NCBI GenBank assembly: GCA_016718135.1
Contig: JADKEF010000002.1
Span: forward strand, 3,536-67,535
Length of the DNA stretch: 64,000 nucleotides
Source: Acidobacteriota bacterium
GTDB lineage: Bacteria; Acidobacteriota; Blastocatellia; Pyrinomonadales; Pyrinomonadaceae
Direction of reading: 5' to 3'
Below the pieces are notes generated by a model, which made no database searches, was not told the origin of the DNA, and saw nothing but the letters and a program-made list of their open reading frames with translations. The position numbers were made by a program, and so were the translations under genes. Within the stretch, counting starts at the first letter, position 1. Each line of letters begins with the position of its first letter. Shown piece by piece: positions 1 to 64,000 of this stretch.

Positions 1-1
1 A

Positions 2-1564
2 ATGATCTCGTTAGTTGTGGGCTCGGCAGGTCCTGCATTCGGACAGCAGGTAACTTACGACCTGATAATTGGCAATGCCCGGATCGTTGACGGTACGGGA
101 AACCCGTGGTTTCGTGGTTCGATCGCGATCAAAGATGGACGCATCGCGAAGATCGGACGATTCGACAAGGCGGGTTCCAAGTTTTACATCGACGCCAAGA
201 ACCAAATCGTCGCTCCCGGCTTTATCGACGTGCACGCTCATACCGAAGATATCTACAGCAACCCGAAGGCTGAGAATTTCATTCGTATGGGCGTCACCTC
301 ACTTGTGACCGGTAATTGCGGCGGTTCCAGTCTCGACATTGGTAATTTTCTCGGCCAGATAGATAAAACACCGCTGGCAGTGAACATCTCGTCGCTCATT
401 GGCCACAATACTGTCCGAACTAAGGTCCTTGGGCTTGAGAACAAAACGCCGACTGCCGACGAGCAAACGCAGATGAATGCTCTTGTCGAAAAAGCTATGA
501 GGGACGGAGCGGTCGGCCTGGCTACTGGTTTGATCTATCTACCGGGCACATTTGCCAAAACCGATGAGGTCGTCGAACTCGCCAAAGCCGCGTCGAAACA
601 CGGCGGCATCTACGCAAGTCACATCCGCGACGAAGGCAACGATGTCGAAAAGGCAATTTCCGAGGCGATAAACATCGGCGAACAGGCGAATATGCCGGTC
701 GAGATCTCTCATTTCAAGATTGCGAGCCGTGCTCTCTGGGGCCAGACCGCAAAAACGATAGGCCTCGTCGAGGCCGCACGCAAGCGAGGCCTGACGGTCA
801 CCGTCGACCAATATGCCTACCCCGCATCATCAACCTCGCTTGATTCGCGTTTGCCAAGCTGGGCGATCGCCGGCGGCCGCGAAGAGGGCAAGAAGCGCAT
901 GGCCGATCCGGCAACGCGAAAAAAGGTCGCCGATGAGGTCAAAGAAGATCTGAAGAAGAAGAAGTTCAAGGATCTGAGCTACGCTTACGTCGCGAGCTAC
1001 CGCACAAATCCTGAATTCAACGGCAAGAACATCAAAGAGATCGCAAAGATCGCCAAAGGAAAAGACAGCCTCGATGCACAGATCGAACAATTCATCGAGA
1101 TCTATGAAAAAGGCGGAGCACAGATGGTCTATCAGGCGATGGACGAGCCGGACGTGCAAAGCATTATGCGGCAACCGTTTACGATGATCGCATCGGACAG
1201 CGGCGTGCGGCCCTTCGGCACTGGCGTACCGCATCCGCGTGGCTACGGGAACAATGCCCGCGTACTCGGTCGTTACGTTCGGGAACTCAAGATCATTACC
1301 CTAGAGGATGCGATCCGCAAGATGACCTCGCTCCCGGCTCAGACGTTTGGATTCAAGGATCGCGGCCTGATCCGCGAGGGATTCGCCGCCGATCTCGTTA
1401 TCTTCGATGAAAATACGGTTGGCGACAAAGCGACTTTTGTCCAACCGCATCAGTATGCTGAGGGATTCTCAGCGGTGATCGTAAATGGCGAGGTCGTTTT
1501 CAATGGCAAGCAAATGACAGGCACAATGCCGGGTCGCGCGATATTCGGGCCGGGCAAGAACTAG
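2..1564 (+). CDS. N-acyl-D-amino-acid deacylase (D-aminoacylase) family amidohydrolase, probably 5'-truncated by the window edge
   Basis: 520-aa ORF. Motifs FIDVHAHTE (HxH metal site), VTGNCGGS and SDSG..HPRGYGNNARVLGRYVRE are typical of D-aminoacylases. The first residues look like the tail of a signal peptide. Confidence 0.8.
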   Translation: MISLVVGSAGPAFGQQVTYDLIIGNARIVDGTGNPWFRGSIAIKDGRIAKIGRFDKAGSKFYIDAKNQIVAPGFIDVHAHTEDIYSNPKAENFIRMGVTSLVTGNCGGSSLDIGNFLGQIDKTPLAVNISSLIGHNTVRTKVLGLENKTPTADEQTQMNALVEKAMRDGAVGLATGLIYLPGTFAKTDEVVELAKAASKHGGIYASHIRDEGNDVEKAISEAINIGEQANMPVEISHFKIASRALWGQTAKTIGLVEAARKRGLTVTVDQYAYPASSTSLDSRLPSWAIAGGREEGKKRMADPATRKKVADEVKEDLKKKKFKDLSYAYVASYRTNPEFNGKNIKEIAKIAKGKDSLDAQIEQFIEIYEKGGAQMVYQAMDEPDVQSIMRQPFTMIASDSGVRPFGTGVPHPRGYGNNARVLGRYVRELKIITLEDAIRKMTSLPAQTFGFKDRGLIREGFAADLVIFDENTVGDKATFVQPHQYAEGFSAVIVNGEVVFNGKQMTGTMPGRAIFGPGKN

Positions 1565-2082
1565 TTGTTCGCTGCCTTGATCGCTACCACCTTCCAGCGA
1601 ATATTCGCACGGTCGTCATCCTTGTTGAAGCCGTCAAACGTGAGTGTGATCGGTATCGTATCGCCGGGTCCAAGAGTTGATTCCTGCACCGGGACAACCA
1701 GCACATTTCGCGTTCGAAGAACCTCGTTGAACTGCGTAACGACCGACACACTCACCTCCAGAACATCTACCGTCCGCTTGCCTTTATTACGGATATTTCC
1801 GTGGATGAACATCGAGATCTTGCCCGTCGCCATAGGCGACTGAACCGTCTTGTCGTCGGTCGAGATTATTATGTCCTTGTTTAACTCCGCGTACTCGGGC
1901 GAACCTTCACGAAATGCCCCCTCAAGCATCTTCGCCGTCTGCACCTCTATCGGCGGGGTGAGCGAAAGAAACCAGATAACGGCACCGATCGCAACAGCTC
2001 CGATCAGGATAGCCGCGATAAACACCATATTGACGCCGCTCTTCTTTTCCTTTGGTTTGAATATATCGTCCATTGTTCTCAT
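1561..2082 (-). CDS. hypothetical membrane-anchored protein
   Basis: 173-aa ORF with one N-terminal TM helix (VNMVFIAAILIGAVAIGAVIWFL) followed by a beta-rich domain. No recognisable family. Confidence 0.5.
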   Translation of the reverse strand: MRTMDDIFKPKEKKSGVNMVFIAAILIGAVAIGAVIWFLSLTPPIEVQTAKMLEGAFREGSPEYAELNKDIIISTDDKTVQSPMATGKISMFIHGNIRNKGKRTVDVLEVSVSVVTQFNEVLRTRNVLVVPVQESTLGPGDTIPITLTFDGFNKDDDRANIRWKVVAIKAANN

Positions 2083-2138
2083 ATCTTATCTCAGATCAGC
2101 GACGAAATCATGCGCGTCGCGTTTCATTCATAATACCA

Positions 2139-2167
2139 TTGACTTTTGATGCAACATTTGCTAATAT
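2139..2167 (+). promoter_or_regulatory. sigma70-like promoter candidate (TTGACT-17 nt-TAATAT)
   Basis: -35 TTGACT at 2139-2144, exact 17-nt spacer, -10 TAATAT at 2162-2167, in an AT-rich intergenic region about 280 nt upstream of priA. Confidence 0.3.
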
Positions 2168-2444
2168 TTCTCACAATTGATCGTGCGTTATTTTGCCAAC
2201 TGTTTTTTGACAATAACTCCTTGCAATACAGGTATTTACAAGAAAAATCGGTCCACTTTGTGTACTCGCTCACAGAAAAAACACGGAAATTCGCGTAAAC
2301 CTAATATTTGCAACAATAAAACCGTGCCATTTTTAAGAAGTGGAACGATTTTTGGCACGATCCCGCAAAGCCCCCAAACCGTTTAGACACCGCCTTTCGC
2401 CAATAGGTTCCAAAGCGGTATCATTTGATTCAAACACCGCGATA

Positions 2445-4727
2445 ATGCCGTCATCCGAGCCTCAAAAATCCAAGCCAGCCGCCTACGTCGAGGTTGTCCT
2501 GCCGGTGCCGCTCAGGCGTGCGTTCACCTATCGCGTGCCACAGGCTATGCAGGGCGCGATCAAGACGGGTGCTCGACTGACGCTGCCATTTGGCAGACGA
2601 AATCTGACCGGCTATGCAGTGGAACTGCACGAAGAATTGCCCGCAGCAATCGAGATCGACGAATCAAAGCTAAAAGACGTCATCGAAGTCCTCGACGAAG
2701 AACCGCTCATCACGCCCGAGATCCTAAAGCTGACCCAATGGACCGCCGATTACTACGCCAGTTTCTGGGGCGAAATGCTCAAGGCTTCCCTTCCGGCCGG
2801 CCTTAACAACGACAAGGTAAAGCCAAAGCGTCGAAAAGCCGTCCGGCTTGTCGACCGCGGCGCAGAAGCACTCGATTCTTCCGACCAAAAGACCCAACCG
2901 CTTACGCGCGACCATCAAAAGATCGTCGATCTGCTCAAAGCAAACAAAGGCGAAATGCTTTTCACCGATGTTTTAGAACAGGCTGATGTCGGAGCTTCGC
3001 CGCTAAACACGCTCGCTAAACGCGGCATTGTCGAGATCTTTGTCGATGACGTGATGCGCGATCCTCTGGCGAAAGCTACGTTGCCGGACAAGGACGATTT
3101 CGAGCTCACGGCCGAACAACAGACGGCTCTCGACGCGATAACTACCGCCGTCGCCGACAGCGATCAGTTCAAAGCGTTTCTCCTGCACGGCGTGACCGGC
3201 AGCGGCAAGACAGAGGTTTATATTCGAGCGATGCGATTCGCTCTTGACCAAGGCCGTTCAGCGATGATGCTTGTTCCGGAGATCGCCCTGACGCCTGTCT
3301 TTTCTCGACGATTAAGAGCTGTGTTCGGATCAGAGGTTGCGATCCTACACTCAAATCTCTCTGCCGGTGAACGCTTTGACGAGTGGCGTCGCATCCGTCG
3401 CGGTGACGCTCGGATCGCGATCGGCACCCGCTCGGCGGTTTTTGCTCCGCTTGAGAATATTGGACTATTGATAGTTGATGAGGAACACGATCCGTCGTAC
3501 CGGCAACACGAATCGCCGTTCTACAATGCCCGAGACGTTGCCGTTATGCGAGCAAGTCTCGCCGGAGCCATCGTTGTTCTCGGCTCAGCAACGCCCGCGA
3601 TGGAGTCGTTCTATAATGCTCAGAGCGGCAAGTACACCTACCTCACCCTTCCCGACCGCATCGGCGGTCGCGGCCTTGCGACAGCCGAGCTGATCGATAT
3701 GCGTGAGGTGTTCAAACTCGCCGGGAAAGACGTTGCGATCGCACCCCAATTGATCGCGGCGATCCGCGAGACTCATTCACGCGGCGAGCAGACAATCATC
3801 CTTCTCAACCGTCGCGGCTTCTCGCAATTCGTCCTTTGCCGAACCTGCGGCGAGACGATCAAGTGCAAGAACTGCGACATTACGCTGACGTTTCACCGTG
3901 GGAATAATCAGTTGGTCTGCCACTATTGCAATTACCGCGAGCCGTCGCCAAAGGTATGTCCGAAATGCGAAAGCGAGTTCCTCTACTTCGTCGGCGAAGG
4001 CACTGAAAACATCGCCGACCAGCTAACAAAAAAATTCCCCGACCTCCGCATCGCCCGAGTCGACCGCGACACGATGGCTCACAAAGGCGAGCTCGATAAG
4101 ATCTTGCTTGAATTCGCAGCTGGAAAGCTTGATATGTTGGTTGGAACGCAGATGATCTCAAAAGGGCATGATTTTCCAAATGTCACACTTGTCGGTGTGT
4201 TGGGAATCGACATCGGACTCGGCTTGCCTGATATGAGATCGGCGGAACGTACGTTTCAACTTCTAACGCAGGTAGCGGGACGCTCAGGTCGCGGCAAAAA
4301 AGCGGGAAAGGTGTTGATACAGACCTATTACCCAGAGCATTACGCTTTGCGGCACGCCAAGGAACAGGATTACGATGCCTTTTATCGCGAAGAGATCCGC
4401 TTTCGCGAACGAATGGCATATCCGCCGTTTTACGTACTCGCGAGCGTCATGATCAAGCACCGCGATCATACCGAGGCTTTCAAGAATGCAAATATTCTGC
4501 GCCGATCCCTCGATGCGGCGAATCCGCTGAAACATGCACGCATTCTTGGCCCCGCACCTGCGTCGATCGCACGATTGAAGAATGAGTTTCGCGTGCAGAT
4601 AATTCTAAAGGCCACAACACGTCGAGGCCTTCGCGAGACCCTGGCGATCGCCATCTCTGAAGCAGAAGAAAACGGCTGCGATATGCGAGCCGTTTTCGTA
4701 GAGATCGATCCAGTTAACTTGATGTGA
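2445..4727 (+). CDS. priA: primosomal protein N' (replication restart helicase PriA)
   Basis: N-terminal VEVVLPVP..FTYRVP, Walker A GVTGSGKT, DEEH box, and a Cys-rich zinc region (CRTCGE..CKNCD..CHYC..CPKC). The ATG at 2445 is preferred over the upstream GTG of the ORF track. Confidence 0.9.
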   Translation: MPSSEPQKSKPAAYVEVVLPVPLRRAFTYRVPQAMQGAIKTGARLTLPFGRRNLTGYAVELHEELPAAIEIDESKLKDVIEVLDEEPLITPEILKLTQWTADYYASFWGEMLKASLPAGLNNDKVKPKRRKAVRLVDRGAEALDSSDQKTQPLTRDHQKIVDLLKANKGEMLFTDVLEQADVGASPLNTLAKRGIVEIFVDDVMRDPLAKATLPDKDDFELTAEQQTALDAITTAVADSDQFKAFLLHGVTGSGKTEVYIRAMRFALDQGRSAMMLVPEIALTPVFSRRLRAVFGSEVAILHSNLSAGERFDEWRRIRRGDARIAIGTRSAVFAPLENIGLLIVDEEHDPSYRQHESPFYNARDVAVMRASLAGAIVVLGSATPAMESFYNAQSGKYTYLTLPDRIGGRGLATAELIDMREVFKLAGKDVAIAPQLIAAIRETHSRGEQTIILLNRRGFSQFVLCRTCGETIKCKNCDITLTFHRGNNQLVCHYCNYREPSPKVCPKCESEFLYFVGEGTENIADQLTKKFPDLRIARVDRDTMAHKGELDKILLEFAAGKLDMLVGTQMISKGHDFPNVTLVGVLGIDIGLGLPDMRSAERTFQLLTQVAGRSGRGKKAGKVLIQTYYPEHYALRHAKEQDYDAFYREEIRFRERMAYPPFYVLASVMIKHRDHTEAFKNANILRRSLDAANPLKHARILGPAPASIARLKNEFRVQIILKATTRRGLRETLAIAISEAEENGCDMRAVFVEIDPVNLM

Positions 4728-4833
4728 TTCGACCGTTTCACTACTTCGGCTGTGCCGTCTCGCAGTGCGGAAAGGCAATGCCTTTCCATTACGGTCCAAA
4801 ACAGGTTTTCGAGGCTATGCCTCGCTTTGACAA

Positions 4834-5445
4834 TTAGTTGATCGCTTTTGAGCTCATTTCAGCAGGCTTGACCTTGAGATGAGCGTAGATCTCGGAGAGC
4901 GAGACCTTGACGCCGGCTGAGTCGAGCGAGATGACATCGTCGCGTTCGTCGTAGATGCGATAGAGCCACTGCTTGGCATTCTGCCTAGCGTAATGCTCGA
5001 TTCGCATCTCGTCGGCTCTGACGAACAGGCACTCTTTGATGCTGGCGATCGCAAGATAGCTTTCGAGTTTGCGAGTCTTGTCGTACGGATTGGTCGAACC
5101 GGAAAAGATCTCGACAGCGATCGTCGGATTGGTGAGAACGTCTTCTTGGGAATCGGTAAACGCCGGATTGCCGTTGACGATTACGACGTCAGGATAGCAG
5201 ACAAGCTTTGCACTGAGCTGCACCATCATTCCGTTTACGTAGATCTCCGATTTGCCATTCTGATTGCGGCTACCGACGGCGAGAGCTACATTTGTGGCAA
5301 TTAAGTTGTGACGGCGATTCGCGGCGGGCTTGGACGACAGTCGGCCTTCGACGAGTTCCTGACGAACGGAGCCGAGGCGTTCTGATTTTATGTAATCGTC
5401 GGATGTGGTCGTGCGTGCTGTTTGATTTAAAGCTGTTTCGTTCAT
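4834..5445 (-). CDS. Uma2-family (DUF820) putative endonuclease
   Basis: About 203 aa from the ATG at 5445. Pattern HN..ATN..........YPDVVIV......D...NPT.AVEI.S.ST...D...K...Y is typical of the Uma2 family. Confidence 0.7.
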   Translation of the reverse strand: MNETALNQTARTTTSDDYIKSERLGSVRQELVEGRLSSKPAANRRHNLIATNVALAVGSRNQNGKSEIYVNGMMVQLSAKLVCYPDVVIVNGNPAFTDSQEDVLTNPTIAVEIFSGSTNPYDKTRKLESYLAIASIKECLFVRADEMRIEHYARQNAKQWLYRIYDERDDVISLDSAGVKVSLSEIYAHLKVKPAEMSSKAIN

Positions 5446-5583
5446 GTTGGGCGATAACTCCTTGTAAATAAAGCAATAAGGGGTCGGGGAAGCGGATACC
5501 AAAGCCGGGGAACTTTGTAACAACAAATTTGTTTGCTAAAACTAGTGTGACATAGCGCTGCTATTATTTTCAAGGACATTCTA

Positions 5584-6615
5584 ATGAAGCTTTCCGAACT
5601 CGCCGAAATAACGTCATCTACCATCGCCCAAGGCTCCGCCGACCTCGAAATAACATCGACCGCCGGGCTCGACCTAGCGGGAGTAGGCGATGTGACGTTT
5701 TTAGCGAATCCTAAATACACGCCACAGATCGCCGAAACGAAAGCGACCGCCATTTTTCTGAACGAGGGCGTTGAGATCGAGCGAGATGACATCGCAATAT
5801 TACGAGCGAAAGATGCTTATGTTGCCTACACGCTGGCAATGCGAGCGTTCTTTCCGGAGCCAGAGCTGAGAGCATTTGTGCATCCGTCAGCGGTTATCGA
5901 TCCGACGGCGACTGTTTCTGAGAGTGTCGAGATCCACGCAAACGCAGTTATCGGTGCAAGCTGCACGGTCTCAAACGGCGTAAGGATCATGCCGAATGTC
6001 ACGCTTTATAATGGAGTAACTGTTGGCGAAGGCAGCACGATCCACTCCGGGGTATCAGTCCGCGAGAACTGCGAAATCGGTCGCAACTGTATTATTCACA
6101 ACAATTCCACGATCGGCTCAGACGGTTTTGGCTACGCCAAAAACGAAGATAAAAGCTGGCTAAAGATACCGCAGACCGGACGGGTCGTCCTAGAAGACGA
6201 TGTCGAGATCGGTGCAAATACGGCGATCGACTGTGCCTCGGTCGGCGAAACCCGTATCAAACGCGGGGCCAAGATCGACAACCTCGTCCAGATCGGCCAC
6301 TCGTGCACCATCGACGAAGACGCCCTGATCTGTTCCCAAACCGGCCTCGCCGGCAGTTCGTACATCGGCAAACGCGTCATCCTTACTGGCCAGGTCGGCA
6401 TTGCAGGGCACCTGAAAGTGGGCGACGACGCGATAATCACTGCCAAATCAGCAACATCGCACGATGTAGAACCTGGCAAAGTTATCTCCGGCATTCCGGC
6501 GTTCGACAACCGTGAATGGCTGCGTTCGGCTGCGGCGTTTAGAAAACTCGGAGAATTTGCCTCGCGACTGCGAAAACTTGAAAAGCAGGTTTTCAGGGGA
6601 GAACCACCTGCGTAA
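5584..6615 (+). CDS. lpxD: UDP-3-O-acylglucosamine N-acyltransferase
   Basis: 343 aa with an N-terminal LpxD domain followed by long left-handed hexapeptide repeats (IG.N..I...V.IG). Confidence 0.9.
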   Translation: MKLSELAEITSSTIAQGSADLEITSTAGLDLAGVGDVTFLANPKYTPQIAETKATAIFLNEGVEIERDDIAILRAKDAYVAYTLAMRAFFPEPELRAFVHPSAVIDPTATVSESVEIHANAVIGASCTVSNGVRIMPNVTLYNGVTVGEGSTIHSGVSVRENCEIGRNCIIHNNSTIGSDGFGYAKNEDKSWLKIPQTGRVVLEDDVEIGANTAIDCASVGETRIKRGAKIDNLVQIGHSCTIDEDALICSQTGLAGSSYIGKRVILTGQVGIAGHLKVGDDAIITAKSATSHDVEPGKVISGIPAFDNREWLRSAAAFRKLGEFASRLRKLEKQVFRGEPPA

Positions 6616-6624
6616 GCGGGTGGT
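6597..6624. repeat. 28-nt repeat GGGAGAACCACCTGCGTAAGCGGGTGGT (hairpin), copy A
   Basis: Identical 28-mer recurs at 36669-36696. It forms the hairpin CCACCTGC-GTAA-GCGGGTGG, and the lpxD stop codon TAA lies in the loop. Confidence 0.85.
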
Positions 6625-6646
6625 TGAACTCACCAAACCAAAGATT

Positions 6647-7102
6647 ATGAGTGAAAAAGAACTTTCAGACAGTGGCTACGACATCACACCATTAACCGAA
6701 GAGGCGATCGAACGCCTCGCTCAGGATCTCAATGAAGAGGAATATCGCATCCTTCTCGACCACGGCACCGAGCCCGCATTCTGCGGCACACTTCTCGACA
6801 ACAAACTCGAAGGCGTTTACGCGTGCCGGCTCTGCGGCCTACCGCTCTTCGATTCAAAAAAGAAATTTAACTCCGGCACCGGCTGGCCGTCATTCTACGC
6901 CCCGTTCGACAAAGACCATTTGACGAATATCGAGGACAACAGCTACGGCATGCGCCGCGTTGAGATCAGATGTGCACGATGCGGCGGACACCAAGGCCAC
7001 GTCTTCCCCGACGGTCCACCTCCGACTGGACAGCGATATTGTTTGAATTCTGCTTCGCTTGAGTTTTTCGAAGAGGGTGCGGAAATACCGCAGAAGTCGT
7101 AA
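6647..7102 (+). CDS. msrB: peptide-methionine (R)-S-oxide reductase
   Basis: Two CxxC pairs (CRLCG, CARCG) and GHVF..GP.PTGQRYCLNS, the MsrB/SelR signature. Start taken at the ATG at 6647. Confidence 0.9.
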   Translation: MSEKELSDSGYDITPLTEEAIERLAQDLNEEEYRILLDHGTEPAFCGTLLDNKLEGVYACRLCGLPLFDSKKKFNSGTGWPSFYAPFDKDHLTNIEDNSYGMRRVEIRCARCGGHQGHVFPDGPPPTGQRYCLNSASLEFFEEGAEIPQKS

Positions 7103-7105
7103 AGT

Positions 7106-7139
7106 AAAAAGCCGATCGAACAAGATCGATCAGCTTTTT
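7106..7139. terminator. bidirectional hairpin terminator candidate between convergent msrB and amidohydrolase genes
   Basis: AAAAAGCCGATCG..GATCGATCAGCTTTTT imperfect stem flanked by A and T runs. Confidence 0.4.
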
Positions 7140-7170
7140 CACTTTTACCATTTTTTACTTTTGACCTTTG

Positions 7171-8547
7171 TCACTTCCGATCTTTGAAACTATCAAACAG
7201 ATCAGTGTGCCTGCTTGTCAGCGGAACCAGACGTCCGTTGATGAAAAGGTACTTGATGTTTGTTCGTGCGTCGAGCATATCGCCGTCGGCAACAACAACG
7301 TTTGCCATCTTGCCGACTTCGATAGAACCAAGACGGTCTGAAATGCCGAGGATCTGGGCAGGATATAGCGTGACCGATTTGAGAGCTTCTTCTTTACCGA
7401 GACCGTAGGCTCCGGCGATTCCGGCTTGGTACGGCAGATCGCGAACTTCGCCGCCACCTTCGCCGGTCGAGATCGCGAATTTGACTCCGGCTTTCTGCAT
7501 CAAGGAAGGAGCCTCGTAAAGGTAATCGTACGGATCGTCTTGCTGAACCGGAAGGCTGTAGATGTTTGTGTAGATGACTCCGATGTTGTTCGCTTTAAGA
7601 ACATCCGCCGCTTTCCACGCTTCCTGGCCGCCGACGATGACGCCTTTGACCTTCATTTCGGCAACGAACTTCGCGATCGCACGAATATCTCGTTCACGCT
7701 CCGAAGTAAAATGGATCGGCTTTAGACCGCGAACATACGGGATCATCGCCTCGTATCGGAGCGACGTTGTCGGCGTCGGCATACTCTTGTCCTTTGCATA
7801 GGCCTCGACCGATCTAGCATATGCCTCGACCTCGCGGAACAACTTTTTCAGATCATCAACGGCGGTGTCACGGCGACGAACGAGTTCGTTGAAATCAACG
7901 CCTCCACCACCGCCACCGCCGCCAAATCCGCCGCCACCACCAAATCCTCCGCCGCCTGTGACGCGGGGAAAATTGATGACGAGGCCATGAACAGCGACGA
8001 CAGCCATGTCAGCCTGAGTAGAGCCATTCAGGTTGATAACGGTGCTTTGGCCAGCAATGATGCCGCCAGTCGGCTCAGAGACGACTGTCGTGATGCCGTT
8101 AACGCGGGTCACATTCACATGCGACGAGTGGGGATTGACACCCGTGATCGCCTTGGCGTTGGCGTTCATGGTACCGACTTCCTGAACATCGACAGTCGCA
8201 TTTGCCCCCTGGCCGATCTCAACAAGGCCAAGATTGGTCGACGCGTCGATCATACCTGGAAAAACTGAAAGGCCTTTACCGTCAATACGCTCAGCACCCG
8301 ACGGTACAGCGGCACCCGCACCGACGGCGGTGATCTTGCCGTTCTGGATGACAACGGTTCCGTTCTCGATCACAGCCCCCGAAACTGTTACGATGCGGGC
8401 TCCGACGATCGCGAAAGTACCACCACGACCGGTCTTATTCTGCTGCGAGCCATCACTCTGAGCAACGATAGAAAGAACCGAAACCAACGTCGCTGCAATA
8501 GCGAGTACTAGCAATTTTGCATTTTGCATTTTCAATTTTGAAATCAT
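7171..8547 (-). CDS. secreted amidohydrolase-family protein with poly-Gly insert
   Basis: 458 aa with a signal peptide and an amidohydrolase fold pattern (GAR..T..G..I.NGTV.I..GKI..VG; C-terminal G.I..G..A..V). Contains the insert [19 protein letters not shown]. Its start overlaps the stop of the upstream gene (TAATG). Confidence 0.8.
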
Positions 8548-9944
8548 TATCGGTTACCTCCGTCGCGATCTGCGTCGTCGAGGTCACCGCGAAGACGTTC
8601 TGTCGGCACACGCGGCGGAGCACCGCCAGTTCCCGGTGCACGATTCATGTCGAGTTTCTCCAGCGTCTCGCGTTCTTTGGCGAGATCGGTTCGCATAGAT
8701 CTGTCTTTGGCACGGTCAAAGTAAACTTCACCCTCGATGATCGTCACATCGGCCGTAGCATAGACGCTGAATGGATGAGCTGACCAGATGACCAGATCAC
8801 CATCCTTGCCAACCTCTATCGACCCGGTGCGTTTCTCAATACCGAGTTGCATAGCCGGATTGATGGTTATCATCTTGAGAGCGTCCTGCTCGGGTACCCC
8901 GCCGTATTTCATCATCTTGGCGGCATCGATATTTAGACGTCTCATGCGTTCATTCGAGTCGGAGTTGATCGATACATTTACGCCGTTCTTCCAGAGAATA
9001 TAACCGGTATATGGGATGGAGTCATACGCCTCGAGCTTATAGCTCCAGCTATCGGCGAAGATCGATACGCCTGCACCGTGTTTCGCGATCTCAGGGGCGA
9101 TCTTGTACGCCTCAAGCCCGTGCTGAAGTGTACCGATCTTAAAACCAAATTCTTCGGCCATTCTGAGTAGATTCAGATGCTCGTCCGAACGGTAACCATG
9201 AGCATGAACTCGTCGCTTCCCTTCGAGAATCTCAACAAGAGGCTCAAGTTCCTCGTCCTTTCGAGGTTGGGTTCGCGTCTTCTTCGCCCGAAAATCATCC
9301 CAGGACTGTTTGTATTCACGAGCCCGAATAAAGGCATCGCGAATCACTTCCATCGTTCCCATACGGGTTCTAGGATAGCGAAACGTCTGCCCAGGCTGCG
9401 GTGAACGACTAGATTGTTTTACATTCTCGCCAAGAGCGAACTTGATACCCAGCGGAGCACCTTCAACCGGAAATTCCTCGACTGGTCGGCCATATTTGTA
9501 TTTCACCGTCGTACTCTGCCCACCGATCGGATTTGCCGAGCCGTGCAGCAAAAGCGACGCCGTAACACCACCAGCTAGGGCACGATAGATTGCCACGTCC
9601 TGCGGCAGAAGCATATCGCGAGTTCGCGTCATCGATGTGACAGCCAGCGAGCCTTCGTTAATTGCGCTTAGCATGGTGTGCGAGTGAGCATCGATGATGC
9701 CCGGCGTAACAAATTTACCGGTCGCGTCGATCGTTTTCACTCCGGCACCGGCTGTCAGGCCCTTGCCGATCCGCACGATCTTGCCGTTCTGGACGAGGAT
9801 GTCCGTTGCTTGCAACGTACCCGCCGTGGCCGTCATTACTGTCGCATTCTTAATGAGCAGGTCGCCTTTCGATTGTCCGAAGACGAGCGAAGGCGAGATC
9901 ACTAGAAGCGAAATGATAGTAAGAAAAACTGTCGTTCTTCGCAT
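8547..9944 (-). CDS. secreted amidohydrolase-family protein
   Basis: 465 aa with a signal peptide. Motifs GIIDAHSH (HxH metal site), HG and HA.G, and C-terminal GSIEVGKDGDLVIW. Confidence 0.85.
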   Translation of the reverse strand: MRRTTVFLTIISLLVISPSLVFGQSKGDLLIKNATVMTATAGTLQATDILVQNGKIVRIGKGLTAGAGVKTIDATGKFVTPGIIDAHSHTMLSAINEGSLAVTSMTRTRDMLLPQDVAIYRALAGGVTASLLLHGSANPIGGQSTTVKYKYGRPVEEFPVEGAPLGIKFALGENVKQSSRSPQPGQTFRYPRTRMGTMEVIRDAFIRAREYKQSWDDFRAKKTRTQPRKDEELEPLVEILEGKRRVHAHGYRSDEHLNLLRMAEEFGFKIGTLQHGLEAYKIAPEIAKHGAGVSIFADSWSYKLEAYDSIPYTGYILWKNGVNVSINSDSNERMRRLNIDAAKMMKYGGVPEQDALKMITINPAMQLGIEKRTGSIEVGKDGDLVIWSAHPFSVYATADVTIIEGEVYFDRAKDRSMRTDLAKERETLEKLDMNRAPGTGGAPPRVPTERLRGDLDDADRDGGNR

Positions 9945-9958
9945 AACTTTTTTATTTC

Positions 9959-11653
9959 TTAAGGATTCTTTGTTCCTGAGAATTGTACCGGCCCCTGCGG
10001 CGAATCTACCGTTCCGCTGACCTGATTTCCGCTGACGGTCGCCGTAACGCTAATGTCGATCGACGCCCCGCCGAACTGCACCGAGGTCGTGAAGCTGAAC
10101 CCATTTGCGGTTGCCCGGCCATTGGTGATCTGCGAACTTCCCAGCTGCGAAACCATCGTGCCGGTCATCGTTGTTCCAGCCTGCGCTAGGTTCAGAGTCG
10201 CCTGGATCGGCTGTCCGGGCACGTCGATCGTGATGGTGTACGTGCCGCCCATCGATGGGCCAGCAGGTGTTGGCGGGGTCGCTCCCGGGCCGCCGCCTTG
10301 TCCGCCGGGACCGCGTCCGCCGGCAGGCCGTACTGGTTCTTTCTGCTCGAAATGGCGTCCATCCACAAAGACATGAGAGGCAAACTTGTCGCGGCCAAAA
10401 AGGTCGCCTTTGATGACTACTAGGTTAGCGACCTTGCCAGCCTCGATCGATCCGAGAGTCTTATCAACCCCGAGGATTTCCGCCGCACCGAGCGTCATCG
10501 CCCGGATCGCCGCGTCGCGCGAGAGGCCGTTTTCGATGGCTTTACCGGCATTTGCGAAATAGTCTGTCATCGCCGTTGCTCCGCCGGATTGAAAGGCGAA
10601 TTTGACTCCTGCGGCCGAAAGCTTCGCAGCTCCCTTAGGCACCTCAGCCCTTGATCTAAGCACCGCGAGAGGTTCCGGATCCGCATCCGGTGACGAAGCC
10701 GTGAGACGTTTCGGGAAATTGAGCGAAAGCAGCACGGGTACGCTTTGTGCTTTCAAACGATCAGCGACTCTACCTGCTTCGAGGCCTCCCGCGATTATGC
10801 CGTTAAGGTTATATTCCTTCATGAAATCGAGAGCACGAATGATCTCGATCTCGCTGTTCGCGCTGAAAACGACGGGCATTTGTCGATTGAGAGCAGGGAA
10901 AAGTGCTTCGAGCGATTTGTCGGCACCTGGACGCTGCATTCCTTTTGGATCGGCAGCATACGCACGCTGATTTTCTTGCAAACGTCGAGCGTCGTTGAAG
11001 ATCTGCCGAAGAGCGGAAAACGTTCCGAGCAACGAACCCGGATAACCGCCTCCGCCGAGGGTTACGAAGGAAATGTGTTGAGCGAACGGCGATCTGATCA
11101 CAAGCGACGAAACTGAGTCGCCAGCAAGATTGATCACCGCTGATTGCCCGCTAAAGATGCCGGTTCGGCCGGTCGAAAGGGCGGACGTAAATCCCGCATT
11201 ACGGCTCGCCTCGAACTGTGCGTCGCCACCCCGGAGAACTTCTTCGATCATAAGCTCCGGCCGCAGGCCCGCCGGGTAATTTGAATTCGACGAAGGCTGT
11301 GCCGCCGCCGCTGCCGCCGCTGCTGCAGCCTGGCCACCGCCGCCTCCACCACCGGGGCCGCCGCCAGGTCCCGCTTGTGGTGCAACGATTCCAAGATTGG
11401 TCACCGTATCGATGAAGCCGGGATAGACAGTCGCCCCACCGGCATCAAGCACAGTAGCATCCGCCGGAGTTCTGATATTGGCCCCGACCGCGAAGATCAG
11501 CCCGTTCCGCACTATAACCGTACCTTTCTCAATGGTTGTTCCCGAGACGGTCACGATCTTTGCGTTCGTGATCGCGTAGCTCTGAGCATTCGCCGACGCA
11601 GAGATAGACAGGCAGATAGCCGCAACGAGCGGCAAAAATAGCTTTGATCTCAT
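9959..11653 (-). CDS. secreted amidohydrolase-family protein with Gly/Ala-rich inserts and an extra C-terminal beta domain
   Basis: About 564 aa from the ATG at 11653, with a signal peptide. Insert GPGGGPGGGGGGGQAAAAAAAAAAQ, linker GGRGPGGQGGGPGATPPTPAGP, then a domain of about 100 aa. Confidence 0.8.
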   Translation of the reverse strand: MRSKLFLPLVAAICLSISASANAQSYAITNAKIVTVSGTTIEKGTVIVRNGLIFAVGANIRTPADATVLDAGGATVYPGFIDTVTNLGIVAPQAGPGGGPGGGGGGGQAAAAAAAAAAQPSSNSNYPAGLRPELMIEEVLRGGDAQFEASRNAGFTSALSTGRTGIFSGQSAVINLAGDSVSSLVIRSPFAQHISFVTLGGGGYPGSLLGTFSALRQIFNDARRLQENQRAYAADPKGMQRPGADKSLEALFPALNRQMPVVFSANSEIEIIRALDFMKEYNLNGIIAGGLEAGRVADRLKAQSVPVLLSLNFPKRLTASSPDADPEPLAVLRSRAEVPKGAAKLSAAGVKFAFQSGGATAMTDYFANAGKAIENGLSRDAAIRAMTLGAAEILGVDKTLGSIEAGKVANLVVIKGDLFGRDKFASHVFVDGRHFEQKEPVRPAGGRGPGGQGGGPGATPPTPAGPSMGGTYTITIDVPGQPIQATLNLAQAGTTMTGTMVSQLGSSQITNGRATANGFSFTTSVQFGGASIDISVTATVSGNQVSGTVDSPQGPVQFSGTKNP

Positions 11654-11706
11654 ATCTTTTAGGTTCAAATTGAAACTGCTTTGAATTTGTTGATACGAAG
11701 AGGATA

Positions 11707-11745
11707 CAAAAAAAGTTTCGCGGGTGCAAAGGCCGCCGCGAAACT
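11707..11745 (-). terminator. rho-independent terminator downstream of ada
   Basis: 10-bp stem AGTTTCGCGG/CCGCGAAACT followed on the minus strand by a T7 run. Confidence 0.6.
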
Positions 11746-11796
11746 ATTGTTTTACTATTGGAGCCCGTATTTTAGGTGTTCTGAGCATCCATGACA

Positions 11797-12834
11797 CTAT
11801 GTCGCTTTCTCGTTCTGAAGCAACCGCCTTTTTCGCTCAACTCCCCAACGATAACCACTTAGCTTTCCGTCGCTCGCAACAACGCGGTGACACGGAATGA
11901 CAACCGCCACTCGATTTTTTGCACAAGCCTGCGCTACTGCGCGAACCTTTTTCTTATCACCGATCGCCTCCGCGACTTCTGTATAAGACCGCGTCTCGCC
12001 GTAGGGTATTTGCCGCAGAAAATCCCAGACCTGAAGCTGAAACGCCGTCGCTTGTAAGTCGAGCGGCAACACGAGACGGGTATTCTTACCTGCGAGATAT
12101 TTGTTGATCGCATCAACAGCATTTTTTAAGCCATCTGCGTCGTCAGCGATCTCTGCGTTTGGAAATTCCTTGTCGAGTGCCGTTCGCATGGCATCGACGT
12201 CATCGCCAAAAGTAACGCTACACACTCCGCGCTTTGTGCGAGCAACGAGTAGATTTCCAAGTTCGCAATCGGTGACTACATAATTTATTTTCATGCCCAT
12301 TCCGCCTTTCCTATAAATTGCCGGCGTCATTCCTAAATTCTCCGCCGCCTTTTCGTACAAGCGGCTACTCGAACCGTAACCTGATTCATACATCGCAGTT
12401 ACCACATCACTGCCACCCCGTAATTCGTCTTTAAATCTTTCCACTCTCTTCAACTCGGCATACTTTTTCGGGCTTACGCCCACAATCAGTTTGAATGTTC
12501 GCTGTAGGTACGACGCACTCAGTTTAAGTTGCTGACCTAGTTCGTCGAGCGATATCTCTGTGTCCCCAGCGATGATTTCGAGCGCCCGCATCACCAATTC
12601 GATCTGGGGATCAACTCGTTTGGACTGTTTCGGCTGGCATCGCAAACACGGACGGAAACCACTGTATTCCGCCCGTTCTATTCCATCAAAGAACTCGACG
12701 TTCTCACGCTTGGCAGGTTTCGACGAGCATGACGGGCGGCAGAAAATGCCGGTCGTTTTCACACCAAATACAAAGGCCCCGTCAAACCTAGCATCCTTCG
12801 CCTGTACTGCTCTCCAATACACTTCCGTTTCCAT
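11797..12834 (-). CDS. ada: bifunctional Ada: methylphosphotriester methyltransferase / AraC-type regulator / O6-methylguanine-DNA methyltransferase
   Basis: N-terminal Cys4 zinc site (FCRPSCSS...CLRC), a central AraC HTH, and the C-terminal PCHRV active site. Confidence 0.85.
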   Translation of the reverse strand: METEVYWRAVQAKDARFDGAFVFGVKTTGIFCRPSCSSKPAKRENVEFFDGIERAEYSGFRPCLRCQPKQSKRVDPQIELVMRALEIIAGDTEISLDELGQQLKLSASYLQRTFKLIVGVSPKKYAELKRVERFKDELRGGSDVVTAMYESGYGSSSRLYEKAAENLGMTPAIYRKGGMGMKINYVVTDCELGNLLVARTKRGVCSVTFGDDVDAMRTALDKEFPNAEIADDADGLKNAVDAINKYLAGKNTRLVLPLDLQATAFQLQVWDFLRQIPYGETRSYTEVAEAIGDKKKVRAVAQACAKNRVAVVIPCHRVVASDGKLSGYRWGVERKRRLLQNEKAT

Positions 12835-12896
12835 GTTTCTGAGTTTATTCGCTTACCCAACTGAAATCTATCCGCTTCTTGCTCTATAATTTTGAC

Positions 12897-13289
12897 ATGA
12901 GTTCGATCGTACTTTTTGACGGCGTCTGCAATTTTTGCAATGGTGCTGTCAATTTCATCATCAGCCACGATCCGGACAAGAAGTTCCGATTCGCACCGCT
13001 GCAATCGGAGATCGGGCTGGAGCTACAAGCGACGCATGGCCTTGGTGACGATATCGATTCAATAGTTTTGGTCAAAGATGGCAAGGCCTATACTCATTCA
13101 ACGGCGGGCCTGCGAGTCGCTCGAACGATGGGCGGAATATGGTCGCTCGCATACGTGTTTATAATCGTACCGGCACCGATACGAGATTTCTTTTACAGTA
13201 CGTTCGCTAAGAATCGTTATCGATTGTTCGGCCGCCAGGACGCCTGTATGCTGCCGACTCCGGACGTCCGCGAAAGATTCTTGACCTAA
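12897..13289 (+). CDS. thiol-disulfide oxidoreductase DCC family (DUF393)
   Basis: VLFDGVCNFCNGAVNFI motif near the N-terminus. Confidence 0.8.
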   Translation: MSSIVLFDGVCNFCNGAVNFIISHDPDKKFRFAPLQSEIGLELQATHGLGDDIDSIVLVKDGKAYTHSTAGLRVARTMGGIWSLAYVFIIVPAPIRDFFYSTFAKNRYRLFGRQDACMLPTPDVRERFLT

Positions 13290-13318
13290 CTTATTCAACT
13301 TACAAGGGGAACAAAAAA

Positions 13319-13597
13319 ATGAAAGCAACATGGAATGACGCCGTATTGGCGGAAAGCAATAACACGATAGTGGTCGAGGGGAATCAGTACTTCCCTGCCG
13401 ATTCGATAAATGGCTCGTATTTTAAGCCGTCAGAAACGCACACTGTCTGCGGGTGGAAGGGCACGGCGAGCTATTACGATGTGGTCGTAGATGGAGAAAC
13501 GAATAAAGACGCGGCTTGGTTTTACCCGGAAACAAAGCCGAATGCTAAAAACATTGAGGGTTATGTCGCGTTTTGGAAAGGCGTAGAGGTCAAGTGA
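13319..13597 (+). CDS. DUF427 domain protein
   Basis: 92 aa. N..LAES......EGN.YFP.........S...T.C.WKG.ASYY.V......N.D.AW.Y is the DUF427 pattern. Confidence 0.8.
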   Translation: MKATWNDAVLAESNNTIVVEGNQYFPADSINGSYFKPSETHTVCGWKGTASYYDVVVDGETNKDAAWFYPETKPNAKNIEGYVAFWKGVEVK

Positions 13598-13602
13598 TAG
13601 CC

Positions 13603-13797
13603 ATGGTCACTTGGGAACAAGGACTTTCGGGTGGAGTTGGGTTGGTTGTGATTATTTTCAACAAACAGATTGCAACCATGCTTTTGTGGTGGGAAGAAAA
13701 AATCATTAAATTAGCCGATCCAATAAATCCTTGGGTTTACCGCATAACGGCAATAGTCGTTGGAACGCTGTTTTTATCGATTGCTGTCTTGAAATGA
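13603..13797 (+). CDS. small two-TM membrane protein (hypothetical)
   Basis: 64 aa with two hydrophobic helices. Its stop overlaps the mutS2 start in an ATGA junction at 13794-13797. Confidence 0.45.
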   Translation: MVTWEQGLSGGVGLVVIIFNKQIATMLLWWEEKIIKLADPINPWVYRITAIVVGTLFLSIAVLK

Positions 13798-16241
13798 GCT
13801 TCTCGTTAGACATTCTTGAATACTCCAAGCTCCTCGAGCTTGTCAGCCGCCACGCCCAGACACCTATGGGTGTGGGGCGATTTGCCGATCTGCGTCCGAC
13901 CGAAAGTCGCATCAAACTTCATAACGCCCTTACCGCGATCTCGGAGACGATCTCGATCAACGAAGAAAAGCAGATCTCCTGGTCCTTCAGCGGCCTCGAA
14001 GATCCGTCCGACGCGGTCGCGATCCTCAAGATCCAAAACGCAGCTCTCGAACCGAATCTGATGCTTGAGATTGCTCGAGTTTGCACTCAAGCATTGTTCG
14101 CCCGCTCGTCCATCCAACCAGAAAAAGAGGCGGCTCCAACTCTCTGGCAGATCGTCGAACACATTCCGCCGACTCTGCTAGCAGTGATCGATCAGATAAA
14201 CAAAAAGCTCTTGCCCGGGGGCGAGATCGACGATTCGGCTTCGCCAGAACTCGCGAAATTACGTCGCGAGATCAACGCCCAAAAAGGAAGGCTCACGAAA
14301 TCGCTCGAATCTGCAATGCGTGCCGCGGGAAACGCCATCCAGGACGAGATCGTGACCGTGCGAAATGACCGCTTCGTGATTCCCGTAAAAACCGACTTTC
14401 GCGGCAAGGTCATCGGCGTCGCCCACGGCTTCTCATCCAGTGGTTCAACTGTCTTCGTCGAACCGCTCGAAGCCATCGAAGCCAACAACGAACTCCAAAA
14501 CCTAAAAGGCAAAGAAGAACGCGAGATCGCAAGGATTCTGTTTGCTTTGACCGAATCATTACGAGAACAGCTGCCGGCCGTCGAAGCGGCTGTGGATGCA
14601 GTAGCCGAACTCGATTTCATTAAAGCAAAAGTAGAATTCGCTCGTAAATTCAAAGCAGTAGTCCCCGAGATAGCAGACGACGAAACCCTCTACCTTACCG
14701 ACGCCCGCCACCCGCTTCTCGAAGAGAATTTGAAAGTATTAGCGGCTAGCCGCCAGCAGCTAGCCGCTAGCAATAGTTCGTCCGAGATCGTCCCGAGCAC
14801 GTTCGGACTGAGCCGTGAACACGCCATCATGATCATCTCCGGTGCGAACGCCGGTGGTAAAACAGTCGTGCTGAAAACCGCTGGTTTGCTAAGTCTAATG
14901 GCTATCTCCGGTCTTCCCGTTCCGGCGACTGCGGCGAGGATCCCGTTCTATCGCTCGATCTTGGCCGATATAGGAGACCATCAGTCCCTGAGTGCAAATC
15001 TCTCGACATTCTCCTCGCACATGTCGAACATCGCGGGTATGATCCGCGAATGTCAGCCGCCGTCGCTCGTCCTGCTCGACGAGGCCGGCACCGGAACGGA
15101 CCCCGAAGAAGGCTCGGCTCTGGGCGTTGCGATCGTCGATCATTTCCGCTCGAAAGGTGCCCAGGTGATCGCGTCCACACACTATCGCGGCCTAAAGATG
15201 TACGCCGCAAATGATGAGAGCATCATCAACGCCTCCGTCGAGTTCGACGATAAGACACTGCAACCAACCTACAAACTTCTCCTCGGCCTGGCCGGAGCAT
15301 CATCAGGCATCGAGATCGCCCGCCGTTTTGGGATCGAGCAATCGGTTATCGACTCGGCCCGGGAGAACCTAGATATTTCTGCGCAAGAAGCCGAAGACTA
15401 TCTCAAAAAGCTTCAAACCGAAACCAAGATCGCTACTGATCTTCGCATCGCCCTCGAAGAAGAACGCGAGGCGGTTGCCCTAAAATACGGCTCGCTCGAA
15501 GTAGAGGCGGTCAAGAAAGAAAAGGCCCGGAAGAAAGAATTCGAAAGCGAACTCGCAAACGCCATCGACGAATTCGACCGTCAATCAAAAGCCTTCCTCC
15601 AAACCCTCGAGGACAAAGCCCTAAAGAACAAGCTCGAAAAGGAACGGCAATCGCGAAAAGCCGAGCTCAACCGAGCGGTGATCGCGAAGGTGGCGGAAGC
15701 AGGAAGCCCGAGACGCCGCATGCCAGAACGGGGAGCGATACCGACCGGGTCGCCATTTACCACCGCACAAGGCGAAACCATCCTCGCCATCGGCAGCAAA
15801 GTCATCACATCCTTCGGCAATATCGGCACGATCGAACGACTGGATAAAGAAGTAGCCGAGGTGCTCGTCGGCGGAATGCGTCTCCGAGAAAAGATCGTCA
15901 ATCTCCAACTCGCCGAGCAACCGGTTGCAGAAGCTCGCACGACAGTAAGGGAATCCTCGACCAGCGGACTATCTCGGAATATTGACGGCTACGACATCCC
16001 GGCCGAACTGAACCTCATCGGCAAGACCACCGCCGACGCCGAATACGAGATCGACCGCTTCCTCGACGAAGCCTATATGTCGTCGCTTCCTCGGGTACGA
16101 ATCATCCATGGATTTGGAACAGGTGCTCTTAAGAACTACGTTCATCACTTCCTAAGAGGCCTTGCCCACGTAGCCAAATACGGTTTCGCCCCGTCGGACC
16201 AAGGCGGAAACGGGGCGACCATTGCTGAACTGAAGGGGTAG
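13794..16241 (+). CDS. mutS2: endonuclease MutS2 (MutS-like ATPase with C-terminal Smr domain)
   Basis: Walker A ISGANAGGKTVVLKT, a coiled-coil middle region, and a C-terminal Smr domain (LNLIGKT..A......FLD.A......VRIIHGFGTGALK). Confidence 0.9.
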   Translation: MSFSLDILEYSKLLELVSRHAQTPMGVGRFADLRPTESRIKLHNALTAISETISINEEKQISWSFSGLEDPSDAVAILKIQNAALEPNLMLEIARVCTQALFARSSIQPEKEAAPTLWQIVEHIPPTLLAVIDQINKKLLPGGEIDDSASPELAKLRREINAQKGRLTKSLESAMRAAGNAIQDEIVTVRNDRFVIPVKTDFRGKVIGVAHGFSSSGSTVFVEPLEAIEANNELQNLKGKEEREIARILFALTESLREQLPAVEAAVDAVAELDFIKAKVEFARKFKAVVPEIADDETLYLTDARHPLLEENLKVLAASRQQLAASNSSSEIVPSTFGLSREHAIMIISGANAGGKTVVLKTAGLLSLMAISGLPVPATAARIPFYRSILADIGDHQSLSANLSTFSSHMSNIAGMIRECQPPSLVLLDEAGTGTDPEEGSALGVAIVDHFRSKGAQVIASTHYRGLKMYAANDESIINASVEFDDKTLQPTYKLLLGLAGASSGIEIARRFGIEQSVIDSARENLDISAQEAEDYLKKLQTETKIATDLRIALEEEREAVALKYGSLEVEAVKKEKARKKEFESELANAIDEFDRQSKAFLQTLEDKALKNKLEKERQSRKAELNRAVIAKVAEAGSPRRRMPERGAIPTGSPFTTAQGETILAIGSKVITSFGNIGTIERLDKEVAEVLVGGMRLREKIVNLQLAEQPVAEARTTVRESSTSGLSRNIDGYDIPAELNLIGKTTADAEYEIDRFLDEAYMSSLPRVRIIHGFGTGALKNYVHHFLRGLAHVAKYGFAPSDQGGNGATIAELKG

Positions 16242-16244
16242 AAT

Positions 16245-17174
16245 TTACGCGCCGAGAGCGGCGAGTCCCGCCGGGGCTGCAATATCGTCGAAACTAAAGG
16301 TGCCAACCGGAAGGTTTAGGCCGATGTCGTCGCTCGACATAACCCGTACCGTTCGCCCAAGGGCTTCAGATGCAATAGTCTGGACTTTTGCGGGGATGAG
16401 GCTCCTTCCAATTACGAGCAGGCGTTCTAGCAGATCGTTGCCCGTGACACCGCCAAATCGGTCGTTGTAAAACATCACAAGCCGATAGATCTCATCATCG
16501 ACCTCATTGGGCCGACAAGTGACCGAGCGGACAACCGCAGGCTCGCTACCGCGAAGCAAGAGAGCCGTGAATCCGTCATCATTACCGCTGATCAAAAGCG
16601 AGTCGCCTTTCTCCGCAGCATTCATAAGCCAATTTGCCTCGCCAACGGCTCGAGGTAGGATCAGCCCCGCTTTCCAACCGAAGGATTCGAAATGCGTCTC
16701 GTATTCGTCAATTACGGCGAGCTTTACTGCAGTCGCGAAATAGCGTGCCCGGCCCTCGCGATCGGGTGAGATCTTTTGTTTAGCGATACGAAGATGAGCG
16801 GCCGGAGCTCCAAAGCTCTGTTCAGCCTTCCAATCCAAGACCTCCTCGGTCTCAGCTCGCGATGTCGGGACCGAATCTAAAGTGAGGATCGTAGTCCGAG
16901 CGGTATTGCTCGGCAAGGCGATCGACCAACGCTTTTGCCCCATTAGCCCAGCGATCTCAGCCACTTCGCGTAGTGTCGCGGCGAATTCAGCATGATTGAC
17001 AATGTTTGTTTCGACAAAATTCGGCGTCAGAACGCCCGGAGCAAGCTCGACCGTCGCCGCCTGTTTGACCGAGTATTGTCGGCGTCCGCCCGAGATCGCG
17101 ACGGCAGAAATACTGCCCGCCTCGATGCCAAGGGCGGCGTTGGGATAATTTGGCTGGGTGATCGATGAGAACAT
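16245..17174 (-). CDS. PilM/GspL-like actin-fold pilus/secretion assembly protein
   Basis: 309 aa. LGIEAGSISAVAIS...Y.V......L.PGV then ALPS...R..IL.L...P.S..E......W.AE resembles the PilM N-terminal half. Last gene of the pseudopilin cluster. Confidence 0.55.
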   Translation of the reverse strand: MFSSITQPNYPNAALGIEAGSISAVAISGGRRQYSVKQAATVELAPGVLTPNFVETNIVNHAEFAATLREVAEIAGLMGQKRWSIALPSNTARTTILTLDSVPTSRAETEEVLDWKAEQSFGAPAAHLRIAKQKISPDREGRARYFATAVKLAVIDEYETHFESFGWKAGLILPRAVGEANWLMNAAEKGDSLLISGNDDGFTALLLRGSEPAVVRSVTCRPNEVDDEIYRLVMFYNDRFGGVTGNDLLERLLVIGRSLIPAKVQTIASEALGRTVRVMSSDDIGLNLPVGTFSFDDIAAPAGLAALGA

Positions 17175-17175
17175 A

Positions 17176-17622
17176 TTAATACTCGCTGAAAGCCGTGCCG
17201 TTACTATCTTCCCCTTCGGCTAGGCTTTTGACGTCAACGAGGCCCGATTCACCGTCGGCTGAGTTAGAGTCTTCGCCCTGTATCTCGTTCCATTCGGCTT
17301 TTTCTAGGATCGGATCGATCGGTTTCTCACGAAGATACTTTTCGGTCACAAGATCCTCTACCGACTGCGGTAGTTTACCCTTGTCCGCTCGGAACTGGTC
17401 GATCGAGCGTCTGATCTGAAATAGGTTCTCCTTGAGTACGATCTCACGAGCCTGACGAACGCTTCGCTCATAGGTGGGCACAGCGATTGAGAGCAATATG
17501 ATCATGATAAACATAGCGATCATCAGCTCAAGCAGAGAGAATCCCCTCTGTCGCGTCTTAATCACTGACGACGGACCACTGACCACTGACAACTGTTTAC
17601 CAATCACTATACTTCTCACCAT
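17176..17622 (-). CDS. GspG-like pseudopilin (prepilin-type N-terminal cleavage/methylation domain)
   Basis: RQRG|FSLLELMIAMFIMIILLSIAVP prepilin signal, then a GspG-like ..L..IR.SID.F..D.G..P.S...LV...YL...P.DP. The exact start is uncertain because the leader is encoded by CCACTGA heptamer repeats. Confidence 0.75.
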   Translation of the reverse strand: MVRSIVIGKQLSVVSGPSSVIKTRQRGFSLLELMIAMFIMIILLSIAVPTYERSVRQAREIVLKENLFQIRRSIDQFRADKGKLPQSVEDLVTEKYLREKPIDPILEKAEWNEIQGEDSNSADGESGLVDVKSLAEGEDSNGTAFSEY

Positions 17623-18241
17623 TTAATGCTTCTTCATCCGACGTCGAACGAACGTCAAATACATTTACGTCGTCCCAATTTTCTGAGTCGGCCGGTTGAT
17701 AGGATGACCTAATTCTCCACTCCGCTTCGCCGGTTATCGGATCCTTAGGAATTTCACGGAGATAGACTTTTATTATCTCCTTTTCCTCATTGATCTCCGT
17801 GGCTTGCAGTTCCCCGTCACGAATGCCACTTCCAGCCCGGATGTTCGGGCCCCGAGCCTTGACCTTCACTCCGTCCACCAACTGTTGGAGTGACGGTGGA
17901 TACCGATCGAGATTCTCCGAATCGAATATCTTGCAGTCATCGATCACCACGCGGCTCCTTGGGTCTGCAGGAGCGTTCGCTCCGCCTCCAGGAATAGTAG
18001 GATTTGAGGTATTTACGGCTCCTTGTGGACAGGCACCGTACGTATCCCGTTTGAACTCATCGATAGCCGATCGCATCTGCCTTAAGGCGTCTCGCAGACG
18101 CTGCTCTTTCTGGCGTTTGATCCCATTCTGAGCTAGCGGGATCGTCCCCATAACCAGGACTGCGAGCACGCCGAGCGTGGCGACGAGTTCGAGCAGGCTG
18201 TAGCCACTCTCGCCTTTTCTGATGTTAAAGCTAAGCTTCAT
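17597..18241 (-). CDS. GspG-like pseudopilin, long form
   Basis: ESG|YSLLELVATLGVLAVLVMGTIPLA prepilin signal, then LR.A..QMRSAIDEFKRD, YPPSLQQLV and YLREIPKDPITG. Confidence 0.75.
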   Translation of the reverse strand: MKLSFNIRKGESGYSLLELVATLGVLAVLVMGTIPLAQNGIKRQKEQRLRDALRQMRSAIDEFKRDTYGACPQGAVNTSNPTIPGGGANAPADPRSRVVIDDCKIFDSENLDRYPPSLQQLVDGVKVKARGPNIRAGSGIRDGELQATEINEEKEIIKVYLREIPKDPITGEAEWRIRSSYQPADSENWDDVNVFDVRSTSDEEALNGEKYSDW

Positions 18242-18250
18242 TGTCCGTGC

Positions 18251-18967
18251 CTATTCGAATCTGACCACAAGATTCCTGCCGTCGCCGGCGAGGAAACTAA
18301 GCACGTTTCGGTCGAATGCAATGACCGGCTTGCCGGCTGCGAGAGCTTCGATCTCGATAAATGCCAGCGTTCCACCCGCAACGACCTCAAGGCCGTCCTT
18401 GGTCAATAACGAAACGTACATCTTGCCATTCTGATTGAGGAAAGGCGTCGCCGCACCGTTTGCCGCGGTCGTTCCGAAGGCATCGCCAAAGGCAACACTT
18501 CGGACCGCAACCTTCGTTGAGTCAAAATTGAGCCCAATCACCGCTGACTGGAACTTGCCATTTCCTCTGACAAGCACAGGGATCTTGACCTTTTCGCCGG
18601 CTTTCATCTCTGGGAGTTCTGATCCAAACGCAAGTTCGACCGAACCAACCGACGGCTTCTCGGTCGCCCTCTCCGGTTCCGTCGCCTTAACCTCTACCGT
18701 CTCAGCAGGTTTGACGATGTCGGACGTCTGATTCAGTTGGAGTGTCTTGACAGTGCTATCGATCGGTTTGAGAATCGATGGCTGCACCTCAGCATTTTTC
18801 GTAACAACGGCTTCCGCTACCACCGCTGCACTTGGCTGAGCCGTCGTAGTAGCGTTTGCGTCGGTCTTTACAAATTCAGGGGCTTGGTCGGGAAGTCGGA
18901 CAACGGCTGTATTTCCTATGCGTCGAGCAGCGGCAAGATTCTCTTGACGCTCTTCCTCGATGATCAT
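18251..18967 (-). CDS. linker + cohesin-like beta-sandwich protein
   Basis: 238 aa with no signal peptide and a Thr/Ala/Pro/Val-rich linker. The C-terminal roughly 125 aa (VELAFGSELPEMKAGEKVKIPVLVRGNGKFQSAVIGLNFDSTKVAVRSVAFG...LAFIEIEALAAGK) follow the cohesin pattern. ATGA overlap with the secretin ORF. Confidence 0.55.
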   Translation of the reverse strand: MIIEEERQENLAAARRIGNTAVVRLPDQAPEFVKTDANATTTAQPSAAVVAEAVVTKNAEVQPSILKPIDSTVKTLQLNQTSDIVKPAETVEVKATEPERATEKPSVGSVELAFGSELPEMKAGEKVKIPVLVRGNGKFQSAVIGLNFDSTKVAVRSVAFGDAFGTTAANGAATPFLNQNGKMYVSLLTKDGLEVVAGGTLAFIEIEALAAGKPVIAFDRNVLSFLAGDGRNLVVRFE

Positions 18968-20385
18968 TGCCTCAAGGTTATTATTCGTCGGGATACCGAG
19001 ACTAGGCCGATCTGCTCGTAGTTAATTACGTTTGCCGTCTGACCAAACTGGTTATTATTATTGTTTCCGCTGCCAACACCCAAAAACTGCGCGCTCTGTA
19101 CCGGCACACGCTGTCCAATACGCGCGGAGGAGTCTTCATTATTGAAAGCATGGATCTGGGTCGAAGCAATTAGCTTTGTATTGCCTTTGCTCTGATAGGC
19201 AGCAAAGCTAGCACTTGGGAGAACGATACCGGTTGGAACTGCGGCCGGAAGAGTTGTCGCGGCAGCTCCGGCAATTAGGGTGGCTAAGGGATTGTCCCCG
19301 AGCCTTACTAATCCGGCACCCGACCCGCCGAGGGCCGTAAGTTGTGCGGCGTTTCCTACCTGAAGGCCAAACTGAAGAAAGTCGTTCTTATTGACCTCGT
19401 AAAATGCAACATCCATCACGACCTCGGCACGATCCTTGTCAAGCGAACTGATTAGCTTTGCCATTAAGCGAATATTCTCTTCGGTATCGCGGATTGTGAC
19501 ACTATTCGTCGAGTCATCTGTCAGAACGATCGTCTGCGCACGGCCTGGCTGAGGCGGGATCGCTGTCTGAACAACCTTTGCAATGTCCTTGGGGGCAGCG
19601 TTTGCTAAATAAAATGTCCTCAAAACAAGCTGCTGAAACTTCTGCCGCTGCTGTTGGGTAGCTACGAGTATCGTTCTCGGACCAACTTTCTGAAAGAAAA
19701 GCCCTTCCTGTAAAAAGATGTAATCTAGTGCACGAGCCGCGGTCACGTTCTTAAGTTCGATATTGGTCTTTCGCGGCGAACGGAATGATTCCACATCGAA
19801 CAAAACGTTGAGGTCAAGATCCTTAGCAAGCTCCTTGATAATAAACTGAAGGTCAACGCCCGACGGGAACGGTATGTCACGAAGCTTCTCGAGCCGTTGT
19901 GGCAAGGCATCAGGAGTTGCGGTCGGCGAAGCGTAACCTGTCGGAACGAGCTTGACCTTGTTGTTAGTCCCCTTGACGCCTGGGTCAGAAGCTTCGAGCA
20001 AGTCCTTCTGGAGTCGCACCATTCGATCCATTTCCGATTTCGCAAGCTCGTTGGTCGGGTCAAAAGCGTAAGCACGGCGAAATGCCAGATATCCGCCTTC
20101 GTAATCCTTTTCCTTCGCCGCCGCGGTCCCTTTTTTCATGTACATCTGTGACGCATTGAAGAGCGAGCGCGTTAGATGGAGTCGATATTCAGGATTCTTC
20201 GGATTTTCGGCTACGGCCAGAGCAAAAGACTCGACGGCCTTGTCCCACTGCTCCGCGACCTCATATTTCATCCCTTCGGCAAAATGCTTTTTGTCATCGC
20301 CAAATGCAAGAATGCTGATCGGCGACATCAAAGCCAAAACGAGGATCAAGGTGACCGGAAAACGAAAACGGTTTAGATATTTCAT
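18964..20385 (-). CDS. secretin (GspD/PilQ family) with N-terminal TPR-like region; secretin domain apparently incomplete
   Basis: Signal peptide, TPR-like helices, N-domains (NV.FD....R.....L.NV....AL), and a secretin core (AEVVMDVAFYEV..., KLIASTQIHAFNNEDSSARIGQRVPV, INYEQIGL). The ORF ends where secretins normally continue for about 80 more residues. Confidence 0.7.
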   Translation of the reverse strand: MKYLNRFRFPVTLILVLALMSPISILAFGDDKKHFAEGMKYEVAEQWDKAVESFALAVAENPKNPEYRLHLTRSLFNASQMYMKKGTAAAKEKDYEGGYLAFRRAYAFDPTNELAKSEMDRMVRLQKDLLEASDPGVKGTNNKVKLVPTGYASPTATPDALPQRLEKLRDIPFPSGVDLQFIIKELAKDLDLNVLFDVESFRSPRKTNIELKNVTAARALDYIFLQEGLFFQKVGPRTILVATQQQRQKFQQLVLRTFYLANAAPKDIAKVVQTAIPPQPGRAQTIVLTDDSTNSVTIRDTEENIRLMAKLISSLDKDRAEVVMDVAFYEVNKNDFLQFGLQVGNAAQLTALGGSGAGLVRLGDNPLATLIAGAAATTLPAAVPTGIVLPSASFAAYQSKGNTKLIASTQIHAFNNEDSSARIGQRVPVQSAQFLGVGSGNNNNNQFGQTANVINYEQIGLVSVSRRIITLRQ

Positions 20386-20477
20386 AACGTTAACAACGCA
20401 AAAAACGTGAGATCAAGGATGCTGACGCTTGTGAGCCGTAGTTATACACGGCCAAAGGTACGCAAAGTTTCAAATTC

Positions 20478-20505
20478 TTAGATGCGCAAAAATCACAGAA
20501 TAACT
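20478..20505 (-). terminator. rho-independent terminator downstream of cinA
   Basis: 8-bp stem AAAATCAC/GTGATTTT followed on the minus strand by a T-run. Confidence 0.5.
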
Positions 20506-20553
20506 AAGTGATTTTCGGCTTATTGATGCAAAAAATCAACTTTATTCTTCGCT

Positions 20554-21795
20554 TTAGGCCATTCCGAGCTGTCGACGAAGATAATCGAGAGCCGCCTGGC
20601 TCGCACGCCAGCGGACAAGGTATCGGTCGCCAGGGAGCACGATCTTGACTGACTTCGTACCGCGGGGGCCCGAATAGCCGATGAATACTGTCCCTACGGG
20701 CTTTTCGTCGCACCCGCCGTCTGGCCCTGCAATGCCCGTAACCGAGATAGCATGGTCCGTCCCAGCAATATCCCGCATGCCCTTAGCCATCGCCTCGGCA
20801 CATTCGGAACTGACAGCTCCGTGTTCCGCAATTATCGCCGGATCGACGCCGAGAGCCCGCGTTTTTGCCTCGTTGGAATAGGTGATCGCACCTTCGAGAA
20901 AATAAGCGGACGAACCCGGAACATCGGTGAATCGCGACCCGATCAGCCCGCCCGTGCAGCTTTCGGCAACCGCGACGGTTTGGCCGAGTTCGATCAGTCG
21001 TTTGCCGACGACCTCTTCCATTGATTCGCCGTGTGCGGAGAAAACAGCATTTCCGAGAGCTTCAGCAAGCTTCTCCGCGAGTTCATCGGCGATTAACTGG
21101 GCTTGTTCAGGTTGCTCGGCAGTCGCGGCGACATGGATCTCGACCTCGCTTTTATTGAACAAGATCGACGTCTGAACGTCCGGATATGCCGTGTAGATCG
21201 GTGCCGCGATCTCATCGACCGCCGATTCACCTTTGCCCGAAACTCTGAGTAAACGCCGCCGAACATAAACTTCACCAGCTACCGCCTTTAGTTTCGGCAG
21301 CACATGCTCGTTGAACATCGGCTGATTCTCACGCGGCGGCCCGGGTAGGATCGCGAGGATTTTGCCGTCAAACTCCGCAAACATCCCGACGGCTGAGCCA
21401 TTCGGATTCGGCAATATCTCCGAGCCGTCGATCACATATGCCTGCCGCTTATTGATCTCCGGCATCTCACGGCCCCACGCCTTGAAACGTTCGCGTAAAT
21501 GCTGCTCAATGTCATCGTGATAAACGAGTTCACGACCAACAGCCTTGGCTGTGAAAACTCTAGTAATATCATCCTCAGTCGGCCCGAGCCCACCAGTCGT
21601 AATAACAATATCCGACCGCCGCATCGCATCCCGCACAGTTTCCTCAAGCCGTGCACCGTCGTCGCCGACGATGGTCTTCAGCTTGACATCGATCCCGATC
21701 TCATTCAGCCGCGCCGTCAGCCAAAGACTATTAGTATCAGTCTTCTCCGGCGTCAAAAGCTCAGAACCAATAGCAATTATTTCTGCTGTAAGCAT
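20554..21795 (-). CDS. cinA: CinA: competence/damage-inducible protein, NMN amidohydrolase (PncC) fusion
   Basis: 413 aa. N-terminal MoCF domain (AEIIAIGSELL.....DTNS.WL...L...GI) and C-terminal PncC domain (TVAVAESCTGGL). Confidence 0.9.
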   Translation of the reverse strand: MLTAEIIAIGSELLTPEKTDTNSLWLTARLNEIGIDVKLKTIVGDDGARLEETVRDAMRRSDIVITTGGLGPTEDDITRVFTAKAVGRELVYHDDIEQHLRERFKAWGREMPEINKRQAYVIDGSEILPNPNGSAVGMFAEFDGKILAILPGPPRENQPMFNEHVLPKLKAVAGEVYVRRRLLRVSGKGESAVDEIAAPIYTAYPDVQTSILFNKSEVEIHVAATAEQPEQAQLIADELAEKLAEALGNAVFSAHGESMEEVVGKRLIELGQTVAVAESCTGGLIGSRFTDVPGSSAYFLEGAITYSNEAKTRALGVDPAIIAEHGAVSSECAEAMAKGMRDIAGTDHAISVTGIAGPDGGCDEKPVGTVFIGYSGPRGTKSVKIVLPGDRYLVRWRASQAALDYLRRQLGMA

Positions 21796-21813
21796 AAGAA
21801 TTTTTTTGCCCTC

Positions 21814-21890
21814 GAATTACGCGAATAGGACGAATAAAAGCGATGCTTTTGAAAAGCAATTTCTTATTCGTTTTATTCGCATTATTCGCG
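21814..21890. repeat. imperfect hairpin with arms built from CGAATA(A) tandem units
   Basis: CGAATAGGACGAATAAAAGCGATGC..loop..GCAATTTCTTATTCGTTTTATTCG, directly downstream of the udg stop. Confidence 0.6.
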
Positions 21891-21907
21891 GGCAAAACTC
21901 CTTCTTC

Positions 21908-22891
21908 CTATATAGATGCTGCAAGATAGTCGCGAACCATCTTCATATCTTCCCAAACCTCGCGTTTCTTATGCGGATCGCGAAGGAGATACGCCGGGTG
22001 AAATGTTGGCATGACCTTCGTCCCCAAATAGTCGTGAAAATGGCCGCGCAGCTTACCGATCGGGACCTTTGTTTCAAGCAAATTCTGCGCAGCAGTCGCT
22101 CCCAAAACAACGATGACCTTTGGCCGCACAACCGCGATCTCTCGAAACAGGAACGGCTTGCAAACGACCGATTCGTCAGGCTCCGGTGCACGATTGCCCG
22201 GCGGACGACAGCGATTCATATTACCGATAAACACTTCCGAACGCTCAAAGCCCATCGCCTTGATAATATCAGTCAAAAGCTGACCCGCACGCCCTACAAA
22301 CGGCTCGCCCTGAGCATCCTCATCCGCCCCCGGAGCCTCGCCGACGAACATGAGATCAGCATTAAAATTCCCAACGCTATTCACAACCTTCGTCCGGCCG
22401 AGCGTGCTCAATTTGCAACGCCTACATTCAGAGCCGATTTCCGCCCGAATCGCCTCGATCGTCTCAGTTGGTTCCGGCATTGCCGGCACGGTGTCGAAAA
22501 GCTCGATGCTCGGAACCCCAACTATCGGCTTCTGATCAACGATTGGAGCCGCAACTAGCGCATCGTCCAAAGTTTCCTTCGCCACCGATTCCTGCGGGTT
22601 ATATTTATCAAAAAACGCATTCTTCGGCCTGCTCGACAAAGACGGCAGCGACGCCAACCGTGAACCCGCCGCGGGACGATCAACCGGTTTCGTGACTTCG
22701 GGCTGTTTATTTAAAATTTCAGATCCCAAATTGGAGATCTCGGGCGACGCGGGAACACCCCGCAAAGTCTCGCGGGTCGGAGCCGCCGTAGGCAGAGCTA
22801 TTTCCGCGTCCAACGTCCTCACCCCAAGCTCCTGCATATAAAGCACTTGCTCGCGTACATCCGCAATAAGTTCGCTGATCTCGTTCCCCAT
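21908..22891 (-). CDS. family-4 uracil-DNA glycosylase with a roughly 110-aa N-terminal extension
   Basis: C..C.L, VGEAPGADEDAQGEPFVGRAGQLL and TFHPAYLLR motifs. Confidence 0.85.
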   Translation of the reverse strand: MGNEISELIADVREQVLYMQELGVRTLDAEIALPTAAPTRETLRGVPASPEISNLGSEILNKQPEVTKPVDRPAAGSRLASLPSLSSRPKNAFFDKYNPQESVAKETLDDALVAAPIVDQKPIVGVPSIELFDTVPAMPEPTETIEAIRAEIGSECRRCKLSTLGRTKVVNSVGNFNADLMFVGEAPGADEDAQGEPFVGRAGQLLTDIIKAMGFERSEVFIGNMNRCRPPGNRAPEPDESVVCKPFLFREIAVVRPKVIVVLGATAAQNLLETKVPIGKLRGHFHDYLGTKVMPTFHPAYLLRDPHKKREVWEDMKMVRDYLAASI

Positions 22892-22917
22892 CCTCTTAAT
22901 TTCGTAATTCGTAATTC

Positions 22918-24150
22918 CTAATTCGTAATTGATTGCCCCTGTCGCAGTCGAATGACTTCGTCCAAAATACGGTCGCCCAACTCCCTTTTCGAAATTAGCG
23001 GCAATTCAGTTTCGGTGGTGTGTGTGATGATCGTCGCGATGTTCGTATCTGTGTTAAACCCCGCACCTTCTTTTGTAATGTCGTTCGCGACAACGATATC
23101 CAGGCCCTTTTTCTCCATCTTCGAGCGGGCGTAGCCGACGACGTCATTCGTCTCGGCAGCAAACCCGACGACCATCAAGCCGTCATGCCGATTCCGCGAA
23201 ACGTCCGCCAGAATATCCGGCGTCTTCTTGAGTTCCAACGTCATCGTATCGCGGCCTTCTTTCTTGATCTTTGCATCAGCTGCATTCGCCGGCGCATAAT
23301 CCGCAACCGCCGCGGCCCCGACAAATATGGTCGCCGATGGCAGTTCCTTCATCACCGCCTCATGCATCTGTTCCGCTGAAACGGCGCGGATCACATTCAC
23401 ATTCGACGGGGGCTCAACGGTAGTTACACCTGCGACAACAGTGACCGATGCCGCACGATCCGCCGCCGCCGCCGCCAACGCAAATCCCATCTTGCCGGAC
23501 GAATGATTAGAGATAAATCTAACTGGATCGATCGCCTCACGCGTACCGCCGACGGTTATCAGTAATTTCTCTCCAGCCAAATCCGCCTTTGCGTCTTTGC
23601 CCCTTTGCGTCTTTGCGTTAAGAAGTCTTAACGCCTGCGAAACAATATTCTCCACATCTTCCAGCTTCCCCGTCCCGACCGTCTTGCACGCTAGTTCCCC
23701 CGCGACCGGATCGACAAAATGGACGCCGTCCGCACGAAGCTGCTCGACATTCCGCTGAGTGGCGGGCTGTTCCCACATTGTCACGTTCATCGCTGGAGCG
23801 ATAATCACCGGGGCGGTGGTCGCCAGATACGTCGAAGATAGAAAATCGTCCGCCACGCCGTTGGCGAATTTGGCGATAATATTCGCCGTCGCCGGAACGA
23901 TCAGGAGCAGGTCGATGTTTTGCGAAAAATTGATATGCGCGATCGGGTCAGGATTCGCCGGATCGTAGTCATCCACAATGACATGCCGGTCGGTCAGCGC
24001 CCTGAACGTCAACGGCTGCACAAACTCCGTCGCATGCCGCGTCATCGCAACCGTGACATCGCACCCGGCCTTCTGCAACAGCCGCAAAACCTCGACCGCC
24101 TTATAAGCCGCAATACCGCCTGTGACACCTAATCCGATGTTGAAAGTCAT
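22918..24150 (-). CDS. coaBC: bifunctional phosphopantothenoylcysteine decarboxylase / phosphopantothenate-cysteine ligase
   Basis: 410 aa with an N-terminal flavoprotein domain (GVTGGIAAYK), TVGGTREAIDPVRFISNHSSGKMG and KKGLDIVVAND. Confidence 0.9.
   Translation of the reverse strand: MTFNIGLGVTGGIAAYKAVEVLRLLQKAGCDVTVAMTRHATEFVQPLTFRALTDRHVIVDDYDPANPDPIAHINFSQNIDLLLIVPATANIIAKFANGVADDFLSSTYLATTAPVIIAPAMNVTMWEQPATQRNVEQLRADGVHFVDPVAGELACKTVGTGKLEDVENIVSQALRLLNAKTQRGKDAKADLAGEKLLITVGGTREAIDPVRFISNHSSGKMGFALAAAAADRAASVTVVAGVTTVEPPSNVNVIRAVSAEQMHEAVMKELPSATIFVGAAAVADYAPANAADAKIKKEGRDTMTLELKKTPDILADVSRNRHDGLMVVGFAAETNDVVGYARSKMEKKGLDIVVANDITKEGAGFNTDTNIATIITHTTETELPLISKRELGDRILDEVIRLRQGQSITN
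23587..23633. repeat. CTTTGCG(T/C) tandem units plus 9-bp palindrome embedded in frame in the coaBC inter-domain linker
   Basis: cctttgcgt ctttgccc ctttgcgt ctttgcgt followed by GCGTTAAGA-AG-TCTTAACGC. Encodes LLNAKTQRGKDAKAD on the minus strand. Confidence 0.7.
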
Positions 24151-24366
24151 ACTACTCCGACTGATTGATTATAAGCCGATTTGTTGCAATCTTGCTTTAC
24201 TAACCGCTAAGTTTCGTGAGATCCGTAGACCTGACCAGCGTGCGAAGCATTCCGGCGATGTCTATTTCTGATCACTCATATAGTTGCAGGGAAAATTCGG
24301 ATTCTGATATTCTTGAAACGTAGCTGCTCGATCATACCTTAGTACCAAATTATAGAATACAGAAAA

Positions 24367-25399
24367 ATGAAACTTGGTAATTTCCCCGTTGTATTTTTTA
24401 CGGTAATTTTCGTCGCGATTGCCTCAGTAGCTCAAACGGGTTTCAAATCGCCGCAGCAACATATTGCGGCAATCGAAGCGGGCGAACGCGAGATCGCCGC
24501 GGATCCGTGGAATCAGAGAGCCTATACAAACCACCGCCTAGCGCTTTATGACCTCGAGAAGGAACGCAGGGCTGGACGGACCGGCCTGCCCGCGATCCAA
24601 CCGTTTCTCGACAGGGTGTCGAAGGGTCATCCCAACAATATCTGCGTCGACTGGAGCATCAAATCCCTTCGTCCCTGGAAGAACCTCAAGGAATACGCGG
24701 ATGCGGTCGAACTTTCGCTCCGTTCACATACCGATCGGCGCGGCGATACCTGCGCCGCCGATCTTGCAAAGGACGCCGGGATCATGCTGTCAAAGGACGG
24801 TCAGTACAAACGAGCCGAGGAATTCTTCGTAAAGCAAAAGGCTGTCGCTCCAAAGGACCCGTTCGTTGACGGTTACATACGCGAGGCAAAAGAAAAGGCC
24901 CACACAAAGATGATGCAGGACGTCGTGAAGATCGGAGCCGCCGAGGGCAGCAAAGAACCTAAGCTCGTTATCCTGCCCGACGGCGGTATCTACGTGGGCC
25001 AGGTGAATGCGGCGGACCGTCCTCATGGCAAAGGGCGGTATCAAGGCCAAAACGGCAACATCTACGAGGGATCATTCTTTGACGGTCAGATGACGGGCTA
25101 CGGCGTGTACAAATATACGAACGGCCGGAAGTATGAGGGCGAGTTTTACAAGACCAATTTCCACGGCAAGGGGCCGCTACGACGCGATGGAATGGGTCTA
25201 CACCGGCGACTTCAACCTCACTAAAATGACTGGCAAAGGCAAACTGGTTTATGTGAGCGGGCCCAATAAAGGCGAAGAGTACGAAGGCGATTTCCTCGAT
25301 GGACAGATCCACGGCGAGGGCACGTACCGCCAGAAAGACGGCCAGGTCGTCTGGGGCACCTTCGAGAAAGGCCGTTTGGTGAAATCGGCAAAGTGGTGA
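24367..25399 (+). pseudogene. secreted MORN-repeat protein, reading frame broken by one apparent 1-nt indel
   Basis: ORFs 24367..25224 and 25133..25399 join as ..YEGEFYKTNFHGKG|RYDAMEWVYTGDF.. (YxGxxxxGxxxGxG MORN units). The frame changes at ggcaaggggccgctac, about 25170-25176. Confidence 0.7.
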
Positions 25400-25409
25400 A
25401 GCTTCGCAT

Positions 25410-26672
25410 CTATAACGATCCCAAGGACCGGATCCGTGACCGATCCAGAGAACCGCCTTTTACGAGCAGTTCAACCTCTTCCCTAGCCCAGGGCGAATAC
25501 CCATTCGCTGGATCGGCGACCTCGACCACGAACTGCTCCCAGTCAACCCATTTCACATCATTGACCTCTGCCGGATTTGGACGCGGCAAAGCGGACGCAA
25601 ACCCCACAAACACCGGACAGATCTCATTCTCAACCACGCCGTCTTTTTCGGCTCGGTAGCGGAAATCGGGGAGGATGAGGTGGAGTTTTTCTACTCGCAT
25701 TCCGAGTTCGTATTTGAGGCGGCGGCGGGCGGCGGATTCGGTGGATTCGTGGAGCATGACGTGGCCGCAGCACGAGTTTGACCAGACGCCGGGCCAGGTT
25801 TTCTTGGTGAGGGCTCGCTGCTGTAGCAGCAATTCGCCTTTGTCGTTGAAGAGGAAGATAGAGAACGCGAGATGGCGCTTGGTGTCTCCGTCATGAGCGG
25901 CGAGCTTGCGGCTCGTTCCGGTCGGCACGCCCGATTCGTCGCAATAAACGATCATGTCGTCAAAGGCGTAGTGATACTTGCTGTAAAACGCCGCAAGCAA
26001 AGCGATCACAACGATACCAATCGCTAGAGGCCAGTACATCCCTGAGAAAAACGCGATGAACGTCCAGAACGCGACAATAAAAAACGTGCTTGAGATCATT
26101 TGCGCCGGGGCGGGCAGCAAAGGTTTTTTGATCAGAGTAAAGGTCTCAAGCACGACGCCGGCAATGGCCCCCGAAAACAGCCAGCCGACAAAATTCGAAA
26201 CCGGAACGCCATAAAAAACTCCGCCGCCCTCGTACCGCCAAAACCCGATCTTCACCGCTCCGGGGTCTAGAACGAGATCGAAGACAACAAGCAGCACTGC
26301 CGTCAACACGATCCGAAGAATGCTGGCTACTAGCTGATAGCTAACAGCTAACGGCTTTGCTTCGAACAACCGCCGGGCGATCGCATAGGCCGCTAAAACT
26401 AAAGGAGTCCAAGCCAGAAAAACCGTCCACGGCGTCAACCCAAACAACCGAAAACCGAGCAGACCAGAATACCCAAAATGCCCGTACGGAAAACCTGTGA
26501 TGATAGCGCTCGTCTCGATCACCAAAGCCAAAACACCCAACGCTCCCCACAGCAGAAAAGCGTCACGCCAACCAAGCCACCATCGCGTCGCCCAAAATGT
26601 CGGTGCCGCAAACAGGATGACGTTGATGCCGGACACCCAGGCAAGCGAGGGCGGAATGACGACATTCGCCAT
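25410..26672 (-). CDS. fusion of CruF-type carotenoid biosynthesis membrane protein (DUF422/Caroten_synth) with type-1 isopentenyl-diphosphate isomerase (Nudix)
   Basis: The N-terminal roughly 240 aa are polytopic with ITGFPYGHFGY and LDPGAVKIGFWRYE. The C-terminal roughly 175 aa carry LAFSIFLFN..GELLLQQRA..K..WPGVWSNSCCGH and E.E.CPVF (Idi). The ATG at 26670-26672 is preferred. Confidence 0.75.
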   Translation of the reverse strand: MANVVIPPSLAWVSGINVILFAAPTFWATRWWLGWRDAFLLWGALGVLALVIETSAIITGFPYGHFGYSGLLGFRLFGLTPWTVFLAWTPLVLAAYAIARRLFEAKPLAVSYQLVASILRIVLTAVLLVVFDLVLDPGAVKIGFWRYEGGGVFYGVPVSNFVGWLFSGAIAGVVLETFTLIKKPLLPAPAQMISSTFFIVAFWTFIAFFSGMYWPLAIGIVVIALLAAFYSKYHYAFDDMIVYCDESGVPTGTSRKLAAHDGDTKRHLAFSIFLFNDKGELLLQQRALTKKTWPGVWSNSCCGHVMLHESTESAARRRLKYELGMRVEKLHLILPDFRYRAEKDGVVENEICPVFVGFASALPRPNPAEVNDVKWVDWEQFVVEVADPANGYSPWAREEVELLVKGGSLDRSRIRSLGSL

Positions 26673-26676
26673 TTCG

Positions 26677-26818
26677 CCGGGAACGCAGCCGCCCTCGGCT
26701 GCAAACGCCGGTTCCTCCGGCGTGGAGGTACTATCAATTCTCACGTTGAAGCGTTCACCACGCGCACCAGCGTCCCGAAGCGGAACGCTTTTGCAGTCGA
26801 GGGCGGCTGCGTTCCCGG
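26677..26818. repeat. 142-nt element with 21-bp perfect inverted termini, in the divergent promoter
   Basis: CCGGGAACGCAGCCGCCCTCG at 26677-26697 and its exact reverse complement at 26798-26818. The arms extend to 29 bp if one G:T pair is allowed. Confidence 0.85.
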
Positions 26819-26843
26819 CCGTAGGTTCGCTATACTCTCCTCG

Positions 26844-27686
26844 ATGCATTTCCTCCTCAAAGTCAGCCGCCCGCGATTTTGGTTCTATATTTTCGGGCCG
26901 TATCTTGTCGGCCTGGTCGCGGCGGCCGAGACGCGAGGAGACTTGCTCGATTGGCGGTTCGCTCTGTTTGGGCTCTATTTTCTGCTGCCGGCAAACCTTC
27001 TGATCTACGGCGTCAACGATATTTTCGACTATGAGACAGACAAGCTAAACGAGAAGAAGAACGCTTACGAAACTCTCGTCGTCCCCGATCGTCGAAAGTC
27101 GTTGACGATTGCAATACTCACAACGAATATACCGTTCATAATCGCCTCGATCATTTTCGCTTCCGCAGCTTTACCTTCGCTCGTGGGCTTTCTGTTTTTT
27201 TCTATCTTCTACTCCGCACAACCCATTAGAGCGAAGACAAAGCCCTTTCTCGATTCAGCATTCAACATCTTGTACGTCTTTCCCGGAGCGTTCGCCTATC
27301 AGATGGTTTCCAGCACTTTCCCACCAATCGGTCTAATGATAGCCGCCGGATGCTGGACTGCGGCGATGCATGCGTATTCGGCGATCCCGGATATTGAGGC
27401 GGACAAGGCTGCCGGATTGAAGACCATTGCTACCGTCCTCGGCCCGTATGGAACGCTTGCCGCTTGTGCCATTCTCTACGCCGCGTCCGCGATTCTCTCG
27501 GCCGAACACCTCGGCATCGCAAGCTTCACGCTCGGCGGGGCATATATACTGTTGATGCTCGCCTCGGTGGCTTCGTATCGATCCGGCCGTCTTTTCAAAC
27601 TCTACCGTGCTTTTCCGCTCATCAACATCGCCGCCGGTTTCGTGATTTTCTGGAACGTAGCATTGTCAAAACTGCTCCCTTTGTAA
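26844..27686 (+). CDS. UbiA-family prenyltransferase, lycopene-elongase-like
   Basis: 280 aa, polytopic, with RPRFW, the NDIFDYETD aspartate-rich motif and a second D-rich region. TATACT lies 7 nt upstream of the ATG, so the mRNA may be leaderless. Confidence 0.75.
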   Translation: MHFLLKVSRPRFWFYIFGPYLVGLVAAAETRGDLLDWRFALFGLYFLLPANLLIYGVNDIFDYETDKLNEKKNAYETLVVPDRRKSLTIAILTTNIPFIIASIIFASAALPSLVGFLFFSIFYSAQPIRAKTKPFLDSAFNILYVFPGAFAYQMVSSTFPPIGLMIAAGCWTAAMHAYSAIPDIEADKAAGLKTIATVLGPYGTLAACAILYAASAILSAEHLGIASFTLGGAYILLMLASVASYRSGRLFKLYRAFPLINIAAGFVIFWNVALSKLLPL

Positions 27687-27691
27687 ACTCC

Positions 27692-29198
27692 TTACAATGA
27701 GGTCATCGGCTCTGCGGACGTAATCCCATGCACACGTTTGTAAGCGAGTTCCGCGCTGATCAGACATATCTGCGTCCCGATGCCCGGATTCGTTCCCGCA
27801 CCGACATAAAACAGATTCTCGACCTTCTTCGACTTATTCTTAGGCCGAAATATCGCGGTCTGCCTTAGCGTATGAGCGAGACCGAGTGCAGAGCCTTTGA
27901 ACGCATTGTAGTCAATTCCAAAATCCGCGACCGTGTAAATACGTTTATATTCGATCTTTTCGCGAAGACCCGGCAGGTTCATTTCCGTTTCCATCAACGC
28001 CAAAACGCGATCGGCATACGCGTCCTTCTCAGCATCGGAGATCTCCAGTCCCGAAGCGATCGGCACCAGAACAAACAAATTCTCCTTCCCCTCCGGAGCA
28101 ACCGACGGATCGGTCACGCTCGGGGCACAGACATATAGCGACGGCTCGTCGGGCAGACGCGGGTCTTTGTATATGTCATCAAAATTCTTTCGCCAGTCTT
28201 CACTGAACAACAGATTGTGATGTATCAACGAAGGCAGCTTTTCGCTGACGCCGAGATACATGATGAACGCCGACGGGGCCATCGTGCGTTTTTGCCAGTA
28301 CTTCTCTTTGTGCGTTTGCTGTGGAATGTCGAGCAGCTGCGTCTCGGTGAACCACATATCGGCGTTCGAGATGACAAGATCTGCGTCGATCACTTCGCCG
28401 CCTTCGAGTCGCACTCCAACCGCCTTTCCGTCGCGAACGATGATCTTCTCGACCGGTGAATTGGTCCGTAAAACCGCTCCATTCTTCTCCGCGATGTTCG
28501 ACAAAGCCCTGATCAGCTCGTAAAAACCGCCCTGCGGATAAAACACTCCCTGGTTAAAGTCCATGTGCGACATCAGGTTGTACAGCGCCGGGGCTTCGTA
28601 GGGCGAGGTGCCGAGGAAGACCATAGTGTATTCCATCACCTGCTGCAGCTTTTTCGACGTGAAGAACTTCGACACAAACTTATGCATCGTCGAGAAAACC
28701 GAAAGCTTTTGCCCCTCGGTCATCACGCGTTTGTTGAAAAAATCGAAGATCGTATCGTAATTCTTAAACATGAAGTGCTGCGTCGCGACTTCATATTGAT
28801 ATTCGGATTGTTTCAAATAAGCCCGCAGCTTATCACCCGCTCCCGGCTCGATCGCGTCGAAGGTTGCGGTGTCGATGTCGATATTTGAGTTGATATCCAG
28901 CGGATCGCCGTTGTTGCGAAAAAAGATGCGATACGAAGGGCCGAGTTTACGAGGTCAAGATGATCCTCGACCTTTTCGCCTACGAGATTAAAGTAATGCT
29001 CGAAGATGTCCGGTGCCAGATACCACGACGGCCCCATGTCGAACTTAAATCCGTCATGCTCCAGAAAATGTTCGCGCGGCCGCCGAGGTTCGCGTTTTTT
29101 TCCACGACGGTCACATCGTAACCCTTCCGCGCAAAAAGACCGGCGGCCCCGAGACCGCCGATTCCAGCTCCGATAATTACGAGTTTCTTACCTACCAT
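27692..29198 (-). pseudogene. crtI: phytoene desaturase family (CrtI/CrtD), frame broken by two apparent 1-nt indels
   Basis: Three ORF pieces join colinearly: MVGKKLVIIGAGIGGLGAAG..VVEKN..LGGRA | ..HDGFKFDMGPSWY..EDHLDLV | ..LGPSYRIFF...FMFKNY...C-terminus. Shifts at about 29065-29075 and about 28944-28950. The start overlaps the crtB stop (TAATG). Confidence 0.8.
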
Positions 29199-30079
29199 TA
29201 TTCGTACACACCAACCAACGCCTTCGCTGAAAGCCACATCTTCTGCTTAAAGTTCGTTCGAACGCGGCCCTTATAAACATTATAGTTTGCTCGCTCCACT
29301 TCGGCTAAGATCGCCTTGTAAAGAACGTAGGCGATGCGGACTGCGAGGCGGCCTCGCAAGGAAAGCATTGGAATGCCGATTAGAGCTTCACGGTAGATCT
29401 GGCGGTTTCGTTCTATTTGAAATTTCATGAACCGCACAAACCGCTCGTCGTGAACGCGATCCGAAATATCATCAGACGATAAACCAAACCGCCGCAATTC
29501 CTCCTGCGGCATATAAACGCGGCCTAGTTCTTCGTAGTCCTCGCGAATGTCACGCAGGAAATTGGTCAACTGAAACGCATAACCGAGCTGCACCGCGTGT
29601 TTGAACGCCGCATCGCTCGAATATCCGACGATCCTCGTGACCATCAGCCCGATCACTCCGGCCGAGCCGTACATGTATTCTTCAAGCTCGGCGTAGGTCT
29701 GGTACGAGAATTTCTCCTCGTCCATGAACATCGACTTCAGAAAAGCCTCGCCGTCCTCGACCGGGATCGAGAATTTGTGGAAGGTATGAACTATCGCGTT
29801 CATCACCGCATCGTCGCTGCCGCCCGCATTCATTGCGTTGAGCCAGTTTTGCCGCCACTCGTCGAGTTTCGCAAGAGTATCCTCCGTCGTACCTTTCGCC
29901 GGATCATCAACTATCTCGTCCGGAATACGTGCAAAAGCATAAATACAATAGATCGCGTAGCGAACCTCCCGCGGAAAGAACTGCGTTGCGAAGTAATAAC
30001 TCGTGCCGTAACGATTCGTGATCGCTTTACACTGAGCCACGCCTTCTGCGAGAAATTGCCTGTCCTGCCAGTCAGCCAT
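29198..30079 (-). CDS. crtB: phytoene synthase
   Basis: 293 aa with SYYFAT.FFP, YAFAR..DEIVDD, LTNFLRDI.ED...GRVY.P. Confidence 0.9.
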   Translation of the reverse strand: MADWQDRQFLAEGVAQCKAITNRYGTSYYFATQFFPREVRYAIYCIYAFARIPDEIVDDPAKGTTEDTLAKLDEWRQNWLNAMNAGGSDDAVMNAIVHTFHKFSIPVEDGEAFLKSMFMDEEKFSYQTYAELEEYMYGSAGVIGLMVTRIVGYSSDAAFKHAVQLGYAFQLTNFLRDIREDYEELGRVYMPQEELRRFGLSSDDISDRVHDERFVRFMKFQIERNRQIYREALIGIPMLSLRGRLAVRIAYVLYKAILAEVERANYNVYKGRVRTNFKQKMWLSAKALVGVYE

Positions 30080-30248
30080 AGGGTTAGTCGTTCAAGAATC
30101 CTTGTTCGCCGAAGAGCTCAATTTGGATTCACTATGTTTTGCGTCCCAGGATATCTGCATTAAGAACCTTATTCACAAAAAATACAAGGGAGTTCGCCAG
30201 AAGCCGAAGATTTCAGAAATCGCGAACGATACGCGATAATCGCCCCTT

Positions 30249-30779
30249 ATGCCCGAGACCATCTCAAGCAAACACATCTACAAAGGCAGTATTTTCGACA
30301 TTCGCGTGGACACCGTTCGCGAGGGTGAGCTCGAGTACGAACGCGATATCATCGCCCATCCGGGCAGCGGCGTGATCGTGCCCGTCTACGAAGACGGCAC
30401 CGTTGCTCTAGTTCGCCAGTACCGTCACGCTGCTGGAAAATCTTTGCTTGAGATCCCCGCCGGTTCGCTCGACGAAGGCGAATCGCCCGAAACAGGTGCC
30501 CGGCGCGAGCTCGAAGAAGAGATCGGCGTGACCGCAGAAAATTTCGAACAGATCGCCGCATTCTACGTCTCGCCGGGATTTCTGACTGAGAAAATGTTTG
30601 TATTCCTCGCATCCGGGCTTAAGGAAACGAGCCAATCGCTCGATGATGATGAGATCGTTGAGATCGAACGCATAAGTTTCGAGCGGGCGTTTGAAATGAT
30701 CCGAAGTGGGGAGATCGAGGACGCGAAGACTATTGTTGGGCTGACGATTGCTGGTGCACGATATGGCCATGGGCTTTAA
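30249..30779 (+). CDS. ADP-ribose pyrophosphatase-type Nudix hydrolase
   Basis: Nudix box GSLDEGESPETGARRELEEEIGV. The N-terminal beta domain is typical of NudF. Confidence 0.8.
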   Translation: MPETISSKHIYKGSIFDIRVDTVREGELEYERDIIAHPGSGVIVPVYEDGTVALVRQYRHAAGKSLLEIPAGSLDEGESPETGARRELEEEIGVTAENFEQIAAFYVSPGFLTEKMFVFLASGLKETSQSLDDDEIVEIERISFERAFEMIRSGEIEDAKTIVGLTIAGARYGHGL

Positions 30780-30856
30780 ACGCCCGCTTTAAACATGCAA
30801 ATGCTTTAAATGCTTGTGCTGTTTTAAACACCCCGTATTAACCAAGTGCTTTAAAC
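30773..30856. repeat. five copies of G(C/T)TTTAAA(C/T) upstream of rplM
   Basis: Copies at 30773, 30786, 30803, 30821 and 30848. The first overlaps the nudF stop codon. Confidence 0.6.
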
Positions 30857-30985
30857 GAATGTAATTTAGTTTTAGGCATTTGTTTTTTTGAGCTTCCCTG
30901 CATTCCCAGCTTGACCTCGCCCCGGGACTTCGATATCCTATGCGTTCGCATTTTTGCGGATATTTCTATTAGTGTGTGTGTGAAT

Positions 30986-31423
30986 ATGAGTACTACTTAT
31001 TTTCCTAGCGGAAAGGGATTGGCTGAAAATCGTAAATGGTTGGTCGTGGATGCCAAGGGCAAGACGGTTGGCCGTTTGGCGACTGAGGTCGCTCGCATTC
31101 TGTCGGGCAAGAACAACCCGGCTTGGACGCCGTTTCTCGATATGGGCGATCACTGTGTTGTCATCAATGCTCGTCATGCGGTCTTCACCGGTGCCAAAAA
31201 TGACCAGAAGATCTATTACCGCCACACGCTGTATCCGGGCGGTTTGCGTGAGACGACCGTCAAAGAGATGTTCGAGAAAAAACCTGAAAAGGTCATCGAA
31301 CTCGCGGTAAAAGGAATGCTGCCGAAAACAAAGCTCGGCAAGGCAATGGCAAAGAAATTAAAGGTTTACGCCGACGCGGAACACCGTCACATCGCGCAGA
31401 AACCGGAGGCGAGAGAAATCTAG
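30986..31423 (+). CDS. rplM: 50S ribosomal protein L13
   Basis: [37 protein letters not shown]. Confidence 0.95.
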
Positions 31424-31497
31424 TGAACAGCGAATGTGAATAGTGAACAGTCAAGATCTGCTCACCGTTATTCACTATTCACCACTCACTATTCACT
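31421..31497. repeat. heptamer-armed hairpin (GTGAACA/GTGAATA units) between rplM and rpsI
   Basis: tagtgaacagcgaatgtgaatagtgaacagt ..loop.. ttattcactattcaccactcactattcact. Confidence 0.8.
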
Positions 31498-31504
31498 AAA
31501 AGAT

Positions 31505-31897
31505 ATGGCAGACATTCAGTATTACGGCACTGGCCGCAGAAAGACTTCGACAGCACGTGTTTACCTCCGTCCGGGTTCGGGCAAGATCGTGGTGAACAAG
31601 CGTGATTTTGACACCTACTTCCCTAACGAAGCGTTGCAGATGATCATTCGTCAGCCGCTTCGCTTGACGGAGACGACCGAGAAATTTGACATTCTCGTCA
31701 ACGTCGATGGCGGAGGCACGACCGGACAGGCCGGTGCGGTTCGTCACGGCATCACGCGTGCGTTGATGGAATTCAACGCTGACCTTCGTCCTGCTCTTAA
31801 GAAAGCAGGCTTCGTCACACGCGACCCGCGTCAGAAAGAACGTAAGAAATACGGGCAGAAAGGTGCTCGTGCGAGATTCCAGTTCTCGAAGCGTTAA
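31505..31897 (+). CDS. rpsI: 30S ribosomal protein S9
   Basis: [26 protein letters not shown] ... ends in RFQFSKR. Confidence 0.95.
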
Positions 31898-31902
31898 GAA
31901 GA

Positions 31903-31963
31903 TGGTTTTTGGTTTTGGGTTTTTAGCTTTTGCGAAAACCCAAAGCCGAAAGCCCAAAACCAT
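31903..31963. repeat. hairpin with GGTTTT(T/G) heptamer arms, probable rpsI terminator
   Basis: atggtttttggttttgggtttttagcttttgc / gaaaacccaaagccgaaagcccaaaaccat. Confidence 0.7.
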
Positions 31964-32026
31964 TGGCGAGACATTTGGTTAAAATTGACCGATCCCGCCA
32001 AGTACATAAACCAGGAGAATAAAGTT

Positions 32027-33019
32027 TTGGCTACAGTTACGATGAAAGAGCTCCTCGAAGCAGGAGTTCATTTTGGTCACCAGGTTCGCCGTTGGAATCC
32101 GAAGATGAAGGAATACATCTTTGGAGAGCGCAACGGCATTTACATTATAGATCTGCAGAAAACGCAGAAATTGTTCCGCGACTCGCTCAATTGGGTCACC
32201 GAATCCTTGAGTGCTCGTCCGAATCAGAAGGTTCTCTTCGTCGGCACCAAGCGTCAGGCTCAGGAGGCGATCAAGGAAGAAGCGGAACGCTGCGGACAGT
32301 TTTACATCAATAACCGCTGGCTCGGCGGCCTCTTGACGAACTACGAAACCGTCAAAAAATCGATCAACAAGCTTAAAGAGATCGAAACGATGCAAGAGGA
32401 TGGCCGCTTTGAAATGCTCACCAAGAAAGAGCGTTTGCAGCTTACTCGTGCTCACGAGAAATTGATGAAGAATTTGGCCGGCATCAAGGACATGAACGGA
32501 ATGCCCGATCTCATGTTCGTCATCGATGTCCGCAAAGAAGATATCGCGATCAAGGAAGCCAACAATCTTGGCATCCCGATCGTTGCTGTGGTTGACACTA
32601 ACTGTTCTCCCGATGGTATTGACCTTGTCATTCCCGGTAACGACGATGCCCTTCGTGCTATCCGTCTTTTTGCCTCGCGTATCGCTGATGCGATCATCGA
32701 AGGCAAGCAGATCGGGACCGAAGGCGGAATTGCCGTTACTGAGCCTACTGAGGAGGAAGCCGCAGCCGAGGCCGCGAAGGTCGAGATCGCTCTTTCGTCG
32801 ATCCCTAAGGAATACCTTAGCGAAGACGAGCGTGCCGAGATGGAATCGGCCGAAGTTCCTGATGAGGAAGAAGACGACGTCGTCTCTGCCGATATGGAAC
32901 TGACAGCGGATGCTGGGCCTGCCGCCGAAGCACCGGCTGAGGTTCCCTGCCGAGACAGCCACGGAAACAGCCGGGGCAACAACGGAAGAAAGCACGGAAG
33001 CAACAGCAAGCTAACCTAG
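32027..33019 (+). CDS. rpsB: 30S ribosomal protein S2 with acidic C-terminal extension
   Basis: TTG start 8 nt after AGGAG gives [27 protein letters not shown]. There is an acidic tail of about 90 aa. The last roughly 25 codons may be out of frame (see finding). Confidence 0.9.
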
Positions 33020-33032
33020 TTTTTGAATTATC

Positions 33033-33078
33033 AAGCGTAGCTTTTTTCCGGTGTTCGGCAATTGGCTACGCTTTTTTA
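33033..33078 (+). terminator. hairpin + T-run between rpsB and tsf (terminator/attenuator)
   Basis: 9-bp stem AAGCGTAGC/GCTACGCTT followed by TTTTTTAT. Confidence 0.55.
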
Positions 33079-33102
33079 TAAGCAATTATTGGAGTTTAAG
33101 TT

Positions 33103-33765
33103 ATGGCAGAAGTTACAGCAGCGGCAGTGAAATCACTGCGTGAAAAATCGGGTGCGGGCATGATCGATTGCAAGAACGCACTTGTCGAAGCAAATGGTGA
33201 TGAGACGGCGGCGATGGACCTTCTTCGCAAGAAAGGCATGGCACAGGCCGGCAAGAAAGCCGGACGCGTGACGGCCGAGGGTGCTGTTGGATCATACATC
33301 CACATGGGCGGCAAGGTCGGCGTTCTCGTCGAGATCAATTGCGAAAGCGATTTCGTCTCGCGTGGCGAAGAGTTTCAACAGCTCGTCAAAGATGTCGCGA
33401 TGCACATCGCAGCGGCAGATCCGCGTTATACCAATCGTACTGACGTCCCTGAGGGCGATCTCGCAAAAGAGCGTGAGATCCTGATGGAGCAGCTCAAGAA
33501 CGATCCTAAGAACGCAGGCAAGCCTGAAGAAGTTCTCGAAAAGATCATCGTCGGCCGTCTGAACAAATTCTACGAGGACAACGTTCTCGCCGATCAACCG
33601 TTCGTCAAAGATCCATCGAAAACAGTCGGGGACCTCGTTGGCGAAAAGATCGCCTCGATCAAAGAGAACATCTCGATCCGCCGCTTCTCCCGCTTCAAGA
33701 TGGGCGAGGGCATCGAGAAAAAAGCTGACGATTTCGCGGCCGAGGTCGCATCGATGGTCGGTTAA
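33103..33765 (+). CDS. tsf: elongation factor Ts (short form)
   Basis: [22 protein letters not shown]...A...LRKKG. Confidence 0.95.
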
Positions 33766-33770
33766 GATCA

Positions 33771-33840
33771 GTTCATAGAGTTTATTGAGTTCTTTGAGAG
33801 TATTGTCTCAATGAACTCAATGAACTCTATAACTCAATAA
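33771..33840. repeat. hairpin with GAACTCAAT/ATTGAGTTC-type tandem arms between tsf and pyrH
   Basis: gttcatagagtttattgagttctttgaga / tctcaatgaactcaatgaactctataactcaataaac. Confidence 0.7.
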
Positions 33841-33844
33841 ACTT

Positions 33845-34564
33845 ATGGCAACGCCAAAATTCAACCGAATTCTTCTTAAGCTTTCCGGCGAAGCTCTCAT
33901 GGGTTCGCAGAGCTATGGCATTGATACAAAGGTTGCTGAGGCGGCGGCGAAGGAACTGAAGGCGGTTCACGAACTCGGTATCGAGATCGCGATCGTGGTC
34001 GGCGGCGGAAACATCTTTCGCGGTGTTTCGGAGTCCGCGGGAAACATGGACCGCGCAGCGGCCGACTATATCGGTATGCTCGCGACGGTGATGAATGCCG
34101 TAGTTCTCCAGGATGCCCTTGAACAGCAAAATGTCTACACACGCGTGATGTCGGCGATCGATATTCCGCAGCTTGCCGAGCCATTCATTCGCCGGCGTGC
34201 GGTGCGGCATCTTGAAAAAAAACGTGTCGTCATATTTGCAGCCGGAACCGGAAATCCGTATTTTACTACTGATTCGGCTGCGGCCCTCAGAGCACTTGAG
34301 ATACAAGCAGACGTTATCCTCAAGGGCACAAAGGTCGACGGAATTTATACTGCCGATCCGGTCAAAGATCCGTCGGCAACGCGTTTTGAAAAGATCACGT
34401 TCCAGGAAGTTCTCGAAAAACGCCTGAACGTAATGGACGCCTCGGCGATATCGCTTTGCCGGGACAACGACCTCCCGATCATGGTTTTTAACATGCGGGA
34501 AAACGGAAATATTGCAAAAGCAGTGTGCGGCGACATGTCGATCGGCACATTGGTAACTAACTAG
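33845..34564 (+). CDS. pyrH: UMP kinase
   Basis: [41 protein letters not shown]. Confidence 0.95.
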
Positions 34565-34659
34565 TGAATAGTGATCAGTGATCAGTGAACAGTCTAGGAA
34601 GTACGGAAATAACTGTATGAGGCTCATCACTATTCACTATTCACTATTCACTGTCCACT
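34563..34659. repeat. heptamer-armed hairpin (GTGAATA/GTGATCA units) between pyrH and frr
   Basis: agtgaatagtgatcagtgatcagtgaacagt ..30-nt loop.. catcactattcactattcactattcactgtccact. Confidence 0.8.
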
Positions 34660-34665
34660 AATCAT

Positions 34666-35226
34666 ATGAGTGCACAGGATGTCATAAAAGAAACTGGACC
34701 GAAGATGGATGCGGTCATTGAGGATTTTAAGCGGAAGCTTGCGAATATCCGCACCGGACGAGCGACGGTTGGGATGCTTGATGCCGTTTTGGTCGATTAC
34801 TACGGCGTCCCAACGCCCTTGAGTCAGATGGCTTCGGTCGCAGTGCCTGAGCCTGCAATGCTTACCATTCAGCCGTGGGATACCACGCAAATGGGAGCTA
34901 TTGAGAAGGCTATTATCGCCGCTAATCTCGGCATGACGCCTTCGAATGACGGCAAGGTCATTCGTCTAAGCGTCCCGGCTCCTACCGAAGAGCGTCGTCG
35001 TCAGTTTGCCAAGCAGGCTCACGAGATCGCCGAAGAACATCGCATCGCCATCCGTAACGTCCGCCACCACTCAAACGATCTGCTCAAGAAAATGCTCAAG
35101 GACAAGGAGATATCCGAAGACGAAGAACGCGGCAGCCTCGAAGAGGTCCAAAAGCTCACCAATGCTCACATCGCAAAGGTCGATGAGCTAAGCAAGAACA
35201 AAGAAGCTGAAATAATGAGTGTTTAG
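34666..35226 (+). CDS. frr: ribosome recycling factor
   Basis: 186 aa with IRTGRA....LD.V.VDYYG..TPL.Q.A.V. Confidence 0.95.
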   Translation: MSAQDVIKETGPKMDAVIEDFKRKLANIRTGRATVGMLDAVLVDYYGVPTPLSQMASVAVPEPAMLTIQPWDTTQMGAIEKAIIAANLGMTPSNDGKVIRLSVPAPTEERRRQFAKQAHEIAEEHRIAIRNVRHHSNDLLKKMLKDKEISEDEERGSLEEVQKLTNAHIAKVDELSKNKEAEIMSV

Positions 35227-36467
35227 AGCCTTGTGATGCTTTCTAAGCGGGCGGTTTCCGGCAAAGCGGAAAACGTCCGCTTTTTTACGACCGATGCGAT
35301 CCCATCGAATGCCTGATTCAAGATCGTCTCGTCTGCAAGATAGACCAGCCTGAAATATCCCTCATCCGCTTTCGTCCCAAAACCTGATCCGTGAACAACT
35401 AACACTCCGGTTTCCTGTAGGAGATTTAGGGCGAAGTGTTCGTCGGTTCCGCCGTTTAGGTCGTTGACCTTGACCATGAGGTAGAAGGCAGCGGCCGGGA
35501 TCGTACATGAAAGTCCGTCGATCTCACTAACGCGTCGGACGGCGAGGTCTCGGCGGGTCTGGATGTCGTTCATGAAATTTGCGACGAAACCGTCGTCACA
35601 TGTGAGCGCCGGTTTTACTGCGTATTGAGCCGGTGTCGGTGAGCAGAGTCGGCCGCTTGCGAGTTTGCCGATGGCCTCGATCAGTCTTGGCATTGATGCG
35701 GCGTTGGTAAATCTCATCCAGCCGATCCGCCAGCCTGAGAGCATGTGCGTTTTTGAAAGGCTTTCGAGGGTGATGACCGGAACGTCGCTTCCCAAAGCTA
35801 AAAGCGAAGCCGGTTTGGGGGCCGTCCCAAAGCAAAGGTCGCGATAGACTTCGTCGGTAATGACCACAAGATTGCTGGCCGCTGCGATCTCGAGCATTTT
35901 GGTAGTAATCTCGTCCGCGATGACAGCACCGGTCGGATTGCTAGGATTGATCAGAACGATCGCACGGGTTCGCGGCGTTACCAATGATCGGATCTCTTCG
36001 GTGTCGGGCTGCCAATCCTTCTTATCATCGAGTCGGTAATAGACCGGCGTCGCTCCGAGCTTATGCATGATCGCATCGTAGAGCGGATAACCGGGAGCAG
36101 GGAGCAGTACTTCGTCGCCCGGATCTAGCAGAGCGGTCAACACCAGATCGGCCCCTTCCGACGCGCCGGACGTCATCACAACTTCCTCAACCGCAGTCTC
36201 AACACCTGTCGCCAGGGCATATTCACACACGGCTTCCCTAGCCTCATAAAGCCCGGCCGACGAAGCGTATCCCGTAAATCCGTCCCTGAGAGCTTTCACC
36301 ACAGGCTCGGTCACATACGCCGGGGGGCGGAATCCAAATGCCTGCGGGTCGCCGATGTTCAGCGAAATGACCTCACGTCCCGAGCGTTTCAGAGCGTCGG
36401 CAGCCGCCACGACATTGCGTATTGCGTAGCGAAAATTAGCAGTTCTATGCGAAGGTGCGATCGACAT
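35223..36467 (-). CDS. class I/II PLP-dependent aminotransferase (AlaA/AspC-like)
   Basis: 414 aa with LNIGDP, NPSNPTG, and SLSKTHMLSGWRIGW (PLP lysine). Confidence 0.85.
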   Translation of the reverse strand: MSIAPSHRTANFRYAIRNVVAAADALKRSGREVISLNIGDPQAFGFRPPAYVTEPVVKALRDGFTGYASSAGLYEAREAVCEYALATGVETAVEEVVMTSGASEGADLVLTALLDPGDEVLLPAPGYPLYDAIMHKLGATPVYYRLDDKKDWQPDTEEIRSLVTPRTRAIVLINPSNPTGAVIADEITTKMLEIAAASNLVVITDEVYRDLCFGTAPKPASLLALGSDVPVITLESLSKTHMLSGWRIGWMRFTNAASMPRLIEAIGKLASGRLCSPTPAQYAVKPALTCDDGFVANFMNDIQTRRDLAVRRVSEIDGLSCTIPAAAFYLMVKVNDLNGGTDEHFALNLLQETGVLVVHGSGFGTKADEGYFRLVYLADETILNQAFDGIASVVKKRTFSALPETARLESITRL

Positions 36468-36544
36468 AAAGGAGTTAGATTAACTTATGGCTACCACTTT
36501 TGCTAGTTATGGATGTCGGATTTCTCCACGTCCCAGGAATTGTT

Positions 36545-36612
36545 TTGCGGCTTCTTTGCGTTCTTTGCGGACTTTGCGTGAGAGTCCGGAATTTTCACGC
36601 AAAGCTCGCTCA
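36545..36612. repeat. CTTTGCG tandem units ending in a 10-bp-stem hairpin
   Basis: cttctttgcg ttctttgcg gactttgcg, then CTTTGCGTGA..13-nt loop..TCACGCAAAG. Confidence 0.7.
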
Positions 36613-36665
36613 GGTCGCAATGGACGCGAAGTGGAACGTCCCAGAAATGTCGGTGAGCCGCGTGC

Positions 36666-36774
36666 AAAGGGAGAACCACCTGCGTAAGCGGGTGGTCTCA
36701 GCGTCGGCCCATCACGTCCCATGGACGTCGTCCCGCTGATCAGCCCTGATATGGCCACACGCGGTTCTCCCTTT
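36666..36774. other. 109-nt highly structured element closed by a 12-bp perfect inverted repeat (candidate ncRNA or MITE-like repeat)
   Basis: AAAGGGAGAACC at 36666-36677 pairs with GGTTCTCCCTTT at 36763-36774. Internal hairpins are CCACCTGC-GTAA-GCGGGTGG, ACGTCC-CAT-GGACGT and a short CAGC-CCTGAT..GCTG-type hairpin. The first 28 nt (from 36669) duplicate 6597-6624. Confidence 0.6.
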
Positions 36775-37093
36775 CACCCGACGTCGCCGCTCTCCATGCT
36801 GTCTTCTTCCAGTAGTCCGAGATAGCCCCGGCTCGTCAGCCGAACGGGATTGGCGTCTCGTCCCCACCACGGCTCCATCCGTCCGCACGTCGACAAGGCT
36901 AGTCGGTTGCTCCCAACAGGAGTTTGAAGTGGTTTTGCGTGTGACGGCGGTTCATTCCGCGACAACCAATCGAACGGCGTACCATCCGCCGCTAATGCCG
37001 ATAACGTCACTATTCGCCGATAATGTAGCATTCCGCCGATATCGCCGTTAATGCCAATAAACTGCTTCTTATCATTTCGCGTTTGGAGTATAT

Positions 37094-39779
37094 TTGAACC
37101 AGCCGTTATCCAAACTTATGAGATCAGCCTCTCGCTTCTTCGTCACCGTGTTTCTCGTCGCGATGCTCTTGTCGAACGCATTACCGTGCGGGCCGGGCTA
37201 CGTCTCGCCGTTGTTTGATACGACTTCCGCTCCGGAAAATCCGTACACAGACTTTGCGGCGGGGGATTGGGATCGTTAAGCCAAGTTTCATCGCTCGGTG
37301 CTCTACGCGGCTTATCGGCATATCGCAGGAAACGGGATGAACACGCCGGAACAGCAGGCGATCGTCAGTATTTGGAAGGCCGAGATCGACAATAAAGATT
37401 TTCCTGACGACACCGTAGATGAAGCAGTAAAACTGTGGGTGGCTCAACGAAAAAAGGTTGAGATGAAGGAGGAAAAGCCGCCCGAGATCTATACCGAACG
37501 ATCCTACGGAGGTTACGATTTCTTTCCGAATTGTACTAAAAATGCGTTTGAGACCGCGGCTGAGACGCTGTCAGATCGGGTGAGCTCGCACGGGCCAAGT
37601 GATGCAGGTGTCATCAATTGGGTCACGGCTCAGGACCAGGTCTTTGAGAACTGTGCGAGCGGCAAACGAACGCCGGACGAAGCGAATCCCGGTTCGCCGC
37701 AATGGCTGCAGAAAGATCGTGCTTATCAACGGGCTGCAGCCGAGTTCTATTCACTCGATTTTGAATCCGCCAAAAAGCACTTTGCCGAGATCGCTCAGGA
37801 TACCGAATCGCCATGGGCCGAGACAGCCGATTATCTCGTAGCTCGTACGCTTATTCGACAGGCGAGCCTTTCGAAAGATGCAGCGAAGTCCGGTGCATTC
37901 TACGACGAAGCTGACGCACGTCTCGCAAAATTCGTCTCACGCTCGGGCAAATTTACAGCCTCCGCCGAACGGCTCGCCGGCCTCATCGCCTATCGCCGCC
38001 GTCCAAAAGAGCGCGTCAGCGAACTCGCCAAAAAGCTCGCATTTCCGGCCAATGAGAATTTCCGCCAGGATCTGATCGACTACACGTGGCTACTCGACAA
38101 GTTCGAGACCGAAGTACTCGCCAACGAGGAAAAACGCAAGGAAGCCGAGCGGACCAAGAACGATCCGGTCGTTAACGCGACAGCAAACACTGAAGTCGAG
38201 CCCGAGACCAGGGCAGCGAACAAGCCGACCAAGAAGAACGAGGACGATCTCGAACTTTCGATCTACTTTGACTCAGGCTCGATAACGGTCTTCGTCCCTG
38301 TTGATGCCGACGACAATGTCGCTATCGCCGCCGCCGAGAAGGCCGTTGGCAAGGCGTTAACCAAAGAGCAGAAAGATCAGGTTCGCAGCCTCCGGCAGAC
38401 TGCTTACTCTAGTCGTTTTACGGAGCAAAAGAGCGGCTACGAAGGCGGTTATTATGGCGATGAAACTCTGACACCATCTCTCTTGCCTGCATTTTTGAAA
38501 CAAGACGACTTAACTGATTGGCTTTACACCTATCAGATGCCCGGTTCGGCAGCGTATCTCTATTCATTTGAACGATTTAAGGCGACGGCGTCGGATCTGT
38601 GGCTAATGACCGCCCTGTCAAAGGCGGACAAAAGCTCCTCCGAACTTCCCCGCCTTCTTGAGGCTGCGGATCGTGCCAGCCGCTCGGCTCCCGGCTATAC
38701 GACGATCGCGTATCACACGGCTCGCATCCTGATCGAAACTGGCAAAAACGCCGAGGCTCGTAAGCTCATCGACGAAATGCTCGCGCAGGGCGACCGTTTG
38801 CCGATCTCCGCACAGAATTCCTTCATGACGCTGCGGCTCAAGCTTGCGGCGACCCTGGAAGATTTTCTGAAAGACTCGCTGCAGCGGCCCTATGCATTCG
38901 ATTACTCAGGCGATGTAAGCACTGTCGATGAGATCATCGCCGAGCAAAAGACATACTACGACCCCGGAATACAACAAGGAAGGCCGCGAGGCTTTTGACC
39001 GCGAGGTCGAGGAGCGATTTACCACGCAGAAGCTCTGGCAGGATCGGCTGATGTTCGATTCCGCGATCATTGAAGTATTCAATCAGTATTTCCCGACGCA
39101 GCAATTGATCGAGGTCGCCAAGTCACCCGCTTTGCCCGAGTACCATCGCGAACGCTTCATCGTTGCCATCTGGACACGAGCCTTTCTTCTCGACGATCTA
39201 GCAACAGTTCTTCGTATGACGCCCGAGCTGATCAAATACCATCCCGAGATGGCAACGCAGCTCGAGCCGCTGATGACGGCGAAAACGCTGCCCGCTCAAG
39301 ATCGTGCATTGCTCTACTTTATTTTGAAGAACCCGCTTTTTAGTCCGTACATTGAGGACGGAATGGGCAAGACGGACAATGTGCAGGAGCAGTTCGATTC
39401 GAACGACTGGTGGTGCGAGCCTTACGATGAGGAGTATAGCGACCTAGAGAATGCGTCTATTCCGCGCAAACTTCCGCAGCGGCCGGCGTTCCTGACGGCT
39501 GCCCAGAGCAAATTGGCTCAATCCGAGCGAAAGCGTTTGCGAGAGTCGGGCGACGCACCGAAATTTCTTACCGCAAAAGTCCTCGACTGGGCTAAAAAAG
39601 CACCTGCCGACCGGCGTGTTCCCGAGGCTCTTTACATCATGATAGAAGCAAATGGCTGGACGAAATACGGCTGCGGAAACAACGAAGACCTTCGCAATGA
39701 ACTCGTCGCGTTGCTCAAGAAACGCTACGCGACGAGCGAATGGGCCGCTAAACTGGCGGAGCAAGAGAAAGATCAGTAG
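37094..39779 (+). pseudogene. large secreted hypothetical protein (about 895 codons), interrupted by an in-frame TAA and one apparent 1-nt indel
   Basis: The signal-peptide ORF 37094..37279 is in the same frame as ORF 37298..38998, separated by the TAA at 37277-37279. ORFs 37298..38998 and 38928..39779 join as ..EQKTYYDP|EYNKEGREAF.. at a C4 run, about 38961-38965. Confidence 0.6.
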
Positions 39780-39781
39780 GC

Positions 39782-41096
39782 TCAGGCTGACTTTGCGATT
39801 TTGCCCTTCCTACGCGACGCCTGAATAAAATCTTCAGCCTCGCGCATCTCTTCGGCGTCGCCGGTGATGAGGCGGGCACTGCGTTCTCGTGTGAGATAGG
39901 CCCAGAACCACGACAACATCACTGCCACGCGGTTGCGAAATCCGATGAGAAAGAACACGTGGAGGAACAGCCACATTAACCACGCGACAAAGCCCTTGAA
40001 CTTCATGCCGGCCGCCTCTGCGATCGCCTTCTTACGGCCGATCGTCGCCATTGTTCCTTTATCCCAGTAGGTGAAGTTCTTCCGCGGTTTGCCGTTAAGA
40101 TCGGCAAGAATATTCTTCGCCGTCGCCGTGCCCATTTGCATCGCCGCCGGGCTCACGCCCGGAACGGGCTCGCCGTTCCCTTGCAGGAGCGATGCCATGT
40201 CGCCGATGACGAATAGATTTGGAAAGCCCTTTAGCGACAGGTCTTTTTCGACAAAAACACGTCCTGCCTTATCGATCTCAACGCCCAAGGCTTTGCCCAT
40301 CGGCGAGGCAGCAACGCCTGTTGCCCATAGCACGACATCACATTCCATCCATTCGTCGCCGACCTTCACGCGGCCGGGCTTGATCTCAGTCACAAAGCTG
40401 TTGAGGCGAACCTCGACGCCGATCTGTTCAAGCTGGCGTTTGGCACTGATAGACAATTCTTCGGCGAAAGTATTGAGCACACGATCCGAGCCTTCGAATA
40501 ATGTGACATGCGTGTCTCGCGTGTCGATCGCTTTGAAATCTTTGGCAAGCGCCTGACGGGCGATGTCCGCGATAGCACCAGCAAGCTCAACGCCGGTCGG
40601 GCCGCCGCCTACTACGACGAAGTTCAGCAGCCGCTGTTCGCCGGTGAGATAGGCGTCGCTCGGCGAGTTCGAACGCGAGCAGTACGCGACGGCGTATCTC
40701 GACCGCATCCTCAAGGGTCTTAAGTCCCGGAGCCGAAGTCTCCCAATCGTCATGGCCAAAATAGGAATGCCGTGCACCACCTGCCACGATCAGATAGTCA
40801 TATTTGACGCGGGCTCCGTCCATAAGGACGACCTCATTCGACTCCTTCTCGAATGCTACCGCCTCACCGAGTATCACCTCAATATTCTTGTATTTACCAA
40901 GTATCCGCCGTATCGGCTGAGCGATCTCGCCTGGAGAAAGCACCGCCGTCGCCACCTGATAAAGCAGCGGCTGAAAGACGTGATGGTTCTTCCGGTCGAT
41001 CAAAGTCACCTCGACCGGCTCGTTCCCCAGAGCCTCCGCCGCCCAGAGTCCGCCAAAGCCGCCGCCGATTATTACTACTTTTGGTTTGTTGGTCAT
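39782..41096 (-). pseudogene. ndh: type II NADH:quinone oxidoreductase (NDH-2), frame broken by one apparent 1-nt indel
   Basis: PKVVIIGGGFGGL...LLAFELAE | DAYLTGEQRLLNFVVVGGGPTGVELAG.... The shift is at about 40655-40662. ATG at 41096. Confidence 0.8.
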
Positions 41097-41147
41097 AATA
41101 TCGCCTCCATAAGTAAGGCGAAAATCCGTAAGCATGCGGCTCACGTT

Positions 41148-42167
41148 CTAATTTCCAATAAATTTCGCGTACAACGACCTGGCTACAGTAACATCGTCAG
41201 TTCCCTTTATGATCGCCCGTCCATCAGCGAAGACGGTGACCTCATTCTCACCCGAAAAAAACCTGACCAAATATTCGTTCTGCTTAACCTCGGAAACCGA
41301 CCGCAGTCTTGTCGCTAATTGTTCGAGATCGAGCTCAGTCGGTCGTGGCGGTGCGATCTGAACTGCGTTGCGGCCGCATAGGACGGCGGAGAATTCGCCC
41401 ATTTCAGCATCTAGGAACTCAAATTGTCTAAGGCCGCAGCATTTACAGTCAGTATTCGGCGGGCCGAGCTTTATTCGCTGCCGGTCGTTTGCCCACACAT
41501 CGAACTGCATCAGCGACCCGTGCAGCGAATCGATGTCACCGACCAGCAGTTTCAAAGCCTCGGCCACCTGCGTCGCCGAGACGGTCGCAATTATCGGCAT
41601 TATCACGCCCGACGTATCACATGTCGGCGACGAACCGGCATCCGGCATTTCGTCAAAAATGCACCGCAAACACGGCGTCACGCCCGGGCGTATCGTCATC
41701 GTCGTTCCATAGCTTGACACCGCCGCTCCGTAGATCCATGTCACGCCATTTTTTACGCACGCGTCATTGACCAGATATCGGACCTGAAAATTATCGGTGC
41801 CGTCGATGACGAGATCGCAGTCGCGAATAAGCGATTCGATATTCGAATTATTGACGTCCGCAACGATCGCCTCAACGTCGATCTCGGAATTGATCTCAGC
41901 TATGCGCGACTTTGCGGCCACGGCCTTCGGCAGCCGCTCCGTAGCGTCCGATTCTTTGAATAATGTTTGTCGCTGAAGGTTGGTAAATTCGACAAAATCA
42001 CGGTCAACGATTCGCAATTTCCCGACTCCGGCACGTGCAAGCATTTCAGCGTGCGACGCACCAAGAGCACCGCAGCCGACAAGTAGGACGCGGGAAGTAA
42101 GTAGCCTTTCCTGGCCCTCGCGGCCGATCTCGCGGAACAAAATTTGGCGGGAGTAACGCTCGTTCAT
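41148..42167 (-). CDS. thiF: ThiF/MoeB-family adenylyltransferase, long Bacillus-ThiF-like form
   Basis: MNERYSRQ.LF..IG.EGQ..L, VGCGALG, DRD.VE.TNLQRQ.L, Cys pairs, and a C-terminal ..DGRAIIKGTDD...A.SLYAKFIG. Confidence 0.8.
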   Translation of the reverse strand: MNERYSRQILFREIGREGQERLLTSRVLLVGCGALGASHAEMLARAGVGKLRIVDRDFVEFTNLQRQTLFKESDATERLPKAVAAKSRIAEINSEIDVEAIVADVNNSNIESLIRDCDLVIDGTDNFQVRYLVNDACVKNGVTWIYGAAVSSYGTTMTIRPGVTPCLRCIFDEMPDAGSSPTCDTSGVIMPIIATVSATQVAEALKLLVGDIDSLHGSLMQFDVWANDRQRIKLGPPNTDCKCCGLRQFEFLDAEMGEFSAVLCGRNAVQIAPPRPTELDLEQLATRLRSVSEVKQNEYLVRFFSGENEVTVFADGRAIIKGTDDVTVARSLYAKFIGN

Positions 42168-42887
42168 CTAGTCAAACAGCTTCTGCACAAAGCCGCGTAT
42201 TCCCGACGCTTCGTTTTCGCCAAATAAGTTAGAATTTCCAGTTCTCCCGTCCCGCATTGTTTGCATCAAATGTAGGTCATTGAGCCTTGAGCGTTCCTGC
42301 TCGAGCTCGTTGCGTTCGCGTTGGCGGGCGAGTTCCATGCCGCCTTTTTTGATAAATTCGATGATCGCGGGCAGTTCATCGGCATCGAACCACACGCCGT
42401 GCTGTTTGCATAGATCGACGATCACCCCCGAGGCTTTGGCAAAATTACTGCGGTTCATCAGTTCGCCACAATCGGGGCATGGAACGTAGTTTACCTTGGT
42501 CAACGGAGTGCCGCGTTGTGTTCGAGAATCGATAAAGCCCAGAACCGCCGACTGCCGCTCACTGTCAGCACAAACGGTTTCGAATGTTTTGACGCCGATC
42601 CACATGCCGTCGCATTTTGTACATGCTCGAAGACGCGTCTCCTCGACACTGATCTCTTCAAGGCCGCTGCGGCAACGAGGGCAATCACCCGCCGCTGCGT
42701 CGAGGCTGATCTCAACGGGTGCGGCGATCGCACCGCAATGCCCGCAGAATTTGCTCCCGACAAACATCAATCCAAGACATTTCGGGCAGCCGACGGTCTT
42801 GAGTCGACACTTACAAAACTCACACTGCGTGCGGTCGCTCTCGACTGCCGCACCACAATTTGGACAATTCAATGCTTCGACACTCAT
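42168..42887 (-). CDS. multi zinc-ribbon protein (TFIIB-type zf, three CxxC...CxxC units)
   Basis: CPNCG..C.FC, CPKC..CGHCG, CPRC...CTKCDGMW, CPDCG...C..HGVWFD..EL. The stop abuts the thiF start (TAGATG). Confidence 0.7.
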   Translation of the reverse strand: MSVEALNCPNCGAAVESDRTQCEFCKCRLKTVGCPKCLGLMFVGSKFCGHCGAIAAPVEISLDAAAGDCPRCRSGLEEISVEETRLRACTKCDGMWIGVKTFETVCADSERQSAVLGFIDSRTQRGTPLTKVNYVPCPDCGELMNRSNFAKASGVIVDLCKQHGVWFDADELPAIIEFIKKGGMELARQRERNELEQERSRLNDLHLMQTMRDGRTGNSNLFGENEASGIRGFVQKLFD

Positions 42888-42891
42888 TGGA

Positions 42892-44397
42892 TCACCTGTT
42901 CATCTTCGCGAGTAGCGCAGACCGCATCAGTTCGACCGGTGCTTCGCGACCCGTCCATATCTCAAACTGCATAGCTCCCTGAGCGATTAACATCTCGATG
43001 CCACCAACCGCCGGTACTCCCGCTTTCTTCGCCTCAGCGACGAGCGGCGTATCGGTGGACTTGGTTACAAGGTCATAGACAAATTTTACACCCATAAGTT
43101 CGTCAGCGGAAAACAGAGCTTCCCTCTCCAAAACACCTTTCATCCCGAGCGGCGTGGCATTGACGACTATCTCGGTGCCGGTCGGCGGTCGGCGGTTCGC
43201 GATCGGCATCTGTTCTAGATTAACCTCCAGATCTTTCGCAAAATCTGCCGCCTTTGCGGGGTCACGAACAAACACGCTGACATCCGCACCTTCCTCTTTA
43301 AGTGCATATACGACGGCTCTCGCCGCACCGCCTGCTCCGAATACAGCTACACGTGTGCCGCGAAGATCTCCAAAACTTGTGTTCAATGGAGTAATAAATC
43401 CGTGTGCGTCCGTATTAAAACCGGTGAGTTTCCCATCTTCGATCCTGACCGTATTGACCGCTCCGATCCTTTCCGCGACGGGATCGATCGCGTCGAGGTG
43501 CTTTAAAATCCCTTGTTTGTGGGGCATTGTGACCGAGAATCCGCCGAACTTTAGCTCGACTTCGCGGGACTCGCTCTTCACCATCCGCCTCACAAATTCG
43601 TCTAGGTCCTTGACATGCAAAGGCACAAAGACCGCATTCACGCTCGCTGCGGCAAAGGCTGGATTGTGCATGTATGGTGATACAGAAGCTGAAACAGGAT
43701 CGCCTACAACACCATAGACCTTGGTATTTTTGTCCAGTTTCTTTACGCGATAAACATCACGCATGTCCTTGCCCGTGATCTGCCCATCCGCTGTCTCTTT
43801 GCCCGAGTCGAGTGATGCATAGGTCAGAAATGCCCCATGAGCAAGCCCGAGGATCCGCGTCCACTTCCCCGCATCGCCCATCGCGATCGGGATGATCTGC
43901 TTGCCGGCGTCTTTTGCTTTCTCGATCAGTTTCCAAAGAGCTATTGAGTCGACGATATCGTGGGCTTTCACTGCCAGCTTTAGAACACCTGCCTTTGACG
44001 CGGATAGCCGTTGAAAGATCGCATCAAGATCATCCGGAACTCGTTCGAAGTCATGATGTGAAATTACCGTTTCAGCCGTATTCGGAGATGAATCAAGCAC
44101 CTCTTCCTCAACGTCCGCCGCCCAGAAGCTGTTACCGATCATGCTCCAAAACTCTCGCCTCTCGGTCAAAGTCGCAGAACCTTGTCCACCCTGCTCCGGC
44201 GAACGAAATGTGACGAGCAGCGGCTTCTTAAATTTCAGATCTGCAATTTGAAATTGAAACTTTGTAAGTTCCTCACCCCGAAGGCAATCAAAGCGCACCT
44301 CCACGACATCCGCGAATTCCTCCGCTCGTTTTATATTCTCGATCGTCTTATCCGCCGTCTCAGCACAGACAGAGACGCAGATCTTGCCGTTATTCAT
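42892..44397 (-). CDS. aroDE: bifunctional 3-dehydroquinate dehydratase (type I) / shikimate 5-dehydrogenase
   Basis: N-terminal AroD (KICVSV.....VE.R.D, ISHHDF). C-terminal AroE (SVSPYMHN, GFNTD..GF, GAGGAARAV). Confidence 0.85.
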   Translation of the reverse strand: MNNGKICVSVCAETADKTIENIKRAEEFADVVEVRFDCLRGEELTKFQFQIADLKFKKPLLVTFRSPEQGGQGSATLTERREFWSMIGNSFWAADVEEEVLDSSPNTAETVISHHDFERVPDDLDAIFQRLSASKAGVLKLAVKAHDIVDSIALWKLIEKAKDAGKQIIPIAMGDAGKWTRILGLAHGAFLTYASLDSGKETADGQITGKDMRDVYRVKKLDKNTKVYGVVGDPVSASVSPYMHNPAFAAASVNAVFVPLHVKDLDEFVRRMVKSESREVELKFGGFSVTMPHKQGILKHLDAIDPVAERIGAVNTVRIEDGKLTGFNTDAHGFITPLNTSFGDLRGTRVAVFGAGGAARAVVYALKEEGADVSVFVRDPAKAADFAKDLEVNLEQMPIANRRPPTGTEIVVNATPLGMKGVLEREALFSADELMGVKFVYDLVTKSTDTPLVAEAKKAGVPAVGGIEMLIAQGAMQFEIWTGREAPVELMRSALLAKMNR

Positions 44398-45149
44398 GTC
44401 GTTGTACTCTTCTGATCCATCACAAAACTCACGGCCATGACTAGACCGACGATCACGCAAAATGCGGTAGCAACCGTGATCGCCGTATTACCGCTTTGCT
44501 GGACACCAATACCGGTTGCCGCCCAGGCGATGGCGAGCGGATACAGATAGTTACTTAGTCTGAATCGGACGATGACTGCAAAGGCGGCAGCGAGCACCAA
44601 GGCAGATATCCCACTGATCTTCCACGCAGTTGCCGTCATTTCCACGCCTGCGTAGATCAGAAAGATCATAATATTCACGAGCGCAGCCGCCGTGACCCAG
44701 CCAAAATATAAGCCAAAGACGCCTTTGCCAAATATCGCATCGCTCATCATCGCGGCACGCTTAAACCGCAGATTCATTAGAAGGAGTACAAGCGCGAGAG
44801 CGATGATGATCACGACACAAACGCCGATCTGATACTGATGCCAAAACCACAGCCATGCACAATTTAAGACGCACGTCGCGATGTATAAGGTTCGAACCGG
44901 GCGGAACAGTTCATTTTTAGATGGCAGCAACTGGTAGATGCTAAATCCAAGCAAACCCAGATAGATCGCGGCCCAGATCGAGAATGTGAACCCGGCGGGT
45001 GTTATGACGGTCGGATACCGATTTGAAACTTCGTCCGTCATCACGCCGTTAAGCTTTCCGGTCGAGGCGAGGCCGTTAAACGCGATCGTGGCAAGGGTCG
45101 CAACCAAAACGAGAGCGGCCCGCATTTTGTCGCTTGAAGTAGCTGTCAT
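44394..45149 (-). CDS. Trp-rich polytopic membrane protein, TspO/MBR-related (tentative)
   Basis: 251 aa with about 7 TM helices and the motif ITPAGFTFSIWAAIYLGLL. ATGA overlap with the aroDE start. Confidence 0.5.
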   Translation of the reverse strand: MTATSSDKMRAALVLVATLATIAFNGLASTGKLNGVMTDEVSNRYPTVITPAGFTFSIWAAIYLGLLGFSIYQLLPSKNELFRPVRTLYIATCVLNCAWLWFWHQYQIGVCVVIIIALALVLLLMNLRFKRAAMMSDAIFGKGVFGLYFGWVTAAALVNIMIFLIYAGVEMTATAWKISGISALVLAAAFAVIVRFRLSNYLYPLAIAWAATGIGVQQSGNTAITVATAFCVIVGLVMAVSFVMDQKSTTT

Positions 45150-45399
45150 AGCGTAATTATGGCATTTTGACCCGCAATCTTGCGCTGGTAGACTAGTCAA
45201 ATTCACGATTTCGTATGAAAATAACGGAAAACGTAAAGTTTTGTAAACCGCGACGATCAGTGTTTTTTTCTTTTCCAACTAAAAACCCAGTGAATGCGTC
45301 ATAAGTGCGTCGGTGGCACTGAGATTGCTACTAGATATGCGGAACGCACTTTCCCCTCTTTCCCCGAGGCGTGAATTTAGGAGAGAGGAAGATAAAGCG

Positions 45400-45606
45400 A
45401 TGAATACCATAAAGCAAACAATTTTGATCTGTGCCCTTGCCCTCGGCCTTTCGGCTGTTGCCTTTGGACAAAAGGATGACAAGAAAACTCCGCCAAAGCC
45501 GCCACCGCCGGTCATAAAGCCCGGTGACAAGCCGAAGGAAGACAAGCCTAAAAAGCCAGGCTCCGAAGTCGCAGTTTGGAAACAGGACGAAACGGCAACT
45601 GTCTAA
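45400..45606 (+). CDS. small secreted Lys/Pro-rich protein
   Basis: 68 aa. GGAGAGAGGAAG precedes the ATG. Signal peptide, then KKTPPKPPPPVIKPGDKPKEDKPKKP. Confidence 0.5.
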   Translation: MNTIKQTILICALALGLSAVAFGQKDDKKTPPKPPPPVIKPGDKPKEDKPKKPGSEVAVWKQDETATV

Positions 45607-45627
45607 CTACTTTTTTTCAACATTTGG

Positions 45628-45657
45628 AACAGCTCATTTCGGTGGGCTGTTTTATTT
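45628..45657 (+). terminator. rho-independent terminator
   Basis: ACAGCTCA..TGGGCTGT stem followed by TTTATTT. Confidence 0.55.
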
Positions 45658-45724
45658 GGTGTACGCACTGACGAAGCGGTGCGTTTTCTGATAATCTTCC
45701 GTCTATAATTTCAGGAGATAATCT

Positions 45725-48700
45725 ATGCCAAATCGGGTCGCAATCGTCGGTCGGGACTTAGTTCTCGCAGTATTTTTCGCGCTGTTGCTCCTTCCAACAT
45801 TCGCCGCTGCACAGCCGGTTGATGCATCGCTATATCAGAGCATGAAATGGCGAATGATCGGCCCGTTTCGTGCGGGGCGAACCGTCGGCGCCGTCGGTAT
45901 CGCGTCACAGCCGAATGTCTTCTACATCGGCGTCAATAACGGCGGTGTTTGGAAAACGACGACGCCGGACGGACGTGGAAACCGATATTCGACGATCAGC
46001 CAACCGGCTCGATCGGAGACATCGCCATTGCCCCTTCAAACCCTAACGTCATCTACGTCGGTTGCGGCGAAGGCCTGCAGCGGCCGGATCTGGCGACGGG
46101 TGATGGAATGTACCGTTCGAGCGATGGCGGCAAGACATGGACGCATCTCGGGCTTCGCGACGGCCAGCAGATCGCCTCGATCGCGGTCGATCCGAAGGAT
46201 GAAAACCGGTTGCTTGTCGCTGTGCTTGGCCATCCTTACGGCCCAAACACTGAACGCGGCATCTATCGCTCGACCAACGGCGGCCAGACTTTCGACCGTG
46301 TGCTCTACAAAGACGAAAATACCGGAGCGATGCAGGTCGAGTTCGACCCGACGAATTCGAATATCATATACGCCGACCTCTGGGCCGGTCGCCAAGGCCC
46401 GTGGGAAAACGGGGCGTGGCAGGGCAAGGAAAGCGGCCTTTTCAAATCTACCGACGGCGGAAATACTTGGAACAAGCTGACGAAAGGTCTGCCGACAATC
46501 GAGCAGGGCCTGGGAAGAATCGGTTTTACGATATCGCGTTCGAAGCCGAGTAAGCTGTACGCAACTGTCGACGCACAGGCCGCAGTTGCCGGAATTTACA
46601 CCTCGGACGACGCCGGTGAGAGCTGGACAAAATTGAGCGGTGACCCCCGTTTGTGGGGACGCGGCAGTGATTTTGCGGAGTTGCGTGTTCACCCAAAAGA
46701 CCCGAATACGGTATTTGTGGCGAACGTCGCCTCGTTCAAATCCACCGACGGCGGTAAGACTTGGGCCGGGTTCAAAGGTGCTCCCGGTGGCGACGACTAT
46801 CATCGGATATGGATAAATCCTGAGCATCCCGACGTGATGCTCTTTGCGACGGATCAGGGAGCGACGATCACGGTAAACGGCGGCGAAAGCTGGTCGAGCT
46901 GGTACAACCAGCCGACTGCTCAGTTCTATCACGTAATCGCCGACAACTCATTTCCATATCGCGTCTGCGGCGGACAGCAGGAAAGCGGCTCGGCGTGCGT
47001 CAATTCGCGAGGCCGAACCGGGGCGATCGCCGCGTGGGATTGGGAAACCGTCGGCGTTGAGGAATACGGCTACGTCGCACCCGACCCGCTCGATCCGGAT
47101 ATTGTTTATGGTGGCAAGGTGACTAGATTTGATCGCCGAACCCGACACGTTCAGAACATCGCACCTGAGGCCGTTCGCACCGGCAAATACCGATTTCTCA
47201 GAACCGCTCCGGTGATCTTTTCTCCGGTCGACAATAAGAGTCTTTTTTACGCCGGAAATGTGATCTTCAAGACAATGACCGGCGGCCAGAGCTGGGAAGT
47301 TATCAGCCCCGACCTTTCGCGTGAGAAATGGGATGTGCCCGATAACGTCGGCATTTACAAGACAAAAGACATGGAAACGATGCCGCGTCGCGGTGTTGTT
47401 TACACGGTCGCTCCGTCCTACAAAGACATCAATACGATCTGGGCCGGGACCGATGATGGTCTGATCCACATCACAAAAGATGGCGGCAAGAATTGGTCGA
47501 ACGTCACGCCGCCCGAGTTGAACTCGTGGGCAAAGGTCTCGCTCATCGATGCCGGACGCTTCGACGCGAATACTGCGTACGCGGCGATAAACACCTTCCG
47601 TCTCGACGACCTCCGGCCGCATATTTTCCGCACACATGACGGCGGTAAGTCGTGGAAAGAGATCGTCAAAGGCATCCCGAACGGCGGGATTGTTAATGCC
47701 GTTCGCGAAGATCCTGTCCGAAAAGGCCTGATATATTGTGGCACTGAGCAAGCAGTTTATTTCTCGCTCGACGATGGCGAGAATTGGCAGCCGCTCAGGC
47801 TCAACATGCCCGCGACCTCGATCCGCGATCTGGTCGTCAAAGATGACGACATCGTCGTTGGCACCCACGGCCGTTCGTTCTGGATACTCGACGACATTAC
47901 GCCGCTCAGACAAATTGGTGCTCAAACAAAGGCTGCCGACGCGTTTCTTTTTGACCCACAGCGGGCGACGCGTATCAAAAGGAGCCTCCACACCGACACC
48001 CCAATTCCGCCCGAGGAACCTGCAGGGCAGAATCCGCCGGACGGCGCGATCATTAATTATTATCTGAAAGCCCCGGCCAGATCGCCGATCGTGCTCGAGA
48101 TCACGGATGCCGCCGGCAAACTCGTCCGCCGGTTCGCGAGCGATGACAAACCGCTCGCCGCCGACCCGAATCGCATCAATCCCCCGCCGTATTGGATCCG
48201 CCCGTTTCAGCCGCTAAAGAACGAGGCCGGAATGCAGCGTTTCACGTGGGATCTGCTATATCCCGAGCCACCGGCCGACAATTACGACTTGCCGATCTCG
48301 GCTATCTACAAAGACACGCCGTGGACGCCGCAAGGTTTGGCCGTGTTGCCGGGAACGTACACGTTGAAGTTAACGGTTGACTCCAAGATCTTTATACAAA
48401 AACTAAACGTTCGGATCGATCCGCGGATCACGACCTCGGCGTCTGGATTAAAGCAGCAATTCGATCTATCGTTACAGGCTTACGAAGGCATAAGAGTTAC
48501 CCGCGAAATGACGGCCGCGGTAAGAAAACGGATCGCCGAGCTCGAAAGATCGCAACCGACAAACGCCTCGATCGCCAAGCTCAAACAGATCCTCGACGGC
48601 TCCGCTCGACCCGGGACACCTGTTGCCGTCGCGGACATGCCGCTCAGCCGCCTGGCGGGAGCGTTTACTCAGTTACTTGATCTGCTGCAGGATGCCGATG

Positions 48701-48795
48701 TCGCCCCGAGCACACAGGCCGTCGCCGCCGCTCGTGACCTGCAGACCGCACTCGCAAAAGCTCAGGCTGGCTGGAAGGAATTAAGTTCACAATAA
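45725..48795 (+). pseudogene. BNR/sortilin (VPS10)-type repeat glycosidase-like secreted protein, frame broken by one apparent 1-nt indel
   Basis: Signal peptide, then ..GVNNGGVWKT|(D)DAGRTWKPIFDDQ... Repeated S.D.G.TW motifs. The shift is at the ggaaaacgacg A4 run, about 45952-45960. Confidence 0.8.
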
Positions 48796-48807
48796 ACTTT
48801 GGAGAAT

Positions 48808-50118
48808 ATGATGACTCGATTATTTACCGCCCTTGTATTGGCATCGCTCACGTTAGGTCCGACGACTCTGCTCGCGCAAGCTTCATCGGACGAAGCCGCT
48901 CTTATAGCGAAGGCTCGCAAGATACACGAAAAGGTTATTACGCTGGACACGCACAACGACATTAACGTCGCGAATTTCACCGAAAAGGTAAATTACACCC
49001 AGGACCTGCCAAATCAGGTCAACATCCCAAAGATGCGCAAGGGTGGACTCGACGTTTCGTGGCTGATCGTTTACACGGGCCAGGGCGAACTCAACGATGC
49101 CGCCTACGACCGTGCCTACAAGAGTGCGATCGACAAGTTTGACGCGATCCATCGCCTCACCAAACAGCTCGCACCGAATGATATCGAACTCGCCCTCACC
49201 AGCCAGGATGTTCGCCGGATCGCAAAGGCCGGTAAGCTCGTCGCGATGATTGGCGTCGAGAATGCCTACCCGCTCGGCACCGACATCAGCCGCGTCAAGG
49301 AATTTGCCGACCGCGGAGCACGTTATATGTCGCTTGCACACAACGGGCACAGCCAGCTTGCCGATTCGAACACCGGCGAAGCTGATGGGAAATGGATGCA
49401 CAACGGCCTTAGCGAACTCGGCAAACAGGCCATCGCAGAGATGAACAAATGGGGCATCATGGTCGATCTCTCGCACCCGTCGAAGCAGGCAAATCTACAG
49501 GCTATTCGACTCAGCAAAGCTCCAGTCATTGCTTCACATTCCGGTGCCCGTGCACTCTGCGATCACAGCCGCAATCTTGATGACGAACAGCTTGCAGCGA
49601 TCAAAAAGAATCGCGGTGTTGTCCAAGCGGTCGCATTTCGCAGCTATGTCAGCAAAGAGAAAAGTGCTCTCCGTGCAGCCAAAACCACTGAGATAAATGC
49701 CGAACTCGCAAAGGCCGAGAATTTTACTATCCTTCCGCGTGCCGAGATGATGCGTCTGCCCGAAGCTGAGCGAGCCGAATACGGCTCGAAACTGGCCGCC
49801 TTCCGTACCAAGTCAAATCCGATCGTCCGCGAGCGCCTAAAGGAAGTTGCACCCGACGTTAACGTCAAAGATTTCGTCAACCACATCGACTATTTGGTGA
49901 AAAAGATCGGCATAGACCACGTGGGCATCAGCTCCGATTTCGATGGCGGCGGTGGTGTCGAGGGATGGGATAATGCCGCCGAGACGTTCAACGTAACGCT
50001 CGAACTGGTTCGCCGCGGTTACACAGAAAAGCAGATCGCAAAGCTATGGAGCGGAAATCTTTTGCGGGTTCTGGATGATGTTCAGAAAGTGGCAAAGAAG
50101 CTACAAAAACAAACGTAA
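48808..50118 (+). CDS. membrane dipeptidase (peptidase M19, renal dipeptidase family), secreted
   Basis: LDTHNDI, YMSLAHNGHSQLA, DLSHPS, IASHSGARALCDHSRNL, GISSDFDGGGGVEGW. The start is at 48808 or 48811, after GGAG. Confidence 0.85.
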   Translation: MMTRLFTALVLASLTLGPTTLLAQASSDEAALIAKARKIHEKVITLDTHNDINVANFTEKVNYTQDLPNQVNIPKMRKGGLDVSWLIVYTGQGELNDAAYDRAYKSAIDKFDAIHRLTKQLAPNDIELALTSQDVRRIAKAGKLVAMIGVENAYPLGTDISRVKEFADRGARYMSLAHNGHSQLADSNTGEADGKWMHNGLSELGKQAIAEMNKWGIMVDLSHPSKQANLQAIRLSKAPVIASHSGARALCDHSRNLDDEQLAAIKKNRGVVQAVAFRSYVSKEKSALRAAKTTEINAELAKAENFTILPRAEMMRLPEAERAEYGSKLAAFRTKSNPIVRERLKEVAPDVNVKDFVNHIDYLVKKIGIDHVGISSDFDGGGGVEGWDNAAETFNVTLELVRRGYTEKQIAKLWSGNLLRVLDDVQKVAKKLQKQT

Positions 50119-50183
50119 ACCTCGATTCCTGTAACGTGACCCCTTATAAGACGAGCCAAGAATAGCCAGAAAGGTCAGGCAAA

Positions 50184-50218
50184 GCAAAAAGGACGGTCCG
50201 CGAGGACCGTCCTTTTGC
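50184..50218. terminator. bidirectional rho-independent terminator between the dipeptidase and giant-protein genes
   Basis: GCAAAAAGGACGGTCC-GCGA-GGACCGTCCTTTTGC. Confidence 0.7.
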
Positions 50219-52474
50219 TTTGATACGAGGAACCCGGCCTATTCCGGTGCGATCAGATCCAAGCCGGTCAGACTCTCGCTCGGAGTTATCTGCCTTGGGG
50301 CGAAAAGATAACGCCGCGACGCAACTGCAAGGGTGTAGCTTTGGCCTGGAGCGATGCCGTCGATGCGGTAATAGCCAAAAGTGCCGGTTGTAGCAGAACG
50401 GCTAACGCCGCTTGCGTCCGTTAGCGTCACCGTTGCGTTGCGAAGTCCCGCTCCGCCGGGGATCAGGACCCGGCCTGAGATCTCGACCGAAAGGGCGTTT
50501 GGCCCGGCGATCGAGATCTTACCATTGGTTGGTTTGACCGAGAGCGAATTCGCACGGTCATCCGAAACCGATAGATCTTCGATCAGGATACCCGTGTCAC
50601 CCGTCGGAGCCTTCGCGTTGACGTCGAACGACACGTTGACGAAGGCGGTTCAGGACACGTATCACGCCCGGTTCATCGACGTTTGCCGTCAACATAGCTC
50701 CGCTCGACGGATCGGCAAGTTCGACGATCGCGTTGCCGAGTTTCGCCGCATCGTATCGGAGTACAAAGCTGACGGCCATTTCGTCGCCATTCGACCGCAT
50801 CTCGATCGGAACGATGACACGGCTGCCGGTCGATGCATTGGATGAGCCGATCCGGATCTCTCTCGAACCTGCTTCACGCAGTGCCTCAGGCGGTGCGATC
50901 GGTCCGGAATTCGCCGCTCCAGGCCCGCCCGCCGACCTCGACGGGTCGAGTCCCGCAACATAACGGCGGGTTTGCACAACGTCTGTCGCACTGAGGAAAC
51001 CATCGCCGCCGACACTGGCTGGTGCCGAATCCGCTCGTTGGAATTCATTGTGCGTTAACACAGGCGTATCGAGCCCGGCAACAAAGCGTCGTACCTGTAC
51101 AACGTCAGCCGCCTCGAAAGTGCCACTGCCCGCATTTCGGCCAGCGAGATCGCCCTCGAGGCCCTGAGCAAATACGATCAGGCCATCGACATAACGTGTG
51201 AGCAGCGGATTGCTCGCCGCATCACGCGTTACGAGATCGACCGGTGAATTGACGAACGTGATCGCCGCATTTGGAAGGTTGTTGGTGACGGTCGTGAAGT
51301 TCATCGTCGCGATCTGTTTCTGAGCCGTCGGCTCTTCGCCCTCAGCCGCTTCGATCAGCGAGAACACGCCGCCGGCCGGAACGATCGTCACACCGACGCG
51401 TCCGAGCGTACTCGTATCGGTCGTGATCGTACATCCCGGCGCCTGCGGGCCGCAGACGAATGTCGGTGCGGTCGCCATCGTATTGAACGGATACTGGACC
51501 GTGAACGAAACGCTCGCCTCATTACCCTGGCTGTCGAGCACGACCGGCATCGAACCCGACGCCCCCGGCACAACGAACTGCGTGTTCGGCGAGGTGTACG
51601 CGGAATATCGTTCGCCGAATTGTACCGTGTGAAGTCGGCTCCCGTTATGTTGTCGTTGACCGTGTAAGTACGGCTCAGCGGATCGAAGATTCCCGCCGGC
51701 GGCGTGATCGTACATACGCTGCCCAGCGGACCGCCGAATATGATCGTGTAAACACCGCTAGCATTCGTCGTCGCTGTTGCACTCGCACAGCCCGACAATG
51801 TCATCGTCAATCCCGCGATCGGTGTCATTCCCGGAGCCTGTCTGACAGTTCCCGAGATCGCGACGTTGACCGTGTGAGTCGTTGTCGGCGATGTCGAGGT
51901 ATTGAAGTTGTTGTCCCCGTTATGGGTCCGAGAGATCGTCTTCACTCCGGTAGTCGTTGGTGTCAGCTGACAGCTTCCCGCCGCAACAGGTGCAGTACAC
52001 GTACCGCCGCCCGTGCCGCCGTTGACCGTCACCGTTCCCGTCGGATTTCCTGAATTGACCTGGACAGGAGCCGGAACGACCGTCCACGAGACCGTGTATG
52101 GCTGATTGACTAGTGACGGATCAGGACTGTCAGACGTTATAGTCGTTGCCGTGTTGGCCTTATTGACAGTGTAGTTGAGATCGCCCGTGCTGCCATTGAA
52201 ATTAGCATTGCCCGAATAGATCGCTACCACGTCTCTCAAACCAGCCGGCAAGGCCGGTAGTCCCGCCTGCGTACAGCTTGCCGTCAAACCAGCCGACAGC
52301 GGCGTGTTCGCACAGTAAATGTTGCCATCAATGTTAAAGCTGACCGTGCCCGTCGGCGTTCCCGTTCCGGGAGCAACGACCGCTACCGTGGCCGTGAATG
52401 TAACGCTTTGTCCGAAGACGCTCGGGCTCACCGGTACGGCTGTGACCGTCGTTGTCGTCGAAGCAGGCGTGATC

Positions 52475-53690
52475 GTCAGGTTCGCACCGACGTAGGTGAT
52501 CGAGTAGTTCGGATTGTTTGCATTAGTGACCGTGCCCTGCAAGATCGCGTACGGGCTGCCCGCAACCGTCTCACCGGGAACACGTGTAAGTGCTCCGGCG
52601 ATAGGCACTCCGGCTCCAAGACTCGTCGTCGTGAATGTCAACGGCGGATCTACCGCTCCAAATACCTTTGTCTTGGCATCTGCGGTCACCGTTACCGGCC
52701 TCACCGTAATGGTCAGGTTCGCACCTACGTAGGTGATCGAATAGTTAGGATTGTTGGCGTTGGTAACCGTGCCCTGCGTTATCGCGTACGGACTTCCGGC
52801 TACAGTCTCCCCTGCGACCCGCGAAAGTGCACCAGTGATCGGCACACCAGTTCCAAGACTCGATGTTGTAAACGTCAATGCCGGATCGGCGTCGCCATAG
52901 ACCTTGGTCTTAGCGTCCGCCGTCACCGTAACCGGACGAGTTGTGATCGTAAGGTTGGCTCCGACGTAGGTTATGGCGTAGTTCGGATTGTTAGCGTTCG
53001 TGACCGTACCTTGCAGAATTGCATACGGGCTGCCGGTGACCGTTTCGCCGGCGGTCCGGGTCAACGAACCAACTATAGCAACACCCGTTCCGAGGCTCGA
53101 TGTTGTAAAAGTCAATGCCGGATCGGCATCGCCATAGACCTTGGTCTTGGCGTCCGCCGTAACGGTGACCGGACGGGCCGTGATAGTTAAATTAGCCCCG
53201 ACATACGTTATCGAATAGTTCGGATTATCGGCGTTGGTAACCGTGCCCTGCAAGATCGCGTAAGGGCTCCCGGCAACCGTTTCGCCCGCTGTGCGGGTCA
53301 AAGCACCGGCTATCGCCGCCCCAGTTCCGAGGCTTGTAGTCGTATATGTGAGCGGCGGATCGGCATCGCCATAAGGCTTGGTCTTGGCATCTGCCGTCAC
53401 TGTCACTGGGCGAGCCGTGATCGTAAAGTTAGCCGTTGTTCCGGTGACAAAGTCATAGTTCGGTGCGGCAAGCGATCCGGGAGCACAAGTGATCGTGTAC
53501 GGCGAACCCGCAACCGTCTCACCCGCAGTCCGTGTACAGCTCGGCGAACCTGTAATGCCGGAGTTACCCGAATTATCTGATAACAAGAAGCCGGAGTATG
53601 TCGCTGTGAATGCCGGATCGGCGTCGCCATAGACCTTGGTAGCCGCAACCGCATTGACGTTCAGCACGGCCTTGTTGACTGTTAGTTGGA
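52475..53690. repeat. five MBG-type (YGDADP) modules; the last four are a 237-nt tandem DNA repeat
   Basis: gtcaggttcgcac recurs at 52475 and 52712 (237 nt apart). The protein repeats as IT.RPVTVTADAKTK.YGDADP.LT.TT.SLG.G....G.L.R..GETV.GSPYAI.QGTVTNA.NPNY.ITYVGANLT. Confidence 0.8.
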
Positions 53691-54239
53691 ATGTCGCGTC
53701 GGTGGTCGCACCGCAGTTGTCGGCGGCACGGATCGTTATCGTGTGCGTACCGAACGGGGCCGCGTTTGTGAATGTGACCACACCCGCAGGACTGACTGAA
53801 ATGCCTCCCGTGTAGGTTCCGGTATTCTGGACCACGACCGAGGCGACGTTACCATTATCGGATGGACCTGTGGCAGGATTGACCACCGTGCCTGTTGCAT
53901 AAGTAATGGCCGCGGGATTGGTGTACGTGAGTGTTGGCGGCGTGTTTGGAGTAATGTTGACCGTCAAAGTCCCTGTACCCGTCGCTCCTTGAGCGTCGGT
54001 CACAACGAGGCTGAATGTCGCCGTCGTCGCGCCGCAGGCTGCGACAACATTCGCCGTCACCGCACCGCCAGCTGCGATCGAGAGCCCGCTGACCGTCACG
54101 CCGTTCACCGTAGCACTCGCACCGTTATTTACCGTTATGCCAAGCGTATTCGGAGCCTGTTCAGTATCAGCCGCCGTAGCGATCGTAAAGTTCCCCACCG
54201 GACTGCCCTCAGGAGCAGAGATCGTGTCACTGCTGATCG

Positions 54240-55290
54240 TCGGCGGCGTGTTGCAGGTTCGTGTGAGGATCGAGACGTTGTGTGAAGAGGAGTTACCCGC
54301 TGCGATGTCCTGATCGCCGTCGCCGTTAAAATCACCGACTGCGACAGAAATGGGATTTGTGCCGACTCCAAAACTTACGGCCGGTGCAAATGACCCTGCT
54401 CCGTTGCCGACGAGGATCGACACGTTGTTTGAATTGATATTTGCCGCTGCGATGTCCTGATCGCCGTCGCCGTTAAAATCACCGACTGCGACAGAAATGG
54501 GATTTGTGCCGACTCCAAAACTTACGGCCGGTGCAAATGACCCTGCTCCGTTGCCGACGAGGATCGACACGTTGTTTGGATTGAAATTTGCCGTAGCGAT
54601 GTCCTGATTGCCGTCGCCGTTAAAATCGCCGACCGCGACCGATACGGGAGTTGTGCCGACTCCAAAATTTACGGCCGGTGCAAATGACCCTGCTCCGTTG
54701 CCGGTCAGGATCGACACGTTGTCTGAATTGGAGTTTGCCGCCGCGATATCCTGATCGCCGTCGCCGTTAAAATCACCGACTGCGACAAAATAGGGATTTG
54801 TGCCGACTCCAAAATTTACGGCGGGTGCAAACGACCCTGCTCCGTTGCCGGCGAGGATCGAGACGTTGTTTGAATTGAAATTTGCTGCAGCGATGTCCTG
54901 ATTGCCGTCGCCGTTAAAATCACCGACTGCGATTGAATAGGGCGTTGTGCCGACTCCAAAATTTACCGCCGCAGCAAACGATCCCGCTCCATTGCCGGTC
55001 AGGATCGAGACGTTGTTTGAACCGCGGTTTGCGGCTGCGATGTCCTGATTGCCGTCGCCGTTAAAATCACCGACTGCGACAGAATAGGGATTTGTGCCGA
55101 CTCCAAAATTTACGGCCGGTGCAAACGACCCTGCTCCGTTGCCGGCGAGGATCGACACGTTGCTTAAAAAGCGGTTAGCCGTCGCGATGTCCTGATTGCC
55201 GTCACCGTTAAAATCACCTACTGCGACAGAATAGGGAATCGGGTCGACCGCAAAATTCACCGCCGGCGTAAAATTGAGTCCGGCACAGAC
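54240..55290. repeat. seven FG-GAP-type blades encoded by a 147-nt tandem DNA repeat, with adjacent copies nearly identical
   Basis: A stretch of about 130 nt beginning gcgatgtcctgatcgccgtcgccgttaaaatcaccgactgcgac occurs at 54302 and again at 54449. The protein repeats as VAVGDFNGDG(N/D)QDIA.AN...NNVSIL.GNGAGSFAPAV.FGVGT.P.S seven times. Confidence 0.85.
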
Positions 55291-58200
55291 AGGTGCATTA
55301 TTCACCGTCAGGTTAAATGTAGTCGTCGACGTACCGCCGGGGCCAAATGCCCAAACCGTGACCGGATATACGCCCGGAGGAATATTCGCCAGAGCCGCAT
55401 TCGTCACACGCACCACGCCAGTCACCGGATCGGCTGTCAACCCGCCAATAAAGCTCGTTGGTGCTGAAACGCTGATACTCGTCGTCCCCGTCGGAACCGC
55501 ACCCGGCGTGATCGTCACATTGTCGCTCAAACCAACCGATGTCGCCGGATACACACCCAGCGTCGGCGGGAGGACGTAAGTATAGAGCGTATTCGGGGCA
55601 TTTGTTCCGTTAGGTGTTGTTACCACAACACTTGCCGTGCCTGTGGAACCAGCGGGCGTTACGGCTGTGATGGTCGTACTGTTGACGACCACGACGCTCG
55701 TCGCAGGGTTGCCGGCGAATGTAACGGTGGTTGCTCCAGTCAGGTTAGTTCCGGTGATAGTTACTGCAGTTCCTCCGGCTGTTGAACCGGTCGACGGATT
55801 GACACTCGTGACCGTCGGCGGAACAACGGCCGTCAGGACAACGTCGTTATTATCGCCGCCCACATAGCTGATCTTGGCGTTGAGGCCCGAGCCGAGGAAG
55901 TTCGTGATCGTCGCTCCCTCGGCGAGGCCCGCAAACGTACCGCCGACTGGATCCGCACCGTCGTTGTTGATGATCACGTACTGTTGTCCGGCAGTAGGAA
56001 CGAACCCGCCTAACTGAGCGATGGACAGATTTGCGTCAGTAACATCGACAGTTCCGGTGACGTTCATCTGGTCGTGGAAGCCCGGACCGTTGCCCGGCGT
56101 CGCTCCGCCGATCTCGATCGCGAAATTTGATCCGGCGCCTAGCGACAACAGAGTCGCGACGTTAATGATACCGGGACTCGCTCCGGGCCGCAGAGTTCCT
56201 CCGGGATTAACGGAGAGCGGATTGTTCACCGTTCCAAAAATACCGAGGTCGCCCGATCCAAAAACGAGTGTTGCGACGGGAGTGCTGAGATTCGTCGTCT
56301 TCGTCTGTGAGATCGCGCCGACAACATTTATATTTCCGGTATTCGCGTTGCCGATATTCAGCGTCCCTGCCGTTATTCGATCAAGCTCGGCGTCGGAGAG
56401 TTCTAACGTCGATGGCGTCGTATCGACCGTGGAGCCGAGGTCGATGGTCAGGTTGTTGGTCTTTTGCCGCAGCGATACGACGTTGCCCGCGGCATTGATC
56501 GCACCGTTCGTGGTGTTGATCGCCATGCTGTCAGAGATCAGGGTGACAGTGCTGCCAACACCGCTTGCGGTGAGCGTTCCGGCTCCGGCTGGGGCGATGT
56601 TGATACCGGCATTATCCGTTCCGCCCGAGCCGCCTGTTCCGGTCATGCTGATCGCACCCGTCACAACCGAGACATTTGAACCGCCGCGGACCTGGACGCC
56701 CTGGTTCGTGCCTCCTGCGCCACTGCCGCCTGTGCCGGTGATGGTGATATTCGCAGCGCCCATCGCCGTGATGTTGTTGCGGATCGACACACCAAAATTG
56801 AAGCTAGCTCCGCCACCGGATGTTCCGCTGATGATCAGGTTTGAACCGGTCGTCGAGACCGTTCCGTCCTGCCGATAGCCTTGTGAGCCCCCAGCTCCGC
56901 TCGGTCCGCTGGTGCCAGTCAGAATTGCAGTGCCTGAGCCACCGGCAGATATCGACGATCCGGCCGAGGCAAGTATGCCAGCTGAACCGATGAAACCTGC
57001 CCCCACATTACCGGAGCCCCCTACGCCGATAAGCGTAAGATCCGCATTCGCAACGGAAAGCGGGCCGAAGGTAGAAAATCCGTATGAGGATCCCGCGCTC
57101 GAGCTTCCACCAGTGGCCGTGATATTGACAGGCCCATCGACGGACGAAATGCCTGTCGTAGCTGTGTTAATGATCACACCTCTAGATGATCCCGCACCCG
57201 GAGTTATATTGCCGCCTAGTGCATCGATCGTGATCGACGCTGCGCCAGCCCCCGTTCCTGTCGAGCTGATAACCGAAGGCACACGGATGTCCAAGGCATA
57301 CGAGAATACGTTCGCTCCGCCGGTCGAATCGCCGCCTCTCGCAGTAATGCCGATGTTCCCGACAACGGATGTAATCGATCCGCCGCCGTTGAGGAAAACA
57401 CCTATATTAGGAGCATCACCCGTAGATGTGGCTCTACCATCTATTGTGATCGTACCCGCACCCGCGGAAGCACTCGTTGAGCGGACAAAACAGCTCGTCC
57501 CACTTAAAGCAATACCCATAGACGAAGCAAACGCATTGGTCTGTGCGGTTGTACCGCTTCCGCCCTTTCCGTTCATGACAATGCTGCCGGTACCGGTCGT
57601 CTCAATGACGGCGTCAAACATCTCAATACCGACCGAGTATCCCGGATTTGGTATTGCCTGCTGATTCGCATTCAACGTCGCGTTTCCGTTGACCACGCTG
57701 ATACTTGAGCCGCTGCCCATGAAGATGTTTCGGCCCGCCGTCAGCGAAATCGAACCCGTGCCGCTCATCGTGAGGTCGCTAGCCGCATTTTGCAAATATT
57801 GGGTTTGGGATACAAAGGTCGAGACGTTCTTGTTCGTCCCGAAGCCTATTGTGCCCTCAAAAGATACATCGAGAAACTCAAATCCTGGCGAACCGATCGT
57901 CAAGCCCGGATAATTCGCCGCGAGCGTGAATGCGTTCAACGTGTCGGTCGCATTACCGCGATTGACTGTGATGGATCCTGTTGGATTGGCGAACGTCGTC
58001 GTTTCAAATGTTGCGGTCACCGCCGTCAAAGTCGAACTCCCGCTGCCGGCATCGGTAAGGTGAACGATATTTGCAGGCCCCGCCGGAAGGTTAAAGATCA
58101 CATCCGCCGCCGTGCCGCTGTTAACGATCGGTTCGAGGCCGGTGTAGGTGATCGTGCCTGTGCGAGTGCCGCCGACCATAACGATGTCGCCATCGTTTGC

Positions 58201-61200
58201 GTTGAAGTAGTTGTACGTTGTCGTGCCGCCCGAGTAACCGGTGATGTTGAGGGCGTCATCGCCGCCCGCACCGCCGTTAAAGAATAATCCGCCAACGGCA
58301 ATAACGCCTTCGCCGCCGCTAGGTGCAGTGATAAAGTCGCAACCCGAGAGATCGACCGTCAGCGTGTCGTTCCCGCCGTACGTGTTGACCGTGATCGAGC
58401 CCGTGACCGACGAGGTCGGGATCGTCTGATTCAAACCCGTACCGGGATCTGTGATCGTAATGTCAGAGCCGCTGCAGGCGATCGTGATGTCGTCGTTAGA
58501 GGTGCCGCCGTTCGTGTCCTCGATCAGCAAATTTCCACCGCTGACCGTTACTGTGGTCTCCAGCACCGTCGCGAACTCATCTGCGCCGATGTCAGGCGTA
58601 GTTACGCTGCGTGCTTCGTCATCGAAGTCAGTCGTGACAGCGGCGATGGGGGTTCCTATGTTGCTGACAGGCGAGGAAGGCGATACGTGGAGGTCGGTGG
58701 CCGATACGAAGAGCGGGTCACTCGAGATCGAATTCGTATCCAGTCCAGTCGCGGACTGCCACTGGGCAAGGCTCGTTAATTGGGTTGCACCGGCGTCCGG
58801 GCTGCCAAAAACGGCCCCGGCACCCGTCACGTAGATATCGTTGTAATTCATCGCGGTGCCCGAGGTCGAATCGAGAACAACGCCAGAGTTCGGGCCTCCT
58901 GCATGCAATGTTGAATTGACAAAAATGTTGTTTCTGATATCGAAGCTGCCGGGGGAGTTTCCGCCCAGGGCGAGGAAGGCTATCGATTGAACTCCGTCGC
59001 TCGAGCCAAACAGTCCGACCGAGTTGTGATATACATTTACCGTCCCGGCAGCAACATTAGCCCAGATCCCTACAGGGTCAATGCTGTCACCTGGAGAGGA
59101 TGTGCGGGAGATCATGTTGTTCGACACCGTCAACAAGTCCGTTGGCTGCCCCGCAATTAGATTAATACCAGTGGCCGCGCCGCGGATCAGATTGCGGTCG
59201 ATGACGGTCGCTCCGAACGTTTCGACGCCCGATTGTAGATCTATCCCTGTGCCGTCCGACTGATCCATCGTGTTGCCGCGAATGACCGAACCGGACATGT
59301 TGTAAATTTCGATCGCCGTGCCCAACGCCTGCGTAAACTGGTTATTCGTAACGGTCGGTCCGGGAATATTCGGAACCGTTGCACCCGCCGCGATCGCCCA
59401 CCGCAGCGAGCCGGTGACGGGAGCGAAGGCACAGTTGTCCACGACAACATTAGTCCCAATGTCATCGAGGCGAAGTGCGGTTCCAACCCCGGTGGCGCTG
59501 ATCGCGACATTCTTAACCGTTATGTTGCTGCCCAGGATATAGAGCCCATTCCCGCTAAAAGAGCCGTCCGAGTTTGCGAACGAGAGATCTCGTGAAGTAC
59601 CGCCGACCTGATTTGAACCATCGATAATGATGTTCGACGCGGTATTCCCCATAAAGAGAAACGGGTTCGCAAACGACCCGGAGAATGCGGGCGTCTGGCC
59701 GGCAGCTGGTTTGATCGTCAGCGTATTGGTCGTGCTCGAGCCGAGAGCGGCCGAGATCGATATCGGATACGTTTCGCTATTGTACGAGCTGTCAATAAGG
59801 CTGAACGTCACCGGCCCGCTCACGCCCCGCGTATTGTATGCCGCGGCGGCCGCGGTCAACGTCGCAAAATCGCCGCCGACGCCGACGGTATATGTGCCGT
59901 TGAGCGGAGTCAGATATGTATATTGATTCGCGGCCGCGGTCGCACTGGTGCCGCCGGGCGTCGTCACGGTCACATTCACCGTGCCCGCAGAGCCAGCCGG
60001 TGCGGTCGCCGTTATAGAGGACGCGTTGTTGAACGTAAAGGCGGCGCTCGTCGCCCCAAACATAACCGATGTCGCGCCGGTAAAGTTCGTACCGCCTATC
60101 GCAACTGCATTGCCGCCCAGGGCGGAACCCGATGTCGGATTTAGAAGCGTTACGGTTGGAGGAGCGACGTAGGTGAATCTGTTCGCTACCGCGATAGCGC
60201 TTGTACCGCCCGCAGTCGTCACTCTAACGTTGATGATCCCAGCAGTGCGGGCCGGAGATGTCGCGGTGATCTGCGTCGGGCTGTCGACCGTGAATGTTGT
60301 TGCGGCCGTTGTACCGAACGTGACTGCGATCGTACCGGTAAAGTTCGTTCCAGTGAGCGTGACAACGGTGCCGCCCGCAGTCGGGCCGGATGTCGGATTG
60401 ACAGCCGTGACGGTCGGCGCAGCTACGTACGTGTAGAGCAGATTCGGCCCATTAGTTCCACCGGGCGTGCTGACCAAGACGCTAACCGATCCCGCTGAGT
60501 GCGCCGGTGCCGTGCAGTTGATCTCGGTGTCCGAAACGAAATTCACCGATGTACAGGCGTTGCCGTCAAACGTCACACCTGTCACTCCCGTAAACCCGGT
60601 ACCCGTGATCGTGACACTGTTACCGCCTATGACCGACCCGGATGTCGGATTGACGGCGGTGACCGTCGGTCCCGACAAGGGAGCCTCGTAAGCTCCGATA
60701 TCTGTACCGTCGGCTGCATTAGTTGGTGAATTATCCACCGTTCGTGCGAACCCGGCTCCGCGCTGATCGGCGGTCAAAGGAACAAGCGCATTTATGCCCT
60801 TATCGAGCGCCGGGCTGCCGGGGAGCACGGCGTGCGTCTCTGTTGGGCCGCCATTGTTTGCCAATGGGCCGAGCATCGCATCGTCGTACTCGATGACAAT
60901 ATCGTTCGAACCGCCGCTGATGGCGCCTGCGACCCCGATCAGGTTATAGCCCTGCGAAGTTAAGGTGCCTACAATGTCGAAACCAGCTCCGCTGCAGATG
61001 TTATTGGCGATGATGGAACTGCGGGAATTCACAGTACTAGTGGCACTGTTGTAAATACCGCCGCCGCAGAAGAGCCCCGCCGTATTGGATGTGATCGTCG
61101 AGTTGGTAACCGTTACCGCGCCGGACGAACTGTTGTTTATGCCGCCGCCGCCCGAACTGGAGTTGCCGGAGATCGTCGAATTGGTTACGGTTAGCGTGCC

Positions 61201-62418
61201 GCTGTTAGCGATACCGCCGCCTTGGCCGGCGCTGATGTTTGTAGAGTTTCCGGAGATTGTCGAGTTGGTGACATTCAACGTGCCAGTGTTGCCAATGCCG
61301 CCGCCGGAGTCGCGTGCAAAGTTGCCGGAGATCGTCGAGTTCGTGATCGTGACCGTGCCGTTGCTCGCATTATAGATACCGCCGCCTACTCCGCCGCCGC
61401 TTCCGTTTGTAGAGTTGGCGGAGATGGTCGAGTCACTAATTGTCAGCGTACCTTCGTTAAAGATACCGGCGCCGAAGCCGTCGTTTGCGACTTGCGGCGC
61501 ATCTCCCGAGATAATTGGGGCAGATAAACGGCCATCCGTTCCCGTGCCGCCTTCGATTTGCGGCCTGGGTGGATTGGAGATAATTGGGGCAGATAAACGG
61601 CCATGCCGGACCGTGAGGCCGCTGATCGACGCGGTCACGCCGCTGTTGACGTAAAACACGCGGTCCCCCGCCGCATTTGGCGCGGCATTTGCCTGAACGA
61701 TCGTCGTCGGTGCCCCTGCACCTGTTATGGTCAGATTCTTATCTACGGTGATGCCCCATTGCGTATAGGTCCCCGCCGCGATGCTGATCGTTTCGCCCGT
61801 AGCCGCCTGCCCGATGGCATACGCGATTGTCGCACAAGCCGCCGAAACGCAGTTCCCCGTGTCCGATCCGGTTGTCGCAACAACAAGGCGGGTTATGGTA
61901 TTCGAGCTGAAGTCATCCGAGAAAACAGTCGCAATGGCCAGCGGTGCCTCCCCCGACGGTGTCGGCATCGGTTCCGCGACGACATTCACCGTTGCACCGC
62001 CGCCGAACCAGCTCGCTACTGATTCCACAAACCCAAAGCGCACTCCGGCGGCTCCGGCGGAGGTTGCCGTAATCGCGATGCCGGTGATTGCGGTTAGGAT
62101 GACGAGCGCTAGGACAGACGAATAGCGAGACGAACGACGGGGGGACATGCGCATAAAATTATTGCTCTCCGCTTGAAGCGATAACGGAAGGCAGTAAAGT
62201 ATTCGGTCGTGGAATGTATCGTCTCAGTAAACGCTGACACGACGCCCCGGCTTTACACCGTTAAATTGTTGCAAAATCTAGATTTCCTGTAATTATAGGC
62301 ACATAACAGGCAAAGTCAAGCTAAAAATTGGAAGGCATGGACGTGAGCTACAGCCGTGTATTTGCGGCGCGAACTCGCTCACTTTCAAGAATATTTGGCG
62401 GGAATTCGGGTGGAAATT

Positions 62419-62445
62419 AAAAAAGGGGCATTCCAGGATGCCCCT
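62419..62445 (-). terminator. rho-independent terminator downstream of tRNA-Val
   Basis: 8-bp stem AGGGGCAT/ATGCCCCT followed on the minus strand by T6. Confidence 0.65.
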
Positions 62446-62461
62446 AACTGATTGAAAAAAA

Positions 62462-62536
62462 TGGTGCCGTCTACAAGATTTGAACTTGTGACCTATCGCG
62501 TGTGAAGCGAGTGCTCTACCACTGAGCTAAGACGGC
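62462..62536 (-). tRNA. tRNA-Val (anticodon CAC), CCA encoded
   Basis: Hand-folded cloverleaf: 7-bp acceptor GCCGTCT/AGACGGC, D arm GCTC/GAGC, anticodon loop TTCACAC, T arm ACAAG-TTCAAAT-CTTGT, discriminator A + CCA. 75 nt. Confidence 0.9.
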
Positions 62537-62542
62537 GGAATG

Positions 62543-62636
62543 CAGTGAACAGTGAATAGTGAATAGTGAATAGTGAATAGGATTAGAATAAAACTCTTGA
62601 TCTCACTGTTCACTATTCCCTGTTCACTGTTCCTCA
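62543..62636. repeat. heptamer-armed hairpin ((AGTGAAT)n / (ATTCACT)-type) between the pilin gene and tRNA-Val
   Basis: agtgaac agtgaat agtgaat agtgaat agtgaat ..loop.. ctcactgttcactattccctgttcactgttcc. Confidence 0.8.
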
Positions 62637-63125
62637 CTAGATCGACGGATCGTCGGCCTTGGCCGGGCGGTTTTCATCAGTTCCCTTGATCGTGCTCAAC
62701 GAGGAATCTGTGTAGAAATGCCGCGTTCCCGAAGCGGTTACGCCTTCCGCACTTACAGGATCCGCGCTCACTGAATAGAATGCCGGCTTACTTCCCGATG
62801 AAGGCTCGACCGTCATTTTGAATGTATAACCATTCTTGACCGGAGCCTCGCCGCGAAAGCCTTCATCGAGTCCCATCTTGGTGACGAGATCTTCAAATGT
62901 GGCAAAATTTCCCTTATTTCGCCCGGCGTACTGTGCCTGATAGGTGCGAAGCTGGTTCAGGGTCTGGGCGGCGGTCGTCTCGTTGCCGCTGCGGATGACG
63001 GCCTGCCATGCGAGGCTGCCGACGCCGATCAGCAGGCCGATGATGGCGATAACGATCATCAGCTCGATGAGGTTAAAGCCGCGTTGGTCTTTCAGTCTAT
63101 TTCTCAAATTGCTCATAAATCTCAA
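62637..63125 (-). CDS. type IV pilin-like protein (prepilin-type N-terminal cleavage/methylation domain)
   Basis: KDQRG|FNLIELMIVIAIIGLLIGVG prepilin signal, with a C-terminal domain of about 130 aa. Confidence 0.8.
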   Translation of the reverse strand: MRFMSNLRNRLKDQRGFNLIELMIVIAIIGLLIGVGSLAWQAVIRSGNETTAAQTLNQLRTYQAQYAGRNKGNFATFEDLVTKMGLDEGFRGEAPVKNGYTFKMTVEPSSGSKPAFYSVSADPVSAEGVTASGTRHFYTDSSLSTIKGTDENRPAKADDPSI

Positions 63126-63245
63126 TTCACGCTCCGCACATCATCACGAAAACGCTAGTGTTTAGTTTCAAAAGTTTAGATTGTTTCAGGCGGAAATTCA
63201 ATCCGACAGTCTGGGCGGCGTCCGATGGTGGAACAAGGAATAGAA

Positions 63246-63335
63246 CACGGATCAAACGGATGGAACGGATTTACACGGATTCGTTTGATCAGATCTGTGC
63301 CGATCCGTTCGATCCGCCTGATCCGCGTTCTGTAT
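63246..63335. repeat. GGAT/ATCC-rich nested inverted repeats
   Basis: GATCAAACG..CGTTTGATC (9 bp) and GGATGGAACGGAT / ATCCGTTCGATCC arms, with repeated GATCCG units. Confidence 0.6.
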
Positions 63336-63462
63336 CCTTCCAGCCAACGAAAGCTCTGATCTCTCAAATGCGTGGTTCTGACTTTTGCAACTTTTTGATG
63401 CCCTGCGAGTTTCTAATCGGGTAGAATATTGTTCAGCGGGCATATCGCCGCAGAATTACCAG

Positions 63463-64000
63463 ATGAGAGATTGGATAGTCAGCGAGACACAAACGGCGGG
63501 CGGCGGGGCGGTTGCGGGCTTTGATCCCGCGGCGAAGGTCGCCGAACTGCAGGCAGCGATCGAAGGCGTGATCCGTGGTAAATCCGAGACGGTCAAGTTC
63601 GCTCTGATCGCGTTGCTCGCACGCGGACACCTGCTGATCGAGGACGTTCCGGGGATCGGCAAGACGACGCTGGCAAATGCTCTTGCTCGTGCCCTAGAGC
63701 TGTCATTCCAACGTATCCAATTCACTTCAGATCTATTGCCGTCCGATGTACTTGGCTTGTCGATATTCAATCAGAAGACAGGTGAATTCGAATGGAAATC
63801 GGGCCCAATATTCTCCAATATCGTGCTCGCTGATGAAATTAACCGGGCCACGCCGAAGACGCAGTCTGCCTTACTAGAAGCAATGGCAGAGGAACAGGTT
63901 ACGGTCGAGGGACGCTCGATGCGTCTTCCCACGCCGTTTATCGTCATCGCCACGCAGAATCCGTCTGAGCATCACGGCACATATCCGCTGCCGGAATCGC
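63463..64000 (+). CDS. MoxR-family AAA+ ATPase, 3'-truncated by the window edge
   Basis: Hand-translated from the ATG at 63463: ..[76 protein letters not shown]. This ORF is not in the supplied ORF track because it runs off the end of the window. Confidence 0.9.

Follow-up and report, generated by a model that had tools for sequence, protein, structure and literature searches.

The question raised by this locus is whether a secretin reading frame that stops inside the barrel domain, with a cohesin-like protein encoded in another frame beyond it, represents an unusual pair of genes or a damaged single gene. An earlier note on the same DNA had offered two explanations, a secretin-cohesin fusion split by a 1-nt indel and two translationally coupled genes with a naturally truncated barrel. 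The locus in the window (the whole 64,000-nt stretch of DNA that was analyzed) was compared with the same locus in relatives and in other assemblies of the species. The data showed that it is a normal single gene with a 358-nt hole private to this assembly, and not an atypical or novel secretin.

Reading frames at the locus

The first open reading frame (ORF), of 473 aa on the minus strand (18964..20385), is secretin-like. Behind a signal-peptide-like N-terminus, the Pfam search found TPR (about 20050-20286), a weak STN match (18 bits, below the cut-off), Secretin_N (PF03958; 19426-19620, residues 256-320, 44.4 bits against a cut-off of 28.2) and the first third of the secretin barrel domain PF00263 (19006-19200). 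The PF00263 match covered residues 396-460 and only positions 1-58 of the 169 in the profile, and its 16.7 bits lay below the cut-off of 27.5; a genome-wide scan gave the same result for this ORF. The window ORF therefore has the Secretin_N-type periplasmic N-domain found upstream in secretins and does not have a complete, above-threshold PF00263 domain. The earlier note was thus right that the frame ends in the middle of the secretin domain, and its proviso that the PF00263 envelope might already be complete within 18964-20385 did not hold. The ORF ends with ...NVINYEQIGL, followed by VSVSRRIITLRQ and a TGA stop; this out-of-frame tail (18964..19002, minus strand) arises from a change of frame.

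Another frame of the minus strand is open from about 19021 and reads ..DRPSLGIPTNNNLEAMIIEEERQENLAAARRIGNTAVVRLPDQ.. and ..DRPSLGIPTNNNLEAMIIEEERQ... In this frame ORF finders called a second ORF of 238 aa (18251-18967, minus strand) from an ATG at 18965-18967. The TGA of the 473-aa ORF and this ATG overlap as the ATGA at 18964-18967 that had been pointed out before.

The intact gene in the same species

Contigs of the same species were retrieved with the exact sequences of two intact neighbor proteins encoded on the minus strand. One is a 214-aa prepilin-like protein (17597..18241) with weak N_methyl/GspG-like matches, whose exact sequence is encoded by 18 public contigs, and the other is a 309-aa protein (16245..17174) with a faint PilM-like resemblance (PilM_2, E 0.2 only), encoded exactly by 15 public contigs. 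In at least seven other public assemblies the conspecific locus was a single ORF of 830 aa. The carriers were the NCBI MAGs GCA_016703285.1, GCA_017997755.1 and GCA_018057625.1, the Logan assembly SRR11088487 and the ENA assemblies ERZ28613981, ERZ28614725 and ERZ15185635. Seven contigs encoded an identical 830-aa protein, and every contig that reached the site had one 830-aa ORF between cinA and the 214-aa gene. In GCA_017997755.1, for example, this ORF occupies 7131-9623 of record JAGOEJ010000018.1.

In the intact allele, PF00263 was matched by residues 396-565 over the whole profile (1-169 of 169) with 98.9 bits, and the STN-like stretch and Secretin_N were also present. Almost certainly, the two window ORFs are what is left of a single 830-aa gene after a loss of 358 nt in this assembly alone. 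We are just as confident of the layout of that gene, which runs from a signal peptide through TPR, the STN/N-domain, the secretin barrel and a linker to a cohesin-like module.

The 358-nt gap and the two open reading frames

The extent of the loss was determined in DNA alignment A6, which covers window positions 18245-20390. All 2146 retained bases were identical (2146/2146) to those of the conspecific loci L019, L020, L021 and L023, and locus L018 differed from the window at two positions. The window lacked exactly 358 consecutive nt, columns 1388-1745 of the alignment, corresponding to the third base of codon L461 and codons T462-G580 (119 codons + 1 nt). The 358 nt were also present in a further assembly, L022. 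The junction lies between window bases 19004 and 19003 on the minus strand, ...ATCGGCCT|AGTCTCGG..., where the intact alleles have the 358 nt TACACTTAAATTT...GCGACCGGC. On one side of it is the 5' part of the gene (codons 1-461; 19004..20385, minus strand), base-for-base equal to L019-L021 and L023, and on the other side is the 3' part (18251..19003, minus strand), which aligned with codons S581-E830 of the intact alleles and is read in the other frame. The loss of 358 nt therefore explains both the 119 missing residues and the one-base change of frame. The frame switch had been placed exactly by the earlier note, at 'ggcctagtc' (19000-19010), but its figure of about 80 missing residues was too low, since 119 residues (111 profile positions) are absent.

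A single 1-nt indel near 19000-19010 in a complete fusion gene, or programmed frameshifting that restores the frame, has a negligible probability. The frames do differ by one base at the site. However, a product read in the restored frame would have 711 aa and still be without residues 462-580, and the intact alleles are longer by 358 nt, not by 1 nt. The relatives have one continuous frame, which means that there is no conserved recoding signal. Of the earlier proposal of a fusion gene split by a 1-nt indel, the fusion gene thus stood, and its cause was replaced by the 358-nt deletion.

In the shifted frame, translation stops 12 codons past the junction. The TGA is the shifted-frame reading of codons A592-M593-I594, so the ATGA overlap is a by-product and gives no evidence of translational coupling; the DNA of the tail VSVSRRIITLRQ is read as LGIPTNNNLEAMI in the intact allele. 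The 238-aa ORF starts at the internal Met593 of the intact protein, which is near-invariant across orthologues, and has no signal peptide.

A natural arrangement of two genes, in which translation of a naturally short-barreled secretin and of a separate cohesin-like protein is coupled by the ATGA, was considered against these data. The ATGA overlap itself would suit such an arrangement, as would a GAGG that lies 2 nt before the ATG. However, its start codon is the conserved internal Met, the 238-aa protein would be made with no signal peptide, a beta-barrel would not be closed by one third of the domain, and no part of the family is conserved more strongly than the lost segment. Two genes at this site were found neither in the relatives nor in the conspecific assemblies, and the conspecific alignment A6 refutes two coupled genes. 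We therefore regard this arrangement as very improbable.

Conservation of the lost segment and its role in the protein

Homologues were searched with the 473-aa ORF as query, with subjects of at most 828 aa (1.75x the query length), and over a thousand relatives were found. More than 100 orthologues of 796-828 aa had Secretin_N and the full Secretin domain, and many also had Cohesin; they are named 'secretin N-terminal domain-containing protein [Pyrinomonadaceae]' or 'general secretion pathway protein D'. The genomes of 30 relatives were examined, and each copy that was not cut by a contig end was one open frame. Same-genus genomes with a contig spanning the site had one open frame of 811-931 aa, and neither among these nor in the at least seven conspecific assemblies were two ORFs kept as separate genes. 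The frames from the spanning same-genus assemblies and all conspecific ones carried the full PF00263 domain, which contradicts the claim of coupled genes with a naturally truncated barrel. The suggested check against orthologues, in which a full-length secretin would point to an assembly deletion, indeed gave full-length proteins in orthologues and conspecifics alike. Orthologue P0003, for example, matched PF00263 with residues 396-564 over positions 1-169 of 169 (97 bits). Among the relatives, the locus L013 was 84% identical to the window locus.

Alignment of the window ORFs with eight orthologues showed that the part absent from the window is the 119 residues TLKFKP...ER(A/Q/P)TG, a segment of constant length among these relatives. 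In 107 orthologues, 71 of its 119 columns were at least 97% conserved, which makes it the best-conserved part of the family. Since 71 of the 119 lost residues are so highly conserved, the loss would strongly harm function. The sequence downstream of the junction, SLGIPTNNNLEAMIIEEER..RRIGNTAVV.LPDQ, corresponds to the conserved stretch that orthologues have after the barrel, and the stretch SLGIPTNNN...RRIGNTAVV contains no further secretin strands. The idea that secretin-like sequence continues in the other frame thus came from a chance resemblance; what lies downstream is the post-barrel segment, and two thirds of the barrel are absent.

The loss removes PF00263 profile positions 59-169 (111 positions), and the lost piece aligns with residues about 468-577 of E. 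coli GspD (5wq7). From GspD/PilQ structures, we take positions 59-169 to hold the gate and barrel strands that come after the first gate hairpin, including the last strand of the barrel. The conserved loop ..GLPxLGxIPxxGRLF.. (P-L-L-G-x-I-P-x-x-G-x-L-F) presumably lies in the lost piece as well. As written in the window, the gene would be unable to give a secretin channel, because the remaining third of the barrel domain should be incapable of closing a beta-barrel or forming a double barrel.

The cohesin-like C-terminal module

The cohesin-like beta-sandwich lies at 18254..18643 on the minus strand and corresponds to residues 109-238 of the 238-aa ORF, or 701-830 of the intact protein. AlphaFold2 modeled these residues with a pLDDT of 88-97, above 90 over most of the module. 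One short predicted helix and an Ala/Thr/Pro-rich linker of low confidence (18644-18964, minus strand) precede the sandwich. In a Foldseek search of the PDB, the best 50 matches listed were all cohesins; the top one was 6kgf_C (E 4.9e-8, TM 0.72 on target), and among the cohesin matches listed TM reached up to 0.74 on target. The last ~130 residues are therefore predicted to adopt the cohesin jelly-roll beta-sandwich fold, and the model bears out the cohesin-like domain named in the earlier note. In the Pfam search (E up to 1) the cohesin profile PF00963 did not match the window 238-aa ORF; its cut-off of 24.1 bits was exceeded by orthologues P0008 (35.3 bits) and P0065 (27.4 bits). A literature search with secretin, cohesin domain and Acidobacteria gave nothing relevant on a secretin with a C-terminal cohesin. 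The intact family, with TPR, secretin and a C-terminal cohesin-like module, is widespread in Pyrinomonadaceae and is the more interesting object, which is a separate question.

Gene cluster and second secretin

The secretin-cohesin gene belongs to a conserved cluster with the genes of two prepilin-type proteins and of the 309-aa protein, and relatives have this cluster in synteny, between cinA and mutS2. Besides the 214-aa protein, the prepilin-type proteins include an intact 148-aa GspG-like pseudopilin (17176..17622, minus strand; N_methyl 34.3 bits, TIGR02532 above cut-off), which is equally long in the short-read conspecific assemblies L019-L021. One other secretin was found in the genome. 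It is complete (554 aa, PF00263 152 bits), and its gene is the last of a canonical pilM-pilN-pilO-(pilP)-pilQ operon on contig 17 (C17:378398-383422). The missing 119 aa were not found elsewhere in the genome; the sole match was to an unrelated PilQ-type secretin with E 0.015.

Assembly error or real deletion

The deleted form was not found in other assemblies by two exact-pattern scans of metagenome contigs beside the junction, which gave 0 matches, and neither the 473-aa nor the 238-aa product had an exact match on record. The 439-aa dipeptidase likewise had no exact match on record. We lean, at slightly better than an even chance, toward an origin of the deletion in long-read assembly or consensus building, so that it would be absent from the cells and the organism would keep a normal intact gene. 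A blunt loss of 358 nt by this route would need a skip in a backbone read or a collapsed variant.

The assembly has 20 contigs of up to 775 kb, with the 16S gene inside one contig, which fits an error-prone long-read MAG. It also contains three small contigs of foreign G+C (0.73, 0.72 and 0.29). Long-read (nanopore-type) metagenome assemblies reportedly carry indel errors and inflated pseudogene counts. Base-by-base comparison with short-read conspecific assemblies showed that NDH2 in the window lacks 2 nt at 40659/40660 in a GCGCG context, and that a 774-aa gene carries one extra C in the run at 38962-38965 (CCCC for CCC). Judged by ORF length only, two more genes were shorter in the window: MORN with 285 aa instead of 343, and crtI with 374 aa instead of 501. 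Frame breaks were seen by eye near 45965 and 51560 as well. The long-contig MAG GCA_016703285.1 has split MutS2, Ada and UDG genes, yet its secretin gene is intact.

The ends of the deletion were also investigated. Alignment A6 and a repeat check of the deletion ends in the intact allele showed no microhomology or direct repeat at the breakpoints, and no inverted repeats were found there. Direct repeats usually flank spontaneous deletions. The blunt junction without a direct repeat was accordingly counted for an artefact. No secondary decay was seen in the retained parts of the gene or in the three partner genes, and the retained parts have not one extra substitution relative to the intact conspecific alleles; the lack of extra substitutions and the intact neighbor genes were counted on the same side, as was the strong conservation of the lost residues. 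Relaxed selection on the retained parts was tried as a candidate and rejected. They carry 3 rare substitutions at 200 conserved columns (family median 1, maximum 10), and the intact conspecific allele has the same 3.

The main alternative is a real and very recent 358-bp deletion, private to the strain or population, that made the gene a pseudogene and disabled the associated pseudopilus apparatus but left the type IV pilus secretin intact. We give this a substantial probability, somewhat below one half. The junction is clean and reflects a single event. Since a long-read consensus is normally set by what most reads show, the sequence would look no different if the sampled population truly carried the deletion. 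The errors compared directly were of 1-2 nt, and the remaining broken genes still span about as much DNA as when whole. When ORF lengths were compared with the conspecific assemblies over roughly 35 kb, another indel in the range of hundreds of bases was not found; a 358-nt error would therefore be atypical for this assembly. Real strain differences between the assemblies do exist elsewhere, with 2 substitutions in NDH2. The loss need not be lethal because the 554-aa secretin is complete, and the intact protein already carries 6 rare substitutions at 271 highly conserved columns (family median 1, 90th percentile 5, maximum 10). However, the at least seven other conspecific assemblies come from different samples, carry the intact gene and agree with the window over the retained parts, and the present assembly is demonstrably prone to indels. 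These points, together with the lack of microhomology and secondary decay, argue against a real deletion.

If the deletion is real, it would be an ordinary, very recent loss-of-function allele. It is very doubtful that the deletion is both real and fixed, with both fragments made and used as a pore-less periplasmic TPR/N-domain piece and a cohesin-like piece re-initiated at ATGA. Such fragments might act as a natural dominant-negative or as a re-purposed remnant of the surface apparatus, selected, for example, by phage for which the structure serves as receptor.

The locus as it stands will be called by gene finders as a short secretin and a hypothetical protein, and could be mistaken for a barrel-less secretin or a new two-gene system. 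Because the assembly carries frame-breaking indels, its other odd split genes should first be checked against conspecific short-read assemblies.

Comparison with known systems

The window assembly resembles known long-read MAGs with indel errors in its large contigs and in the homopolymer and short-repeat indels that break conserved genes. However, errors in such MAGs are typically of 1-2 nt, and the blunt 358-nt loss in the window is unusual among them.

Cohesin modules, whose partners are dockerins, also include non-cellulosomal ones such as 2xdh (Archaeoglobus) and 2jh2 (C. perfringens). The predicted fold of the last ~130 residues is like that of type I cohesins. In contrast to orthologues P0008 and P0065, the window sequence has no match at E up to 1 to the cohesin module profile PF00963.

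Members of the secretin superfamily, such as GspD of type II secretion and PilQ of type IV pili, form outer-membrane pores of 12-15 subunits. In comparison with them, the window copy lacks profile positions 59-169 and, judging by what remains, would not be a functional member. The intact allele shares with GspD/PilQ secretins the STN-like stretch, Secretin_N, the complete PF00263 domain and neighboring genes of prepilin type, and among solved structures the nearest to it in sequence are E. coli GspD 5wq7 (E 1.3e-18), 6i1x, and PilQ 6ve2 and 9x0w. However, the orthologue P0003 scored far under the NCBIfam equivalog cut-offs for GspD (TIGR02517, 138.3 vs 351.35 bits) and PilQ (TIGR02515, 101.2 vs 284.35 bits), and the intact protein is a secretin outside any named NCBIfam subfamily. 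It differs from GspD and PilQ also in an additional N-terminal TPR region and a C-terminal extension of ~265 residues that ends in the cohesin-like module.

Other frame breaks and assembly quality

Further genes in the window were found to be interrupted. The plus-strand gene for a 774-aa secreted hypothetical protein (37298..39779) reads CCCC at 38962-38965, where two conspecific short-read assemblies read CCC; the extra C, a homopolymer-type error, splits the product into ORFs of 566 aa and 283 aa. On the minus strand, comparison with two short-read conspecific assemblies (L030 and L031) showed that GC is absent from the NDH2-type gene at 40659-40660 within the context GAGCGCGAC, and this 2-nt gap divides a 451-aa NADH dehydrogenase into ORFs of 185 aa and 332 aa (40587..41144 and 39782..40780). 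Two substitutions, at 40388 and 40381, lie near the gap.

Frame breaks were also present in the MORN protein gene (24367-25400; 285 aa in the window versus 343 aa in conspecific assemblies), in crtI (27692-29198; 374 aa versus 501 aa) and in the rpsB tail (~32940). In a BNR/sortilin-like gene (~45965) and a giant 3588-aa adhesin-like gene (~51560), protein continuity, read by eye only, shifts frame. Together these breaks indicate that the window's own assembly, G000, is indel-prone. Three small contigs of G000 (C12, C13 and C14; 5-16 kb), with G+C contents of 0.73, 0.72 and 0.29 versus 0.50-0.55 in the remaining bin, are probably binning contaminants.

Secretin-cohesin family and the pilus operon

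G000 carries an intact canonical pilM-pilN-pilO-(pilP)-pilQ operon (contig C17, 378398-383422), encoding PilM_2 (238 bits), PilN and PilO; its secretin, the 554-aa PilQ, has a full PF00263 domain and a long Gly-rich insert (..GGGGGGGAESAGGGGGG..).

The secretin-cohesin protein family is widespread in Pyrinomonadaceae. In the window (16245-20385), a relative's locus (L013) and loci L018-L029, the proteins of ~800-830 aa consist of TPR, STN/N-domain, secretin, a long linker and a C-terminal cohesin-like module. At all these loci the gene was followed 3' by two prepilin-type genes and then a 309-aa gene, and the cluster contained no ATPase or platform gene. A literature search yielded no account of this family. 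The usual location of a secretin's C-terminus is periplasmic, and on that basis the cohesin-like module may act as a docking or pilotin-like element incorporated in the protein itself.

Follow-up and report, generated by a model that had tools for sequence, protein, structure and literature searches.

The 64,000-nt stretch of a Pyrinomonadaceae MAG analysed here (the window) holds, in several of its intergenic gaps, long hairpins whose two arms are arrays of a short tandem unit and its complement. This raises the question of whether these structures form a family, and of what they are and how they arose. The original prediction regarded them as a family in which the architecture is fixed and the unit varies. 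Both parts of that claim are borne out genome-wide: with a detector requiring that an array have a reverse-complement partner at most 150 nt away, the 3.9-Mb genome yielded 204 tandem-armed hairpins, whereas a block-shuffled copy yielded 2. In relatives, 138 tandem-armed hairpins were detected in a total of 1.09 Mb, and none after shuffling. The hairpin observation is real and genome-wide.

Tandem-armed hairpins in the genome and in the window

Arm units are 7-10 nt long, and periods of 8-10 nt, which account for more than half of the hairpins, are as common as the period of 7. The median arm, loop and whole hairpin measure 25, 23 and 74 nt, respectively; hairpins average about 30 base pairs, with a mean fold energy of -40 kcal/mol. 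Units are A/T-rich and fall into dozens of families, AGT being found in 70 of 135 arm units and AACTGAC representing a common family. Period-7 arrays number 298 genome-wide, of which 153 fall in intergenic DNA (about 10% of the genome), and neighbouring array pairs are inverted in 57 cases and direct in 4. Direct-only arrays occupy a further 194 intergenic loci.

All six hairpins named originally are present in the window, no more than a few bases from their predicted positions; their fold energies range from -24 to -45 kcal/mol (z -4.2 to -9.6 relative to dinucleotide shuffles), and TRF recovers their arm arrays with periods of 7 and 9 and 3-5 copies. The hairpin at 21804-21897 (-44.6 kcal/mol, z -9.5), composed of CGAATA(A/G)-type units of 8-10 nt within a GCCC...GGGC outer stem, sits between udg (21908-22891, minus strand) and cinA (20554-21795, minus strand); its arm family is that of a GxxExxY cassette at C6:243734, and the orthologous site in the relative G014 has CGAAA-type units. 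The rplM-rpsI gap is filled by a hairpin with AGTGAAY/RTTCACT arms (31421-31498; z -4.2), the first stem bases of which are the rplM stop codon (TAG, 31421-31423) and which stops 6 nt short of the rpsI ATG (31505). Downstream, 3' of rpsI and 5' of the rpsB leader, a GGTTTT(T/G)/AAAACC hairpin (31903-31963; -32.3 kcal/mol, z -7.4) folds best in a slipped register, and relatives carry different units or plain hairpins at this site. Between tsf and pyrH lies a hairpin of 9-nt units, GAGTTNATT / AATGAACTC (33770-33840, extended stem 33770-33834; z -9.6), where G014 has the identical unit in one extra copy with a conserved loop, and two other relatives, G013 and G008, have different units. AGTGAAY/RTTCACT arms recur between pyrH and frr (34563-34659, extended stem 34563-34652; z -7.1), with the pyrH TAG stop overlapping the first unit; G014 retains a homologous right arm, and the site is empty in G013 and G008, since the gap measures 7 nt in the former and the genes overlap by 4 nt in the latter. 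The last of the six, with five AGTGAAT and four TCACTRT units (62543-62636; 96% matches by TRF, z -6.9), is flanked by a tRNA gene (62465-62536, minus strand) and an ORF (62637-63125, minus strand).

Two further hairpins were missing from the original list. One, at 36545-36632, has the opposite configuration, with CTTTGCG x4 in its 5' arm and CGCAAAG in its 3' arm, and belongs to a genome-wide 'type B' CTTTGCG family; the other, at 63242-63331 (-51.7 kcal/mol, z -9.0), is built of 9-nt units, ACGGATCAA / GATCCGTTC, of the same family as the arms around a GxxExxY gene at C7:161666-162052.

Both of the direct-only arrays that had been predicted are real. The array at 22901-22930 (4.3 copies of AATTACG on the minus strand by TRF) covers the coaBC stop and the 26-nt gap preceding udg; the overlap with the stop, proposed for a unit then written as TAATTCG, is evident from the TAG at 22918-22920 inside the array, and the unit family is that of the arms of a PF05635 cassette at C6:234608-235121. 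The array at 17563-17595 (AGTTGTC/AGTGGTC heptamers on the minus strand, 4.7 copies by TRF) lies between two pseudopilin genes and had been assigned to the pseudopilin leader peptide. It probably lies upstream of that gene instead: a GTG start at 17563-17561 yields the usual short leader (MIKTRQRG/FSLLE) and would thereby place the array in a 33-nt gap past the upstream stop codon. At this site G014 has another array (GCCTTTT x4), and G013 and G008 have none.

Placement, turnover and cargo genes

Of 186 intergenic copies, 139 occupy co-directional gaps and 25 divergent gaps. The position directly 3' of stop codons, inferred originally from a few loci, extends to the co-directional set as a whole, in which hairpins start a median of 8 nt past the stop codon (117 of 139 within 30 nt). 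They end a median of 15 nt upstream of the next start, although distances to start codons are approximate, as our gene calls were crude and codon-based. Among 189 co-directional gaps 80-100 nt long, 40 contain a hairpin, about a fifth of operon junctions of that size, and many hairpins lie inside operons, including rplM-rpsI, tsf-pyrH-frr and ribosomal-protein operons.

In 95 relatives, the length of the rplM-rpsI gap is bimodal: some gaps are empty (2-20 nt), and the others span 60-100 nt and hold a hairpin. The gap is filled in about 70% of these relatives, its sequence is fully turned over, and the unit differs from species to species. These units (AGTGAAC, AGTGGTC, AGTTGTC and AGTAGTC) are linked by mutation, mixed arrays are seen, and some of the short gaps keep one or two units. 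Units held in common by the closest relatives have changed in concert: this genome (G000) and G014 have such units at three sites, together with a partly conserved loop. Concerted change of this sort fits the slippage-type process suggested originally. This genome also has hairpins of 80-100 nt at sites where the gap in relatives is 0-7 nt.

A link between the arms and two gene families was absent from the original prediction. In the genome, all four PF05635 genes (23S rRNA intervening-sequence protein) and all three GxxExxY genes are enclosed by inverted tandem arms; in relatives, this is true of 24 of 28 PF05635 genes. Among approximately 3400 genes, nine single-gene intervals are bracketed by such arms, and six of the nine hold a PF05635 or GxxExxY gene; the arms around the seventh cargo gene were spotted by eye, outside this screen. 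Pairs of PF05635 genes with at least 60% identity share an arm family in 48% of cases, against 0.8% of the remaining pairs, and the sharing includes cassettes at different loci: arm family and cargo gene are inherited jointly. Where relatives hold a PF05635 cassette, G000 has either an empty gap (5 nt; 20 nt) or a gene-less hairpin (C3:58704-58788, C3:150417-150529); the same sites thus exist in three states: with a gene-bearing cassette, with a gene-less hairpin, or with neither. The median PF05635 count is 9.5 in hairpin-rich MAGs and 4 in the others (p=0.0012, for groups picked from single 20-kb samples); a second test of co-occurrence across 14 genomes was not significant (rho 0.37, p=0.19). 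As no cargo-gene remnants were found in 47 long loops, nor pseudogene fragments elsewhere in the genome, descent of the gene-less hairpins from gene-bearing cassettes is unsupported, and cargo genes might instead have settled in pre-existing hairpins. The genome encodes RNase III, and its own 23S rRNA is without an IVS-sized insert (match of 2888 nt to a 2925-position model).

Relation to described repeats

The intervening sequences (IVSs) in 23S rRNA of Coxiella burnetii, Leptospira and Salmonella are alike in possessing a long terminal stem (about 28 bp, compared with a median arm of 25 nt here). In Coxiella, the terminal stem of the IVS is 28 bp long, with tandem GACAGAT heptamers, the number of which varies between strains, and RNase III cleaves inside the stem; IVSs are patchily present or absent at fixed sites (PMC4990558). 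Tandem units of variable copy number and patchy occupancy of fixed sites are shared by our elements. Some IVS copies carry a PF05635 gene in the loop and others are ORF-less and about 100 nt long, and both forms occur here. In contrast to IVSs, our elements have protein-coding or tRNA genes as neighbours instead of sitting in rRNA helices, number hundreds of copies in dozens of unit families, and carry GxxExxY cargo as well; further, RNase III cleavage, which is established for true IVSs, is a prediction for our elements.

STRR repeats were defined in heterocystous cyanobacteria, with units STRR1-3, and are reportedly the heptanucleotide repeats of Calothrix and Nostoc described by Mazel and colleagues in 1990 (cited in PMC4692102). 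The STRR1 and STRR3 units have a CAGT/ACTG core. The resemblance proposed originally holds, in that both are tandem 7-nt intergenic units of several families that change fast between relatives, and many of our units have a CAGT/ACTG-like core, as judged against unaligned STRR sequences. However, units of 8-10 nt are common in our genome, which belongs to another phylum, and the paired-arm hairpin is the rule; STRR proper was rejected for a Pyrinomonadaceae MAG whose units differ from STRR1-3 and have only the CAGT-like core in common.

The original prediction also held that no equivalent had been described. For Acidobacteria this stands, our literature search having found no description of such repeats; beyond the phylum it does not, as inverted heptamer pairs have been published for Xanthomonas (PMC4692102). 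The GGGAATC arrays of that genus are 89-93% intergenic and form 70-75 convergent (inverted) pairs per genome, lie nearer to the ORF on their upstream side (mean 28 nt) than to the one downstream, mostly between co-directional genes, and vary in length and sequence among close relatives (Rehm et al., 2015; PMC4692102). Our elements are alike in each of these respects, but the Xanthomonas arrays comprise a single G-rich unit, read as a G-quadruplex former, rather than many A/T-rich families, and no loop-gene link is reported for them (PMC4692102). TAACTGA direct repeats, known from marine Beggiatoaceae and some Cyanobacteria and Bacteroidetes (MacGregor, 2015; PMC4679880), are likewise intergenic heptamer arrays with few Shine-Dalgarno sequences nearby, some of them in ribosomal-protein operons, and their unit is one base from our common AACTGAC family. 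They are, however, direct and placed just 5' of start codons, with a single inverted case, whereas ours come in pairs and are tied to stop codons. REP/REPIN sequences are also dispersed intergenic hairpins, of 70-110 nt, but REP arms are single conserved palindromes flanking a RAYT gene.

Origin of the hairpins and what it may mean

We put at about even the chance that the hairpins are IVS-like stem-loop insertion elements, mostly gene-less, with arms shaped by replication slippage. They would represent one structural class of small stem-loop inserts in transcribed gaps, mostly past a stop codon and often between the cistrons of an operon, in two forms: a few copies with a loop gene, encoding either the PF05635 four-helix-bundle 'IVS protein' or the PD-(D/E)XK-like GxxExxY protein, and about 200 without a gene. 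Replication slippage would repeatedly add and remove units of 7-10 nt, such that arms consist of tandem units because these are duplicated and deleted, and arm complementarity may be held by arm-to-arm templated correction or by selection for pairing; together, these processes would lead to concerted unit change with the fold retained. Hairpins at operon junctions may be tolerated because a self-contained stem of 25-30 bp keeps the stop and the next start near each other, and, by analogy with true IVSs, the transcribed stem would be cut by RNase III, so that the flanking cistrons could still work. Copy-and-paste of whole elements is unsupported, as loops are not shared among dispersed copies of the same unit family, and no common terminal or target-duplication signature was found (terminal dinucleotides AA 40, TT 30, AG 24, TA 10).

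The hairpins could alternatively be host-selected RNA elements, acting as 3' mRNA-protecting stem-loops, processing sites for uneven expression or translation-start insulators, which IVS-type genes exploit. Their close attachment to stop codons, the like position rule in Xanthomonas (PMC4692102), the narrow range of arm lengths and the filling of the rplM-rpsI gap in most relatives despite sequence turnover would suit such roles, but we consider this unlikely given that empty sites are dispersed among close relatives, that hairpins are few or absent in entire lineages of the family, that divergent gaps also hold them, and that there is no strand bias of G-U over A-C. Less probable again is a purely mutational by-product, whereby slippage makes the 7-10-nt arrays and template switching the inverted copy, with no function and an incidental gene link. 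The abundance of direct-only arrays and the concerted change of units are consistent with this, as is the heptamer excess in many bacteria that passages of PMC4679880 and PMC4692102, citing other work, attribute to polymerase slippage. Slippage alone is nevertheless insufficient to convert gaps of 0-7 nt to the 80-100-nt hairpins at the same sites; hairpin sizes are narrow and bimodal, all seven cargo genes lie between such arms, and arm family follows protein similarity across loci.

We assign very low probability to mobilization of the hairpins, as ordinary non-autonomous transposable elements (MITEs or REPINs), by a transposase or RAYT encoded elsewhere, even though some families have a higher-order arm pattern (e.g. 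TTTAACGCAAAG-TCGCAAAG-GNGCAAAG-ACGCAAAG-GAAGA, about 15 copies), copies of a family tend to have one configuration in common (638 pairs against 189), and the genome contains 7 Y1-transposase-like genes (PF01797 matches). The examined flanks of these RAYT-like genes are other, ordinary REP palindromes, none of them tandem-armed, on which ground a REP/REPIN-RAYT system was rejected; MITEs were rejected on diverse terminal dinucleotides, no target duplication and loops that differ between copies, each locus having its own, and the dozens of unit families also argue against them. Rho-independent terminators or attenuators, a role suggested originally, are just as improbable: the hairpins are strong stems directly past stop codons, which speaks for such a role, but a downstream T-run of at least 4 follows only 10 of 139 hairpins, about as few as on the antisense side (5), and the units are A/T-rich, unlike the G+C-rich stem and U-tract of an intrinsic terminator. 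Many hairpins lie within essential operons, and 25 in divergent gaps; sense and antisense fold energies show no bias (75 vs 64, p=0.48), and a conserved canonical hairpin-plus-T-run terminator at 33020-33102 looks unlike them.

Beyond IVS-like insertion elements in this family, a tentative and rather doubtful extension is that STRR, the Xanthomonas GGGAATC and Beggiatoa TAACTGA repeats, the acidobacterial hairpins, and both ORF-less and ORF-bearing rRNA IVSs all belong to a single, pan-bacterial class of selfish stem-loop cassettes. RNase III would remove such a cassette from the RNA, and for that reason it would settle in transcribed spacers and rRNA helices; its mobility or maintenance factors would be the PF05635 (Avd-like) and GxxExxY (nuclease-fold) genes, and its non-autonomous copies the gene-less hairpins, of which there are roughly 200 per genome.

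Heptamer tandem repeats have been known from cyanobacteria since 1990 and from Xanthomonas since 2015, and to our knowledge no function or origin is accepted for them. In the present genome this kind of repeat arms about 200 hairpins and encloses all members of two small gene families known from rRNA IVSs. The hypothesis that follows can be tested, and its parts are defined: an RNase III substrate, a four-helix-bundle protein with kinship to the Avd protein of diversity-generating retroelements, and a nuclease-fold protein. In practical terms, the hairpins mislead ORF callers, because antisense ORFs run through their arms. They also probably influence how mRNA is processed in these soil bacteria, a widespread group.

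Distribution and placement of the hairpins

The hairpins named in the original prediction, intergenic stem-loops whose two arms are arrays of a short unit and its complement, all exist as described, with arm arrays of period 7 or 9 in 3-5 copies (TRF); two more, at 36545-36632 and 63242-63331, were missing from its list. Those in the window fold at -24 to -52 kcal/mol (z -4.2 to -9.5 vs dinucleotide shuffles), and occupy sites including rplM-rpsI, rpsI-rpsB, tsf-pyrH, pyrH-frr and udg-cinA, whose flanking genes were confirmed by Pfam. In the best fold of the 31903-31963 hairpin, the arms pair one unit out of register and 9 nt stay unpaired; several alternative pairing registers are open to tandem arms. 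Rfam matches in the window comprise one tRNA and nothing else, and the hairpins there match no known RNA family. Of the direct arrays that had been proposed, TAATTCG does span the coaBC stop codon (flanking genes again by Pfam). The heptamer array at 17563-95 is probably not inside the pseudopilin leader as claimed, as a GTG start would give the leader MIKTRQRG/FSLLE with the array upstream. The orthologue of window 17524-17596 in G014, the closest congener (L021-L024), carries a different heptamer array, AAGGYAA x4, in the same place, and there the array seems to be translated in frame, giving a basic pseudopilin leader (..KVKGKRQKG/FSLLEL). Separately, the stretch at 31960-32075, after the rpsI hairpin and upstream of rpsB, is conserved genus-wide (CCATTG-N10-14-TTGGTT ... 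GAGTACAWAAACCAAGGAG); it reaches the gathering score of no Rfam family but has the look of a leader structure for S2 (rpsB). The TTG start at 31985 is probably too far upstream.

The source genome, G000, is a 3.9-Mb MAG of 20 contigs, with the window at C2:3536-67535. It contains 298 period-7 arrays, 153 of them in intergenic DNA (approximately 10% of the genome), and adjacent arrays are related as reverse complements 57 times vs four times directly. For the genome-wide scan for inverted tandem arrays that the original prediction had proposed as a check, our detector required each TRF array (period 7-11 or 14) to have its reverse complement no more than 150 nt away, with a score exceeding the 99th percentile for random segments; it returned 204 hairpins vs two in a block-shuffled genome. 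Median arm, loop and element lengths are 25, 23 and 74 nt, respectively, and mean fold energy is -40 kcal/mol. Single-linkage clustering of the arms yields 36 families, the largest of which (101 copies) links 8-10-nt units of types CGCAAAG, CACGAATAA and CACAGAGAA; next in size are AGTGAAY, with 22 copies, and AGTTGTC, with 18.

Gene calls were made with our own codon log-likelihood model, because antisense ORFs running through the arms misled a longest-ORF caller. Of the hairpins, 139 fall in co-directional, 25 in divergent and 22 in convergent gaps, and 17 at ORF edges. As originally claimed, those in co-directional gaps directly follow stop codons, starting a median of 8 nt past the stop and ending a median of 15 nt before the next start codon; 84 have both codons within 30 nt, whereas 33 have just the stop and five just the start codon that close. 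Among co-directional gaps of 80-100 nt, 40/189 contain a hairpin. Taken together, the elements are stem-loop inserts of one structural class, located at operon junctions and 3' ends. The genes rpsF-rpsR (C17:92310-93294; GATTTTG) and rplR-rpsE (C1:32457-33527; AGTTCGTTG) have hairpins or arrays on both flanks, in each case from a single unit family, so that housekeeping genes can resemble 'cargo'.

Turnover among relatives

Hairpins are also present in relatives, where 80 loci (1.09 Mb) contain 138 vs none after shuffling, at a very uneven density of 0 to 8 per 20 kb, and they extend to other families of Blastocatellia. The rplM-rpsI gap is bimodal across 95 relatives, measuring either 2-20 nt, or 60-100 nt with a tandem-armed hairpin. 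Its unit varies by species (AGTGAAY, AGTTGTC, AGTGGTC, AGTCCAA, GTTCAAA, GGATTTT, CGAATAT and others); these units are linked by mutations, mixed arrays are found, and some short gaps retain one or two units, which look like the remains of a collapsed hairpin. In a synteny comparison with three congeners (G014, G013 and G008), G014 has the unit of G000 at 33766, 34565 and 21796, in unequal copy number. Units change in concert, with all copies switched between the two genomes (CGAATA vs CGAAA), and at rplM-rpsI the arms differ around a preserved loop core, AAGATC(C)TGC. At pyrH-frr, G013 has a 7-nt gap and in G008 the genes overlap. This pattern of sequence differences fits slippage and homogenization in place, plus gain and loss of whole hairpins.

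Association with PF05635 and GxxExxY genes

All four genes in G000 encoding PF05635, the 23S rRNA intervening sequence (IVS) protein, lie between inverted tandem arrays: (ATAGAAA)5...(TTCTATT)5, (GAGTTTTTA)4.6...(AACTCTACA)2.7, (AATTACG)4.6...(TAATTCG)3.7 and (GATAAAG)5...(ATCCTTC)3.9. Two genes for GxxExxY (PF13366/TIGR04256), a PD-(D/E)XK-like protein, also emerged from an unbiased search for inverted arrays separated by 150-3000 nt, and the third GxxExxY gene of G000 is likewise bracketed by arms; the association with both IVS-type gene families is complete. These two families account for 6/9 single-gene intervals bracketed by inverted arrays. The arm families of such cassettes recur in gene-less hairpins, for example at window 21804-21897 and 63242-63331. 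In relatives, 24/28 PF05635 genes are bracketed, and where relatives carry a cassette, G000 has either an empty site (5 and 20 nt) or a gene-less hairpin; the same sites take three alternative states. An arm family is shared by 48% of PF05635 pairs of at least 60% identity, including cassettes at different loci, vs 0.8% of remaining pairs, indicating that arms and gene travel together. Hairpin-rich MAGs have a median of 9.5 PF05635 genes vs 4 (p=0.0012); in a second, smaller genome set the correlation between PF05635 genes and hairpins (rho 0.37) was not significant. No IVS was found in the 23S rRNA of G000 itself.

Identity and proposed mechanism

The suggestion that the hairpins act as terminators does not hold, as they lack a U-tract: a T-run of at least four follows 10/139, vs five on the antisense side. 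Neither fold stability (75 sense vs 64 antisense, p=0.48) nor G-U pairs (277 vs 254) provide evidence of selection on one transcript strand, in a comparison where, by construction, both strands of a hairpin carry an identical 5' arm. The window does contain a canonical intrinsic terminator after rpsB (33020-33102; AGCGTAGC...GCTACGCTTTTTT), a hairpin plus T-run whose sequence is conserved across four congeners, in contrast to the rapid change of tandem-armed hairpins. REP/RAYT identity was rejected because the examined flanks of the seven Y1-transposase-like genes in G000 carry ordinary REP-type palindromes (e.g. CGTCGCGTAGCGACG, GTAGCCGTGGGTGACAACCCACGGAAAG and GGACGTTAAAACGCCC), among them those of RAYT/IS200-like genes outside the window at C4:220052-220513, C4:29450-29875, C19:97457-97828 and C6:338805-339194; these palindromes form another system of dispersed repeats, with no relation to the hairpins. 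A classical MITE would share its ends or target duplication among copies, and no such signature is present, the loop being unique to each locus; a TA or YTAR duplication, hinted at by the TAG...CTA ends of the rplM-rpsI series, fails genome-wide. Local spread was likewise discarded, given the weak tendency of neighbors within 3 kb to share a family (6/59 vs a 4% background). No remnants of cargo genes were detected in 47 long loops, nor pseudogene fragments anywhere in the genome, which counts against gene-less hairpins arising by gene deletion. Whole-element copy and paste is rejected as loops are not common to copies, except at the duplicated contig end, where window 62446-64000 and beyond (C2:65981-75200) is 89-97% identical to C17:1-9162, with many small indels. 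This duplication might reflect redundancy in the assembly, a mixture of strains or noise from read errors, and single-base indels in the assembly should be treated with caution. The short contigs C12 and C13 (72-73% GC) and C14 (29% GC), far from the 53% GC of the genome, are probably binning contaminants.

We propose instead that arms are built and renewed by slippage plus arm-to-arm correction, and that the compact stem may hold a stop codon near the next start codon, such that the insert would be tolerated. RNase III, whose gene is present in G000, would probably take the stem as a substrate. The Coxiella IVS, of 428 nt with a 28-bp terminal stem and a PF05635 ORF, contains tandem GACAGAT heptamers in strain-variable copy number, and its stem is cut internally by RNase III (PMC4990558). 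GGGAATC arrays in Xanthomonas are 89-93% intergenic, form 70-75 inverted pairs, have the upstream ORF a mean of 28 nt away and differ among close relatives (PMC4692102), and TAACTGA direct repeats are known in Beggiatoaceae, Cyanobacteria and Bacteroidetes (PMC4679880). The original prediction knew of no equivalent in genomes of this kind; our literature search agreed, finding nothing on Acidobacteria, nor any report tying intercistronic heptamer hairpins to PF05635 or GxxExxY genes. The elements are real, abundant and new for the phylum Acidobacteriota, and are a variant of two known kinds, STRR-type repeats and IVS elements; their link to cargo genes renders the old puzzle of heptamer repeats testable.

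Follow-up and report, generated by a model that had tools for sequence, protein, structure and literature searches.

To judge from the sequences of its genes, the carotenoid cluster described here is probably a module of four genes, complete in itself, whose product would be acyclic, elongated and hydroxylated: a C45/C50 carotenoid of the bacterioruberin type. The best-supported reading is that it is a variant of the known haloarchaeal bacterioruberin pathway, with the novelty residing in the fusion of a CruF domain to a type-1 IPP isomerase (Idi). The prenyltransferase of the UbiA family, the desaturase and the CruF domain all have their best scores on haloarchaeal bacterioruberin models. The cluster lies within a window of 64,000 nucleotides (the whole stretch of DNA that was analysed), and its features are collected in Table 1.

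Table 1. Features of the carotenoid cluster, with positions counted from the first nucleotide of the window
Feature	Position	Strand	Remarks
crtB, phytoene synthase, 293 aa	29198-30079	-	PF00494 237 bits
crtI, CrtI/CrtD-type (CrtID-like) carotenoid desaturase	27692-29198	-	three frames in this assembly
LyeJ-type UbiA prenyltransferase, 280 aa, predicted lycopene elongase/1,2-hydratase	26844-27686	+	PF01040 78 bits
cruF::idi, single open frame, 420 aa	25410-26672	-	PF04240 + NF002995
CruF domain of the fusion, aa 1-237, predicted carotenoid hydratase	25962-26672	-	PF04240 144 bits
Type-1 IPP isomerase (Idi) domain of the fusion, aa 238-420	25410-25961	-	NF002995 218 bits
Inverted-repeat element, 142 nt	26677-26818	no strand	most of the cruF::idi / ubiA gap

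All four genes called in the first-pass annotation (crtB, crtI, the UbiA-family gene and cruF::idi) are found at the coordinates given there and tabulated here, and cruF::idi is indeed divergent from ubiA, with 171 nt between the two. The ubiA and crtI genes are convergent with a gap of 5 nt, and the stop codon of crtB overlaps the start codon of crtI in the sequence TAATG. Exactly this layout is shared by all 12 loci of the same genus, in each of which the crtB orthologue adjoins crtI, and by nearly all of the best 80 loci from a profile scan of genome contigs with a diverse UbiA alignment, all 80 being from metagenome-assembled genomes (MAGs) of Pyrinomonadaceae or of 'Chloracidobacterium sp.' (the matches listed in a profile search with the same alignment were dominated by close relatives, and the cluster carriers retrieved are all MAGs). 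The inverted-repeat element between the divergent genes belongs to a small family of dispersed repeats: about 10 further sites of the genome carry its 48-nt arm, and in the related genome G328 a 79%-identical copy of the element sits between crtB and crtI. It probably stands outside the carotenoid pathway.

The window prenyltransferase scores 264 bits on NF009516 (cut-off 205), which is twice its score on any other model. That NF009516 is the model of the haloarchaeal LyeJ type follows from the 426 and 397 bits reached on it by the prenyltransferases of the Halocatena and Halarchaeum crtI-lyeJ-cruF clusters, respectively; the window protein is 45.5% identical to the one from Halocatena. It carries the Asp-rich motifs NDIFDYETD and PDIEAD, whose residues N58, D59, D62, D66, D183 and D187 are invariant among 67 members of the family. 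In a tree of 84 sequences made by a quick search, with 44 of its 81 forks unresolved, the LyeJ/CrtEb family is split from other UbiA enzymes with 95% SH-aLRT (the named LyeJ and CrtEb references came from a tblastn search of plasmid records). Model score and tree split thus bear out the family placement proposed in the first-pass annotation. Haloarchaeal LyeJ is not the sister group of the clade in this tree, and as the backbone is unresolved no sister relationship to LyeJ is claimed. Some homologues bear the IMG label 'lycopene elongase/hydratase (dihydrobisanhydrobacterioruberin-forming)'. NF009516 is not specific for function, since its cut-off is also exceeded (223 bits) by a haloarchaeal paralogue that lies in no carotenoid cluster.

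No cyclase of the CrtY/CrtL/CruA type was found in the genome and none of the CrtYcd/CrtYef type (TIGR03462, positive in Corynebacterium glutamicum, had no match), so the product should be acyclic. A cyclic C50 carotenoid of the decaprenoxanthin or sarcinaxanthin type, made by CrtEb and CrtYeYf, was rejected on the TIGR03462 result and on the 131 bits that the window prenyltransferase attains on the CrtEb-type model NF009608 (cut-off 217). Arthrobacter CrtEb scores 470 bits on that model. Like the window, the decaprenoxanthin-type cluster of Arthrobacter sp. StoSoilB13 (crtE-B-I-Ye-Yf-Eb) has a UbiA-family elongase beside crtB and crtI; however, it is without a CruF::Idi fusion, and it has the CrtYe/Yf-type cyclase domain that is lacking from the window genome. 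Arthrobacter agilis and A. bussei have a bacterioruberin cluster known from the literature.

Bacterial CruF is a C-1,2 hydratase acting on psi-ends. The window CruF domain falls under the cut-offs of all the CruF equivalog models: its best NCBIfam model is TIGR03460, that of archaeal bacterioruberin CruF, at 125 bits (cut-off 154.7), it reaches 99 bits on NF041333 (cut-off 300), and its identity is 33–41% to haloarchaeal CruF and 35% to a CruF from a C40 cluster. These scores would be compatible with a cluster that makes only C40 acyclic hydroxy-carotenoids, in which CruF would hydrate lycopene at C-1,2, the UbiA protein would have some other prenyl-transfer role or none in carotenogenesis, and Idi would serve general isoprenoid supply. 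The low specificity of NF009516 and the position of idi among the C40-type crt genes of the sister genus G271 point the same way, as does Deinococcus, where there is a putative crtEb homologue and yet only C40 deinoxanthin-type pigments have been identified (PMC6950390). However, the position of ubiA, with cruF::idi on one side and crtI on the other, is strictly kept in all 12 loci of the genus and about 70 MAG loci, and the gene has exactly the pattern of presence of the fusion: among 401 Acidobacteriota genomes, the same 13, all from a single genus, have both a match to NF009516 and the fusion, and the remaining 388 have neither, while the one genome of the genus without either (G181) is without crtI also. 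Two members of the same UbiA family (P0163 and P0229) are themselves fused to phytoene synthase. With the doubled score on the LyeJ-type model also counting against it, an exclusively C40 outcome is judged quite improbable.

The CruF::Idi fusion is genuine. That it might be an artefact of a missed stop or an indel, a caution raised when it was first noticed, is ruled out by its recurrence in relatives' genomes and protein clusters: the PF04240+PF00293 architecture is present in more than 120 protein clusters among the matches listed (60–86% identity), and the fusion in 13 of the 14 sampled genomes of the genus and in most of the best 80 MAG loci. In the window protein PF04240 spans aa 20–225 (cut-off 25 bits) and NF002995 aa 238–402 (cut-off 127 bits), the Idi domain also scoring 144 bits against TIGR02150 (cut-off 105.8). 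The AlphaFold2 model of the fusion is confident and rigid (pLDDT 89.7, pTM 0.85). It has seven predicted membrane helices in the CruF domain (residues 8–33, 35–59, 83–104, 113–141, 158–181, 190–209 and 213–233), and the Idi domain begins about 6 residues past the last of these, the junction, YHYAFDDMIVY, being conserved and nearly free of linker. A search of the PDB with this model matched the Idi/Nudix half only and returned no solved structure resembling the CruF half. The Idi domain is 44% identical to E. coli Idi, and its fold compares with 1HX3/1X83 at a TM-score of 0.87 and an rmsd of 2.2 Å. Invariant in 55 fusion proteins are H260, H267, C302, H304, Y339, E348 and E350, the counterparts of E. 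coli Idi H25, H32, C67, H69, Y104, E114 and E116. Judged by the family HMMs, the modelled Nudix-like Idi fold and the full set of metal-binding and catalytic residues, the domain is a type-1 Idi. It is the only Idi found in the genome; no type-2 Idi was detected there, and a second Idi elsewhere was rejected by the genome search.

The literature searched yielded no paper on a CruF::Idi fusion and none on C50 pigments in Blastocatellia, in agreement with the earlier impression that neither is established for this lineage, and the fusion appears to be undescribed so far. The NCBI name of the fusion is only 'isopentenyl-diphosphate Delta-isomerase', and that of the elongase only 'prenyltransferase'.

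The desaturase gene is present as first annotated, but not as one open frame. Alignment of the nucleotide sequence with 7 orthologues locates 2 extra nt at about 29062–29063 and 1 missing nt between 28949 and 28948. Were both frameshifts real mutations, the pathway would be dead in this organism and no coloured carotenoid made, because crtI is the only desaturase gene: a genome search found no second member of the crtI family and led to rejection of a further desaturase elsewhere. That loss does occur is evident from G181, of the same genus, from which the whole cluster has gone. Against decay, the window protein is, the two indels aside, free of stops and 96% identical to its G328 orthologue, and for a genome of 96% completeness the rate of frame breaks in the window fits indel errors rather than decay. 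A dead pathway is accordingly considered unlikely. The crtI gene is intact in 91 of 92 relative loci (all 12 of the same genus and, except L104, every one of the best 80 MAG loci that reaches crtI), and G328 has no frame breaks where the window is intact. The window contains at least 2 further frame breaks within a span of about 18 kb, in a MORN gene and in the gene for a large secreted protein, which makes assembly error the likelier explanation for those in crtI; most likely, then, they are errors of assembly.

The best NCBIfam model for the desaturase is NF058655 (CrtID), on which a 374-aa piece of the window copy scores 437 bits and the intact protein of G328 scores 613.9, short of the cut-off of 640; the Halocatena enzyme scores 749 and the CrtI of the Arthrobacter C50 cluster 453. 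CrtI of the genus shares 44% identity with its Halocatena counterpart and 32/29% with those of G271, a genus of the same family, and for CrtB the corresponding values are 35% and 30%. That the genome has a single gene of the crtI family is consistent with a bifunctional CrtI/CrtD like that of Haloarcula (PMC11946383).

What follows is what we infer from these sequences about the enzymatic steps, their product and a possible channelling of DMAPP. CrtB would convert two GGPP to phytoene, and the single CrtI/CrtD-type desaturase would form lycopene and later the 3,4 double bonds, like the bifunctional haloarchaeal C0507. The LyeJ-type enzyme would add a C5 unit from DMAPP onto C-2 (and C-2') together with hydration at C-1, and the CruF domain would hydrate the added C5 side chains. 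The Idi domain, only about 6 residues from the cytoplasmic end of the last CruF helix, would turn IPP into DMAPP at the membrane surface and may supply the extra DMAPP that elongation consumes. By arithmetic, a C50 carotenoid takes 4 DMAPP and 6 IPP and a C40 carotenoid 2 DMAPP and 6 IPP. The genome has the MEP pathway, with IspH present, and the output of that pathway is mostly IPP.

The first-pass annotation had read the fusion as a link to exactly this C5-elongation chemistry. The link itself stands, in that the fusion shares its pattern of occurrence with the elongase; 'exactly' is weakened by the sister genus G271, where idi is a separate gene inside a C40-type carotenoid cluster. Since idi sits there unfused, the fusion could simply reflect adjacency, neighbouring genes of a carotenoid cluster having become joined by chance with no meaning beyond co-expression and no channelling of metabolites. 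Fusion is, moreover, not obligatory within the clade: CruF is unfused in one related MAG (locus L103), and in another MAG locus (L069) a standalone idi adjoins ubiA without cruF, an arrangement that also links Idi to the elongase. Such a chance origin is a serious possibility, if somewhat short of probable; against it stand the retention of the architecture across the protein clusters listed, at 53–86% sequence divergence, the conserved and almost linker-free junction with its rigid model, and the occurrence of the fusion, among the 401 Acidobacteriota genomes, only alongside a DMAPP-consuming elongase. A bolder proposal, offered tentatively and rather doubtful as a whole, is that of a membrane-bound C50 'metabolon' in which DMAPP made at the cytoplasmic face of CruF would be passed directly to the LyeJ-type elongase; in the same proposal the abundant uncultured Pyrinomonadaceae genus (soil, wastewater, cold freshwater) would be a major source of C50 carotenoids of the bacterioruberin type, non-halophilic, Gram-negative and so far unrecognised, and would have gained the module in one piece, with no relation to the C40 clusters of sister genera.

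The closest known counterpart is the bacterioruberin cluster of Haloarcula japonica, crtI/crtD(c0507)-lyeJ(c0506)-cruF(c0505), with its bifunctional CrtI/CrtD desaturase (PMC11946383), and orthologous crtI-prenyltransferase-cruF(-crtB) clusters are present in Halocatena salina and Halarchaeum sp. CBA1220. Common to these and the window are the three enzyme families and crtB, a single desaturase that could serve as both CrtI and CrtD (in the window only as a prediction), and the lack of need for a cyclase. However, the window cluster is in a bacterial host (Acidobacteriota, Pyrinomonadaceae) with 33–45% identity to the haloarchaeal proteins, its genes are not co-directional (ubiA converges on crtI and diverges from cruF), and its CruF has a C-terminal type-1 Idi that is lacking from the two haloarchaeal CruF proteins examined (280–282 aa). 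Among uncultured non-halophilic bacteria, bacterioruberin-type genes have likewise been inferred from metagenomes for Candidatus Patescibacteria of Lake Baikal, where lyeJ, crtD and cruF are reported (PMC9948471), though in another phylum, often unlinked and with no Idi fusion reported. One account links bacterioruberin in non-halophiles to membrane adaptation (PMC9122864). The PF04240 domain is shared with the bacterial CruF C-1',2' hydratases of Deinococcus and cyanobacteria, and the association of idi with crt genes is shared with clusters, such as that of G271, in which idi is separate. The pathways of all these are, in contrast, C40 ones with a cyclase and/or glycosyltransferase, two desaturases, CruF and Idi as separate proteins and no LyeJ-type UbiA enzyme.

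In the literature searched, C50 carotenoids are known from haloarchaea and some Actinobacteria, with genes inferred in Patescibacteria. The carrier here is one uncultured genus of Pyrinomonadaceae from soil and wastewater, and if the cluster works as predicted, a widespread genus of Acidobacteria joins the C50 producers. The route from GGPP to a bacterioruberin-like antioxidant would then be a compact one of four genes (crtB, a bifunctional desaturase, an elongase and a hydratase-isomerase), and would lend itself to production in heterologous hosts. As a natural Rosetta stone, the fusion ties the elongation of carotenoids to the supply of DMAPP, and it makes testable both the DMAPP:IPP ratio as a limit on C50 synthesis and the joint action of CruF, LyeJ and Idi at the membrane.

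The four carotenoid genes proposed in the first-pass annotation were all recovered by an ORF listing together with Pfam and NCBIfam scans of the window, and their likely product is an acyclic C45/C50, bacterioruberin-like pigment. The cruF::idi fusion and ubiA diverge with 171 nt between them, ubiA and crtI converge across a gap of 5 nt, and crtB and crtI share the sequence TAATG, in which the stop codon of the former overlaps the start codon of the latter. [The divergent promoter region is filled by an inverted repeat that looks like a small dispersed REP/MITE-like element; its 48-nt arm occurs at about 10 further genomic sites, and a 79% identical copy lies between crtB and crtI in G328, a close relative.] A NUDIX hydrolase gene, syntenic in G328 and neighboured by rplM/rpsI, is a second Nudix-fold gene beside the cluster. 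It is probably a housekeeping gene unrelated to it.

Features of the carotenoid cluster and its surroundings (window coordinates)
Feature	Position	Strand	Remarks
MORN-repeat gene	24367-25399		frame-broken; continues in another frame after ~25195
CruF::Idi	25410-26672	minus	420 aa from ATG at 26672
CruF domain of fusion	N-terminal 237 residues	minus	PF04240 'carotenoid biosynthesis protein', 144 bits
Idi domain of fusion	C-terminal 183 residues	minus	type-1 IPP isomerase NF002995, 218 bits (cut-off 127)
Inverted-repeat element	26677-26818		142 nt
UbiA prenyltransferase	26844-27686	plus	280 aa; NDIFDYETD and second motif PDIEAD
CrtI-family desaturase	between 27692 and 29198	minus	broken frame in window
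crtB	29198-30079	minus	PF00494, 237 bits
NUDIX hydrolase gene	30249-30779	plus	176 aa; directly upstream of crtB, opposite strand
Large secreted protein	37118-39776		frame switch near 38965

Though crtI had been described as one gene, three-frame translation shows that the window copy does not form a single frame: the protein passes from frame 0 to frame 2 and then to frame 1. Nucleotide alignment with 7 orthologues places two extra bases after 'cattttc' (~29062-29063) and one missing base in 'gt-aaactc', between 28949 and 28948. An uninterrupted crtI frame is present in each of the 12 same-genus loci fetched and, with the exception of L104, in every one of the 80 MAG loci that reaches it. These two indels aside, the window protein is 96% identical to its G328 orthologue. 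Frame breaks are also present in the MORN-repeat gene and, by comparison with an intact 887-aa G328 orthologue, in the large secreted protein, and G328, the closest relative, has none where the window is intact. Breaks at such a rate are better explained by assembly indels, in all three genes, than by gene decay; that crtI is a real pseudogene in this organism is unlikely. Rates of change between the window and G328 are very unequal among the cluster genes: beside the CrtI value (86% as DNA), protein identity is 84% for the fusion, 79% for CrtB and 65% for UbiA (66% as DNA).

The affiliation of the prenyltransferase, to lycopene elongases (LyeJ of haloarchaea, CrtEb of actinobacteria) or to other UbiA enzymes, was addressed with profiles and a tree. 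Annotated references for the NCBIfam 'prenyltransferase' models came from plasmid records searched with tblastn. Canonical crtI-prenyltransferase-cruF(-crtB) clusters are present in Halocatena salina and Halarchaeum sp. CBA1220, and a crtE-B-I-Ye-Yf-Eb cluster in Arthrobacter sp. StoSoilB13, while Haloferax larsenii and Halomontanus rarus supplied UbiA paralogues outside any carotenoid context. The reference scores identify NF009516 as the LyeJ type and NF009608 as the CrtEb type. The window protein exceeds the NF009516 cut-off of 205 bits (NF010119 gives 137 bits), though passing this cut-off is no proof of function since a non-carotenoid paralogue also does so.

Scores of reference proteins and the window protein on two prenyltransferase models
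Protein	NF009516 (bits)	NF009608 (bits)
Halocatena in-cluster prenyltransferase	426	109
Halarchaeum in-cluster prenyltransferase	397	103
Arthrobacter CrtEb	133	470
Haloferax larsenii paralogue, outside any crt cluster	223	127
Window UbiA	264	131

In a maximum-likelihood tree of 84 UbiA sequences the window protein falls in the LyeJ/CrtEb family, which is set apart with 95% SH-aLRT support; the Pyrinomonadaceae proteins form one clade within this family, whose internal backbone is unresolved. Two proteins from metagenomic organisms, P0163 (630 aa) and P0229 (625 aa), which share 46% and 43% identity, respectively, with the window UbiA, have a LyeJ-family UbiA domain fused to phytoene synthase (PF00494). 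Such fusions, a second kind of Rosetta-stone fusion, link the UbiA family with carotenoid synthesis independently.

The CruF-Idi fusion is genuine and not an artefact. In a search of 5.8 billion proteins the PF04240+PF00293 architecture was present in all of the more than 120 clusters listed, at 60-86% identity; the named homologues are mostly from Pyrinomonadaceae MAGs and are annotated only as 'isopentenyl-diphosphate Delta-isomerase'. Of the 401 Acidobacteriota genomes sampled, 13 have the full-length fusion; all of these belong to the window's genus, which is represented by 14 genomes. The junction is conserved (consensus YHYAFDDMIVY). A confident two-domain AlphaFold2 model (pLDDT 89.7, pTM 0.85) has seven membrane helices, then about six residues and the first Idi strand, and a crude count of hydropathy and charge fits a cytoplasmic C-terminus. 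The Idi half superimposes on E. coli Idi with a TM-score of 0.87 (rmsd 2.2 Å, 44% identity). Seven residues aligned to E. coli positions 25, 32, 67, 69, 104, 114 and 116, the metal-binding and catalytic ones, do not vary among 55 fusion proteins. [A further Idi domain, sharing 52% identity with that of the window, is C-terminal in a 680-aa open frame of a different Acidobacteriota genome (locus L028, G276:C1:326000-343000, 8141-10183 minus), the N-terminal part of which resembles a large multi-pass membrane protein; this may represent a second case of a membrane protein fused to Idi, or simply a high-GC frame that stays open upstream of the true start.]

The fusion had been taken as a Rosetta-stone link to the addition of C5 units. 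Rare variants inside the clade bear on this. Locus L103 has an unfused CruF of 251 aa (311-1066) with no Idi directly after it, and locus L069 has a standalone Idi of 195 aa (5088-5675) which adjoins ubiA in the absence of CruF, and so associates Idi with the elongase, not with CruF itself. The strict form of the link is weakened by the carotenoid cluster of a confamilial genus (L027, G271:C14:4001-24000, ~6100-14800), where idi is accompanied by crtB, crtI, an alpha/beta-hydrolase, a polyprenyl (GGPP) synthase-like gene, a glycosyltransferase of family GT2, another desaturase and, as a separate gene, cruF. That cluster lacks UbiA and probably specifies a C40 carotenoid-glycoside pathway. It shows that the association of idi with crt genes is older than the fusion.

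NF009516 matches above cut-off are found in exactly the 13 fusion genomes and in none of the remaining 388 Acidobacteriota genomes. The sole genus member without fusion and NF009516 match, G181, is also without crtI, which argues for gain or loss of the cluster as a unit. CrtI of the genus is 44% identical to that of Halocatena versus 32/29% to those of the confamilial genus, and for CrtB the values are 35% and 30%; the origin of the whole module seems separate from that of the family's other carotenoid clusters.

The window-type desaturase has as its best model NF058655, 'bifunctional phytoene desaturase/3,4-desaturase', which corresponds to Haloarcula japonica C0507, CrtI and CrtD in one (PMC11946383). 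With a cut-off of 640 bits, the intact G328 orthologue scores 613.9, Halocatena 749 and the Arthrobacter C50-cluster CrtI 453. For the CruF domain it is TIGR03460, archaeal bacterioruberin CruF (125 bits, cut-off 154.7). Two of the three tailoring genes thus score just under equivalog cut-offs. The genome (3.9 Mb, 96% complete) has no other crtI-family gene, and a search of it gave neither a CrtY/CrtL/CruA-type cyclase nor a CrtYcd/CrtYef-type cyclase domain. With one desaturase and without a cyclase, the gene set agrees with an acyclic bacterioruberin-like route and excludes a cyclic C50 (decaprenoxanthin-type) one.

Deinococcus radiodurans, included as a control, also matches the NF009516 profile. 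Deinococcus species have a putative crtEb homologue, yet the pigments identified there are only of the C40 deinoxanthin type (PMC6950390). A full-text literature search yielded no paper on bacterioruberin or C50 carotenoids in Blastocatellia or Pyrinomonadaceae, nor any account of a CruF-Idi fusion. For Patescibacteria, genes of the bacterioruberin pathway have been inferred (PMC9948471), and automatic annotation in IMG already calls some UbiA homologues lycopene elongase.

All retrieved carriers of the cluster are MAG sequences, with no cultured strain among them, and the pathway is predicted from its genes. In the proposed route CrtB would convert GGPP to phytoene and the single desaturase phytoene to lycopene; the LyeJ-type enzyme would then add C5 from DMAPP onto C-2 and C-2', with hydration, the same desaturase would carry out 3,4-desaturation, and CruF would hydrate the added side chains. 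In known systems LyeJ acts as lycopene elongase/1,2-hydratase, CruF as the C50 2'',3''-hydratase (PMC11946383). IspH was found in the genome, and therefore the MEP pathway is present; the genome has no type-2 Idi, and no type-1 Idi besides the fused one. Counted along the standard pathway, 4 DMAPP and 6 IPP go into a C50 carotenoid, and 2 DMAPP and 6 IPP into a C40 one. Since IspH yields mostly IPP and C50 synthesis needs the additional DMAPP, a dedicated, membrane-tethered Idi makes metabolic sense.

Follow-up and report, generated by a model that had tools for sequence, protein, structure and literature searches.

The locus described here raises two questions: whether an ~11.9-kb region of the window (the whole 64,000-nucleotide, or 64 kb, stretch of DNA that was analysed) codes for one secreted protein, and what a dockerin placed between two cohesins would do at the C-terminus of such a protein. 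Cohesin-dockerin pairing is the textbook route to extracellular multi-protein machines. In a cellulosome, carbohydrate-active enzymes that carry dockerins are combined with a scaffoldin, which has multiple cohesins, a CBM and an SLH or sortase anchor. To our knowledge, work on the pairing has been confined almost entirely to cellulolytic Firmicutes. Soil and wastewater hold large numbers of Acidobacteriota, which are difficult to cultivate.

In a Pyrinomonadaceae-type acidobacterium, the region appears to code for a single giant, adhesin-like secreted protein. The gene itself is confirmed, and its predicted product is a secreted protein of ~4,000 residues. The start codon is the ATG at 62154, the signal-peptide-like N-terminus in the minus-strand translation is MRMSPRRSS...VLALVILTAITGIAITATSAGA, and the coding sequence reaches the stop codon at 50239-50241. 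The initial annotation took this to be one gene; in the assembled sequence it is not a single ORF and contains two frame breaks. Its phrase 'frame-corrected translation' shows that a frame problem had been noticed and left undescribed. Pfam was run both on gene segments and on the entire protein. The gene and the modules of its body, from the N-terminus, are as follows.

50239..62154, minus strand: whole giant gene, ~3,971 codons when frame-corrected, ~3,984 with the 13 lost codons restored
62047..62154, minus strand: signal-peptide-like N-terminus with a basic n-region, a hydrophobic core VLALVILTAITGIAI and then SAGA, read from the translation by eye
61093..61485, minus strand: right-handed beta-helix 1 with NSTISGN turns (Pfam Beta_helix, E 1.3e-8)
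59875..60684, minus strand: three IPT/TIG modules (Pfam TIG, 3 stretches, E 9e-45)
59020..59550, minus strand: right-handed beta-helix 2, NosD-like (Pfam Beta_helix, E 1e-10; NosD, E 3e-4)
55855..58254, minus strand: Gly/Ser/Thr-rich tract of ~800 residues with no Pfam match at E<=0.01
55576..55818, minus strand: IPT/TIG module 4 (Pfam TIG, E 2.6e-16)
54235..55284, minus strand: seven FG-GAP blades of a beta-propeller (Pfam FG-GAP_3 and FG-GAP, 7 stretches each)
53680..54234, minus strand: two Big_9 Ig-like modules (Pfam Big_9, E 2.6e-7), missing from the initial list
52465..53679, minus strand: five MBG_2 modules (Pfam MBG_2, 5 stretches, E 3e-73)
51865..52464, minus strand: two Big_3_5 Ig-like modules (Pfam Big_3_5, E 3e-23)
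51601..51864, minus strand: CarboxypepD_reg-like module 1, weak (Pfam 25 bits against a cut-off of 32.3, thus sub-threshold)

Apart from the Big_9 pair, the domain order had been read correctly: Pfam searches of the frame-corrected translation reproduced nearly every module in sequence, and found Cohesin and not Dockerin_1. Glycoside hydrolase (GH), CBM and SLH families were absent from the giant protein, in segments and as a whole. We also agree that the protein bears no PEP-CTERM, LPXTG or T9SS-type sorting signal. Pfam found no Por_Secre_tail, PEP-CTERM or LPXTG (with TM helix and basic tail) in it, and its last domain is a CarboxypepD_reg ending ...LTGLDLIAPE at the stop codon. Relatives with a single ORF exist (P0132, 3,860 aa), and the open frames in 79 related loci range from 420 to 3,632 aa.

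The last ~450 residues would form a cassette of cohesin A, a linkerless dockerin, a ~30-residue linker, cohesin B and CarboxypepD_reg, the cohesins being numbered 1 and 2 below.

51164..51577, minus strand: cohesin 1, divergent, with a conserved Cys pair (C-G-x5-C), adjoining the dockerin without a linker
50918..51163, minus strand: dockerin-like module with two repeats D-x-A-x-R-x2-G-x-G-x5-D-V-V-Q-x-R-R-[FY] (AlphaFold, Foldseek and profile)
50867..50917, minus strand: linker from dockerin to cohesin 2, with a conserved AGGP just upstream at the dockerin end (alignment)
50497..50866, minus strand: cohesin 2, interrupted at 50650 (Pfam Cohesin, E 4e-9)
50242..50490, minus strand: terminal CarboxypepD_reg (Pfam E 5e-12, 46 bits), followed by the stop at 50239-50241

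Both cohesin-like modules of the initial annotation held up, cohesin 2 through Pfam and cohesin 1 through profile comparison and fold. Cohesin 2 scores 37.2 bits against the PF00963 cut-off of 24.1 and covers 3-139 of the 139 profile positions, in the frame-corrected sequence only and despite 13 missing residues; it matches PDB cohesins, cellulosomal ones included, at E 2e-9. The window's own cohesin 1 has no Pfam match at E<=10, and its profile retrieved nothing relevant from the PDB sequences. Modules homologous to it have a Pfam Cohesin match in 7/23 cases (best E 7e-9), and hhalign aligns cohesin 1 with cohesin 2 at 99.9% (E 4e-32). An AlphaFold model of the intact paralog P0001 (542 residues, five domains; pLDDT 90.2, pTM 0.75) has a single low-confidence stretch, the linker between dockerin and cohesin 2. 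In Foldseek this model matches many solved cohesins with a TM of 0.7-0.8, and it aligns to the cohesin dyad 3l8q over about 448 columns that cover both cohesin modules. The nine-stranded beta-sandwich of cohesins is present in the predicted structure. NCBIfam gave no family for the cassette.

The duplicated dockerin-like segment was likewise borne out, by its model and by the PDB. AlphaFold of 50909-51181 gave a pLDDT of 91.9 and a pTM of 0.84, with helices at residues 24-34, 46-50 and 65-75, and the top 23 PDB matches of this model in Foldseek are all dockerins (23/23), with a TM of 0.56-0.81 except for three longer chains (0.28-0.37). Tandem loop-plus-helix repeats in a three-helix dockerin fold are thus predicted, and together with P0001 the models give the cohesin and dockerin folds anticipated for the C-terminal modules. 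The family profile retrieved only dockerins from the PDB sequences (best E 1.5e-3). The window segment has no Pfam Dockerin_1 (PF00404) match at E<=10, while the homolog P0023 has a precomputed one.

The initial annotation regarded its assignment as standing or falling with cohesin and dockerin matches and with the Ca-binding loop geometry. The matches were found; the geometry is non-canonical. In a canonical 12-residue EF-hand-like loop, Asp or Asn fills positions 1, 3 and 5, and position 12 is Asp. Loop 1 reads R-N-A-G-S-G-T-F-E-A-A-D and loop 2 S-V-G-G-D-G-F-L-S-A-T-D in the HMM alignment, and ligand residues are not conserved at positions 1 and 3 of either loop. Family-wide, position 1 of loop 1 is a nearly invariant Arg, and an invariant Asp lies 4-5 residues upstream of each loop. 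Because these ligand positions are missing and Arg occupies position 1, the behaviour of the module may differ from that of a classical dockerin. The two repeats share symmetric recognition residues (R/R, G/G, Q/Q, S/S, L/L, T/T).

Judged by its sequence distribution, the cohesin–dockerin–cohesin unit is a standard, lineage-typical C-terminal module of hundreds of Pyrinomonadales exoproteins. In species-representative genomes 355 loci with the cassette were confirmed. Among the best 79 of the 355, nearly all are labelled Pyrinomonadales, 'Chloracidobacterium' or Acidobacteriota, often with several per genome. Clustered at 50% identity, the proteins with this dockerin variant fall into 1,797 clusters, of which 1,551 reach E<=1e-10. 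The arrangement had been called unusual outside cellulosomes, which cannot be maintained for a cassette that recurs in 355 loci and about 1,800 clusters. Where the frame reaches a stop, the NEFQRAD motif lies 200-313 aa ahead of it in 82/84 occurrences. The paralogs P0001, P0057 and P0107 carry MBK952xxxx accessions in series with the window's P0002 and come from the same MAG. Judging by its IPO41 locus tags and MBK95 accessions, this MAG may belong to a set of long-read MAGs from activated sludge. Across the family the N-terminal partners include metalloproteases, a subtilase, propellers, Calx-beta, Ig-like repeats, FG-GAP and beta-helices. In an architecture census a cohesin almost always follows the dockerin, the upstream cohesin adjoins the dockerin without a linker, and complete triads recur as tandem duplicates; each member has its own cohesin. 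Homologs in GenBank already bear the name 'cohesin domain-containing protein'. In the literature that we searched, the fixed Coh-Doc-Coh(-CPD) cassette of Pyrinomonadales is not described, nor is any experiment on a member of the family.

The cassette shares the cohesin beta-sandwich fold with type I cellulosomal pairs (C. thermocellum 1ohz/2ccl; A. cellulolyticus ScaB-ScaC 4uyp/4uyq), and its dockerin shares the duplication, three helices and internal two-fold symmetry of type I dockerins, with a TM of 0.66-0.81. At positions 17-19 of both repeats the basic-basic-aromatic pattern is R-R-F/Y in the cassette and K-R-Y in type I. In contrast to type I systems, the cassette is not on glycoside hydrolases, comes without scaffoldin, CBM or SLH, has both partners on one chain and belongs to a Gram-negative acidobacterium; a conserved Asp precedes its dockerin loops by 4-5 residues, ligand position 1 is Arg, and the window copy goes undetected by Pfam Dockerin_1. 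The giant protein does not qualify as part of a cellulosome: it has no GH, CBM or SLH, the N-terminal partners in its family are Ig-like repeats, FG-GAP, beta-helices, proteases and propellers, and each member has a cohesin of its own.

The best Foldseek matches of the cassette model are CohI9-X-DocII of CipA (3kcp/4fl4; E 3e-15, about 249 columns). Both have a beta-sandwich module directly N-terminal to the dockerin, the X-module in CipA and a cohesin in the cassette. The dockerin and cohesins of CipA differ in specificity and so do not bind each other, whereas covariation suggests that the cassette dockerin matches its own downstream cohesin type. Non-cellulosomal modules are also among the structure matches (A. 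fulgidus cohesin 2xdh; C. perfringens NagJ/NagH 2jh2, 2w1n, 2ozn) and, like the cassette, lie outside plant-cell-wall degradation. These are scattered and single, whereas the cassette is a fixed C-terminal Coh-Doc-Coh(-CPD) unit, several per genome, on hundreds of proteins. Such modules were surveyed by Peer et al. 2009, as cited in PMC6487960, and the cohesin and dockerin of A. fulgidus are a functional binding pair (PMC9705933).

Like the T9SS CTD, PEP-CTERM and LPXTG, the cassette is one conserved C-terminal module on many unrelated exoproteins at a fixed distance from the stop; unlike them, it has no transmembrane or sortase-type motif and no sequence relation to them. In a T9SS organism the triad stands ahead of Por_Secre_tail, and their occurrence together makes it probable that the triad is an assembly module and not an export signal.

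Covariation was examined by mean-field DCA on 295 sequences (Neff about 249), which gave one strong inter-domain signal; weaker inter-domain pairs (score <=1.5) were treated as noise. In each of the two repeats, dockerin position 17 couples with column 87 of cohesin B, which is Asp395 of P0001 at the end of strand 6. Strand 6 is part of the 8-3-6-5 face, by which a cohesin binds its dockerin. Among all residue pairs these stand at ranks 8 and 9, ahead of every intra-cohesin pair. RR occurs with D in 181 sequences and without D in 25, while other residues occur with D in 4 and without D in 94. Most of this reflects two large subfamilies (V-R-R paired with Asp, W/F-G-R paired with Ala), and much of the signal may thus be owed to common descent. 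The signal suggests that dockerin Arg17 and the Asp of the downstream cohesin genuinely meet, and it fits a contact in cis as well as one in trans.

A mechanism can be proposed on this basis. After export through Sec, the symmetric dockerin would offer Arg17, Arg18 and the aromatic residue on both helices to a cohesin-B-type face, in a contact that includes the strand-6 Asp. Since each cassette has both partners, the contact can close in cis or swap in trans between cassettes. Closure in cis would give a compact unit, as AlphaFold implies; the alternative is a swap in trans. The cassette would then serve as a common C-terminal handle, holding together many exoproteins as different as adhesin-like giants, proteases and propellers, on the cell surface or within the matrix. 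Alongside the observed domain identities, family-wide conservation, C-terminal position, several copies per genome and covariation, we infer binding, its cis or trans form, any calcium dependence and a localising role.

Two forms of such a contact were weighed. Tentatively, the cassette may be a self-complementary coupler by which dozens of diverse exoproteins of Pyrinomonadales, among them giant adhesins, proteases and propellers, are chained in trans into a non-cellulolytic, cellulosome-like network at the cell surface or within a floc or soil matrix. In its dockerin, an Arg may have taken the place of a Ca ligand. It is also possible, if somewhat doubtful, that the cassette has a purely structural role as a closed unit: its flanking cohesins would clasp the dockerin in cis for good, making a rigid stalk or stabiliser that joins no proteins. 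The X-module, which stabilises the type II dockerin, offers a parallel. By our estimate the pTM of 0.75 for the five-domain model needs ~80% of the P0001 chain in one confident arrangement, as a clasped unit would have, but AlphaFold monomers often render intermolecular contacts as intramolecular. The linkerless junction of cohesin A and dockerin, the fixed module order and the tandem duplication of whole triads fit a structural unit, as does the Por_Secre_tail that follows the triad in the T9SS organism, where the triad itself is then not the export signal. The dockerin recognition residues are near invariant over about 1,800 clusters, so specificity has not diversified, which also fits; yet both repeats keep them symmetrically, like dockerins with a dual binding mode. 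A purely structural role leaves unexplained why dozens of exoproteins in one genome, otherwise unrelated, share the cassette at a fixed C-terminal distance.

Whether the cell makes this copy of the cassette depends on the two frame breaks, for which the references were proteins P0001 and P0121 (92-95% identical).

51594..51600, minus strand: frame break 1, with 1 nt lost in the Leu codon after ...DIPRT, where P0001 and P0121 read DIPRTLSLNTQF in frame
50649..50651, minus strand: frame break 2, a 38-nt deletion relative to the relatives in mid-cohesin 2

ORF1 (62154..51388, 3588 aa) is sensible only to ~51598 (...NSANDIPRT) and then runs into Arg-rich out-of-frame sequence. Cohesin 1, the dockerin and the first half of cohesin 2 lie in a different frame (about 51594..50651). 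The 38-nt loss at 50650 restores the original frame, to which the last 131 codons (50649..50242) return. This second break removes 13 conserved residues (VDSPSVFERWAKG), among them the Asp that covaries with the dockerin Arg. Programmed frameshifting was ruled out, as neither site has a slippery or homopolymer context and relatives read straight through. Long-read indels are not typically 38 nt long, and the deletion could be real. A search for independent DNA of the locus reached at best 56% identity in genome contigs and 60% in metagenomes.

Assembly or sequencing errors are the most likely source of both breaks, and the full protein is therefore probably made by the cell. It is unlikely that they are genuine and that the gene is a decaying paralog with a 3,588-residue product that lacks the cassette and ends in ~70 junk residues, the gene of P0001 (a 92% identical paralog) keeping the function. 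Decay would suit a deletion that takes out conserved cohesin residues, unlike a homopolymer slip, two breaks confined to the last 1.4 kb of an 11.9-kb gene, and a near-identical paralogous 3' end in the same MAG. Against it, the cassette, though out of frame, keeps 92-95% identity to intact relatives, and no stop codon interrupts its own frame. Within the same 64 kb, housekeeping genes contain at least 3 further frame breaks, among them a split in an NDH-2-type gene and two shifts in a CrtI-like gene, a sign of a noisy assembly. In this MAG and in its sister MAG, every giant gene is fragmented, each in a different place: P0121, the sister-MAG ortholog, is continuous across break 1 and broken elsewhere, and P0001, P0121, P0122 and P0132 begin at an internal Met. 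That the pieces are separate genes, as GenBank has it with P0002 (293-aa 'hypothetical protein IPO41_03920', called from an internal Met), is highly improbable, and three separate genes were rejected, because P0002 begins in mid-cohesin 1 and ends in out-of-frame sequence, and because in all relatives a large N-terminal part precedes the modules, which share a single frame.

The explanation that we favour as a whole, and consider fairly probable, is one giant exoprotein with a lineage-typical C-terminal cassette that acts as contact and handle, its frame breaks being assembly errors. For the window, the lesson would be that the domain reading was correct, while probable assembly errors split the gene and left a GenBank 'hypothetical protein' for the middle piece. 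If the explanation is true, the cassette would provide an orthogonal binding pair for protein engineering, possibly with an unusual calcium dependence. Its presence on hundreds of Acidobacteriota exoproteins would be a second, unrelated use of cohesin-dockerin pairing, one that would organise the secreted proteome of these bacteria and possibly their aggregation.

As assembled, the giant adhesin-like gene (50239-62154, minus strand) is not a single ORF. ORF calling produced one minus-strand ORF with a start at 62154 and a stop at 51388 (3588 aa) and two more minus-strand ORFs at 51715..50597 and 50634..50239. Three-frame translation showed that frame shifts divide a single coding sequence among all three. 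Its main frame is sensible to ...YNSANDIPRT (~51598) and turns into Arg-rich nonsense thereafter. The sensible continuation ...SPNTQFVVPGASGSMPVV... sits in the second frame to ...DEPGVIRVL (50651), and the final 131 codons (TAFVNVSFDVNAKAPTGD...LIAPE and stop) are again in the first frame. No homopolymer or slippery motif was found in the DNA at break 1 (near 51595, upstream of cohesin 1) or break 2 (at 50650, within cohesin 2). Correcting the frames yielded a protein of 3,971 aa. Two small genes, at 62637-63125 and 17176-17622 (both minus strand), have a Pfam N_methyl domain (prepilin-type N-terminal methylation motif); the former immediately precedes the giant gene in the same orientation.

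Pfam was run on the whole frame-corrected protein and on ten segments. The domain order proposed in the initial annotation was recovered, with one addition, the Big_9 pair.

Pfam domains of the giant protein from the N-terminus, all encoded on the minus strand
First, Beta_helix, the N-terminal-most Pfam domain
Second, three TIG, after Beta_helix
Third, a second Beta_helix/NosD, after the three TIG
Fourth, ~800 residues that matched no family, after Beta_helix/NosD
Fifth, a single TIG (the fourth), after the family-less ~800 residues
Sixth, seven FG-GAP, after the fourth TIG
Seventh, two Big_9, after FG-GAP
Eighth, five MBG_2, after Big_9
Ninth, two Big_3_5, after MBG_2
Tenth, a weak CarboxypepD_reg, after Big_3_5

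At the C-terminus, cohesin 2 passed Pfam Cohesin with a full-length match (37 bits) and the final 86 residues passed CarboxypepD_reg (CPD). The cohesin 1 and dockerin segments of the window had no Pfam match whatsoever, and NCBIfam found nothing on the cassette. In the second Big_3_5 module (approximately 51900-51960, minus strand) the window reads TISRTHNGDNNF versus TISATYNGDNNF in the homologs P0121 and P0122. Here 2/3 adjacent residues differ from close relatives in a stretch otherwise 95% identical, which may be a further local sequence error.

Profile and structural comparisons were used to classify the two segments without Pfam matches. Sub-alignments of cohesin 1 and cohesin 2, both drawn from one MAFFT alignment, matched each other with 99.9% probability (E 4e-32, 125 columns). 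When homologous cohesin-1 modules with the same Cys pair were scanned singly, 7/23 matched Pfam Cohesin. In the AlphaFold model of an intact relative, P0001 (pLDDT 90.2), cohesin 1 is a beta-sandwich, and Foldseek aligned the P0001 model with a dyad of type II cohesins (~448 columns). The dockerin was modeled from the window's own segment (50909-51181) with 60 homologs, which generated three helices (pLDDT 91.9). Its best 23 PDB matches were all dockerins, types I to III, with TM scores of 0.56-0.81 except for three longer chains (0.28-0.37). A dockerin-only profile searched against PDB sequences likewise returned dockerins only (best E 1.5e-3). Positions 17-19 of the two window repeats, R-R-F and R-R-Y, resemble K-R-Y, the type I dockerin recognition triplet. 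The cassette modules are members of the cohesin and dockerin superfamilies. Both identities were upheld by profiles and fold. The calcium loops are non-canonical. In the HMM alignment ligand position 1 is a nearly invariant Arg, ligand position 3 of the window dockerin is Ala or Gly, and each loop is preceded, 4-5 residues upstream, by an invariant Asp (D-x-A-P-R motif).

The frame breaks were compared with homologs. At break 1, P0001 (92.6% identical) and P0121 (95% identical) read through as DIPRTLSLNTQF, so the window is one nucleotide short there, in a Leu codon. At break 2, P0001, P0132, P0003 and P0004 have 13 extra residues (VDSPSVFERWAKG or equivalents). The window retains 1 of those 39 nucleotides and so has lost 38 nt within cohesin 2. 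Judging by accession numbers, P0001, P0057 and P0107 belong to the MAG that also holds the window's annotated fragment P0002 (IPO41_03920), which makes P0001 a paralog rather than an ortholog. Housekeeping genes of the window hold further frame breaks.

Other broken genes in the window
39785-41144, minus strand, NDH-2-type (type II NADH dehydrogenase-like) gene, split at ~40.7 kb, leaving two ORFs that overlap and differ in frame
27692-29240, minus strand, CrtI-like amine oxidase/desaturase with two shifts at ~29.0-29.2 kb

Of the two NDH-2-type ORFs, 41144..40587 spans Pyr_redox_2 profile positions 2-139 and 40780..39785 spans positions 142-291 plus NDH2_C. The main CrtI-like ORF lacks the N-terminus; its FAD-binding start (MVGKKLVIIGAGIGGLGAAG...) and the segment that follows are in two other frames, indicating two more frame shifts within ~250 nt. 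Giant genes in the window's MAG and a sister MAG are broken up at differing places. In complete chromosomes and Illumina MAGs, homologous genes form uninterrupted open frames as long as 3,632 aa, and P0132 (3,860 aa) is in one piece. Assembly error is the likelier cause of breaks 1 and 2, judging from these sequences. The 38-nt loss at break 2 is atypical and may be genuine. Independent DNA of the giant-gene locus was sought in genome and metagenome scans and was not found. Compared with window 50239-52400, a second giant gene in the same MAG (P0001/P0122) is 92.6% identical over its last ~530 residues, while the upstream parts diverge (66% with gaps, no MBG block). The shared 3' end suggests recent duplication or gene conversion, and such near-identity could have confused assembly or polishing at the window locus.

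The initial annotation considered a dockerin flanked by cohesins unusual; it proved to be a family trait. Homolog searches yielded 54 and 93 proteins, which with few exceptions come from MAGs of Pyrinomonadaceae, Blastocatellia or Acidobacteria. These proteins differ widely in their N-terminal parts, with Ig-like repeats, Calx-beta, FG-GAP, beta-helices, LamG, propellers, M36 and reprolysin-like proteases, and a subtilase. The dockerin is the best conserved stretch across the whole cassette (alignment A1, cassette homologs). The motif [NG]EFQRADx[AS]P was confirmed at 355 loci in species-representative genomes. The best 79 of these carry, almost without exception, the labels Pyrinomonadales, 'Chloracidobacterium' or Acidobacteriota, often with several loci per genome. 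The open frame reaches a stop in 82/84 motif occurrences at these 79 loci, each time 200-313 residues after the motif. With the dockerin-only profile, 1,797 clusters (50% identity) were identified, 1,551 with E <1e-10, which delimits the cassette dockerins as a sharply bounded subfamily. Two loci of a Pyrinomonadaceae MAG (L062 and L065, JBBJMG010000013.1) have three cassette-bearing genes in one 15-21 kb stretch, with open frames of 1,153, 2,301 and 1,552 aa or 1,552, 1,142 and 1,153 aa. These are tandem arrays of proteins with a common C-terminal cassette.

Architectures were tallied in 349 sequences using local HMMs. A cohesin almost always follows the dockerin, ~150/349 sequences have cohesins on both sides, the upstream cohesin directly adjoins the dockerin without a linker, and some proteins have two whole Coh-Doc-Coh triads. 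P0135 (319 aa), P0136, P0137 and P0138 contain two or three tandem dockerin-like modules or two complete triads consecutively, architectures reminiscent of scaffoldins or adaptors. A T9SS organism contributes one member (P0084, L088 6001-8061; JGI 3300001473, 1.05 Mb contig). In this Laminin_B protein the triad is followed by Por_Secre_tail in place of CarboxypepD_reg, and a neighbouring gene also has Por_Secre_tail. Cassettes of P0007, P0009, P0011, P0012, P0014, P0031 and P0032 lack the terminal CarboxypepD_reg (A1 columns 780-871) and end in a conserved short tail that is basic at its C-terminus (e.g. EFDIIQEWTRENPVMIVRRREQ, ...IIKERRRKI).

Unlike a cellulosome, the cassette system has no CAZymes, CBM, scaffoldin or SLH, and is therefore not one. 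Cohesins and dockerins outside cellulosomes have precedents, for instance in A. fulgidus and C. perfringens, and both module types also occur together on single scaffoldin chains. Three features are new: the Coh-Doc-Coh(-CPD) cassette is fixed, it sits strictly at the C-terminus of numerous unrelated exoproteins from a single bacterial order, and its dockerin calcium loops are altered. No description of the cassette was found in the searched literature.

The initial observation is partly confirmed and its interpretation partly supported: the module identities stand, the rarity of the arrangement does not, and self-assembly or docking through these modules is a possible function. The five-domain P0001 model has a pTM of 0.75, which by our estimate would call for roughly 80% of the chain to sit in a single confident arrangement; AlphaFold would thus see the cassette as a compact body. 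Mean-field DCA was performed on 295 dockerin plus downstream-cohesin sequences (Neff ~249). The top pairs are symmetric dockerin positions, and ranks 8 and 9 among all pairs couple position 17 of each dockerin repeat to one cohesin column, the Asp that ends strand 6 (P0001 D395). Arg/Arg was counted 181 times with Asp and 25 times without it; other residues were counted 4 times with Asp and 94 times without it. Both repeats change in step (R/R, G/G, Q/Q, S/S, L/L, T/T). It is exactly the coupled Asp that is lost through the window's 38-nt deletion. The covariation is compatible with a salt bridge across an interface of canonical type, and with a dockerin that is symmetric and dual-mode. It is suggestive only, since the signal is dominated by two subfamilies. 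A shared C-terminal coupling handle is the favoured model; a purely structural cassette acting only in cis is its main rival. As a coupling handle, the cassette would allow the dockerin to engage cohesin 2-type modules either in cis, forming a closed unit, or in trans, forming chains and networks.
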